In this document: piece after piece, positions 1 through 29,157 of the stretch
Layout of the letters: each line of letters starts with the position of its first letter
How positions within the stretch are numbered: position 1 is the first letter of the stretch
Origin: Thermoplasmata archaeon
GTDB lineage: Archaea > Thermoplasmatota > Thermoplasmata > RBG-16-68-12 > JAJISG01
Reading direction: 5' to 3'
Length of the DNA: 29,157 nucleotides
NCBI GenBank assembly: GCA_046759265.1
Contig: JBHIBW010000001.1
Span: 1 to 29,157 of the forward strand
Notes under the pieces: model-generated
Databases searched by the model: none
Seen by the model: the letters and a program-made list of their open reading frames with translations, nothing else
What the model was told of the DNA's origin: nothing
Made by a program: the position numbers and the translations under genes

Positions 1-2533
1 GCCCGCCCGGGTAGCGGCGCTCCTCGGCCTTGTAGGTCCGCATGAAGCTGGAGCGGCCCAGGCCGCGCTCCACGGAGGCCTTGTTGATGACGACCGCGTC
101 CTCCATGTTCCACCCGTGGAAGGACATGACCGCCACGATGAAGTTCTGGCCCGCGGGCCGGCGGTTGAAGTTGAGGAAGTGCATGGCCTCCGTCTGAACC
201 ATGGGGGCCTGCGGGTAGTGGAGGAGGTGGCCGCGAGTGTCGGGCCGGAGACGGTAGTTGGACGCCGAGAGGCCCAAGGACTGCTTGATCATGCCGGCGC
301 CCATCGTGACACGCGGGGAGGAGTTGTGCTCCGCGTACGGGACGAGGCCCGCACTGACCCCGAGGATGACCAGGGGGTCGATCTCCATGTGGGTGTGCTC
401 TTTCGTCAGCAGGCTCTCCCCCTCGAGCGTGGACTGACAGAAGTGACACTGCAGTTCGACGAGCCCCGATTCGCTCCCCGGGTTGACCCAATCCACGTCC
501 CCCCGTGAGAGGGCGTGTCCGCAGGCCGAGCAGTCGGGGGGAACCCCGTATCCGTACAGGGCGATGAAGGCGTCCTCCTCCTCCTCGGCATCGATCCACT
601 CCACGATCCCGTTGTCGATGATGTCGGTCCAGCGGAGCTTCCCGATGCGCAGATCTTCGAGGTCCTTCCGCGTCAGGACCGGTCTGCCCTCCCGCAGGAC
701 CAGGAGGGGACGTCGCATCCGGCCTTCGTCGCAGTTGATGATGATCTCACTCATCGAATGGTCGAAGCGGATGTTGACTTCGTGGCTCAGGAGCCCGGAG
801 CGCCGGCGCCCCCGGATCTCCTCGACGAGGGTCTCCGGTTCCTCGTGCAGCCCTACGAGGTCCCCGTTGACGTACACACGGGTCAGTTGGGTCTGCTGGC
901 CGGCCACGCGTCGAGTTCCGAGGTCGGCGAGGAGGAGCTTGACGGTGTCCTCGTCGAACCCCTCGGAGACGTCGATGACGAGGGCTGCATTTTTTACCAG
1001 GCCACAATTCTGCCCCTCCGGGGTCTCGTTGGGGCAGAGGCGCCCCCACTGAGTCGGGTGCAGATCCCGCGCCTCGAAGTGGGGCTGGCTCCGCGTAAGG
1101 GGCGAGGTCACACGACGCAGGTGGCTCATCGCGCTCATGTGGGACGTGCGATCCAGGAGCTGGGACACCCCGGCCCGGCCGCCCACCCAGTTTCCGGTGG
1201 AGAGCGCGTGCAGCAGCCGCTGGGACAGGAGGTCCGGCCGGATCGCCGCCGAGATCTTCAGTCCCTTGCCCCGGGCGTAGCTGCGCTCCAGCTGGTATTT
1301 GAGGTCCTTGATGAGGTTCGCGAAGGCCACGCGGAAGAGGTCCTCCATGAGGTCCCCCGCCAGCTTGAGGCGCTTGTTCGCGTAGTGGTCCTTGTCGTCG
1401 GGGCGACGCAGGTCCAAGGAGAGTTCCAGGATCGTCCGCGCGATCCGGCCGAGGAAGAGGGCTTTCTTGAGTCGATCCTCCTTCCTGTCGCCTAGGTGCG
1501 GCAGGAGGGATCGGTCTAGGATGGAGTCCACCTTGCGAATCCGGTACTCCTTGGCCTGCCCCGTGGCGAACTTCTTCTCCAGGTAGAGGAGGGCGTCCTC
1601 CTGGCTGAAGATCCCGGTGGGCGGGTAGAGCTTCTTGTTCTGGATCTCCTCGAGGTTCGCGAAGACGATGTTGCCCATCTGGGGGGTGGCGACGATCCCG
1701 TTGAAGATGTCCTCGTCCTTGTCCATCCCCAGAGCCTTCAGCAGGTTGACGAGGGGGATCTGGCCGGAGGCCGTGGGGACGGTGACCATGAGGATGCCGT
1801 CCTTCTTCTTCTCCACCAGGGTAAGGGCGCGGTATCCCTCTCGTTGGGAGAAGACCTTGGCGACCTCCATCCGGCGACCGTACCGCTCATTGAATTCGAC
1901 GAGGACGCGATTGGGGGCCAGATCTTCCAGGGAGATGAGGACCCTCTCCGTGCCTCCGATGATGAAGTATCCGCCCGGGTCGTAGGGGTCCTCGCGGAGG
2001 TCAATGAGTTTTCGATGGTACTCTTCGTCGAGGAGGTCGTATCCGTCCTCCAGATTCTCCCGGTAGAGGCGGCACTTCTTCGTCTTGACCATCACCGGGA
2101 GGTTGCCGATGAAGACCCGCGTCGGCTCCCGCTCGATGCCGTCCTCAGAAACCGTGAAGTCGAGGTAGAGGGGCGCCTGGTAGGTCAGGTTCCGGAGGCG
2201 GGACTCCATGGGGGTAAGGGGATGCGACGCCCCGTTGGCCTCCTTGACCTCTGGGAGCTTCACGTGGATGGTGGGTTTCGCGTCGGGGGGAATCCGTCCG
2301 CCGTCGTCGGTGCGGCGGCCGAACCGGATCTCGACCTTCCGACCCTCGGTCCGATCCTCGTCGAGCTTGATGATGCCCCGTCGCTCGTCGTCCACCATGG
2401 CACGAAGGCTGTCCACGATGCCTTGCATGCGGCTGTTGAGGTTGTCCTCAGACGCCAGGAAGTCGTTGAAGCTGGCGATATGGTGGTTGACGATGCTTCG
2501 CTCCCGAAAGAACGCGTGTACGAGCTCCCGCAT
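1..2533 (-). CDS. rpoB: DNA-directed RNA polymerase subunit B (fused B''+B'), runs off the left edge
   Basis: Hand translation from ATG at 2533 (MRELVHAFFRERSIVNHHIASFNDF). Contains RpoB motifs GGYFIIGGTERV, DHYANKRLKLAG, RDLHPTQWGRLCPNETPEGQNCGLVKN and PYAEHNSSPRVTMGAGMIKQ with no stop. Absent from the ORF track because it is truncated. Confidence 0.97.
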   Translation of the reverse strand, partial: MRELVHAFFRERSIVNHHIASFNDFLASEDNLNSRMQGIVDSLRAMVDDERRGIIKLDEDRTEGRKVEIRFGRRTDDGGRIPPDAKPTIHVKLPEVKEANGASHPLTPMESRLRNLTYQAPLYLDFTVSEDGIEREPTRVFIGNLPVMVKTKKCRLYRENLEDGYDLLDEEYHRKLIDLREDPYDPGGYFIIGGTERVLISLEDLAPNRVLVEFNERYGRRMEVAKVFSQREGYRALTLVEKKKDGILMVTVPTASGQIPLVNLLKALGMDKDEDIFNGIVATPQMGNIVFANLEEIQNKKLYPPTGIFSQEDALLYLEKKFATGQAKEYRIRKVDSILDRSLLPHLGDRKEDRLKKALFLGRIARTILELSLDLRRPDDKDHYANKRLKLAGDLMEDLFRVAFANLIKDLKYQLERSYARGKGLKISAAIRPDLLSQRLLHALSTGNWVGGRAGVSQLLDRTSHMSAMSHLRRVTSPLTRSQPHFEARDLHPTQWGRLCPNETPEGQNCGLVKNAALVIDVSEGFDEDTVKLLLADLGTRRVAGQQTQLTRVYVNGDLVGLHEEPETLVEEIRGRRRSGLLSHEVNIRFDHSMSEIIINCDEGRMRRPLLVLREGRPVLTRKDLEDLRIGKLRWTDIIDNGIVEWIDAEEEEDAFIALYGYGVPPDCSACGHALSRGDVDWVNPGSESGLVELQCHFCQSTLEGESLLTKEHTHMEIDPLVILGVSAGLVPYAEHNSSPRVTMGAGMIKQSLGLSASNYRLRPDTRGHLLHYPQAPMVQTEAMHFLNFNRRPAGQNFIVAVMSFHGWNMEDAVVINKASVERGLGRSSFMRTYKAEERRYPGG

Positions 2534-2535
2534 GC

Positions 2536-2790
2536 TTACCTCTCCACGACGACCCGGTAGGCCACGAACACCCCGGCCGTGGCGCTCCGGCGAATGACCT
2601 TGATGACCCGGCCCTCCGCGACGGACTCGCCGACCACCTCTTCGAGGAAGCGGATGGCGGGGTCCGCACGCTTGATCTTCGGCAGCTGCTCCCGACCCAC
2701 ACGGAGTTCGGCCAGGATGCCGTCGGCCTCCTTCTCCGAGAGGAGGTGGTGCTCGGGGACCATATCGTGCTCCATCACGTTAAAGGCCAT
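2536..2790 (-). CDS. rpoH: DNA-directed RNA polymerase subunit H (Rpo5)
   Basis: HDMVPEHHLL...QLPKIKRADP...KVIRRSATAG..YRVV signature; directly upstream of rpoB. Confidence 0.96.
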   Translation of the reverse strand: MAFNVMEHDMVPEHHLLSEKEADGILAELRVGREQLPKIKRADPAIRFLEEVVGESVAEGRVIKVIRRSATAGVFVAYRVVVER

Positions 2791-2818
2791 GGGTGTCCTC
2801 CTACGGCTGGCCGCCCGA

Positions 2819-2991
2819 CGGGCCCGCGGGGACTTTCGCTGCGCCTCCGGACGAGGCGCAATTTCGAACCCCGGACCATCTGGTTTCAGCGCAATCGCTC
2901 CCAGGAATTGCTCCTAGAGCATTGCCTAAAAGCCAGACGCTCTTTCTAGGGACCAACCTCCGGCCGTCCAACCTAGCTGAGCTACGGGCCC
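2819..2991 (-). tRNA. tRNA-Lys(UUU) with three introns: 2970-2944 (27 nt, 20/21), 2926-2885 (42 nt, 37/38), 2862-2833 (30 nt, 59/60)
   Basis: Reverse complement gives acceptor GGGCCCG/CGGGCCC plus G73, D-stem GCTC/GAGC, anticodon stem TCTGG/CCAGA with CT-TTT-A (anticodon 2930-2928) and T-stem CGGGG/CCCCG with TTCGAA..T. Removing three hairpin-forming inserts leaves 74 nt. Confidence 0.92.
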
Positions 2992-3155
2992 AGGGGGCGG
3001 CGGTGCGCAGGGTAAATTCAAGCTCCAGGCTGGGATAAACCTTACGGTGTGTCATGTCGGGCCAAATCGCCTCGATGTGCCGGGCCTCGAGTGGCCAGGG
3101 GCGATGGGGAGCGCGGCTATTTAATGCTCCCCCCATGCGGGGAGCCAGGGAATCC

Positions 3156-3162
3156 TTTTAAG
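3156..3162 (+). promoter_or_regulatory. Probable TATA box for the zinc-ribbon / EF-1beta transcript
   Basis: TTTTAAG in a GC-rich background ~25 nt upstream of GTG 3185, consistent with a leaderless start. Confidence 0.5.
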
Positions 3163-3184
3163 CGCCCTCGGGCTAGAACGAAGC

Positions 3185-3358
3185 GTGCTGGCCTGGATCG
3201 AGACCCAATGCACGACCTGTGGTCGTCCCCTGACGGAACAGGGCTCCGTGATCTTTCGGTGCCCGCGTTGCGGCGATACGACCATCGGACGCTGTGTTCG
3301 TTGCCGGGATCAGAGCGTCACCTACGCCTGCAAGAAGTGCGGCTTCCAGGGTCCCTAG
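3185..3358 (+). CDS. Small double zinc-ribbon protein (DUF1610 / HVO_2753-like), 57 aa
   Basis: Hand translation: ..QCTTCGRPLTEQGSVIFRCPRCGDTTIGRCVRCRDQSVTYACKKCGFQGP*. Four CxxC motifs and the conserved position immediately upstream of EF-1beta. Below the ORF-track length cutoff. Confidence 0.9.
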   Translation: MLAWIETQCTTCGRPLTEQGSVIFRCPRCGDTTIGRCVRCRDQSVTYACKKCGFQGP

Positions 3359-3366
3359 GTGATCGC

Positions 3367-3627
3367 GTGGGACGCGTGGTCGTCACCTTCCGGGTCATGC
3401 CGATGGGACCCGAGGTCGAAATTCCCCCGATCCGAGAGGCCCTGCGCACGTCCTTCGGGGAAGATCTGCGGGACCTGGCCGAGAAGCCGGTGGCCTTTGG
3501 CTTGGTTGGACTGGAGGCTGTCGTCCTGCTGGAGGACGCGGAGGGACGGCTGGAAGCGGCGGAATCGACGATCCAGCGTGTAGCGGGTGTCGGAAGCGTG
3601 GAGACCCTCTCCGTGGACCTGGTCTGA
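3367..3627 (+). CDS. ef1b: Elongation factor 1-beta (aEF1B)
   Basis: GTG 3367 after AGGTGA RBS; MGRVVVTFRVMPMGPEV...EKPVAFGLVGL...VGSVETLSVDLV. This is the 3' part of track ORF 3049..3627. Confidence 0.92.
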   Translation: MGRVVVTFRVMPMGPEVEIPPIREALRTSFGEDLRDLAEKPVAFGLVGLEAVVLLEDAEGRLEAAESTIQRVAGVGSVETLSVDLV

Positions 3628-3685
3628 GCCTGTTATCCCGCCCGCGCCTCGTGGAAAAAGGATTAAATAACCGCTTCTGGGTCTT

Positions 3686-5050
3686 TTGGGCGCCGTGTTC
3701 CCCCCTGCGCTCACGCTGTTGGACGACCTGACGCAGTTCGTCCTGACGTTCTGGCCGGCATTCGTGCTGACCTTCTTCGTCGTCGTGGCCTTCCTCTACA
3801 TCTTCGCCTATCTGAACCGCTTCTTCGAGTACCTGAAGGCCCAGGAGAGCCGGTACCTGGACCGTCGGAACCTGGAACTCATCAAGCGGGTCATCATCGG
3901 GACGTGGACGTTCCTGGGGCTGGTCGTGATCCTGGTGGCGTTCGCCGCCGGCTCCCCCCTGGTCCGGGACTACACGGTGCAGGTGATCCTGCACATGCCC
4001 TCCATCCTCTTCGTGACGTTCGTCCTGATGGCGGCCGTCGTCGGCGCGGGCGCGGTGCGCCGGTACCTGACCTACCTCCGAGGCCAGCTGGAGGAGAAGC
4101 CGGAGAAGGTCATCCCGGCGCGGTCGTTCGCCGTCACGGAGGTGTTTGTCCGGTACGCGTTCTACCTCTTCGGGGTCGTCGTGGCCATCATCGGCGGACT
4201 GGCCTTGCTGCCCCCGCAGAACTCGGCCGTCGCGGACTTCATCAGTACCTACATCCTGGCGCCCCTCGCGCCGTACCTGAGCGTCGCCTTCCTCACCGTC
4301 CTCATCGCCACCTTCGTCATCATGGCCGTCGCGGTTCGGGTGGCGGACTCCTTTTTCTCGGACTTCAAGGTCCGGACGACCAAGTACAACCCGCGGGTCC
4401 TGGAACTCTTCCGGACGACCACGAAGTATGCGATCTACGCGGGCGCGGCCCTGGCCATCATCTTCCTCATCCTTTCAGTCAACTTCTCCGCCGATCAGCT
4501 GCTGCTCATCGGGCTCATCCTGGTCATCGCGGGCTTCGCCGGCGTCCTAGTCCTATACGAGGCGATTAGCGACGCCCTCGCGGGGGTGGCCCTCATCAAC
4601 GCGGATCCCTACCAGGAGGGAGACCGCATCAAGATCGGGGAGAACATGGTGGCGGACGTCTTGGAGGTCAACCTGACCCTCACCAAGGTGAAGAACCTCC
4701 GGGGGGAGGTGGTGAACCTGCCCAACAAGGAGCTCCTGGCCGAGACGATCACGAACTTCAGCCGGTCCAAGAACTACGCGATGACGGTGGACGTCACGGT
4801 GAGCTTCGACCGGCCCCACCGGAAGGTGGAGTCCCTCCTGACGGAGGCGGCGCAGCGGGTGGAGGGCATCCTGACCGATCCCGCCCCCGTCGTGTACGCG
4901 CGCGAGATCCACGGCAACGCGGTCAGCTACCAGCTCTGGGCCTACATCTCCGACCCGGCTCAGATGAAACAGATCAAGAGCGAGCTCATCTCCCGTGCCC
5001 AGGAGCTGTTCCACGAGGAAAACATCAAGCTTCTGTTTCTACAGGTTTAG
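3686..5050 (+). CDS. mscS: MscS-family mechanosensitive channel with extended N-terminal membrane region
   Basis: ALAGVALINADPYQEGDRIKIG..DVLEVNLTLTKV...VVNLPNKEL...ITNFS core and C-terminal alpha/beta domain. Start may be TTG 3686 or GTG 3695. Confidence 0.88.
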   Translation: MGAVFPPALTLLDDLTQFVLTFWPAFVLTFFVVVAFLYIFAYLNRFFEYLKAQESRYLDRRNLELIKRVIIGTWTFLGLVVILVAFAAGSPLVRDYTVQVILHMPSILFVTFVLMAAVVGAGAVRRYLTYLRGQLEEKPEKVIPARSFAVTEVFVRYAFYLFGVVVAIIGGLALLPPQNSAVADFISTYILAPLAPYLSVAFLTVLIATFVIMAVAVRVADSFFSDFKVRTTKYNPRVLELFRTTTKYAIYAGAALAIIFLILSVNFSADQLLLIGLILVIAGFAGVLVLYEAISDALAGVALINADPYQEGDRIKIGENMVADVLEVNLTLTKVKNLRGEVVNLPNKELLAETITNFSRSKNYAMTVDVTVSFDRPHRKVESLLTEAAQRVEGILTDPAPVVYAREIHGNAVSYQLWAYISDPAQMKQIKSELISRAQELFHEENIKLLFLQV

Positions 5051-7394
5051 CGGCCTCCACCGCTTTCCGGACCATAAGCACGGGGGAGGTGACGCGTTTC
5101 GCGATGCGATCTTCGAGCGGGCCAAAGGCATACTTCCGTAACACCCAGGTCGGGCTGGCCCCCATGACGAGGAGGTCCGTGTCGCGGGCAGCGCGCTCGA
5201 CCGCGCTCAGGACGGAGCCGGAGTAGACGATCTTGTGCTCGTGGGGAACCTCCGCCTCCTCGAACACCTCCATGAGTCGATGCGCGAGGGCGATGGCCTC
5301 CTCCTCCTGAGCCCGCTGGGGGACGACGGAAAGCACGGTCACCCGCGCCTCGTTCTCGCGGGCGAGCTGGGCCGTGATCCGCGCCGCGTAGTTCACGTGG
5401 GAGGCCCGGCCCGCCAGGAGGGTGATGCGCTCCAGCTTCTCCTTCATCCCCAGCGTCTTAAGGACGACCACGTCCACGTTGACCCCCTGGACCAGGAAGT
5501 CGATGTTGCTGCCTAGGATCCGTCCGCCCCGGGCCGGCCGCTCCCCGCGCCACCCGAGCACCAGGAGGTCCGCCCCCTCCTGCACCACAGCCTCCAGGAT
5601 CGTCTCGTAGACGCGGTGGGCGATCTTCACGACGACGGACACGGGGACCCCGACGTCGCGGGCCGTCTGCTCCGCAGGGCGGAGGGTGCGGATGCGGTCG
5701 TTGACGTACGAGAATCGCACGGACTTCGGCGGCATGTTGCGGGGCACCTCGATCACGTGGAGCAGGAGGAGCTCGGATTCTCGCTCCCTCGCGATCTGGG
5801 CGGCGGCGCGAACCATCGCGAGATTGCCGGGATCTCGGATGGGCAGAAGGACGCGACGGCCCTCCGGGGCCACACCCCGAGTCGGGGTGGCGATGACCTC
5901 CAGGATCTCACGCCGGATCACCCGTGGCTTCTCGATCTCGGTCCGTCCTCCGGAGAAGAAGCGGTACGCGAGGCCGATGCTCAGCCAGAGGATCGCGATG
6001 TACCAGGCGACCTGGCCCGAACTAACGCCCCCGATTTCTTGGCCTGAGAAGTTCAGCACGTACACCGCGAGGCCGATGTTCGCGACGATGCCCAGGATCG
6101 GGATGTAGGGAAAGAAGGGAACGCGAAAGCCCGGCTCGAGATCGGGCCGCTTCCTCCGGAGGGCAATCAGGCTCATGTTGGCGATGGCGAACAGCAGCAG
6201 GAACATGACCGCCGCCGACGCGGCAATCTGCTCGATGGGGAGGACCAGCGCGAAGATCGTGATGATGATCCCGCTGACGAGGACGGCGTTCGCGGGAGAC
6301 TGACGCTTGGGGTGAACCCGGCCCAGGGTCCGGGGAAGGGTCTCGTCGCGCCCCATGGCGAAGCTCACGCGAGAGGCGGAGTAGATCGTGGCGTTGAGGG
6401 CGGAGGTGGTCGCGAGAAATCCCCCCGCGAGCATGATGGCCAGACCGAGGGGGCCGGCGAGGGACTCGCCCGCCCGGATCATGGCGAGTTCGGGGTCCGC
6501 GGCCGCACCCAGACACAGATAGGCCTGTGAGGGGACGGCACACTCGATCACCCCTAGGGCCACGATGAAGGTGAGGACGTAGAAGATGACCACGACGAAG
6601 ATGGAGAGAAAGATGGCCCGGGGGATGTTTCGCTTGGGGTCCTTCACCTCCTCCCCGGACTGCGCGATGATCTCGTAGCCTTCGAAGGCGATGAATGTGA
6701 TGCCCATCGCGAGGAGGATGCCCCCTCCTCCCGCGGGCGCGAAATCGTCAAGGAACCGCTGCGGGAGCGTCGGGTCGCGCACCATGGCGCTGACGCCGAG
6801 GGCGATGAACAGGCCCAGGACGGCCATTTTCCCGATGGTCATGGCGCTCTCGGTGCGGCCCGTGGTCTGGGATCCCACGTAGTTGACCACGACGAAGAAG
6901 GTGACAATGAAGGCGGTGACGCCCTTGGTGAGCGGATTGAAGGTGAGGCCCCCTAACGAGATCTCGGGGGGGAGAATCGACGTTCCCACCCCCAGTTCCT
7001 CCAGCGCCAGGGCGAGGAAGCTGCCGAACGCGGCGGCGTAGAGGGCGCACGCGATAAGCGTGGCGGCCCAGGAGAGCCAACCGCTGATGAAGCCGACCGG
7101 GGGAGGTAGGCTCTCCCGCGCCCAGATGTAGCCCCCGCCCGCCTGCGAGTAGGCCGAGCCGAGTTCGGCGTAGGTGAAGGCGGTGAGGAGGGTCACGAGG
7201 CCGTTGACCACGAAGGCAACGAGGGCCGCGGGGCCCGCCACACGGGCCGCGGAGCCGGTCAGGACGAAGATCCCGGCACCGATCATGGCCCCGATGCCAA
7301 TCATGGTGATATCGAAGAAGCGGAGATCGCGGCTCAGCTCGATGCGAACCTCTGTGCCAGCGGGTTCGCGCGCCTGCAGGACCTCCGCTGCCAT
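5025..7394 (-). CDS. APC-superfamily amino acid permease fused to two universal stress protein (USP) domains
   Basis: MIGIGAMIGAGIF, FIAFEGYEIIAQSGEEVKDPKRNIPRAI and SRVSFAMGRD motifs; C-terminal RRVLLP..ADLLVLG and ..DLLVMGA..PVLMVR USP repeats. Confidence 0.92.
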   Translation of the reverse strand: MAAEVLQAREPAGTEVRIELSRDLRFFDITMIGIGAMIGAGIFVLTGSAARVAGPAALVAFVVNGLVTLLTAFTYAELGSAYSQAGGGYIWARESLPPPVGFISGWLSWAATLIACALYAAAFGSFLALALEELGVGTSILPPEISLGGLTFNPLTKGVTAFIVTFFVVVNYVGSQTTGRTESAMTIGKMAVLGLFIALGVSAMVRDPTLPQRFLDDFAPAGGGGILLAMGITFIAFEGYEIIAQSGEEVKDPKRNIPRAIFLSIFVVVIFYVLTFIVALGVIECAVPSQAYLCLGAAADPELAMIRAGESLAGPLGLAIMLAGGFLATTSALNATIYSASRVSFAMGRDETLPRTLGRVHPKRQSPANAVLVSGIIITIFALVLPIEQIAASAAVMFLLLFAIANMSLIALRRKRPDLEPGFRVPFFPYIPILGIVANIGLAVYVLNFSGQEIGGVSSGQVAWYIAILWLSIGLAYRFFSGGRTEIEKPRVIRREILEVIATPTRGVAPEGRRVLLPIRDPGNLAMVRAAAQIARERESELLLLHVIEVPRNMPPKSVRFSYVNDRIRTLRPAEQTARDVGVPVSVVVKIAHRVYETILEAVVQEGADLLVLGWRGERPARGGRILGSNIDFLVQGVNVDVVVLKTLGMKEKLERITLLAGRASHVNYAARITAQLARENEARVTVLSVVPQRAQEEEAIALAHRLMEVFEEAEVPHEHKIVYSGSVLSAVERAARDTDLLVMGASPTWVLRKYAFGPLEDRIAKRVTSPVLMVRKAVEAAKPVETEA

Positions 7395-7533
7395 CTGGCG
7401 CTCCCGGCGCGCGGCTAGCAGGCCCCCCGTTTAAAAGCTTTGGCCGGTGGTTCTCCGCCGTGCCCTCCTCGCACTCTCAGCGAAGATACCCAGACGGGGC
7501 AGCTTATGTAGGCCCACGGTCCTCCGGCCCCCC

Positions 7534-8424
7534 GTGCTCCTCTCCATCCTCCGCCTGCTCGTGGGGGCGCTCCTCCTCTCGTTCGCTTCCATCGCCGATT
7601 GGCGTACGAGGCGAGTCGGTGACGGCCCGTGGGCCCTCATGGCCGGCATCGGTCTGGCCCTCCTCGCGACCGAGCTTGTCCTGACGACGGAGAACCCCCT
7701 CCCCTACCTGATCCTCGTCCCCCCGGCGCTCCTCTTCCTGGACGTCCTCTGGGAGAGGGGGGGAGGGCGCTTCATCTACGGTTCGACCGTCCTCTTCTAC
7801 GGACTGAGCGGCCTTGCCGTCCTCCTTCTCGTCTTCGGTTTCTCGGGCCAGGGGCCCGACGAGCAAGCCCTGATCATTCGGGGGCTGGGCATCTTGACGG
7901 TGATCCTCCTGGGATACGCCTTCTACTATCTGGGACTCCTCAAGGGCGGGGCCGATGCAAAGGCCTTCATGGCCATCGGCGTCCTCGTTCCGGGCTATCC
8001 CACGCTCGGGCCTCTCCCGCTTCTCGCGATCGGTCCCCCTCTTCTGGCCCCCTTCGAACTCCTCTTCCCCTTCGCCTTGACGACCCTTCTCTGGGGGGCC
8101 CTCCTACTCGTCGGATTGCCCGTCGCCTTCCTCCTCCGCAACCTGGCCCGCGGGGACCGCCGTTGGCCTCAACTCCTCCTCGGCTACAAGGCGCCGGTGG
8201 ACGAGTTGCCCCGGTTCGCGTGGACCCTTCAAGAGCTGACGGAAGGCCGAATCCGCCATCACATCGTCCCGCGCACGACGACCGGGGAGGCCGACCTGGA
8301 GGCCCTGCGAGCGGCCGGCGTGGACCGCGTGTGGGTGACGCCCCAGATCCCGTTCCTCATTCCGCTCACGGTGGGGTTCGTGCTCGCGTTCCTCGTGGGG
8401 AACCCACTTTTCGCTCTCTTCTGA
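7534..8424 (+). CDS. A24-family prepilin/preflagellin peptidase (FlaK/PibD-like) with A24B C-terminal domain
   Basis: ASIADWRTRRV and GGADAKAF catalytic-aspartate motifs; C-terminal VWVTPQIPFLIPL. GTG 7534 is preferred over the track start at 7447. Confidence 0.85.
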   Translation: MLLSILRLLVGALLLSFASIADWRTRRVGDGPWALMAGIGLALLATELVLTTENPLPYLILVPPALLFLDVLWERGGGRFIYGSTVLFYGLSGLAVLLLVFGFSGQGPDEQALIIRGLGILTVILLGYAFYYLGLLKGGADAKAFMAIGVLVPGYPTLGPLPLLAIGPPLLAPFELLFPFALTTLLWGALLLVGLPVAFLLRNLARGDRRWPQLLLGYKAPVDELPRFAWTLQELTEGRIRHHIVPRTTTGEADLEALRAAGVDRVWVTPQIPFLIPLTVGFVLAFLVGNPLFALF

Positions 8425-8440
8425 GCCTGGTGGCCTTGAG

Positions 8441-8447
8441 TTTATAA
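8441..8447 (+). promoter_or_regulatory. Probable TATA box for hppA
   Basis: TTTATAA ~50 nt upstream of the ATG, with a GAGGGT RBS-like element before the start. Confidence 0.5.
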
Positions 8448-8494
8448 GGGGCTCGAACGTCCTCCGCCCGAGACTCCCTGCAAGAGGGTAAGTT

Positions 8495-10543
8495 ATGTTT
8501 CACATCGTCCTCATCGCCCTCGGGGTAGCGGGCCTCACCCTGGTCTTTGCCGCACTCCTGGTCCGGGCCATTCTGCGCCAGCCGGAGGGGTCAGACCGGA
8601 TGCGCGAGATCGCCGGATTCATCCAGGTTGGGGCCACCGTCTTCCTGCGGCGCGAGCTCCGGGCTCTGTTCATCTTCACCGTAATCCTGGTCTTGGTTCT
8701 CACTTTCGTCATCTCGCCTGGAACCGTCCACTGGGAGCTCGGGTTGGCCTTCGCCCTGGGGACTGCGGCCTCGTTCGGCGCGGGGTACCTGGGCATGTGG
8801 ATTGCCACCCGGGCCAACGTGCGCACGGCCAATCTCGTCTCGGGAAGCTTCACCCGAGCCATGCGGACGGCCTTCTTTGGCGGAGCCGTCATGGGCTCCG
8901 TCTCGGTGGCCCTGGGCCTCATCGGCATCACCAGCCTCTTCGCCGCCTTCCCGGCGGAGCCGGAGGTCTGGCTGGCCTACGCCTTCGGGGCCAGTTCCGT
9001 GGCCCTCTTCCTTCGCGTCGGCGGAGGCATCTTCACAAAGAGTGCCGACGTGGGAGCGGACCTCGTCGGCAAGGTCGAAGCGGGCATTCCCGAGGACGAC
9101 CCGCGGAACCCTGCCGTGATCGCGGACAACGTCGGGGACAACGTCGGGGACGTCGCCGGGATGGGGTCCGACCTCTACGAGTCCTACGTCTCCGCCATCG
9201 CGGCGACCATGGTCCTCGCCCTGGCCCCTGCCCTCAACCTTGGAGTGGACTACGCCCTCTTCCCCCTCCTCATGGGGGCCGTGGGTCTCCTCGCCTCGAT
9301 GGCAGGCATCCTCGCCGTACGACCTCGGCGCAGCGCCGAGGGATACGAGCAGGAGGCGAAGGCGGCGCGGTCGGCCTTGAACGTCGGCGTCTACGTGAGC
9401 ACGGGCATCATGATCGTCGTGGGCTACTTTGCCGCCCAGTTCCTCCTGGGCGCGGACGGGCTCGCCCCCTTCCTCGCCATGGTGACGGGGCTCGTGGGCG
9501 GGTTCTTGATCGGCCTCTCGACCCAGTACTTCACCTCGGAATACGGTCCGGTCCGGGGAATCGCAGGGGCGAGCGAGAGCGGAGCGGGCATCAACGTCAT
9601 GGAGGGGATGGCTGTGGGGTTCCTGAGCACCATCCCGCCCATCCTGGTCGTGGCTGGGGCGACCTTCGTGGCCTTCGCCTTTGCGGGATTGTACGGCATC
9701 GCCGTCGCGGCCGTGGGGATGCTGGTCACGCTCGCCATGCTCCTCTCGACGGACGCCTATGGACCCATCGCGGACAACGCCGCGGGCATCGCCGAGATGA
9801 GCGGCCTGGGACCGGAGGCCCGAGAACGGGCCGAAGCCCTGGACTCCGTGGGGAACACCACGGCGGCCATCGGGAAGGGTTTCGCGATCGCCTCGGCCGC
9901 CCTCGCGGCGCTGGCCTGGATTGCCACCTTCCTGGTGGTCGCGGACGTGAGCGTGGTCCCGATCCTCAGCTTCCCATTGACCTTCACGGAGGTCCGCGTC
10001 GTCATTGGCCTCCTGTCCGGGGGCTTGCTCGCCTTCGTCTTCTCGGCGCTGACCCTCCGCGCGGTCAGCTCCGGGGCCTTCGAAGTCGTTCGGGAGGTTC
10101 GACGGCAATTTCGCGACACACCGGGCCTACGGGAGGGGAAGGCAAAGCCCGACTACGGCGCCACCATCTCCCTCGTGACGCGGAAGGCCCTCCGTGCCAT
10201 GTTCGTCCCCGGGCTGCTGGTCCTCCTCGTCCCTCTGGCGGTCGGGTTTGGCCTCGGACCTGAAGCCCTGGCCGGCCTGCTCCTCGGCGCCCTCTTCGTG
10301 GGCTTCCTCCTCGCGGTCATGATGGCCAACTCCGGCGGCGCATGGGACAACGCGAAGAAGCTGATCGAGTCCGGGCTGCACGGAGGGAAGGGCGGGGAGG
10401 CCCACAAGGCCGCGGTCATCGGAGACACGGTCGGCGACCCCTTCAAAGACACCTCCGGCCCGTCGCTGAACATCCTCATCAAGCTCGTGGGGAAGGTGGC
10501 GGTCATCTTCGCCCCCTTGTTTGCACTGATCGCCGTCGTGTGA
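8495..10543 (+). CDS. hppA: Membrane-bound ion-translocating pyrophosphatase, K+-dependent, probably Na+-pumping
   Basis: GGGIFTKSADVGADLVGKVEAGIPEDDPRNPAVIADNVGDNVGDVAGMGSDLYES, GPIADNAAGIAEM, GNTTAAIGKGFAI and GDTVGDPFKDTSGPSLNILIK motifs. Confidence 0.97.
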   Translation: MFHIVLIALGVAGLTLVFAALLVRAILRQPEGSDRMREIAGFIQVGATVFLRRELRALFIFTVILVLVLTFVISPGTVHWELGLAFALGTAASFGAGYLGMWIATRANVRTANLVSGSFTRAMRTAFFGGAVMGSVSVALGLIGITSLFAAFPAEPEVWLAYAFGASSVALFLRVGGGIFTKSADVGADLVGKVEAGIPEDDPRNPAVIADNVGDNVGDVAGMGSDLYESYVSAIAATMVLALAPALNLGVDYALFPLLMGAVGLLASMAGILAVRPRRSAEGYEQEAKAARSALNVGVYVSTGIMIVVGYFAAQFLLGADGLAPFLAMVTGLVGGFLIGLSTQYFTSEYGPVRGIAGASESGAGINVMEGMAVGFLSTIPPILVVAGATFVAFAFAGLYGIAVAAVGMLVTLAMLLSTDAYGPIADNAAGIAEMSGLGPEARERAEALDSVGNTTAAIGKGFAIASAALAALAWIATFLVVADVSVVPILSFPLTFTEVRVVIGLLSGGLLAFVFSALTLRAVSSGAFEVVREVRRQFRDTPGLREGKAKPDYGATISLVTRKALRAMFVPGLLVLLVPLAVGFGLGPEALAGLLLGALFVGFLLAVMMANSGGAWDNAKKLIESGLHGGKGGEAHKAAVIGDTVGDPFKDTSGPSLNILIKLVGKVAVIFAPLFALIAVV

Positions 10544-10558
10544 GCGGATTCCACAAGG

Positions 10559-10564
10559 CTTAAG
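10559..10564 (+). promoter_or_regulatory. Possible TATA-like box for the stand-alone 5S rRNA gene
   Basis: CTTAAG ~25-30 nt upstream of the predicted 5S 5' end. Confidence 0.4.
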
Positions 10565-10592
10565 CAGCCGCGTCGGGTAACGAACGCGGAAG

Positions 10593-10813
10593 GGTGTGAC
10601 GGCCATAGCGGCGGGGATACACCCGGTCCCATCCCGAACCCGGAAGTTAAGCCCGCCTGCGTTCCCTCTGGTACTGCGGTGCGCGAGCCCGTGGGAAGGT
10701 TGGCCTCGCAAGGGTCGTGGACCCCTGGTCTAGGCGCGCTAGCCTGGTCACTTCGGTAACCGGGTGAACCGTTGCCGTTGACGGCCAACGGGTCCGCGGA
10801 ACGCTGTCAGCCC
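10593..10813 (+). rRNA. rrf: 5S rRNA with ~96-nt internal insertion (10700-10795); ends approximate
   Basis: GGCCATAGCGGCGGGGATACACCCGGTCCCATCCCGAACCCGGAAGTTAAGCC core and loop E GGTA/GAA. Helix I TGACGGC/GCTGTCA and GAAGGG/CCCTTC closes only at ~10803-10816, about 100 nt later than in a standard 5S. Confidence 0.93.
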
Positions 10814-10817
10814 TTCC

Positions 10818-11147
10818 TCACCCTGCTTCGGCTCCGGCCAGGAGGTCCTCCAGGTTGGCCTCCGTGAGACCCTGCCCCAGGACCCCATCGACCCGGCCTT
10901 GAATGCGCTCGCCCGCAAAGAGAATCAGGGTGGGCACCACCTCGACGCGGTAGGTGTCCCACAACGGGTTGATCTCCTCGGAGAGGTCCACCTCCACCTT
11001 CTTGATCGGGCCCGTGTCCCTCCCGCGAAAGTGGGGGAGAAAGTCGCGGCAGTAGCCGCACCAGACCGCGTGGAAGAGCGCGAGAACCGGTTCCTCCGCC
11101 TCGACGACGGCTTCGCGAAACTCGTCGGGGGTGGTGACCTGCTCCAT
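10818..11147 (-). CDS. Thioredoxin-fold protein (WCGYC)
   Basis: FHAVWCGYCRDF active site and YRVEVVPTLILF cis-Pro loop. Confidence 0.88.
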   Translation of the reverse strand: MEQVTTPDEFREAVVEAEEPVLALFHAVWCGYCRDFLPHFRGRDTGPIKKVEVDLSEEINPLWDTYRVEVVPTLILFAGERIQGRVDGVLGQGLTEANLEDLLAGAEAG

Positions 11148-11204
11148 CGGTCCGGCCTAGCCGGTCCTCGCATATCAAGGCGGGGGACAGCGCGCGGGTG
11201 AGCC

Positions 11205-11210
11205 TTTATA
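11205..11210 (+). promoter_or_regulatory. Probable TATA box for polC
   Basis: TTTATA ~40 nt upstream of ATG 11248. Confidence 0.45.
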
Positions 11211-11247
11211 GCGACCCGTCCATACCTCCCCCCTTCTGCGTGATGGG

Positions 11248-14200
11248 ATGACTGACCTTAGCTCCAGCCAGGCAATGAGGGAGTACCTGGAAGGGCTAAA
11301 CCGGGAGGCGGAGGCGTGCTACAGCCTCGCCCGGCGCGCCCGCGCCCAGGGGATGGACCCGGAACTCAGCGTGGAAGTCCTCGCGGCGGAGGACCTGCCG
11401 AGTCGGGTGGAACGCCTCTTGGAAGCCTATGGCCTGCAAGGGGTTGGGCAACGCATCCGGGAGCTGAGCGCCCACCACGACCGAGAGGAGACGTCGCTCC
11501 TCTTGGCGCGGGAACTGGCGCAGGAGCCGGGGCGGAGCGTGGAGGAGCGCATCGAGCGCGCGATTCGGGCGGGCCTCGCCCTCCTCACCGAGGGCGTGGT
11601 AGTGGCCCCGCTGGAAGGGCTGGGGGGCGTCCAAGTCAAGCGGAACGAGGACGGGACCAACTACCTGGACGTGTTCTACGCCGGTCCGATCCGATCGGCC
11701 GGGGGGACGGCCCAGGCGCTCAGCGTGCTGATTGCCGACGTAGTCCGGCGGGAGCTCGGAATCGGGGCGTATCAGCCGACGAAAGAGGAGGTGGAGCGCC
11801 TCAAAGAGGAGATTCCGCTCTACAAGCGCCTCCAGCACCTGCAGCACACCCCCTCCGGGAACGACATCGAGCTGGTCGTCGGCCATTGCCCCGTCGGCAT
11901 CAACGGCGAAGGCACAGAGGAGGAGGAGATCAGCGGCCATCGGGACCTCCCCCGGGTGGAGACGAATCGTATCCGCGGCGGCGCCTGTCTGGTGATCGCC
12001 GAGGGACTTTGCCTCAAGGCGCCGAAGATTCTCAAACACGTCCGCAATCTCCAGATCGACGGGTGGGACTTCTTGACGCGGTACGTGGAAGAGCGAAAGA
12101 ACGGAGAGGAGGAGGCGGACAAGGAGCCCAGCTTCATTCAGAACATCATCGCGGGCCGACCGGTGCTGGCCCACCCGAGCCGGAAGGGCGGGTTTCGCCT
12201 CCGGTACGGCCGGACCCGGGCGACCGGACTCGCGGCGCTGGGCGTCCACCCTGCGACCATGCATCTCGTCGACGACTTCGTGGCCGTTGGGACCCAGATC
12301 AAGGTCGAGCGGCCGGGCAAGGCGGGAGCGGTCTCCCCCTGTGAGACCATCGAGGGGCCCCTTGTCCTCCTGAAGGATGGAAGCCTGACCGAGGTGTCAA
12401 CCCTGGAGGAGGCGCGCCGGCTTCGGCCCGACGTCGTGAGCCTGGTGGATCTGGGGGAACTCCTCGTCGCCGTTGGCGAGTTCCTGGAGAACAACCACGC
12501 CCTGCTCCCCGGCGCCTACGGTCTGGACTGGTACCGGACGGAGCTCGAGCTCCACGCCGACCCCTTACCGGAGAACTGGGAACGCCCCGCCTTCGAGGAG
12601 GCCGAGGCCTGGTCCCGCGAGTACGGCGTGCCCATGCACCCCCGTTTTAACCTCTTCTGGCACGAGCTCTCCGTCCAGGATCTGCGTCACCTGCGCGAGG
12701 AACTCGCCAGGCGGGGCCGGGGAGCGAAAGGCCGGCTCGAGATCCCGGCCGATGCGGATCTGCAGGCCCCGCTCGTGGAACTCGGGGCCCTCTTCCGCCG
12801 GGAGGGCGACACCCTCCAGGTCGGGCGCCACGGCCCGGCCCTCCTCCTCGGGTTGGGGCTCAGCATGGTGGGCCACCGGCTTCAGCCCGGAGCGGATGTG
12901 GAGGCGCAAGACCCCCTCGAGTACGTCTCGCGCTTCTCCGGAATCCCCCATCGAGCCCGCGGGCCCACGCGGATAGGGGCGCGCATGGGTCGCCCGGAGA
13001 AGGCACGGCCTCGACTGATGAAGCCCCCGCCTCACGCCCTCTTCCCCCTCGGCGTCCAGGGTGGCCCGCAGCGCCTCCTTGCCAAGGCCCTCGAGAAGGA
13101 GCGAGTCGTGGTGGAGGTCGGGCTTCGGAAGTGCGCGCAGTGCGGTCGGTCTTGGTTCCTCTCCAGGTGCCCCTGCGGCGGCCACACGGTCCCCGGGAGC
13201 CGAACGGTCGAGGAGAGTGTCCCCCTCCGGGAGGTCCACAGCCGGGCCCTCCAGGCGTTGGGCCTCACCCGGATGCCGGGGGTCAAACTCGTCCAAGGCA
13301 TGATCTCGCGGCTGAAGACCCCCGAGGCCTTGGAGAAGGGATTGTTGCGGGCGAAGCATGAGATCCACGTGTTCAAGGATGGCACCTGCCGATTCGACAT
13401 GACGAACCTCCCGCTCACCCACTTTCGACCGGGCGAGGTCGGCCTCTCCGTCCCACGGGCGAGGGAGCTGGGGTACGAAACCGACGTGCTCGGAGAGGTC
13501 CTGGCACGCGAGGACCAGCTCGTCGAGTTGCGGCCCCAGGACTTGGTGGTCTCCACCGACTGTGCGGCCTACCTGGTCCGGGTCGGGCGTTTCGTCGACG
13601 ACCTCCTCGCCCTCGCCTACGGGCTGGAGCCCCACTACGGGTTCGAGGAGACGGGGGATGTCGTCGGTCACCTCGTGATGGGTCTAGCCCCCCACACCTC
13701 GGTGGGCGTCCTCGCTCGGATTGTCGGCCTGACCCCCGCACGAGCGTGCTTCGCCCACCCCTACTTCCATGCCGCCAAGCGCCGGGACGCGGACGGGGAC
13801 GAGGACTCCGTCATCCTCCTTCTCGACGGCCTCCTCAACTTCAGTCGCGGCTTCCTGCCGGAGAAGCGCGGCGGCCTCATGGACGCGCCGCTGGTGCTGA
13901 GCACCCGGATCGATCCCAAGGAAGTGGATCGGGAGGTCCACAACCTGGAGGTCTGTGGGCGCTACCCCCTCGAGTTCTTCGAGGCCGCGGAGAAGGGGCG
14001 GCACCCTCGAGAGGTGGAGAACCTCGTCGACACGGTGGCGGCGCGCGTGGGTTCCGTCTTGCAGTTCGAGGGCTTCGGGTTCACCCATGAGGTGGACCGC
14101 CTGGACGCGGCGCCCTTGCAGACCGCCTACACGGAGGGGGGCATGCTCGCCAAGATTGAGGGGCAGTTGGCTCTGGCAAACCGGATCCGGGCCGTCAACG

Positions 14201-14541
14201 CCGAAGACGTGGTCGCCCGAATCGTGAACCACCACTTTCTCCCCGACCTGATCGGCAACCTACGGGCCTTCACCAGCCAGCGATTCCGATGCACGAAGTG
14301 CGGCGCGAAGTACCGGCGGATGCCCCTCGCCGGATCCTGCCTTCAATGCAAAGGGAAGCTGACGCTGACGGTCCACAAGAGCGGGGTCGTCAAGTATCTG
14401 GAGCTCTCGAAGCGTATCTCCGAGGAGTATCAGATTTCTCCGTACCTGCGGCAGCGCATTGGCCTCGTCGAAGAGGCCATTGCATCCATCTTCTCCGACG
14501 AGAGCCGGCAGGTCGTCCAGTTGGAGGATTTCCTCGATTGA
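11248..14541 (+). CDS. polC: DNA polymerase II (PolD) large subunit DP2, intein-free
   Basis: YAGPIRSAGGTAQALSVL, GFRLRYGRTR, IGARMGRPEKA, VFKDGTCRFD, HAAKRRDADGDED, GGLMDAPLVL and FRCTKC..C-x2-C motifs; PIP-like C-terminus QVVQLEDFL. Confidence 0.97.
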   Translation: MTDLSSSQAMREYLEGLNREAEACYSLARRARAQGMDPELSVEVLAAEDLPSRVERLLEAYGLQGVGQRIRELSAHHDREETSLLLARELAQEPGRSVEERIERAIRAGLALLTEGVVVAPLEGLGGVQVKRNEDGTNYLDVFYAGPIRSAGGTAQALSVLIADVVRRELGIGAYQPTKEEVERLKEEIPLYKRLQHLQHTPSGNDIELVVGHCPVGINGEGTEEEEISGHRDLPRVETNRIRGGACLVIAEGLCLKAPKILKHVRNLQIDGWDFLTRYVEERKNGEEEADKEPSFIQNIIAGRPVLAHPSRKGGFRLRYGRTRATGLAALGVHPATMHLVDDFVAVGTQIKVERPGKAGAVSPCETIEGPLVLLKDGSLTEVSTLEEARRLRPDVVSLVDLGELLVAVGEFLENNHALLPGAYGLDWYRTELELHADPLPENWERPAFEEAEAWSREYGVPMHPRFNLFWHELSVQDLRHLREELARRGRGAKGRLEIPADADLQAPLVELGALFRREGDTLQVGRHGPALLLGLGLSMVGHRLQPGADVEAQDPLEYVSRFSGIPHRARGPTRIGARMGRPEKARPRLMKPPPHALFPLGVQGGPQRLLAKALEKERVVVEVGLRKCAQCGRSWFLSRCPCGGHTVPGSRTVEESVPLREVHSRALQALGLTRMPGVKLVQGMISRLKTPEALEKGLLRAKHEIHVFKDGTCRFDMTNLPLTHFRPGEVGLSVPRARELGYETDVLGEVLAREDQLVELRPQDLVVSTDCAAYLVRVGRFVDDLLALAYGLEPHYGFEETGDVVGHLVMGLAPHTSVGVLARIVGLTPARACFAHPYFHAAKRRDADGDEDSVILLLDGLLNFSRGFLPEKRGGLMDAPLVLSTRIDPKEVDREVHNLEVCGRYPLEFFEAAEKGRHPREVENLVDTVAARVGSVLQFEGFGFTHEVDRLDAAPLQTAYTEGGMLAKIEGQLALANRIRAVNAEDVVARIVNHHFLPDLIGNLRAFTSQRFRCTKCGAKYRRMPLAGSCLQCKGKLTLTVHKSGVVKYLELSKRISEEYQISPYLRQRIGLVEEAIASIFSDESRQVVQLEDFLD

Positions 14542-14559
14542 CGCCGGGTCGAACGCGTG

Positions 14560-14829
14560 CTAGGCGCGGCGTGCCCGTCCGATGAGGATTCCGGAAGTCA
14601 CCAGAGCGCCGAGGCCGATTACGAGGGCGAGAGTGCCGCCGAGGAGGATGTTCACCCAGATTTCCTCGGGCAAGAAGAGGGAAACGAGGTAAGCGAGCAG
14701 ACCCACGCCGAGGAGGGCGGCCCCCGCTTTCCCCACGGCAGGCAGCCGAAGGGCGTAGTTGCAATGCGGACAGACGAGGACGCTGGGATTCTCGAGTGCG
14801 ACGCGGCAACGCGGGCAGCGGTCCGGCAT
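14560..14829 (-). CDS. Small zinc-ribbon membrane protein (CPRC..CPHC plus two TM helices)
   Basis: ATG 14829: MPDRCPRCRVALENPSVLVCPHCNYALRLP followed by two hydrophobic segments. This is the 3' part of track ORF 14560..15033. Confidence 0.75.
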   Translation of the reverse strand: MPDRCPRCRVALENPSVLVCPHCNYALRLPAVGKAGAALLGVGLLAYLVSLFLPEEIWVNILLGGTLALVIGLGALVTSGILIGRARRA

Positions 14830-14855
14830 CCCACCGAAACGAGGATTCGGGACTA

Positions 14856-15947
14856 CTAAAAGCTGGCGTCGGGCGCGGCGGCCTCCAAGATCCCCTTCAT
14901 CCCTCTCACGAAGGACTCCTCCCCAAACCGTCGGGCCTGGGCCTCCGCCGCCGGCCGCAGATCGAGAAGGGTGGCATCGTCCAGACTCTGGATCTTCCGA
15001 ACAAACGGCTCGGGCTCCGGCGGAAGGAGCCAACCGCTCTCCCCCTCGCGCACGCTTTCCGTGTAGCCCCCCTCACGGGTCGCCAGGACCGCCTTCCCCG
15101 AGGCCATGGCCTCGATGGGGGTCAATCCGAAGTCTTCGTCCACAGCGGTGGCGAGCACCCCGCGGCAGCGGCTGTACAGGTCGACCAGTTCCTCCTCAGG
15201 GATCTCACCGCGGAGGGTCACGTTGGCCGGGGGATCGAGGCCGGTGACGTAGCGGGCGCTGTGGTCGCCGGGCGCCCAACCTCCCACGACCACGAGACGC
15301 TCCTGCGGAAGCCGGCGAAACACCTCGAACTGCAGATCGACGCGCTTCTCCGGGTACAGGCGATTTACGCTCAACCAGAAGTCCCCGAGCTCTCGGAATC
15401 GGAACCGGGAGATGGCCACGGGTGGGTACACGATGGGGGCCTCTCGGGCGTAGTAGCGACGAATCCGGCGTCGCACGTTCTCGCTGATTGCGACGATACG
15501 AGCGATGCCGTCGACGGAGCTTCGATCTAGACTGGAGTGCACCCGGGCCCAGGCCCGGTACAAGGGACGTTGGTAAGGCGGAAGGCTCCTCAGGAGGGCC
15601 TCGCGCTGATCGTAAAAGGCCCGCACCGGGGTGTAACAGTACAGGACCCCCGGCCGGTGTCGTTCGCCCGCGTGATGCGCCCAATTCCCCGAGAAGACGT
15701 ACGCATCAAAGCCGTGCACGCGGGCCCGACGAAATCGCCGCGTGGCGTGTATCTGCTTGAAGGGCGCCGAGGGGACGAGGGGGCCGAGGTCGTGGATCCG
15801 AACCCGGCGCTCTTCTAGGCGCGTCAGAACCTCGGGGCGAAGGTTCGTGGTAAACAGGTCCGCATCCAGGGACTTGGCCAGGGTGAGCATGGCTTTCTCC
15901 CCGCCCCCGATCTTGTCGAAGTAATCGTGGAAGATGGCGACTCGCAT
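14856..15947 (-). CDS. GT4-family (GT-B) glycosyltransferase
   Basis: MRVAIFHDYFDKIGGGEK N-terminus, VNRLYPEKRVD and EDFGLTPIEAMASGKAV (E-x7-E) motif. Confidence 0.93.
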   Translation of the reverse strand: MRVAIFHDYFDKIGGGEKAMLTLAKSLDADLFTTNLRPEVLTRLEERRVRIHDLGPLVPSAPFKQIHATRRFRRARVHGFDAYVFSGNWAHHAGERHRPGVLYCYTPVRAFYDQREALLRSLPPYQRPLYRAWARVHSSLDRSSVDGIARIVAISENVRRRIRRYYAREAPIVYPPVAISRFRFRELGDFWLSVNRLYPEKRVDLQFEVFRRLPQERLVVVGGWAPGDHSARYVTGLDPPANVTLRGEIPEEELVDLYSRCRGVLATAVDEDFGLTPIEAMASGKAVLATREGGYTESVREGESGWLLPPEPEPFVRKIQSLDDATLLDLRPAAEAQARRFGEESFVRGMKGILEAAAPDASF

Positions 15948-16012
15948 GGACCCACGCCTGATGCTCCCCCAGGTGCATCAAGGTTAATATCGCCCACTCC
16001 GGATGGCGGGCT

Positions 16013-17662
16013 GTGCGACGATCGACCGCATTCGCCCTTCTCTCTTTGACCTTCCTCTCCGTCTACATCCGCCTCCTCCCCGTCACCCAGTTCCTCTACT
16101 GGGGTGCTGATTTTGGGGAGTACTTCGGCCTCACGCGGACCGTCTTTGAGGCCCAGCCCCTGCCCGACCCGTACTCCGGCTGGGGGGTCACGTACCCCGA
16201 GTTCCCGGGGCTCTTCGTGCTCAACGCCGTGGTCGGGTGGGCCGGGGTCCCGATTGAGGCGGCGGCCGTGCTGGTTGTGCCCATCCTTGCGGCTCTCGTC
16301 GTGATTCCGGTCTTCCTGCTCGCGCGCGAGGTGACGCAGCGGGATTGGGCGGCCCTCCTGGCCGCGGCGCTCGTCGCGGTATTGAGCCCCCATGCGTATC
16401 CGACTTCGCACGCCATCCCGGGCGCGCTGGGTGACCTCCTCTTCGCCACGGGGCTCCTCCTCCTCGTTCGGCTCCGCTCGGATTCCCGGATGTTGTGGCT
16501 GCTGATCCCGGTGGCCCTCACCCTCGTCCCGCTCCACCATCTGTCAAGCTATTTCCTCATCGTCGCCACGTTCTTCGTTCTCTTCTTCCGGGTTGCCGTA
16601 TGGCGCGCGTCCTGGAGCGGGATCCGGAGGGAGACCGGTTTCCTGGCCTTCCTCGTCGCGATCAATGTCATCTACTGGGTCGTCTACGCGGAGACCTTCC
16701 GTCTCTTCCTCGGGTTCGAGCGCGTCTCGCCGTTCCTGACGGCGGGGGTCGTCATCGCGCTGCCCTTCGTGCTGTATCCCCTCGCCAAGTGGCGTGCGCG
16801 GGCGAAATGGCGCTATCGGCCTCGCTGGCCCCCCACCAGACGGTCCTGGCAGGTCCTCGCCGGCGTGGCCCTTGCAGTGGCCGGACTCCTCGCCTTCACG
16901 ACCCTGGTCCAGGTGCCCGGGACGAACATTCCGACCGCCATCCCGACGCTCCTGTACGCCGCGGCCTTCCTGCCCCTCCTCCTCCTCGCGGCCCCGGGGC
17001 GGAAGCCGTTCGACTTCCTCCCCCGAGGCGCCCTCATCACGGGAGCCTTCCTGGGTCTGACACTCTCCTGGATCGTCGGAAGCGGAGTGGCCCCCGCGTT
17101 CCTGATCCCGTACCGGCATTTCGAGTACATGCTTCCGCTCATGGGAGCCTTCGTGGGAATGGGTGCGGTGCTCCTGCACCGGAGGACGGGCACGCGGATC
17201 CTCGTCCCGCTCCTCACAGGCCTGATCGTGCTCGCCGCCGCGACCGCCATCCCGCCCCGGGAGGCCCTAGCCAACCACTTCGAAGGCACCCGACCGGAGG
17301 CCCTCGTGGGCGTCGAATGGGCGGGCACCCGCATCCCCTCCCTCACTGCCACGGACCACCGGGTCTCCACCATCCTCTTCGGCTTCGCGGGTGTTCCAGG
17401 CACCTTCGATGCCGTATCGGCGCCTCTTCACGCGCCCACCTTTGAGGCGGCCCGAGGCGAGATGGTCGCAATGCCGGGCCGCGACCGAATCGACTTTGTC
17501 GTTCTCGATGCGGACCTGATTGCGGGCGTGACGCTCCTGCCGTGGGATCCCGCCCTGCCACTGTCCGCCCAGGCCCAGGCCAAGTTCCTAGGACCGCAGT
17601 ACCTCAAGCTCTACGACGACGGCTATGCGCAGGTCTACTGGGTGAATTGGGGGAACGCGTAA
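16013..17662 (+). CDS. Polytopic membrane protein, GT-C-like putative glycosyltransferase
   Basis: Roughly a dozen TM segments; first loop WGADFGEYF, YPEFPG and HHLSS motifs resemble archaeal GT-C-fold proteins; divergent from the GT4 gene. Confidence 0.6.
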   Translation: MRRSTAFALLSLTFLSVYIRLLPVTQFLYWGADFGEYFGLTRTVFEAQPLPDPYSGWGVTYPEFPGLFVLNAVVGWAGVPIEAAAVLVVPILAALVVIPVFLLAREVTQRDWAALLAAALVAVLSPHAYPTSHAIPGALGDLLFATGLLLLVRLRSDSRMLWLLIPVALTLVPLHHLSSYFLIVATFFVLFFRVAVWRASWSGIRRETGFLAFLVAINVIYWVVYAETFRLFLGFERVSPFLTAGVVIALPFVLYPLAKWRARAKWRYRPRWPPTRRSWQVLAGVALAVAGLLAFTTLVQVPGTNIPTAIPTLLYAAAFLPLLLLAAPGRKPFDFLPRGALITGAFLGLTLSWIVGSGVAPAFLIPYRHFEYMLPLMGAFVGMGAVLLHRRTGTRILVPLLTGLIVLAAATAIPPREALANHFEGTRPEALVGVEWAGTRIPSLTATDHRVSTILFGFAGVPGTFDAVSAPLHAPTFEAARGEMVAMPGRDRIDFVVLDADLIAGVTLLPWDPALPLSAQAQAKFLGPQYLKLYDDGYAQVYWVNWGNA

Positions 17663-17681
17663 TCCGGGGAAGGGGGTCGCA

Positions 17682-18062
17682 TCACTGGGGGACCGATTCG
17701 TAGCACACGTTGCAGTTGTCCAAATCCGCAATCTCCCGGTGGTAGTTACAGAATCGATCGGTGTACATGATCTGCCAACAGATGGCGTTTACCCGGCCGA
17801 CCTGAGCGGGGCGGGAGAGTCCTCCCGCGATGTCCTCGGCCAGATCGATGACGAACCCCTCAATCTCCGGGAACAACGAGAGGACGCCGTCGTCCTCCCC
17901 GCGCGCGTGGGTGTTGTAATGACTGACCGTCGCTTGGGTCACGCCAAGGTGGTCGGCGACTTCCACCTGCTTCATCCGGTACTCCCCCAAGAGGACCCGC
18001 GCGAGGTGGGCGCGAATCGTAGGGAGGACCTTGTGGACAACGAGTTCATAAGGCTGGAGCAT
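17682..18062 (-). CDS. HTH transcriptional regulator (COG2522-like) with C-terminal Cys/His cluster
   Basis: PYELVVHKVLPTIRAHLARVL...MKQVEVADHLGVTQATVSHY; C-terminal C..CxxH..CxxC. Confidence 0.85.
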   Translation of the reverse strand: MLQPYELVVHKVLPTIRAHLARVLLGEYRMKQVEVADHLGVTQATVSHYNTHARGEDDGVLSLFPEIEGFVIDLAEDIAGGLSRPAQVGRVNAICWQIMYTDRFCNYHREIADLDNCNVCYESVPQ

Positions 18063-18149
18063 CGGACCCCCAGACACGCGGTGACAAACGGTTCGTCAAT
18101 ATTTAATCGTATGTCGCCAGGCCAGATGGACCCTCAGCCGAGGGCGCCG

Positions 18150-18728
18150 CTAGCCCGGAAGCAGCCACGAACGGAAGCGACACACAGCGTCACCCCGGGC
18201 GACACAATCCGTTTCGGAGATTCGGAGGTCAAGCCCCAGGCTTCCCTTAGCCCATCCCGCGGCGAGGCCCTCGAAGAAGGCACACGCAGGAGCCTGCCCC
18301 TCGTTCTCGCGGCCCGTGATGCCCAAGACGGTTCCCAGGTCGAAGGTCCACTCCAGCCGGTCTCGCTGATCGTCGTACACGAGTTCGCTGGTTCCGAATC
18401 CCGTCCCTGCGAGGATGGGGGGCATGGCCAGAAGCGTCTCGGCTTTGGGCACCTTCGGATCCCGAGCCCGATCCAGGGCTTCGGCACTTTCGAGCCCTGC
18501 TTGGTAGCCAATCCGCCGACACAGATCTCGCGCGGGCGGATGGAGGGTCATGTCCTCCAACACCTCCATGAGCTCGAGGGCAAGGGGCGACCAGACCACC
18601 GCTGGTGACCGGGATCCTTCCCCATCCGTGGGGGATCGTTCCGGCTCCCGGCGGAACCCCTTGGCGAGAAGCATGTCGAAGTAATCCTCGACCGATTCGA
18701 CGGTCAAGTTGACGCGGTGGACTGTCAT
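18150..18728 (-). CDS. V4R-domain protein
   Basis: CAFFEGLAAGW...ETDCVARGDAVCRF three-Cys V4R signature. Confidence 0.88.
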   Translation of the reverse strand: MTVHRVNLTVESVEDYFDMLLAKGFRREPERSPTDGEGSRSPAVVWSPLALELMEVLEDMTLHPPARDLCRRIGYQAGLESAEALDRARDPKVPKAETLLAMPPILAGTGFGTSELVYDDQRDRLEWTFDLGTVLGITGRENEGQAPACAFFEGLAAGWAKGSLGLDLRISETDCVARGDAVCRFRSWLLPG

Positions 18729-18845
18729 CCAAGATGCCCTCAGGACGATTCATGCCGGGGGTCTCCGTATAAGGATTTCCTGCCCAAAATCGAACGTGCA
18801 AACGAGGCGACGTCCTGGACTGCCGAGGTGAATTGGGGACTCCCC

Positions 18846-19259
18846 TCAGAAGACCTTCATCAGGTTTGAGACCGTGGCGAGTGCGTCCCGACCGTCCCTC
18901 TGCGTCCGACTCCCGAAGGCGGCCGCCGCCAGGTCAGACCCATTTCGGTCCTCGAATCCGTTCAGGATCTGCCGCATTCCTTGCCGAAGGGCCTCGTCCT
19001 CATGACCCACGATGATGAGGATGAGCATGCAGAACGTGCCCTTCTGGGCGAGGATCCGGACGGGGCCGTGATCCAAGGCCTTGAAGGGCTCACGTCGAGA
19101 ACTCGGAGAGGTTTGCTCGACAAAGCCCAGAATCGACTCCATCGCGCCGGAGAGGCGATCTCCGTTCTCCACGAGGGGGCTGCCGAGGTTGTGGGAGGCA
19201 ATCACCTGGCCTCCGTACCTCATTAAGCAGCCGTAGAGAATAGCCGCACCTTGGGGCAT
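18846..19259 (-). CDS. Stand-alone longin/roadblock-like domain protein
   Basis: Pattern of beta strands (GQVIASH), helix (LSGAMESILGFV), beta hairpin (ALDHGPVRILAQKGTFCMLILIIVG) and helix (EALRQGMRQILNGFEDR) resembles archaeal longin-like domains. Start uncertain. Confidence 0.55.
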   Translation of the reverse strand: MPQGAAILYGCLMRYGGQVIASHNLGSPLVENGDRLSGAMESILGFVEQTSPSSRREPFKALDHGPVRILAQKGTFCMLILIIVGHEDEALRQGMRQILNGFEDRNGSDLAAAAFGSRTQRDGRDALATVSNLMKVF

Positions 19260-19331
19260 CTCAATAAAATCTAGAAAACATGTAATATAAAACAATGCAT
19301 CCCAATATCGTGTGGTGAAGCGACGGGAGTT

Positions 19332-20111
19332 CTAGCCGCTTACCTGCAGGCGGGCTGCGCCCTTGGCCTCTCCGTGGTGCGCCCACACGCGGTAGTCTCC
19401 ACTGGGTGCGTCACGGGGAATCTGCAGCTCGACCTCGAACCGGCCGTTCATCGCGGTGGTCGTCTCCCCTTGGGCCCACTCGGTGCCCTGGGAGTCGAGA
19501 ACGGTCAACGCGATGTCCCTGGCGCCCGCATCCTTCAGCATGAGTTCGCCCGCGATGCGAACCGAGTCTCCAGAAGCGACGGCGGACGGAGTGGACGCCA
19601 CGGCCACCACGGTCTCCCGAACGATCCTCTCGCCGGCGTGTCGGGCTCCCTTGTGCAGGACCACGGGGCCCTGGGAGCCGTCCACCGAGAACGCGACGAC
19701 CTCCCCGACGAAGGCCGTGTGGTCCCCCATCGGGACTTGCTGTACGACCTGGCACTCGGCGTTCAGCGTGGCACCGCGGAGGAGGGGGGCCGCGATCTTC
19801 TGGGCGGGGTATGTGTCAAACAAATCGCTGGAGAGTTTGTCCGTGTCCCGTCCGGTGAAGTGGCCCGCGAAGGCCATGGCGTTGACCAAGTCCTCGGGCA
19901 CCAGGTTGACTCCGAACTCGTTGGTCTCGACGATCGCATCGTACGTCGCCTTCCCCGGGCGGATGTGGACGCAGATGAGGAAGGGATCGTAGGAGACGTG
20001 AAAGGTCCATTCCGCCGCCATGACGTTATCCCCCTTGGATCCGCGGGTGGTCACGAGAGACACACCGGTCGTGAACTGCCGGTAGGCCTCGCGGACGTCG
20101 GCCGATGCCAT
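19332..20111 (-). CDS. Flavin reductase family protein with C-terminal beta-sandwich extension
   Basis: FTTGVSLVTT..NVMAAEW..SYDP, FGVNLV and ECQVVQQVPMGDHTAFVGEV motifs, plus ~95 extra beta-rich residues. Confidence 0.88.
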   Translation of the reverse strand: MASADVREAYRQFTTGVSLVTTRGSKGDNVMAAEWTFHVSYDPFLICVHIRPGKATYDAIVETNEFGVNLVPEDLVNAMAFAGHFTGRDTDKLSSDLFDTYPAQKIAAPLLRGATLNAECQVVQQVPMGDHTAFVGEVVAFSVDGSQGPVVLHKGARHAGERIVRETVVAVASTPSAVASGDSVRIAGELMLKDAGARDIALTVLDSQGTEWAQGETTTAMNGRFEVELQIPRDAPSGDYRVWAHHGEAKGAARLQVSG

Positions 20112-20226
20112 GGTTGAAGCACGGGGGCATCAGTGAAAAACGTGATGCGTTGCTTCTTCGGCCGTCGGTGCCAGCGGCGTCAAGCCCGACAATTACTTCT
20201 ACGCCCCCGCCTCCTTTCGACCCCGC

Positions 20227-20312
20227 GCCGCCGTAGCTCAGCCGGCGAGAGCGACGGTCTTGTAACCCCGCAAGAGAACCGTAGGTCAAGGGTTCGAATC
20301 CCTTCGGCGGCT
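20227..20312 (+). tRNA. tRNA-Thr(UGU) with 12-nt intron at 37/38 (20265-20276)
   Basis: GCCGCCG/CGGCGGC acceptor plus U73, GCTC/GAGC D-stem, ACGGT/ACCGT anticodon stem with CT-TGT-A, AAGGG-TTCGAAT-CCCTT T-arm; 74 nt after splicing. Confidence 0.93.
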
Positions 20313-20364
20313 CTTGCCCCCAGAGTGAGCAGGGACCCAGGCTGGGATGTTCTCGGCCGACCGT

Positions 20365-20973
20365 TCAGCCGCTCTGGGGGAGCGACGGAGGCGGGTCGGG
20401 TATCGACGCAAAGGCGATGATCATGAGAACCTCCGCGACAAAGATGACGATGAACCCCACCAATACGATGGTCAGGCCCGCCCCGATCAAGAACAGGAGT
20501 GCAGCCGTCCTGAACATGTCAACGCCGATCGTGGAGGCCATTCTCTTGAAACTCCACCAGAGAAAGACCGCCGAGACGAGATAAATCGCCCAGACCAATA
20601 CAAGGCCGACGAAGGTGACAAGGAAGGCGTTCGCGAACTCCGCAAAGGTCGGCACCTGTTGCATCTCAAAGAAGGGCGCGAAGGCACCAAACATGGCAGA
20701 CATCGCCACGAAGATGACGAAGGTTATGGCGACGGCACCGATGATGGCCAGAATCACGAAGTACAGCATGTTCCTGTAGGCGGCCTCGTCCCCCGTTGCA
20801 CGTGCGACATCCCTTACCGCAAGGAGAATGAGGAGGAAGCCGACAATCGATGCGATGGCACCTGGGGCTGGAGTCCAACCCACCAGCAAGAGAATCGATC
20901 CGGCGATGCCCAGTAGCCTCGCCCGAGGGAGGGTGCCCGGACCATGGTTGGACGACGGATTCGGGAATGACAT
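20365..20973 (-). CDS. DUF996-like membrane protein
   Basis: LLGIAGSILLL..IVGFLLILLA and MFRTAALLFLIGAGLTIVLVG..IIAFASIP patterns. Start uncertain. Confidence 0.72.
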   Translation of the reverse strand: MSFPNPSSNHGPGTLPRARLLGIAGSILLLVGWTPAPGAIASIVGFLLILLAVRDVARATGDEAAYRNMLYFVILAIIGAVAITFVIFVAMSAMFGAFAPFFEMQQVPTFAEFANAFLVTFVGLVLVWAIYLVSAVFLWWSFKRMASTIGVDMFRTAALLFLIGAGLTIVLVGFIVIFVAEVLMIIAFASIPDPPPSLPQSG

Positions 20974-21028
20974 CTACCTCTCCAGCTTCAAATGCGGATG
21001 CTTGAGTCCAAGGGAGGTCCGTTCTCCA

Positions 21029-21622
21029 TCACCGGCCGCGGCCTCCCCAGCCCATGGATGCCCACAGGAGCGCGACGAGACCGCCTGCCCCCAGAAGGGT
21101 GAGGAGCAGGATCACCACGGCCTGGAACACACTGAATCCCAGAGAGTCAGCCCAGAATATCGTGAAGATGATGGCGAACACGAGCCAACTCACGCCGATG
21201 ACGAGGGACGTCAGCATGCGCCAACCCATCCCCTTGGGAATCGACATTTTCGGCATCCCCGCCTTCCTGAAAATCTCCCAGAGGTCGTAGTGCTCGTCGA
21301 CCTGAGCGATCTTGTCCCCTTCGAATCGGAACGCCATGCTCGCCGGAAAGCGAAACTGCTTCTGTCGCCCCTTCGCCGTGAGGTCCGCGTACACGTGATT
21401 CGCCTCACCGACCAGCCGCTCGATTTCCAGGTCGTGGTCGTAGTCAGCGATCCCATCCTTCAATGCACGAAGCAGGGCGGCCTTTCCCTGGAGAGGCTTG
21501 CCCAGCTCCGGGGCCGTACGGGTGACGCTATCTGTGTGCAGGCTCTCCCAGGTTGCATAATCCCGGGCGTTGTGCGCTTGGACCCGCGCCTCGATGACGC
21601 GCTTGTTCTCCTCGACGCCCAT
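21029..21622 (-). CDS. SnoaL/NTF2-like domain fused to a C-terminal two-TM segment
   Basis: ATG 21622 after GGAGG; MGVEENKRVIEARVQAHNARD...FRFEGDKIAQVDEHYD, then two hydrophobic helices. Confidence 0.8.
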   Translation of the reverse strand: MGVEENKRVIEARVQAHNARDYATWESLHTDSVTRTAPELGKPLQGKAALLRALKDGIADYDHDLEIERLVGEANHVYADLTAKGRQKQFRFPASMAFRFEGDKIAQVDEHYDLWEIFRKAGMPKMSIPKGMGWRMLTSLVIGVSWLVFAIIFTIFWADSLGFSVFQAVVILLLTLLGAGGLVALLWASMGWGGRGR

Positions 21623-21633
21623 TCGCGGCCTCC

Positions 21634-21942
21634 TCAGTAACCTCGGCGCTCGCCTTCCTCCTCCCTCAGGATCCTCTCCGACTCTCTGTCCACCCACCGT
21701 CCCTTCCGAAAGGTGTCATAGTAGTCGCCTACCAGGAACAGCCCCCAGAAGACTATGGGGATAATCGGCCAGAAGAAGGTGTCGAGACCCTGCCCGAACG
21801 CGAACGGTTCGAACCAGCCGGTGAAAAACCAGAGGACCACGAAAAGCGCGTTCGCGATGAGGTAGGTGAAGAGATGGGAGCGGAATTCGTACCGCTTTTT
21901 CGCAATACTCCTCGCTCTCCGGATCCTCGTGTCCTCGCTCAT
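21634..21942 (-). CDS. 2TM-domain protein
   Basis: RRARSIAKKRYEFRSHLFTYLIAN..LW...FFWPIIP..FWGLFL pattern typical of the 2TM family. Confidence 0.82.
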   Translation of the reverse strand: MSEDTRIRRARSIAKKRYEFRSHLFTYLIANALFVVLWFFTGWFEPFAFGQGLDTFFWPIIPIVFWGLFLVGDYYDTFRKGRWVDRESERILREEEGERRGY

Positions 21943-22273
21943 CCTTGTTCTCCCCTGCTCCATCAGGAAACTTGCCGAACAAGACCCTTTTCCCGAACGG
22001 GTTCGGGGGAGAGTTGTCTCAGTGTCGCGGACAGCGATGGCAGAGACTCTGTTACTCGCCCAATTTCAACCCGAGCTCTATCGAGTTGCTCGATTCTCAG
22101 GCTTCCCAGCTTCTCCTTTAGTCTGCCGAGGACAACCTTGGCATACTGACTCCCCGTCTGGACAAACGGCGAGGACTCATCCCATCCAGATGGACAAACG
22201 CCTCTGGAGTGGACAGAGTCCCCGCGCCTGAGACCTCGTGGGAAATACGGTGAAAGGGAACCTTTCCTTCGTC

Positions 22274-22287
22274 TCCCTTCGGCGGCT
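22274..22287 (+). repeat. 14-bp direct repeat of the tRNA-Thr 3' end (attR-like)
   Basis: Exact match to 20299-20312; the match ends at the discriminator base. Confidence 0.75.
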
Positions 22288-22336
22288 TTACCGCGAGCAC
22301 GGCCTATCGCCGCGCGGCGGGCGTCCGTCTTCCGCA

Positions 22337-22654
22337 TCATGAACCTGGCCGGATGTGAACGGACCCGCACTCTGGGCAGCGTTCCTCACAACCGATGCAG
22401 TACTGGGATCCGCAATCCGCGCAGACGGCGACTCGCTCCTCGTGAGGACCACCCCGACCGGACCGTGGGCCTCCGGATGTTCGGGCAACCCAGTAGATGA
22501 TCACGGCGGTGAGGACGCCGAGAAGGAGGACGATCGGCTGCGGAGGAATCGTGATGAAAGCGAGCAAGGCGGACATGAGGACGATCACCGTCGCGAACAC
22601 AATAGCCCCCGTCAGCCTCACCTGATGGCCGGCGATCCTCTCTCTGTCTTCCAC
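22337..22654 (-). CDS. Small membrane protein with C-terminal Cys-rich zinc-binding tail
   Basis: Two TM helices followed by CADC..CIGC..CPEC. Confidence 0.7.
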   Translation of the reverse strand: MEDRERIAGHQVRLTGAIVFATVIVLMSALLAFITIPPQPIVLLLGVLTAVIIYWVARTSGGPRSGRGGPHEERVAVCADCGSQYCIGCEERCPECGSVHIRPGS

Positions 22655-22849
22655 GGCTGCAGAACCTCATAATCCGACAAAAGGGTTCCCTCGACAGCGG
22701 AGCCATGGAATCTAGCCGAGCCTGGTCGAAGGGCGGGCGGCGGCGTGAACCCGGGTCAGGTGCCTTCCGTTTTCCTCCCCTGGGTTCCGTTTTTGATTAC
22801 AAGCCGCAAAGCCTCAAATAGGGAACTCCCGCAGCACAAGACCGGTGAG

Positions 22850-23161
22850 ATGCCTGGTTGCCCCACCTGCGGTGCGGAGCTTACCTACCTCGAGCCTTAC
22901 GCCCGCAACTACTGCTACCATTGCCGGGCCTACGCGCCGGAGGAGATTGTTCCCTGTCCCGCATGCCGCCGGGTGCTGGTCTATGTCCCGGAGCATGGTC
23001 TCTACTATTGCTACGGCTGCCAGGAGTACAAGCAAGACGCCCATCCCGCGGAACGGCCCTGTCCCCGCTGCGGGAAGGAACTGGTCTTCGTCGCCGAGTA
23101 CAAGCGCTACTTCTGCACCGGCTGCCGCGCATACGCGCCGGACGACCCGGTCCCCGCCTAA
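22850..23161 (+). CDS. Protein made of three tandem zinc-ribbon repeats
   Basis: ATG 22850 after GGTGA; three copies of CPxC-x2-L-x-[YF]-x3-[YH]-x2-[YF]C-x2-C-x2-Y. Confidence 0.85.
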   Translation: MPGCPTCGAELTYLEPYARNYCYHCRAYAPEEIVPCPACRRVLVYVPEHGLYYCYGCQEYKQDAHPAERPCPRCGKELVFVAEYKRYFCTGCRAYAPDDPVPA

Positions 23162-23179
23162 CGGCATCGGAGGCAGACC

Positions 23180-23884
23180 TTGACGGAAGCGAAGGGAACG
23201 GCAACGGGCTTTGCGCCCTTCTCGCGAGAAGAGATGGACCTGGCGTCCAAGGATCAGCTCATCCGCTGGTCCAAGGAGTACAGCCTGGACGAGAGCGGCA
23301 TGAAGTACGAGCTTCGCCTTCGACTCCTCGAGTACATTCGACGGCAAGGACTCTTGCTCAAGGGAGAAGAGCCTCTGGAGGAGGAGTCGGCCCCCTCCGC
23401 CGAGGGCGAGGCCCCCGCCGGGGACCCAGCCCCCCCGCCGGAGTCGGCAAGCGGAGGGGGGGAAACGGCCCAGGTGGTGATGGAAGTTCGGGCTAAATCC
23501 GCCCCTTCTGAATCGCCGGGCGTGTGCTCGAATTGCGGCGGGGAACTGAGCTACATCGCGGAGTACGAGCGGTGGTACTGCTACAACTGCGACACGTATG
23601 CGGGGTCCCCCGCCGGGGGCGAGGTCGCCTCCGAAACTTCCCTCGCGGCCTCCCACCGGAAAGCCAAGGAAAGGAGTGGGGCCGGCCTGGGCGTCGCCCT
23701 GGCCCTCGCGGGCCTCCTCACGTTCCTCGCCCACCAGATCCTGTTCGTTGCACCGGGCCTCTTCCCCATTCCTGTCGTCATTACGGTGGCGCCCGAGGTC
23801 CTCTTCGCCCTCCCCCTCGTCGCCTTCGTCCTCCTTGGCGTCGGGGTGATGGCCGGTCTGCGCGGTCTGGCTCATCGCGCGTGA
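23180..23884 (+). CDS. SAP-like domain, acidic linker, zinc ribbon and C-terminal TM anchor protein
   Basis: SKDQLIRWSKEYSLDESGMKYELRLRL (SAP-like), CSNCGGELSYIAEYERWYCYNCDTY and two hydrophobic helices. Confidence 0.75.
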   Translation: MTEAKGTATGFAPFSREEMDLASKDQLIRWSKEYSLDESGMKYELRLRLLEYIRRQGLLLKGEEPLEEESAPSAEGEAPAGDPAPPPESASGGGETAQVVMEVRAKSAPSESPGVCSNCGGELSYIAEYERWYCYNCDTYAGSPAGGEVASETSLAASHRKAKERSGAGLGVALALAGLLTFLAHQILFVAPGLFPIPVVITVAPEVLFALPLVAFVLLGVGVMAGLRGLAHRA

Positions 23885-23917
23885 AGGTTTTAACGGCCCG
23901 GCCGCTAGCGTTCGTGG

Positions 23918-24934
23918 ATGACGGAGCTGGCTGCCCTCATCGAGGAAACCCGGGCGACGCGCCCCCACGACCCGAAGCAGTATATCTCCGCCTGGACGGA
24001 GCCGGAGCTTCTCGACGGGAAGGTGGTGGACGCGTTTGTTCTCATCCTCCGGACGAAGGGATGCTACTGGGCCCGGAAGAGCGGCTGCTCCATGTGCGGG
24101 TACGTGAGCGACGGGTACGTCAACGTGTCGGAGGAAGATCTCCTGACACAGTGGAGTGCGGCCCTCGAGGTCTACCAGGGCCAGCCGGTTGTGAAGCTGT
24201 ACAACTCGGGCAACTTCTTCGACCCAAGTGAAATCCCGGCGGCGGCCCGGAGACGCATTCTACGGGACCTAGGGGGACGTTGCGAGAAGGTGGTGGTGGA
24301 GAACCTCCCGCAACTTGTCCGGACGCCTTTGCTGGAGGAGGCCCTCGACCTGTGTCCGCGCTTTGAGGTGGCCATTGGCCTCGAGACGGCCAGCGATTAC
24401 CTCCGGGACCACACCGTCAGCAAGGATTTCACGTTCGCCCATTATGAAGAAGCCGTCGGTGTCGCGCACGCGGCCGGCGTCTCCGTCAAGACCTACCTCC
24501 TGTTCAAGCCTCCCTTCCTCTCCGAACGGGCGGCCATGCACGACACGATCGCTTCCGTCCAGGCCATCGACGGGCTGTCGGACACGATCTCCATCAATCC
24601 GACGAACGTCCAGAGGGACACCCTCGTAGATCGGTTGTATCGGAGGGGGGAGTACCGCCCTCCGTGGCTTTGGTCTTTGGTCGAGGTGCTGAAGGCCGTC
24701 CGGCGGACGGAATCGCGGGTCCTGTCAAAACCTACCGGAGGCGGCCATCATCGGGGGACGCATAATTGCGGACATTGCGACGCGGTGGTCTTGCGGGCGG
24801 TGGAGGACTACTCTCTGCAGCGGGAGGATTGGCTTGATGAGCCAACGTGCTCGTGCCATGAGGATTGGGACACCTACCTCCGGGTCGAGGACCTCGCCCG
24901 TGCGTCGGTCGACCTAGATCGGTTCCTCGCCTGA
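23918..24934 (+). CDS. raSEA: Archaeosine biosynthesis radical SAM protein RaSEA (TIGR01210-like)
   Basis: LRTKGCYWARKSGCSMCGY (Cx7Cx2C), YNSGNFFD, AIGLETA, KTYLLFKPPFLSE and YRPPWLWS motifs. Confidence 0.9.
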   Translation: MTELAALIEETRATRPHDPKQYISAWTEPELLDGKVVDAFVLILRTKGCYWARKSGCSMCGYVSDGYVNVSEEDLLTQWSAALEVYQGQPVVKLYNSGNFFDPSEIPAAARRRILRDLGGRCEKVVVENLPQLVRTPLLEEALDLCPRFEVAIGLETASDYLRDHTVSKDFTFAHYEEAVGVAHAAGVSVKTYLLFKPPFLSERAAMHDTIASVQAIDGLSDTISINPTNVQRDTLVDRLYRRGEYRPPWLWSLVEVLKAVRRTESRVLSKPTGGGHHRGTHNCGHCDAVVLRAVEDYSLQREDWLDEPTCSCHEDWDTYLRVEDLARASVDLDRFLA

Positions 24935-24982
24935 AGAAGTTCGAAGCCTTTTTGCCGGGTCTCGCCTTCGCCCTTTGATTCC

Positions 24983-25303
24983 ATGCAGGCCTATGACATC
25001 AAGCGGGGTCACGGCAAGACGCTGGAGGGCGCGGGGCTCCGGGACATCCTCGAGGATTGCTACGACTCCGTGGCCCCGGAGGGCGCAGGATTCCTCGTGC
25101 ACCACGGGGCGATCCAGGCGATGCAGGTCTGGGTGGAAGGCAACCAGCTTCATGTCGACATGACGATGGACACCGGAGTCGATGACGCGACGGCGGCCGA
25201 CACGATCCGGGCCCACAACGTCTTCCTCGAACGGGCGACCGGCTTCAACGCCAAGCAGCGTCGGAGTCGGCTGCAGAAAAAGGTGAAAGAGGGGAAGCTC
25301 TGA
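24983..25303 (+). CDS. DUF5611 / TA0095-like protein
   Basis: MQAYDIKRG N-terminus and FLERATGFNAKQRRSR C-terminus. Confidence 0.8.
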   Translation: MQAYDIKRGHGKTLEGAGLRDILEDCYDSVAPEGAGFLVHHGAIQAMQVWVEGNQLHVDMTMDTGVDDATAADTIRAHNVFLERATGFNAKQRRSRLQKKVKEGKL

Positions 25304-25344
25304 GCGCTATCATCTCTAAGTAGGTCCACCCGCCTAGAACGGCT

Positions 25345-26241
25345 GTGGGCCTTCTCCCGAATCTGGGCGACCCGGCGGATCCCAAGGTCCGAGCCCGGTA
25401 TGGGTACCTCCAATCCGGCGTATCGATTGGGGTCAACCTTTCCCTGTTCGCCACGAAGCTGATCCTGTGGACGGTACTCGGGAGCATCGCCGTGCTTACG
25501 GACGCATTCAACGGGCTCGGGGACGTGGCGATCTCGGCGACCATCCTCCTGACCTTTCGGTACGCGAGCCTGGAGGCCGACGAGAGGCACCCCTTCGGGC
25601 ACGGGAGATTGGAGCAGATCGCCGCCCTCATTGTGGCGGCCTTCCTCATTTTCATTGCCGTCCTCCTCCTGATCCAGGCCGCCTTCGAACTCGTCGATCC
25701 GACGGTCCAGGGGAGCCTGGTGCTCGCCCTCGTCCTGGCCGTTCTGGCTGGGGTCAAGGAACTTCTGGCCCGCTTCTCGTTCGCCATCGCTCGGCGAATC
25801 GATAGCGACGCCCTTCGGGCAGACGGGTGGAACCACCGGTACGACGCGCTGCTGACGGCCTCCATCGCCCTCGCGATATACTTGGTAAGCCTGACGCCGT
25901 CGCTGCAGATCCTGGACCCCATCTTCGGGATTCTCGTATCCCTGTTCATCGTCTATACGGGAGCGAGCCTCCTGTGGAGGTCCGGGGAGAGACTCCTAGG
26001 TCGGGCCCCGAGCCGGGCCGTCCTCAGGCGAATCGTGGAGCTGACCCATGCCGTACCCGGCGTCCGCCGGTGTCACGACATCTCGATTCACGACTATGGG
26101 ACGCGGCGGGCGATCTCCCTGACCATCCAGGTCGGGGGCGACCTGACGGTCGAAGAGGGACACGGCATCGCCACCAAGGTTAAACGACTCGTCGATCGTG
26201 AGTTGCGAGCCGAGACGACGGTGCACGTGGAGCCGCCGTAG
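25345..26241 (+). CDS. Cation diffusion facilitator (CDF) family transporter
   Basis: SIAVLTDAFNGLGD, ADERHPFGHGRLE, SDALRADGWNHRYD and C-terminal dimerisation domain ending VHVEP. Confidence 0.93.
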   Translation: MGLLPNLGDPADPKVRARYGYLQSGVSIGVNLSLFATKLILWTVLGSIAVLTDAFNGLGDVAISATILLTFRYASLEADERHPFGHGRLEQIAALIVAAFLIFIAVLLLIQAAFELVDPTVQGSLVLALVLAVLAGVKELLARFSFAIARRIDSDALRADGWNHRYDALLTASIALAIYLVSLTPSLQILDPIFGILVSLFIVYTGASLLWRSGERLLGRAPSRAVLRRIVELTHAVPGVRRCHDISIHDYGTRRAISLTIQVGGDLTVEEGHGIATKVKRLVDRELRAETTVHVEPP

Positions 26242-26314
26242 TCGAGAGCGAGGATGGCGCCGGGCGCAGGAGTCCTCCGGCTCGGCCGAGGCTGCCGCTC
26301 GCTAACGGGGAAGT

Positions 26315-26332
26315 CCCCCGGGGGTCCGGGGG
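26315..26332. terminator. GC hairpin between the convergent CDF and rpl12 genes
   Basis: CCCCCGG-GGGT-CCGGGGG immediately after the rpl12 stop; no clear U-tract. Confidence 0.3.
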
Positions 26333-26333
26333 C

Positions 26334-26642
26334 CTACATGCCGAAGAGGGCGCCCAAGCCGGCGGCGGCCTCCTCTTCGCTGACCTCTTCCTCTTCCTTC
26401 TTCTTTTTTTCCTTCGTCTCTTCTGGCTTCTTCTCCTCCGGTGCGGGGGCAGGGGCAGCGGGGGCGGCGACCGCCCCCTTGATAGCCTCCTCGATGTCCA
26501 CGTCCTCGAGGGACGCGGCGAGCGCCTTGAGACGGGCGTCGTCGGGCTTCAGGCCCGCCGCCTTCAGGACGCTCTTCAGGTTGGCCTCGTTGACTTCCTG
26601 TCCAGCAGAGTGGAGGAGCATGGCGCCGTAGATGTATTCCAT
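26334..26642 (-). CDS. rpl12: 50S ribosomal stalk protein P1/L12
   Basis: [14 protein letters not shown]...[13 protein letters not shown]; ATG 26642. Confidence 0.96.
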
Positions 26643-26661
26643 ACCTTCACCTCCTCGATCT

Positions 26662-27687
26662 TCATCCAAAGAGGGAGCTGAGGCCGGCCGCGGCCTCCTC
26701 TTCGTCGTCGGCTCCCTTCTCTTTCTCCTTCGCTTTCTTCTCCTTCTCCGGGGTCTCCCCAGGCGCGGCTTCGGGCTCGGGGGACCCCTCCTCCGCGGGG
26801 GACGTCCCCAGGCGGGCCTTCAGCTCATCGTCCAGGGCCTCCGGAACGTGACTCGCGAGGGCGCTCATCTGCGCATAGGCCTCCGACAGGAGGCGGGTCA
26901 GGACCTCGTCCACGGGATACTGGGCGGCCAGGGCAAGGGCGAGGGCCCGAGCCTGGGCACGGCTCAGCAGGGCGGGCGTCGTAGCCTGGGTCGGGTACGC
27001 CAGTCCCAAGGCGAGCCCGTAGGCCTGCGAGGCCGCGCGAGCGAGATCGCTTCGGACCCCCTCCTCGTCGAGGGCGAGGTGTTCGGGGGTGTACAGCCGA
27101 CCGTCCTCCAGGACCCCTCGCAGGTCGAGACCCACGGTAATGGGTAGAATCTCCATTCGTGTGAGAACCTGAGCGACCTCAGGCCGAATCCTCTGGCCCG
27201 CCTCGACGAGAACCTTGTCCTTCTTGATGACCACCTTCCCCCGCTCGATGGCGGCGGGCACGCCGGCCTTCTGCAGATCTCCGACGATCGGGCCCGGCTT
27301 GAAAGGCGTATCGCCCTCGCGGACCACAATGTCCTCCGGGGCGAGCTCTCCTCCCCGCGCGGGCGCTTGGGTCTTTGTGGCCTCAAGCTCCTTGTAGAGC
27401 CGAAAGGGGTTCTCCTCCGTGGCGACGAGGGCCGTGGGGCCCGTGAGGAATCCCTCTAGACCCTCCAAACCCGTTCGATCGGGGGCGAGGGTCTCAAGGG
27501 CCCGCAACAGAAGCCGGTTCTTGATGATGCGGAAGTCCACCGTCCCACGAAGTCGCGCCCGGATCTGCTGCATCTGCGGCGCCGGAATGCCCTCGATGCC
27601 GGCGAGGCCGACAACCCGAGCCTCGGTCAGCCAGGCGGCCAGCTCCTGGACAGCGGCTGCTTTCGGGTGCTCCGTCGTTTCCGCCAT
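26662..27687 (-). CDS. rplP0: 50S ribosomal protein L10/P0 (uL10)
   Basis: [26 protein letters not shown] motifs and C-terminal [10 protein letters not shown]. Confidence 0.96.
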
Positions 27688-28325
27688 CAGACCACCTTGA
27701 CGGCCGGCCCCATCGTCGTTTTGACGTAGACCGATCCGATGTTCGTTCGACCCCTCGGTAGCTGGGCCTCCACACGCTTCAGGATCGTCTCGAGGTTCTC
27801 CGCCAGGTCCTTGGGCTTCATGTCCCGGGTCCCGACGGCCGCGTGAAAGGTTGGGCGATCCTTGGAACGCACGCGCACGGCCCTCTTCAGGTTCCGGATA
27901 ACCGGGAGGGGATCCCCGCCCGGCGGGAGGGGCCGGGGCATCTTCCCTCGCGGCCCCAAGACCGTCCCTAGGCGGCGACCGATGGCGGGCATCAGGGGCG
28001 CTTCGGCGACGAAGAAGTCGTGGTCTTGGGCCAGGGCCCTGGCCTTGGCCTTGTCTTCCGCCAGCGTTTCGATGTCCTCAGGGGCGATGATGGCGTCGGC
28101 CGCATCCCGCGCCTTTACGGCCATCTCCCCGCTCGCGAATACGGCGATCTTTACCTCTCGGCCTCGGCCCTTGGGGAGGATGACCTCTTCCTCAATGCGA
28201 TTCGAAGGAACGCTCAGGTCGATGTCCCGAAGGTTGATGGCGACCTCGACGCTCTCCGCAAAGTTGCGGGGCTTCGCCCGCTCCAAGGCCTGCTCAATGC
28301 CTTCGACGAGCCCCTCTTCTGCCAA
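27687..28325 (-). CDS. rpl1: 50S ribosomal protein L1 (uL1)
   Basis: KPRNFAESVEVAINLRDID, LGPRGKMP and YVKTTMGPAV motifs. Confidence 0.97.
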   Translation of the reverse strand: MAEEGLVEGIEQALERAKPRNFAESVEVAINLRDIDLSVPSNRIEEEVILPKGRGREVKIAVFASGEMAVKARDAADAIIAPEDIETLAEDKAKARALAQDHDFFVAEAPLMPAIGRRLGTVLGPRGKMPRPLPPGGDPLPVIRNLKRAVRVRSKDRPTFHAAVGTRDMKPKDLAENLETILKRVEAQLPRGRTNIGSVYVKTTMGPAVKVV

Positions 28326-28335
28326 CGCGATCCCT

Positions 28336-28366
28336 CTGTAGTCCCTGCGGCCTGCGCCTCCTACAG
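28336..28366 (-). promoter_or_regulatory. Putative uL1-binding autoregulatory RNA element in the rpl1 5' leader
   Basis: Minus strand CUGUAG-GAG-GC-GCAG-GC-CGCAGGGA-CUACAG: two helices with an asymmetric internal loop resembling archaeal L1 mRNA targets. Confidence 0.7.
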
Positions 28367-28390
28367 GGTCCTCGAACTAGCGAGTAGGCG

Positions 28391-28403
28391 ATAATAAGCT
28401 TTT
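28391..28403 (-). promoter_or_regulatory. Probable BRE/TATA promoter for rpl1-rplP0-rpl12
   Basis: Minus strand AAAAGCTTATTAT ~25 nt upstream of the leader hairpin. Confidence 0.5.
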
Positions 28404-28475
28404 GGCGGGGGGTCGGCCAACGCCGCGAAAGTCCGCTCCGCCTAGTGCCTCGCGGGCCGGACGAATGTCGGACGC

Positions 28476-28952
28476 TCAATCCTGGAGGCGCCCGTCGTGC
28501 AGACCCGCCTTCACTTCGGCCTGCACGTCTCGAGGCTCCTTATTCTCGACGGTGACCCCGAGGGAGACACAGGATCCGAGGACCTCGAGAACCTTCCCCT
28601 TCAGGTCGGCCCCGAGGATGCCGTCGCCCTTCATCTGGGCCACCTTCACGACCTGGGCCAGGCTGAGGTTGCCCACGGTCTCGGTCCGGGGGGTGCCGGA
28701 TCCCTTTTCCAGGCCGGCCTCCTTGAGGAGCAGGGCCGAGGTCGTTGGGGTCCCGACCTCCAAGTCAAACGTGCCCTGAGCGGGATCCACGAGAATCTTC
28801 ACGGGGACTTTCATCCCATCGAAGGCGGCCGTTCGTTCGTTCACCGCTTCCACCACCTGAAGAATGTTCAGCCCGAGCGGACCCAGCGCGGGGCCAAGGG
28901 GCGGACCGGCCGTGGCACGGCCGCCCTCCACGAGGACATCGATGGTCTCCAC
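28476..28952 (-). CDS. rpl11: 50S ribosomal protein L11 (uL11)
   Basis: VEGGRATAGPPLGPALGPLG and GSCVSLGVTVE motifs; GTG start. Confidence 0.97.
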   Translation of the reverse strand: METIDVLVEGGRATAGPPLGPALGPLGLNILQVVEAVNERTAAFDGMKVPVKILVDPAQGTFDLEVGTPTTSALLLKEAGLEKGSGTPRTETVGNLSLAQVVKVAQMKGDGILGADLKGKVLEVLGSCVSLGVTVENKEPRDVQAEVKAGLHDGRLQD

Positions 28953-29157
28953 CTAACTCGTCTCCTTCTCCAGGACGCGCACGTTGTCCCCGCGCACCGT
29001 CACGGGGATGGGGACCATGGCCTCGAACAGCTCCACCGTAATCTCTTCCTTGGCCTCATCGATGTGCATGACCCGGGCCTTTTCTCCCTTGAAGGGACCC
29101 GTGATGAGCTCCACGATGTTCCCCTCCATGATCCCGGAGACGAGGGGCTTGGGCTCG
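28953..29157 (-). CDS. spt5: Transcription elongation factor Spt5/NusG, 3' part (KOW domain), runs off the right edge
   Basis: Hand translation ..[51 protein letters not shown]..; canonical position upstream of rpl11. Confidence 0.94.

Follow-up and report, generated by a model that had tools for sequence, protein, structure and literature searches.

The apparent spacer upstream of rpoH in an uncultured Thermoplasmata archaeon is a genuine lysine tRNA gene in four pieces. Within the window, by which we mean the whole 29,157-nt stretch of DNA that was analysed, the complete gene occupies positions 2819-2991 of the minus strand (173 nt), with four exons and three introns, one each in the D-, anticodon and T-loops. 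We consider it very probable that this is a functional tRNA-Lys(UUU) gene and the genome's only reader of AAA codons. It belongs to the known multi-intron BHB tRNA genes, and what stands out is the lineage of its host together with a mismatch between its splice motifs and the splicing endonuclease of that host.

Exon 1 (2971-2991, 21 nt) supplies the 5′ strand of the acceptor stem, U8, A9, the 5′ strand of the D-stem and the D-loop as far as position 20, and is followed by intron 1 (2944-2970, 27 nt) at position 20/21 of the D-loop. Exon 2 (2927-2943, 17 nt) runs from A21 through the 3′ strand of the D-stem, G26 and the 5′ strand of the anticodon stem to C32-A37, including the UUU anticodon, and intron 2 (2885-2926, 42 nt) lies at the canonical 37/38 position. 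Exon 3 (2863-2884, 22 nt) resumes at A38 and carries the 3′ strand of the anticodon stem, the variable loop, the 5′ strand of the T-stem and T-loop nucleotides 54-59; intron 3 (2833-2862, 30 nt) interrupts the T-loop at 59/60, and exon 4 (2819-2832, 14 nt) closes the gene with U60, the 3′ strands of the T-stem and acceptor stem, and the discriminator G73, CCA not being encoded. An earlier note, made from the sequence alone, had proposed these coordinates on the minus strand for the gene and its three introns, and splicing in silico bears out every one of them. The joined exons give the 74-nt cloverleaf ending in G73 that the note had foreseen, with acceptor, D, anticodon and T stems of 7, 4, 5 and 5 bp, a D-loop of 9 nt, the anticodon loop CUUUUAA, a variable loop of 5 nt and the T-loop UUCGAAU, and ARAGORN calls this 74-mer tRNA-Lys(ttt). 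Cloverleaf, U33, the UUU anticodon, the conserved T-loop and the isotype call all identify the spliced product as tRNA-Lys(UUU). The 173-nt precursor is itself more stable than its dinucleotide shuffles (z = -4.8, with 0 of 200 shuffles as good). The unspliced gene, by contrast, is found by ARAGORN neither without introns nor with introns of up to 120 nt allowed across the whole genome, and the Rfam tRNA model (Infernal) finds it neither at the gathering score nor at E <= 10, so the expectation that standard annotation would miss it holds for both tools on raw sequence.

Comparison of the rpoH-upstream locus in relatives, which the earlier note had recommended, recovers the same gene in about 95 genomes. 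A 221-nt region is matched in 40 of 41 relatives of the same order, and spliced alignment of the mature sequence to 96 rpoH-upstream loci always returns a 74-nt product, identical to the window's at 67-74 of its 74 positions. Across these loci the intron positions 20/21, 37/38 and 59/60 are fixed while the lengths vary (26-56, 22-104 and 27-60 nt, respectively); one ortholog, L109:847-1135, has unusually long introns of 51, 104 and 60 nt at the same three positions, making a gene of 289 nt. The loci yield 18 distinct spliced products, all with the anticodon UUU, in which 98.7% of stem cells are paired and compensatory double changes occur at four stem pairs. In the intron interiors, on which tRNA function places no constraint, sequence and length diverge and the hairpins stay (mean z against shuffles -2.3 in the D-loop intron, -2.2 in the anticodon-loop intron and -3.4 in the T-loop intron).

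The splice sites can also be read from genomes in which the introns are missing. An intron-less form of the gene stands in the same place upstream of rpoH in L102 (labelled Methanomethylophilaceae) and L112 (labelled Methanomassiliicoccaceae), and also in L232 and L233 from more distant Thermoplasmata. All four equal the predicted spliced product at all three junctions, and the splice sites are thereby established without recourse to the BHB rule. Together with the conservation in about 95 loci, this match rules out a chance origin. It also settles the register of intron 1: only with 27 nt does excision yield the D-loop seen in the intron-less orthologs, and a 25-nt register, which had been entertained as a less canonical alternative, fails to do so and is ruled out.

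All three introns show 3-4-3 geometry at the cut sites that yield the mature tRNA, and introns 1 and 3 adopt the folds described here without constraint. Intron 3 is a strict hBHBh' motif, in which the 5-bp T-stem serves as h and stacks directly on the central helix UUCG/CGAA, flanked by the bulges AA|A and AG|U and an h' of 9 bp. The helix, the bulges and the 59/60 position had all been recognized correctly; the 8-bp outer stem of the earlier description is to be corrected to this intronic h' helix of 9 bp. In the T-loop the central helix has 4 bp in 64 of 65 unique orthologs, where UUCG pairs with CGAA or CGGA. For intron 1, an unconstrained fold of the D-arm with its intron returns the central helix CUAG/CUAG, the bulges GU|U and AA|A and the outer helix GGAC/GUCC, so that helices, bulges and the 20/21 placement stand as first described. 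The site is not strict, however. The D-stem and the central helix are separated by A14 and G15, both unpaired, which places the 3′ cut site in a 2x3 internal loop, and because the 3′ bulge lies opposite these two unpaired bases the D-loop intron is a relaxed motif of the HBh' type, its h' being present. The same HBh'-like form (h length 0) is seen in all 66 unique orthologs, 65 of which have the 4-bp CUAG/CUAG helix. Unconstrained folds recover the central helix in 64 of 66 orthologs for the D-loop and in 57 of 65 for the T-loop.

For intron 2, the position and the long h' hairpin (GCAAU-GCUC / GAGC-G-AUUGC) are borne out, and h is present as well, but the central helix CUUU/GCUG forms only two of its four pairs, against four of four for both the D-loop and T-loop helices of the same genome. 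This weakness is a property of the window's own family, to which the degenerate partners GCUG or GUCG are confined; in most other families all four pairs form, CUUU being paired with AAAG, AGAG, GAGG, AAGG or GAAG. Unconstrained minimum-energy folding says nothing either way about the anticodon-arm motif: the U-run and the A-run slip relative to one another, and the central helix is recovered in only 1 of 48 cases. The minimum-energy fold of the full precursor holds all three motifs together, and since they coexist in one fold, no order of intron removal is required.

It is plausible to envision, then, a maturation pathway in which three separate BHB motifs would form at once in the D-, anticodon and T-loops of the precursor, with the loop nucleotides of the tRNA providing one strand of each 4-bp central helix. 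The single two-unit (alpha'2-like) EndA would cut both 3-nt bulges of each motif, and the ligase RtcB would join the four exons into the 74-nt tRNA, to which CCA would be added afterwards. Both enzymes are encoded in the MAG, RtcB at G000:C49 and EndA as a single gene of about 350 aa at G000:C18; a second EndA-like gene was looked for in the MAG and not found.

It is the nature of this EndA that makes the pathway less than straightforward. The protein comprises two N+C endonuclease units, both complete and read in the same frame (PF02778 and PF01974, twice). By alignment its catalytic Tyr, His and Lys lie in the C-terminal unit; the N-terminal unit reads FRVF against FRGY, with Phe at the Tyr position. 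Such tandem units within a single polypeptide, of which the C-terminal one alone has the catalytic triad, are a hallmark of alpha'2 enzymes. A second hallmark is not seen here: in the EndA of Thermoplasmatales, Halobacteriales and Archaeoglobales the N-terminal unit is degenerate and its C-terminal domain carries a deletion (PMC5829648), whereas in this protein that unit matches PF01974 from position 1 to position 85 (75.7 bits). Where A. pernix and S. tokodaii have the Crenarchaea-specific loop (CSL) of roughly 10 residues, this EndA shows a gap, and it aligns through the region without gaps to the loop-less M. jannaschii enzyme. Judged by its sequence, then, the protein is a two-unit, alpha'2-like EndA without the CSL. 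In the PDB it is matched best by the fused beta-alpha M. kandleri enzyme 5x89 (E 2e-40, the alignment covering both units), followed by the A. fulgidus alpha'2 enzyme (5e-27) and, across its last 85 residues only, that of T. acidophilum.

The prevailing view is that alpha4 and alpha'2 enzymes recognize the strict motif only (PMC3239211, PMC3488258; for alpha'2 also PMC5829648) and that "Cluster II" Euryarchaeota encode alpha'2 enzymes only (PMC5829648). By these textbook rules the tRNA may well be made, but not by an alpha'2-like EndA of the usual kind: either the enzyme would have a broader specificity without any of the known loops, or, at the D-loop 3′ site and the degenerate 37/38 helix, it would depend on help from a protein cofactor, from a second nuclease or from folding in a set order. 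We hold this to be possible but somewhat doubtful. The invariably relaxed D-loop motif speaks for it, as does the missing CSL, given that both the A. fulgidus alpha'2 enzyme and the loop-less M. kandleri enzyme remove the D-loop HBh' intron known from M. kandleri poorly in vitro (PMC5829648); the completeness of both units and the closer match to the fused M. kandleri enzyme than to the A. fulgidus or T. acidophilum proteins point the same way. Set against this are the failure to find a second EndA-like gene and the fact that EndA is colinear between intron-rich genomes and intron-poor relatives, the search for a lineage-specific insert in the former having turned up none. Moreover, M. kandleri does splice its HBh' intron in vivo, which means that weak in vitro activity may suffice. 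The same full-length form of EndA is present in G052 (family f17), whose Lys gene is aligned by the intron-less query only over about positions 23-61, in G106 (f12), whose Lys gene is intron-less, and in the intron-poor G041; the genomes of families f20 and f24, in which the Lys gene is likewise intron-less, have a shorter, Thermoplasma-like EndA. One may also propose that the complete two-unit, loop-less EndA common to this part of the Thermoplasmata is a functionally distinct endonuclease that cuts relaxed motifs, both those of the HBh' type and those with a weak helix, in the D-, T- and anticodon loops without L1, L2 or L3 and that it enabled a class-wide and partly transposition-like spread of D- and T-loop introns, an idea about which we are more doubtful than confident. 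If true, it would overturn the accepted rule by which multiple non-canonical introns are confined to (alpha-beta)2 and epsilon2 lineages.

On our preferred reading, in which the precursor is matured by EndA and RtcB, the gene also needs a transcript. A candidate BRE/TATA promoter (CGTAAGG and TTTATC) lies at 3034-3046 on the minus strand, 43-55 nt upstream of the mature 5′ end, and a box of the AAAG/TTTAWC type (AAAG-TTTAAC in other families) recurs 43-58 nt upstream in 71 unique orthologs; in these the AT fraction reaches 0.94-0.99 at -53 to -51 within otherwise GC-rich DNA. From this conservation we infer that the box acts as a promoter and that the tRNA would be transcribed from it, about 45 nt upstream, probably on a transcript shared with rpoH. 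In the product of the divergent gene on the other side (window 3049-3627, plus strand), only the last 80 residues match an EF-1 guanine-nucleotide-exchange (EF-1beta-like) domain; the N-terminal 110 residues have no Pfam match. Downstream, rpoH (2536-2790, minus strand; Rpb5 C-terminal domain) begins 28 nt beyond the tRNA, with AGGAGG at 2802-2797. No TATA-like box was found in the 28 nt between them, which hold a Shine-Dalgarno sequence only, and the tRNA may thus be the first element of an RNA polymerase operon transcript driven by the upstream BRE/TATA box, processed out of its leader. A leader-trailer "processing stem" that seemed conserved on inspection was rejected: its best helix, at 5.7 bp, does not clearly exceed the 5.0 bp of shuffles, and only 7 of 63 loci are nominally unusual.

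This arrangement invites another interpretation, namely that the element is a tRNA pseudogene in decay, or else serves the rpoH-rpoB operon as a structured leader, derived from a tRNA but never matured into one. The promoter-free gap of 28 nt in front of rpoH and the rejection of the gene by standard finders would fit such a reading. So would the contigs of a DNase-treated metatranscriptome, which cover the unspliced locus only and one of which spans 2723-2951, from the tRNA into rpoH, although DNA carry-over may account for them; a search of one metatranscriptome for reads across the three junctions returned no joints with a tool for which the exons are too short. A pseudogene or unmatured leader, however, should not keep its exons at least 67/74 identical across about 95 genomes while its introns diverge freely, nor preserve compensatory stem changes, an invariant UUU anticodon and the BHB motifs. 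We therefore regard this interpretation as very improbable, the more so as no other Lys(UUU) gene was found although AAA codons are used.

Whether the genome has any other tRNA-Lys(UUU) had been put forward as a check, and no second copy was found in this 86%-complete genome. Colinear blast chaining, which replaced an over-strict clustering of blast matches, and spliced alignment, with 55 mostly intron-less tRNAs from two intron-poor relatives as probes, located only one Lys(UUU) locus and one Lys(CUU) locus in the MAG. A class-wide search with the intron-less gene likewise gave no full-length match in the MAG, nor in the more complete genomes G003 (94%) and G008 (95%). In five confirmed genes of the window AAA is used 17 times and AAG 93 times. 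With a sole Lys(UUU) locus and AAA codons in use, the gene is apparently essential, as far as an 86%-complete genome allows that conclusion.

The host MAG measures 1.76 Mb in 280 contigs, with 6.6% contamination and 64.6% GC. It encodes PolD and an unsplit RpoB, in keeping with the "euryarchaeal-type" host that had been surmised, and its nearest public relatives are MAGs labelled Thermoplasmata or Methanomassiliicoccales from sediments, soils and vents. Fragmentation and contamination of this order could in principle raise the suspicion of an assembly or binning artefact, that is, a chimeric contig or insertions made by the assembler. The identical 173-nt structure, however, recurs across independent MAGs that come from different studies and is seen in independent DNA runs as well, and to such an artefact we assign next to no probability. 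The window also holds a stand-alone 5S rRNA gene at 10595-10711 (plus strand), seen as one contiguous full-length Rfam match (model 1-120, 84.5 bits).

The lysine gene is not alone in its genome. At least seven tRNAs of the MAG carry a T-loop intron at 59/60. The six others, each giving a clean tRNA after excision, are Lys(CUU) at C16:16896-16784 and Leu(UAA) at C133:3535-3400, both with a second intron at 37/38; Arg(CCG) at C149:3185-3061, with a second intron in the D-loop; and Met(CAU) at C43:3122-3029, His(GUG) at C3:25096-24997 and Ser(CGA) at C39:11754-11853, with the 59/60 intron by itself. Each of the six has a central helix of 3-4 bp stacked on the T-stem. Matches of the T-loop scan that lay within coding regions or overlapped the true 3′ ends of intron-less tRNAs were discarded (among them those on C8, C15, C23, C36, C37, C40, C51, C71 and C80), and "introns" of 2-13 nt in spliced alignments (e.g., C43:3290, C139, C140, C102 and C17) are alignment artefacts and were not counted. 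By eye, the T-loop introns of the Arg and Leu genes are identical at 17 of 21 positions, and that of Lys(CUU) has the same GGGCC hairpin design; such likeness hints that T-loop introns may have been copied between tRNA genes.

Standard tools fare poorly on this repertoire. The Rfam model matches 30 tRNAs in the host MAG against 44, nearly all of 71-75 nt, in the intron-poor relative G041, and ARAGORN mis-calls the Lys(CUU) gene on C16 as Ser(aga). Its intron mode also reports Ser(gga) and an undetermined tRNA at C41:11385-11292 and C132:3877-3781, which on removal of a canonical BHB intron of 19-22 nt are tRNA-Glu(CUC) and tRNA-Glu(UUC), respectively. A tRNA-Thr(UGU) gene in the window (20227-20313, plus strand) has a very short intron of 12-13 nt adjoining the anticodon and is found both by Rfam (62.6 bits) and by ARAGORN, the latter reading a 4-base anticodon without intron mode. 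ARAGORN and Rfam are in effect blind to essential tRNAs in these genomes, those for Lys, Met, His, Arg, Leu and Ser being missed or mis-called, and because such tRNAs are overlooked, the tRNA counts used as quality criteria for MAGs come out too low.

The distribution of the introns was surveyed in 121 genomes of the class, the aligned part of the intron-less query indicating where a gene is broken. The Lys(UUU) gene is intron-less in families f12, f20 and f24, broken in the T-loop in f14 and f16, in the D-loop in f19, and in both loops in f17 and f21; spliced alignment confirms f16 (T only), f19 (D only) and f20 and f24 (none). The part of the Thermoplasmata with D- and/or T-loop introns includes, by the organism names on the records, the genus Methanomassiliicoccus, which is believed to have cultured members. 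In an RpoB tree (IQ-TREE, midpoint root) the window's clade comprises 61 rows (support 99/90), and all three introns are present in 58 of them; two of the remaining rows could not be scored, and L130 has the D-loop and anticodon-loop introns only. The sister clade (20 rows, support 99/86) has D- and T-loop introns, and nested within it with strong support are the intron-less Methanomethylophilaceae, which implies intron loss and suggests the precise removal of both introns in the lineage of L102, L112 and L126 (the last also labelled Methanomethylophilaceae). This nested lineage is intron-less although its EndA has the same full-length form. The order in which the introns were gained across clades is provisional, since the root of the RpoB tree is not established.

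With at least seven T-loop introns in one genome and a 61-row clade adjoining a two-intron clade, the inference that this lineage has accumulated multi-intron tRNAs is upheld. The earlier note would have counted its reading as refuted should the host fall in a group where such tRNAs are routine. They do prove routine within the class, but the group itself is unrecorded: reviews (PMC4033280, PMC5829648, PMC8450103) do not list Thermoplasmata among bearers of multi-intron tRNAs, and a non-exhaustive literature search found nothing relevant on tRNA introns of Methanomassiliicoccales or other Thermoplasmata. Multi-intron tRNAs are on record for Crenarchaeota, N. equitans, M. kandleri, M. thermautotrophicus, Korarchaeum, ARMAN-1/2 and C. 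merolae (PMC4033280).

Among the systems closest to this one are the Thermoproteales, three-intron tRNA genes being known from Pyrobaculum, Thermofilum and Caldivirga (Sugahara et al. 2008, via PMC4033280 and PMC8450103). As there, up to three BHB introns occur per gene at sites of the D-, anticodon- and T-loop type, many tRNAs are affected, and similar introns turn up in different tRNAs; the MAG has three introns in Lys(UUU) and two each in Lys(CUU), Arg(CCG) and Leu(UAA). The Thermoproteales, however, are Crenarchaeota with a heterotetrameric (alpha-beta)2 EndA bearing the CSL (L1), whereas here a single two-unit EndA without the CSL is encoded. The 59/60 site itself is known from ARMAN-2, whose pre-tRNA-Pro(GGG) has strict hBHBh' motifs at 53/54 and 59/60 and whose pre-tRNA-Cys(GCA) has a relaxed hBH motif at 59/60 (PMC3239211). 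The T-loop site is identical and is likewise built on the T-stem and T-loop nucleotides, but the ARMAN-2 enzyme is a three-unit epsilon2 EndA with an ASL loop, and neither that unit nor that loop is present here.

M. kandleri offers a further parallel, its pre-tRNA-Glu(UUC) combining a euryarchaeal-type host, D-loop HBh' and 37/38 introns, and a loop-less EndA (PMC5829648). It differs in having separate genes for the alpha and beta subunits, two introns instead of three and no reported T-loop introns, and in being a single species where the trait is class-wide here. Korarchaeum cryptofilum also joins a homodimer-type two-unit "alpha2" EndA to multi-intron tRNAs with non-canonical sites (PMC3239211), although its catalytic unit roots with the (alpha-beta)2 enzymes and carries L1 (PMC5829648), which is absent here. 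A eukaryotic three-intron tRNA shows the same three-arm layout but depends on a different, Sen-type endonuclease. Reviews link multi-intron tRNAs and non-canonical introns to loop-bearing endonucleases and hold alpha'2 Euryarchaeota to strict, mostly canonical introns. A whole section of the Thermoplasmata departs from this rule: conserved introns in the D- and T-loops, with as many as three introns in one gene, go together with a two-unit enzyme that is loop-less. Because partly relaxed motifs here coexist with such an EndA, the rule of co-evolution between introns and endonucleases becomes directly testable in this lineage.

Follow-up and report, generated by a model that had tools for sequence, protein, structure and literature searches.

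Large insertions in archaeal 5S rRNA have been thought to be confined to a few haloarchaeal genera, and in a 2021 survey the Halobacteriales are the single archaeal order listed for an expanded 5S. In the type known from Halococcus morrhuae, 108 nt are inserted between residues 104 and 105 and form a four-way junction (PMC7530397; PMC7812874); the insertion is retained in the ribosome (PMC7530397). Disrupted tRNA genes with BHB and relaxed HBh' introns in D-, anticodon and T-loops are known from Thermoproteales and other archaea with a loop-bearing splicing endonuclease EndA, and the specific loop of this enzyme is thought necessary for relaxed introns and broad specificity (PMC5829648, PMC4090602). 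Here we analysed a stretch of 29,157 nt, referred to as the window, from an uncultured Thermoplasmata archaeon (assembly GCA_046759265.1, contig JBHIBW010000001.1, positions 1 to 29,157), in which genes for tRNA-Lys(UUU), 5S rRNA and tRNA-Thr(UGU) are all interrupted (Table 1). The initial annotation, made from the letters alone, had proposed a genome-wide tendency to gain hairpin inserts in RNA genes. The three interrupted genes are probably separate old features, and not the outcome of one insert-generating process.

Table 1 Coordinates of interrupted stable RNA genes and their inserts in the window
Feature	Position	Strand	Length	Remarks
tRNA-Lys(UUU) gene	2819..2991	-	173 nt unspliced, 74 nt spliced	
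tRNA-Lys intron 1	2944..2970	-	27 nt	D-loop (about 20/21), relaxed HBh' motif
tRNA-Lys intron 2	2885..2926	-	42 nt	Canonical 37/38
tRNA-Lys intron 3	2833..2862	-	30 nt	T-loop 59/60, strict hBHBh'
Expanded 5S rRNA gene	10590..10815	+	about 226 nt	Ends approximate; Rfam core 84.5 bits
5S insert	10700..10797	+	about 98 nt	Small hairpin and long branched arm
tRNA-Thr(UGU) gene	20227..20312	+		Called by ARAGORN and Rfam
tRNA-Thr intron ACCCCGCAAGAG	20265..20276	+	12 nt	Canonical 37/38 BHB

The source MAG (86% complete, 6.6% contaminated, 65% GC) is distributed over 280 contigs and has duplicated tRNAs; 16S and 23S genes are missing from it, and statements on these rRNAs therefore rest on relatives. 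The host lineage is non-halophilic and widespread in soil and groundwater. A genome-wide search starting from BHB motifs was dropped as too noisy at this GC content (about 130 candidates per 200 nt), and T-arm plus acceptor stem were finally used as search seeds in its place. The long-intron candidates from ARAGORN -i proved false on inspection, save for tRNA-Trp on contig C249, and raising the Infernal E-value limit yielded nothing useful.

The tRNA-Lys gene was called neither by ARAGORN nor by Rfam, even at E≤10, and an Rfam run on this region alone returned no match. Once the three BHB-bounded inserts are taken out, the 74-nt product is recognised by ARAGORN as tRNA-Lys(ttt), in agreement with the three introns first proposed for this gene. 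Intron 1 has a central helix CUAG/CUAG of 4 bp and an inner helix of 4 bp; a directly adjacent outer helix was looked for and none was found, and the intron position is kept across the order. Intron 2 is flanked by outer and inner helices of 5 bp each, its central helix having two of four pairs in the source genus and a perfect CUUU/AAAG in other families, and in intron 3 the helices H, h and h' count 4, 5 and at least 5 bp, respectively. The three-insert gene recurs in each of the seven families sampled from the order; its exons are identical throughout, and its introns have diverged. All three introns date back to the ancestor of the order, and their order-wide presence marks them as old and not as ongoing gains.

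The single intron ascribed to tRNA-Thr was likewise found, with a central helix CUUG/CAAG, bulges UA|A and AG|A, five outer pairs and one inner pair. An exact copy of the last 14 bases of this tRNA gene lies 1.96 kb downstream (22274-22287); none is expected by chance.

Across the MAG, 37 tRNA genes were found, 22 of them (59%) interrupted by altogether 29 BHB introns and 15 uninterrupted. Six genes hold two to three introns each, and 11 of the 29 introns are located in D- or T-loops. Every spliced product was identified by ARAGORN as a tRNA with the expected anticodon, 72-76 nt long, or 85-86 nt in the case of Leu and Ser. A scripted comparison placed a 4-nt central helix in register between 3-nt bulges in 26 of the 29 introns (all four pairs formed in 22, three in three and two in one); introns of Met-CAU (C89), Ser-GGA (C79) and Trp-CCA (C249) stand outside this BHB table. 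Relaxed motifs occur in three D-loop introns and several short 37/38 introns, and the T-loop introns are strict, except for three with three of four central pairs. Roughly one tRNA gene in four escapes ARAGORN or Rfam. These numbers represent a lower bound, as about nine expected isoacceptors were not found, and other gene architectures could be missed.

The intron-rich tRNA set of the source family is unusual. In a class-wide Infernal count, a proxy for hidden tRNAs that is limited to 37 scored candidates per genome and serves as a rough guide, the source family scores low (24-30). Low counts were also obtained for families f17 and f15, in each of which one genome was inspected, both without the 5S insert; this rough count thus gave no evidence for a coupling of low tRNA numbers with the 5S insert. 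With 59% of tRNA genes and both 5S copies interrupted, finding all three RNA genes of the window affected is unsurprising for this genome.

Position 58-60 of the T-loop is interrupted in seven tRNAs by introns that are alike in build. The T-loop introns have a common GGGCC...GGCC...GAAA(G/U) appearance, which is compatible with a common origin and does not rise above the shuffled null. The check proposed initially, a search for introns shared between different tRNAs, was run and revealed none that were identical or significantly similar; the best pair shares 17 of 21 positions, a value within the range of the shuffled null.

EndA is encoded by one ORF on contig C18, in which PF02778 and PF01974 each occur twice; it is the sole EndA of the MAG, and of 30 genomes from the order, 27 have the same single two-unit enzyme. 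The RtcB ligase is encoded on C49. The best structural-sequence match of EndA is the enzyme from Methanopyrus kandleri (PDB 5X89, E = 1.4e-40 over both units), to which, loop-less as it is, our sequence aligns without gaps. The specific loop (CSL/L1) is absent, with a 9-residue gap opposite the loop KPRGADFEGP of the A. pernix alpha subunit (3P1Z_B). The tRNA introns would be cut in vivo by this fused two-unit EndA and sealed by RtcB.

The interruption of the 5S gene is of another kind. The insert, initially estimated at about 96 nt and here delimited as given in Table 1, branches off from the 3' strand of helix V immediately below loop E, giving a four-way junction. The Rfam call, a complete gene of 117 nt at 10595-10711, has a wrong 3' end; the true 3' strand of helix V is GGAAC (10798-10802) and that of helix I is GCUGUCAGCC (from 10803). 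The local closure of helix I implied by Rfam (GCC-UCGCA) was rejected, the respective stretch being a length-variable, covarying hairpin in relatives. In an alignment of 60 distinct 5S sequences, 96.9% of cells are paired (28-45% in slid controls), and compensatory change was seen at 28 pairs, including those in helix I, helix V and the helices of the insert. Pairing amounts to 96-100% in the core helices 1-6, and compensatory changes affect helices I, II, III and IV; in the insert, helices 7-11 include 16 pairs changed on both sides, and helices 7, 8, 10 and 11 show many compensatory changes. Folded alone, the insert reaches -48.8 kcal/mol (z = -2.8). It is closed by an 8-bp helix, measures about 98-116 nt in the sequences compared and contains two single-stranded motifs, CYAGGYRCG and UAACGGYC, that are strongly conserved across orders; compared alone against Rfam, it matches no family. 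Upstream of the gene there is a TATA-like box, and in relatives helix I is followed by a T-rich tract.

A BHB in conserved register was sought at the insert junctions in 15 relatives, 13 of them scorable, and none was detected; the best candidates lie at varying positions, most of them with two to three of four central pairs. The insert is therefore most likely a structured expansion segment that branches from the helix V 3' strand and leaves the 5S core intact, and not the EndA-type hairpin intron suggested in the initial annotation, which is also at odds with sequence and structure being conserved in at least 11 families.

The expanded form is widely distributed: it is matched by 40 of 41 relatives, and the extension was present in every family inspected. 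It occurs in all seven sampled families of the order and at least four more of the class (f1-f7, f10, f14, f21 and f28), and at least 12 further families of the class lack it. The insert predates the order. Both 5S copies of the MAG (C1 and C198) are expanded, with no short copy alongside, and the closed genomes of relatives carry expanded copies exclusively (two in G036, one each in G077 and G168). Being the sole 5S in these genomes, the expanded form should be functional. When metagenomes were scanned for the expanded 5S in short records resembling transcripts, long genomic contigs alone were recovered.

The other stable RNAs limit the generality of the phenomenon. RNase P RNA (275 nt) and SRP RNA (312 nt) of the MAG match their full models and have no insert, and the 16S of a congener (1473 nt) is uninterrupted. 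The supposed genome-wide tendency is accordingly supported only in part: most tRNA genes are interrupted, multiple and non-canonical introns occur in them and both EndA and RtcB are present, and the remaining tRNA genes are thus anything but mostly uninterrupted; RNase P RNA, SRP RNA and 16S do not follow. No intein domains were found in the PolD large subunit (11248-14541) or the visible part of RpoB, as noted at the outset for these two proteins.

The 23S genes of relatives carry inserts of yet another type. Matches to RF00028 were obtained in G003 (68.7 bits), G077 (61.4 bits) and G023 (two matches, 60.9 and 60.6 bits) at a gathering score of 50, and G008 has a homologous insert at the same site that Rfam does not score. 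The site, UAAGGU|AGCG, is LSU/1931-like; an ORF is inserted in one copy, and two introns lie side by side in one genome. Self-splicing of such group I introns at one site would represent a third mechanism in lineages with the 5S insert. The 23S insert was absent from three lineages without the 5S insert, and in the four lineages checked the two occur together, which might point to a common history.

A single ongoing process, in which introns transpose by reverse splicing with the help of EndA and RtcB and hairpin inserts so spread to every stable RNA gene, 5S included, would account for the frequency of introns, their presence at several non-canonical sites, the seven T-loop introns of similar build at one site and the occurrence of both enzymes in the genome. 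We nevertheless regard it as very unlikely, and for the 5S it is already largely refuted: the insert there has no conserved BHB and, unlike the tRNA introns, is conserved in sequence across families. Such a process should also not have spared RNase P RNA, SRP RNA and 16S, nor does it fit the 23S inserts, which are group I introns, or the similarity between introns of different tRNAs, which stays within the shuffled null. The idea of ongoing gain, moreover, is contradicted by the tRNA-Lys introns and the 5S insert, which are fixed throughout the order and predate it. Selection against integrating elements, with D- and T-loop introns persisting since they break integrase attachment sites in tRNAs, has slightly more in its favour and is still distinctly unlikely. 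The usual att core is interrupted by introns at 58-60 in seven tRNAs, and tRNA-Thr, which has no T-loop intron, is the one with a repeat of its 3' end that fits an old integration at that place; this is, however, a single example (n=1), and both the 5S insert and the anticodon-loop introns are left unexplained.

Among the alternatives to separate old features, the one with most weight, although unlikely too, concerns the fate of the 5S insert. It could be removed after transcription, by a nuclease with religation or by processing into two pieces, to give a normal-sized or a fragmented ribosomal 5S. The insert is a self-contained module behind its closing helix, so that excision would restore a normal 5S; yet the junctions offer no BHB in consistent register across the relatives sampled, conserved internal motifs are unexpected in a discarded intron, considering how freely the tRNA-Lys introns diverge, and the Halococcus insertion at nearly the same site stays in the ribosome (PMC7530397). 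By this analogy, retention of the insert in the ribosome is most likely in these genomes as well. Finally, misassembly, pseudogenes or contaminant contigs might be suspected in a MAG with this degree of fragmentation, contamination and tRNA duplication. The same interrupted gene structures recur, however, in about 60 independent assemblies, closed genomes included, and in at least 120 metagenome contigs, and the compensatory changes indicate that they are kept under selection; an artefact is hardly conceivable and is refuted by this conservation.

Our judgement is evenly balanced on whether two propositions hold together, namely that the 5S insert is a retained functional rRNA domain in at least 11 families and that a loop-less fused EndA processes relaxed D-loop introns. 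If so, no larger or older clade of expanded 5S rRNAs would be known in prokaryotes, and the rule that heavily disrupted tRNA genes occur only with a loop-bearing EndA would be contradicted. These Thermoplasmata families would add a second, much broader system of large archaeal 5S expansions to the haloarchaeal one and offer a natural setting for studying the function of such a domain on the central protuberance, and the combination of intron-rich tRNAs with a loop-less EndA permits a direct test of the model that ties EndA architecture to tRNA gene disruption. On the practical side, standard tools mis-annotate these genomes, with the 5S 3' end misplaced and many tRNA genes unseen; tRNA counts as well as quality scores of MAGs are therefore biased in this soil and groundwater lineage.

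In comparison with described systems, the tRNA genes resemble those of the Thermoproteales type in intron motifs and loop positions (PMC5829648, PMC4090602), in having up to three introns per gene and in being hidden from standard tRNA finders. They differ by the Thermoplasmata host, by a fused two-unit EndA without the Crenarchaea-specific loop and by the lack of evidence for intron families common to several tRNAs. The closest counterpart of the enzyme is the (alpha-beta)2 EndA of M. kandleri, which also has no specific loop and whose pre-tRNA-Glu contains a D-loop HBh' intron, similar to the relaxed D-loop introns reported here (PMC5829648). The two-unit fusion is a natural single gene here and was engineered in M. 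kandleri (PMC5829648); the intron load is far above the few introns reported in that organism. The 23S introns of G003, G008, G023 and G077 resemble the IB4-type group I introns described from archaea at LSU/1931 and at LSU/1923 (Nawrocki, Jones and Eddy 2018, PMC6125680) in their site and, where Rfam scores them, in their match to Intron_gpI. The 5S shares with the Halococcus type an insert of about 100 nt in the helix V 3' strand by loop E with intact core helices, and in both cases the expanded form is the sole 5S type in the genome and a lineage-wide trait; the likeness is one of site and architecture, and the insertion points may lie a few positions apart. The span is different: a few haloarchaeal genera in the Halococcus type, and at least 11 families from several orders here.

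The three interrupted stable-RNA genes of the window would, as we propose, sample two phenomena, tRNA introns spliced by the endonuclease EndA and a retained expansion segment of 5S rRNA; relatives would add a third, self-splicing group I introns in 23S rRNA. The three introns of tRNA-Lys(UUU) and the one of tRNA-Thr(UGU) were borne out as initially read. Neither ARAGORN nor Rfam sees the tRNA-Lys gene, even at E<=10; it was recovered by a script that lists bulge-helix-bulge (BHB) motifs, the spliced candidates then being judged by ARAGORN.

Features in the window (plain coordinates), in its MAG (G000) and in relatives (G003, the congener; G008; G023; G077); C, contig; L, extracted stretch
Feature	Location	Strand	Remarks
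tRNA-Lys(UUU)	2819-2991	-	74-nt tRNA-Lys(ttt) by ARAGORN once the three inserts are out
D-loop intron, 27 nt	2944-2970	-	BHB enumeration and ARAGORN
37/38 intron, 42 nt	2885-2926	-	BHB enumeration and ARAGORN
T-loop 59/60 intron, 30 nt	2833-2862	-	BHB enumeration and ARAGORN
H+-pyrophosphatase gene	8495-10543
5S insert, ~98 nt	10700-10797	+	helix I/V closure from relatives
tRNA-Thr(UGU)	20227-20312	+	ARAGORN and Rfam
37/38 intron, 12 nt	20265-20276	+	perfect CUUG/CAAG central helix
14-bp direct repeat	20299-20312, 22274-22287		exact
Second expanded 5S copy	G000:C198:1858-2111	-	97% identical over 261-nt query; 2.3-kb contig
tRNA-Trp(CCA)	G000:C249:699-864	-	92-nt intron
EndA	G000:C18:9382-10488 (L115:1219-2325)	+	single ORF, two complete N- plus C-domain units
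RNase P RNA, 275 nt	G000:C87:710-984		full-model match, no inserts
SRP RNA, 312 nt	G000:C28:7792-8103		full-model match, no inserts
Group I intron, G003 23S	L118:2141-2384		Rfam
Two adjacent group I introns, G023 23S	L295:1069-1297, 1336-1544		Rfam
Group I intron, G077 23S	L294:1065-1267		Rfam
23S insert, G008	L119		extra ~450-nt segment, reads like an ORF

The MAG (1.76 Mb, 280 contigs, 86% complete, 6.6% contamination) was surveyed with Infernal (31 matches), ARAGORN and a seed-plus-BHB pipeline, doubtful calls being checked by eye. The 37 tRNA genes found, 15 uninterrupted and 22 with 29 introns in all, are a lower bound, since about nine expected isoacceptors are absent from the census, and include some duplicates from strain mixture. 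Val-CAC, Val-UAC and Thr-CGU genes are duplicated with a few differences, which points to two strains in the bin. Sixteen genes have a single intron, five have two (Val-UAC on C28 and on C80, Lys-CUU on C16, Leu-UAA on C133 and Arg-CCG on C149) and Lys-UUU has three. Eleven of the 29 introns are non-canonical, four in the D-loop and seven in the T-loop at 58-60. The tRNA-Trp intron carries box C/D-like motifs (UGAUGA and CUGA), a known euryarchaeal feature, and presumably corresponds to the intron-encoded methylation guide of euryarchaeal tRNA-Trp. Because most tRNA genes are interrupted, they do not speak against a genome-wide tendency to gain hairpin inserts, as a mostly uninterrupted set would.

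The sole EndA of the genome lacks the catalytic Tyr and His in its first unit, as read by eye; judged by its sequence, a non-catalytic and a catalytic unit are naturally fused in it. Its closest solved relative, M. kandleri EndA (5X89), is an engineered alpha-beta fusion. Exactly this gene occurs in 27 of 30 genomes of the order, and RtcB, the ligase, is encoded as well. Aligned with the A. pernix alpha subunit, this EndA lacks the 9-residue Crenarchaea-specific loop (CSL); according to the literature, relaxed, non-canonical introns are handled by loop-bearing EndAs only (PMC5829648). The T-loop introns have the strict hBHBh' form, except three with 3/4 central pairs, and are predicted to be cleavable anywhere. 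Relaxed D-loop introns (Lys-UUU, Val-UAC, Arg-CCG) coexist with the CSL-lacking EndA in the same genome.

Inserts at the same three places of tRNA-Lys(UUU) were found in 40 of 41 relatives. The exons of this gene do not differ between the order's seven sampled families, and the introns diverge in length and sequence with their BHB-forming segments kept; by this comparison of sequences, the three introns are older than the order. The suggested search for intron sequences common to different tRNAs gave a negative answer: the most alike pair in the genome, those in the T-loops of Leu-UAA and Arg-CCG (17/21 positions), is no more alike than shuffled introns can be (null maximum 0.83), and comparison of introns between different tRNAs of this genome yielded no evidence of recent transposition. 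The 3' end of tRNA-Thr recurs 1.96 kb downstream (0 such repeats expected by chance), as would fit a decayed element integrated at this gene; this repeat is the sole observation relevant to an att-site origin of the introns, which is speculative.

The 5S insert, initially put at ~96 nt, was upheld at slightly larger size. Rfam calls a complete 117-nt 5S gene (10595-10711, above gathering threshold), the 3' end of which is wrong: the call is a local-alignment artefact in which the insert's first hairpin wrongly passes for the 3' strand of helix I. The stretch so paired, GCCUCGCA, folds in relatives into a hairpin that varies in length and shows compensatory changes, and helices V and I take their 3' strands from the conserved downstream GGAAC GCUGUCAGCC. 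Helix I also covaries in its leader-proximal extension (GGAAGGG/CCCUUCC vs CAGUGG/CCACUG). A hand-completed structure scored on an alignment of 60 distinct sequences had 96.9% of cells paired, against 28-45% with partners slid, and 28 pairs changed on both sides; shuffles equalled or exceeded the observed value in 0 of 500 cases on four of five measures and in 20 of 500 on the fifth. Across the order the insert, 99-116 nt long, has two parts, a small hairpin and a long branched arm that an 8-bp helix closes, and these meet both halves of helix V in a four-way junction. No BHB in consistent register was found at the insert among the relatives sampled, nor did any Rfam family match it. Both copies in the MAG are expanded, and closed genomes of relatives have expanded copies only. 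The insert is probably a retained expansion segment. In the window the 5S gene comes after the H+-pyrophosphatase gene. The 6-11 kb between tRNA-Lys(UUU) and 5S on one contig in several families (G003:C57, G001:C34, G030:C68, G023:C25; window 2819-10815) indicates conserved synteny.

BLAST of the region recovered the insert in 40 of 41 relatives; the extension is there in each of the seven families inspected. Scans with its conserved motifs, CYAGGYRCG and UAACGGYC, gave 74 stretches in species-representative genomes (~63 Thermoplasmata 5S genes and 11 chance matches in bacteria) and at least 120 metagenome contigs. The genomes include 'Thermoplasmata archaeon', 'Methanomassiliicoccales archaeon', the Rifle MAGs RBG_16_67_27 and RBG_19FT_COMBO_69_17, Angelo soil MAGs EA_2 to EA_28 and the closed MAG CP070767.1. 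Elsewhere in the class, homologous inserts occur in families f10, f14, f21 and f28, and a normal ~120-nt 5S in f8, f9, f11, f12, f15, f16, f17, f20, f26, f27, f30 and f31 (one or two genomes inspected each). The unpublished genome G129 counts in class-level tallies only, and no other claim depends on it.

The 16S and 23S genes are absent from the MAG, and statements on them come from relatives. The congener has a normal 16S (1473 nt). Its 23S measures 3196 nt, and those of G008, G023 and G077 3645, 3449 and 3185 nt; in three lineages that lack the 5S insert the gene is 2914-2945 nt long. The entire excess lies at one site (UAAGGU|AGCG, LSU/1931-like) and is a group I intron by Rfam in G003, G023 and G077 (60.6-68.7 bits vs a gathering score of 50), with a homologous insert, unscored by Rfam, at this site in G008; the intron is thereby present in 4/4 lineages with the 5S insert and 0/3 without. 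The ORF-like segment in G008 is possibly a homing endonuclease. Archaeal group I introns are known at LSU/1931 and LSU/1923 (PMC6125680). Domain searches found no inteins in PolD DP2 or the visible part of RpoB, in agreement with the initial annotation.

The tendency to gain hairpin inserts proposed there fits the mostly interrupted tRNA genes, but the kinds of insert are unrelated, and neither the tRNA introns, the 5S insert nor the 23S introns show signs of recent spread. Given this, and the intact RNase P, SRP and congener 16S RNAs, a general tendency describes the lineage less well than does an old load of inserts that is specific to it and of unrelated kinds.

With a loop-less EndA and relaxed D-loop introns, the lineage therefore resembles M. 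kandleri, although it has many more introns. No report of expanded 5S rRNA in Thermoplasmata was found in a full-text literature search, and in a 2021 survey Halobacteriales are the sole archaeal order with such an expansion (PMC7812874). The 108-nt insert of Halococcus, between positions 104 and 105, forms a four-way junction and is retained and flexible (PMC7530397); it is the closest analogue of the Thermoplasmata insert, likened by size, place and junction.

Follow-up and report, generated by a model that had tools for sequence, protein, structure and literature searches.

The window analysed here, a 29,157-nt contig from a Thermoplasmata archaeon, carries a stand-alone 5S rRNA gene on the forward strand (~10590–10817) that is nearly doubled in length by a structured 98-nt insert. 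With a probability of roughly 85%, we interpret it as a functional 5S gene with a retained, mostly vertically inherited expansion segment (ES) that is related to the ES of haloarchaea. Archaeal expanded 5S rRNAs have been catalogued only in Halococcus, Halalkalicoccus, Halomarina and Halodesulfurarchaeum, the haloarchaeal insert being 108 nt long and located at core positions 104.1–105, next to loop E; the same authors noted that poorly annotated genomes may conceal more (Stepanov & Fox 2021, PMC7812874). Our literature search found no report of an expanded 5S rRNA in Thermoplasmata. The window belongs to a metagenome-assembled genome (MAG) of 280 contigs, which is 86% complete with 6.6% contamination.

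The gene matched the Rfam 5S model RF00001 at 84.5 bits (cut-off 38), with helices I–V and loop E present. Posterior probabilities in this alignment (10595–10711) were high throughout the canonical core from helix I to loop E, including helices II–IV (10595–10699, +), and low in the final ~15 columns, which are mismatched because the model was forced to close within the extra sequence and so was pushed onto the insert. Direct reading showed that helices I and V can close only across the insert. A first-pass annotation had described the 5S as normal through loop E (GGUA 10670–10673/GAA 10695–10697) and two further helix V pairs (C10668–G10699 and U10669–G10698), and direct reading agreed. After the insert come the 3′ strands of proximal helix V and helix I (10798–10809, +): GUUCC 10661–10665 pairs with GGAAC 10798–10802, and 10597–10603 pairs with 10803–10809 as the helix I core. 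Pair 74–106 of alignment A1 covaries between G–C and C–G.

By direct reading, the 5′ strand of helix I reaches from 10588 to 10603 (+) and is complementary to 10803–10817. It includes an extension of 5–7 bp, in which GGAAGGG 10588–10594 pairs with CCCUUCC 10811–10817 (or from 10590 and to 10815), and an internal loop of U10595/G10596 against G10810 lies between this extension and the helix I core. The ends of the expanded 5S rRNA (10590–10817, +; ~226–228 nt) were inferred by homology from the ends of RNA contigs of L080, a soil relative in family f5 whose 5S sequence is common to four species; L080 positions 966 and 1198 were transferred to window positions 10590 and 10817, with L080 971 corresponding to window 10595. 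The helix I extension is paired in relatives too, with different letters, and 5 bp of it lie inside the L080 RNA contig ends. Some extra pairing at the helix I terminus also occurs in ES-less families of the class.

A putative TATA-like A/T-rich box, GGCTTAAGCAG (10556–10566, +), was read ~28 nt upstream of the inferred 5′ end, and L080 has TGATATAT at an equal distance from its RNA-supported 5′ end. The upstream neighbour is an H+-translocating pyrophosphatase (8495–10543, +; Pfam PF03030, E = 5e-242). Downstream, a thioredoxin gene (10818–11147, −; PF00085) is convergent with the 5S gene and is followed by the DNA polymerase II large subunit, DP2 (11248–14541, +; PF24846, PF24844, PF03833). 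The window's 5S gene is unlinked to 16S or 23S. At L236, L238, L241 and L242 (families f47 and f68), a common motif, GTTAAACAGGTTGCRTAT, lies upstream of the expanded 5S and suggests linkage to an upstream conserved element there, e.g. the 23S end, unlike the window's gene. Elsewhere in the window, a tRNA gene (20227–20312; 62.6 bits) has an insertion after the anticodon that takes up 14 positions in the Rfam alignment and is presumably an archaeal intron.

The ES occupies 10700–10797 (+), interrupting helix V on its 3′ side between loop E and the three-way junction (loop A). Two covariance models, R1, built from the ES of the window's order only, and R2, a broader model, matched 10696–10803 at 76.9 and 70.3 bits, respectively. 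The insert had first been placed at 10700–10795; it is indeed present, and its true span is two bases longer. Its minimum free energy (MFE) was −48.8 kcal/mol (z = −2.8), and none of 200 shuffled sequences folded as well.

Five helices make up the ES: helix a is a short hairpin and helices b–e build a long arm, a layout that covariation supports. Helix a (10702–10716, +) is a 5-bp hairpin (10702–10706 with 10712–10716) with the loop CGCAA, replaced in relatives by GCAA or UUCG tetraloops, and all seven of its model pairs show compensatory changes across families. The arm begins with helix b, whose 5′ strand (10717–10724, +) pairs with 10790–10797 and covaries at 9/9 pairs, and continues into helix c (10726–10730, +, with 10783–10787; 90% of cells paired, 5/5 pairs covarying). 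Helix d opens with a nearly invariant A10732–G10733 and pairs GGCGCG (10733–10738, +) with 10770–10776, leaving U10773 bulged (96% of cells paired; 5/6 covarying). Helix e (10742–10765, +) is the apical arm, capped by cUUCGg (10751–10756); its six basal pairs are 83% paired and four covary, while the length of its apex varies by family. In the modelled fold, helices a and b form a four-way junction with the two halves of helix V.

Conservation is also pronounced in the unpaired parts. The 3′ strand of an asymmetric internal loop (10777–10782, +), conserved in alignments A2 and A5 and in the Halococcus alignment, reads GUUGAC in the window, GCUUUAAC or GYUUGAA in relatives and GUUACAAC in Halococcus, and contains the invariant A10781. 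Nearly invariant ES bases common to Halococcus are A10732, G10733, A10741 and A10781, and A10767 is conserved in 38/40 aligned ES, with G in Halococcus; the four adenines are unpaired and G10733 is paired. Judged by eye, the conserved internal loops fit neither the K-turn nor the loop-E consensus, and we discarded both readings.

An attempt to align the whole gene with MAFFT and fold it with RNAalifold missed the closure of helix V and mixed two helices; in its place we used a structure anchored by hand, together with a covariance model and re-aligned sequences. MFE folds of 14 diverse inserts gave one architecture, consisting of helix a, a b–c long-range stem, helix d (GGUACG/CGUGCC) and helix e, with two conserved internal loops. 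When 58 sequences were re-aligned to R1, 87.3% of cells were paired compared with 77.5% in shuffles, and there were 186 double-change cells compared with 64, a level reached by 0/500 shuffles. In a set of 33 sequences from 12 families, 83.6% of cells were paired (62.5% when shuffled, 27–43% in slid controls), and compensatory changes occurred at 30 of the 33 ES pairs, supporting all five helices. Because both alignments had been fitted to the model, they are biased towards the structure; in an unfitted MAFFT alignment, helices c and d were still 91% paired.

Together, the covariation and the better-than-shuffled folding bear out the first-pass proposal that the insert is a selected RNA structure rather than junk. 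Three of the elements proposed at that stage are present and conserved, namely the GCAA-type hairpin (10702–10716), the GGACC/GGUCC stem (10719–10723/10791–10795) and the cUUCGg hairpin (stem 10742–10765). A third hairpin, at 10770–10790, had to be abandoned: its strands are complementary, yet it forms only in the window's own genus. Over 54 relatives, only 54% of its cells were paired, no better than slid controls, against 91% for the conserved alternative that pairs 10733–10738 with 10770–10776 and 10726–10730 with 10783–10787. On the window sequence itself, the homology-based fold had an energy of −45.0 kcal/mol, compared with −33.8 kcal/mol for the earlier fold.

The first-pass annotation was aware of no Thermoplasmata example and had flagged this for checking; the insert is not a one-off. 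Homologous inserts of 97–117 nt were found in at least 16 families of Thermoplasmatota, in the window's order, in other orders of its class and in other classes. Within the window's order, all 30 5S loci examined (10 genera, 7 families) were 214–234 nt long. In other families of the class, R1/R2 matched loci in f10 (15/15), f14 (9/10), f21, f28 and f13, and direct reading of 5S loci extended this to f22 and the remainder of f21, as well as to genomes G054 and G056, in which strict search filters had missed the ES. In other classes, R2 matched f47 (9/9), f45, f67 and f68. Ordinary 5S genes of ~122 nt were read in 16 families (f8, f9, f11, f12, f15–f20, f23, f24, f26, f27, f29 and f30); cultured members of the Thermoplasmatales and Methanomassiliicoccales are probably among them.

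When 185,579 species genomes were scanned with an exact pattern, 57 loci matched, all of them in uncultured MAGs recorded as Thermoplasmata, Methanomassiliicoccales, Methanobacteriota or Euryarchaeota archaeon, with isolate names that point to soil (EA_*, SMAG_*) or to groundwater and sediment (RBG_*). In a pattern scan of 401 genomes of the class, the ES had seemed restricted to the window's order, but exact matching had produced this impression: the covariance models found divergent ES elsewhere. R1 and R2 never matched a free-standing ES module, and outside 5S genes they matched only two truncated 5S 3′ halves, L239 (G517:C128:8295–8653) and L235 (G029:C76:1345–2046), both of which extend from loop E across the ES as far as helix I and have no 5′ half. 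L239 sits 2.5 kb from the intact gene of G517. L235 accounts for a stray R1 match in G029 (27.6 bits) that was considered as a free-standing module and rejected; it resembles the ES of family f3 and may lie on a contaminant contig.

Next, we looked for the ES in RNA. Of the words of the window's own 5S, no RNA run contained more than a 0.19 share; of the sampled ES words of L080, four soil metatranscriptomes contained 100%. RNA contigs from these four runs, which come from two studies, were placed on L080 with 200 nt of flank on either side. Run X28 yielded one 229-nt contig with a word depth of ~1850 that covers 966–1190 without mismatch, and in runs X25, X26 and X30 of the second study, ES depth was in the hundreds to thousands. 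Flank depth was 0 in all four runs, which indicates RNA and not contaminating DNA. The abundant contig spans core, ES and core with the ES at the same depth as the core, and no ES-skipping junction was found in the contigs of the four runs on L080. As a separate observation in run X25 only, one contig (word depth 599) joins L080 1198 to 966, head-to-tail, and contains the whole 233-nt 5S. Such a junction could reflect a circular 5S, or a ligation or assembly artefact; circular 5S has been reported at a low level in Sulfolobus and Halobacterium (PMC3326292).

The first-pass annotation had named another expressed 5S copy as an outcome to check for, and no normal copy was found in this assembly or in closed relatives. 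The sole other 5S match in the assembly, on the 2.3-kb contig C198 (L002), comes from a co-assembled strain and is this same locus: C198 repeats the pyrophosphatase, 5S, thioredoxin and DP2 locus at 70–89% identity, indicating that two strains or species were co-assembled in this MAG. Over the 5S and insert, 229/231 bases are identical to the window, compared with 70–83% in the flanks, and the only change within the RNA, C10794U, converts the G10720–C pair to G–U and keeps the pairing. Closed genomes of relatives have only expanded genes, one each in G077 and G168 and two in G036 (CP070767.1), so that the expanded form is their sole 5S, as in the Halococcus type. A deviating locus, L123 (G019:C87, family f7), lacks ~12 nt of helix III/loop C, with CCCGUUAACCCGG in place of CCCGGUCCCAUCCCGAACCCGG; its 5S scores only 45 bits and its ES is intact (104.6 bits), so that the locus possibly reflects misassembly or a degenerate copy.

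We then compared the ES with that of haloarchaea. Expanded 5S genes (L163 and L164) are present on two plasmids of Halococcus dombrowskii H4, and the ES aligned over its full length to both R1 (30.5 bits, E = 7.5e-8) and R2 (29.7 bits), models that were built without any haloarchaeal sequence. Seventeen control loci with normal 5S scored at most 15 bits. Both alignments start and end at identical core nucleotides, in agreement with the earlier suggestion that the Halococcus insertion site is equivalent: helix a begins 6 nt past the leading A of GAA in loop E (window 10702; H. dombrowskii L163 403), and the nucleotides that immediately follow the ES are GGAACG (window) or GGUUCG (Halococcus). 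The elements also come in a common order, with a GNRA hairpin of the GCAA kind (GCCUCGCAAGAGGGGC in Halococcus, GGCCUCGCAAGGGUC in the window), a long stem, YAGG-NN-CG (CCAGG-NN-CG) and a variable apical arm, then ACCG-NN-CCG, an 8-nt loop ending in AAC, and GGC. Helix d shows covariation between the two groups (GGAGCG/CGCUCC vs GGUACG/CGUGCC). Because of the ~30-bit scores, the identical site and the common motifs, we consider the Thermoplasmatota and Halococcus ES very probably homologous, in place of the independent origin first proposed. The window's gene resembles the Halococcus type in its helix V 3′-strand site, its nearly doubled length and this detectable homology. Identity between Halococcus and Thermoplasmata ES is 35–47%, and in the ES tree the Halococcus ES lies on a long branch outside every Thermoplasmatota family; there is thus no sign of recent transfer. 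The common ancestry could reflect ancient lateral transfer or deep common descent.

To place the ES within the class, a DP2 tree of 61 class genomes was examined. The ES-bearing genomes did not form one clade; five changes were needed, at least three of them forced by well-supported branches (AU test p = 0.0017). This tree represents a single gene, was obtained by a quick search and is unrooted, and the AU test was run after a first tree had been viewed. The ES tree grouped sequences by host family and paired f10 with f28, as in the DP2 tree. Old presence with vertical descent and several losses is the simplest reading.

Four other explanations were weighed against a retained, inherited ES. 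Introns are frequent in archaeal stable-RNA genes, and the window's tRNA at 20227–20312 has one, so the insert might be an excised intervening sequence, leaving a mature 5S of ~125 nt or two fragments; contigs drop rare variants, and a minor processed form is possible. However, the abundant contig of the relatives covers core, ES and core at even depth, and no ES-skipping junction was present in four runs from two studies. The covariation-supported fold leaves no 4-bp helix with 3-nt bulges and therefore no BHB motif, as the first-pass annotation had also noted for the junctions, both of which are used by helices a and b. In addition, the whole 5S pool of H. morrhuae was of the long form, according to the account of Luehrsen et al. 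(1981) given in PMC7812874, and the insert is visible by cryo-EM on native large subunits (PMC7530397). Excision, the outcome that the earlier annotation had set as its own refutation, is accordingly very improbable: in RNA of family f5 relatives the ES is a retained expansion segment and not an intron, a conclusion that follows from the covariation, the exclusively expanded copies in closed genomes and the whole RNA contig. Even harder to credit is a silent or decaying 5S pseudogene alongside a normal 5S used elsewhere. With the MAG only 86% complete, a second gene may be unassembled, but the one other match represents this locus in a co-assembled strain, every 5S copy in the closed relatives is expanded, core and ES are under strong purifying selection, and the relatives' RNA is abundant.

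The remaining two alternatives concern origin. The hosts belong to different phyla, the two groups of ES share only 35–47% identity across a very long Halococcus branch, and the insertion site permits unhindered expansion (Stepanov & Fox, PMC7812874), which would favour its repeated use; the ES might then have arisen independently in Thermoplasmatota, by convergence at one sterically permissive site. We find this distinctly unlikely, given that haloarchaea-free models align the Halococcus ES end to end at ~30 bits, compared with ≤15 bits in the controls, with the same element order, the same junction nucleotides on both sides and a similar length. Somewhat less remote, and still unlikely, is that the patchy spread arose from horizontal movement of a mobile RNA module or of whole 5S genes instead of inheritance with losses. 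The scattered positions of ES-bearing genomes in the DP2 tree (five changes; AU p = 0.0017) fit such movement, transfer among haloarchaeal genera has been proposed (PMC7812874), and the Halococcus link itself needs either transfer or very many losses. On the other hand, the ES group according to host family, in step with the protein tree, model scores drop roughly with host distance, each lineage's 5S core resembles those of its relatives, and the only matches outside 5S genes were the two truncated 3′ halves, with no free-standing module. Vertical inheritance with losses remains our preferred reading of the spread.

How the ES might work can be outlined from its fold and from H. morrhuae. The ~98-nt ES would stay in the mature 5S, branching off helix V on its 3′ side, between loops E and A, and helix a and the internally looped arm b–e would join the helix V halves in the predicted four-way junction. 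In H. morrhuae, cryo-EM revealed a four-way junction and a flexible arm that projects from the insertion site with the 5S core undisturbed (Tirumalai 2020, PMC7530397), and it is for this species only that incorporation of an expanded 5S into the 50S subunit has been demonstrated (PMC7530397). By homology, the Thermoplasmatota arm may project flexibly from the large subunit without disturbing the core. The conserved unpaired adenines and the asymmetric 2 × 6–8 nt loop could provide a docking site for a putative protein or RNA partner; their phylum-wide conservation suggests such a site rather than inert filler. The module would be old in Thermoplasmatota, mostly vertically inherited and lost several times, with the cultured Thermoplasmatales and Methanomassiliicoccales probably among the losing families. 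A bolder proposal, that the ES is an ancient functional module from near the base of the phylum whose invariant unpaired adenines and asymmetric loop bind a dedicated protein or RNA partner at the central protuberance, and that the haloarchaeal ES is a laterally acquired copy, is possible and for now rather doubtful.

If this bolder proposal is true, the haloarchaeal ES would provide a rare instance in which rRNA sequence passed from one archaeal phylum to another. The known Halococcus-type ES gains a new and very broad membership of many uncultured Thermoplasmatota lineages, where large archaeal 5S insertions, so far from four haloarchaeal genera, had been treated as a curiosity. That a prokaryotic rRNA expansion segment can last over phylum-scale time argues for function, and the origin of the Halococcus insert is now testable as lateral transfer versus deep ancestry. 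The numerous natural variants of the ES can inform structural work and the design of engineered 5S tags at this site. Since the Rfam match ends inside the insert and standard tools truncate there, the 5S genes of these lineages are likely to be mis-annotated.

Several known systems resemble the ES in part. Archaeal BHB introns of rRNA and tRNA genes likewise place extra sequence in a stable-RNA gene, whereas the conserved fold of the window's ES has no BHB and the insert is found in the abundant RNA of relatives. Bacterial 5S expansions, such as the helix III inserts of Thermoanaerobacterales (Stepanov & Fox 2021), are also structured and leave the 5S core intact, but they occupy other sites, have unrelated sequences, often occur beside normal copies and are taxonomically narrow. 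The large-subunit ES of eukaryotes and Asgard archaea (Penev 2020, PMC7594248) share the helical accretion on a conserved core, the retention and the variable tips; they reside in 23S/28S rRNA instead of 5S, and no homology is implied. The closest match is the Halococcus type, whose ES has been described as an asymmetric V; it has the same site, a similar length (108 vs 97–117 nt), a short hairpin and a long arm that make a four-way junction, and the expanded form as the sole 5S type in the genome. Compared with it, the apical arm in the window is shorter and unbranched and helix I is extended by 5–7 bp, the hosts are uncultured, non-halophilic Thermoplasmatota of soil, groundwater and sediment, and the ES spans at least 16 families over several classes rather than four genera.
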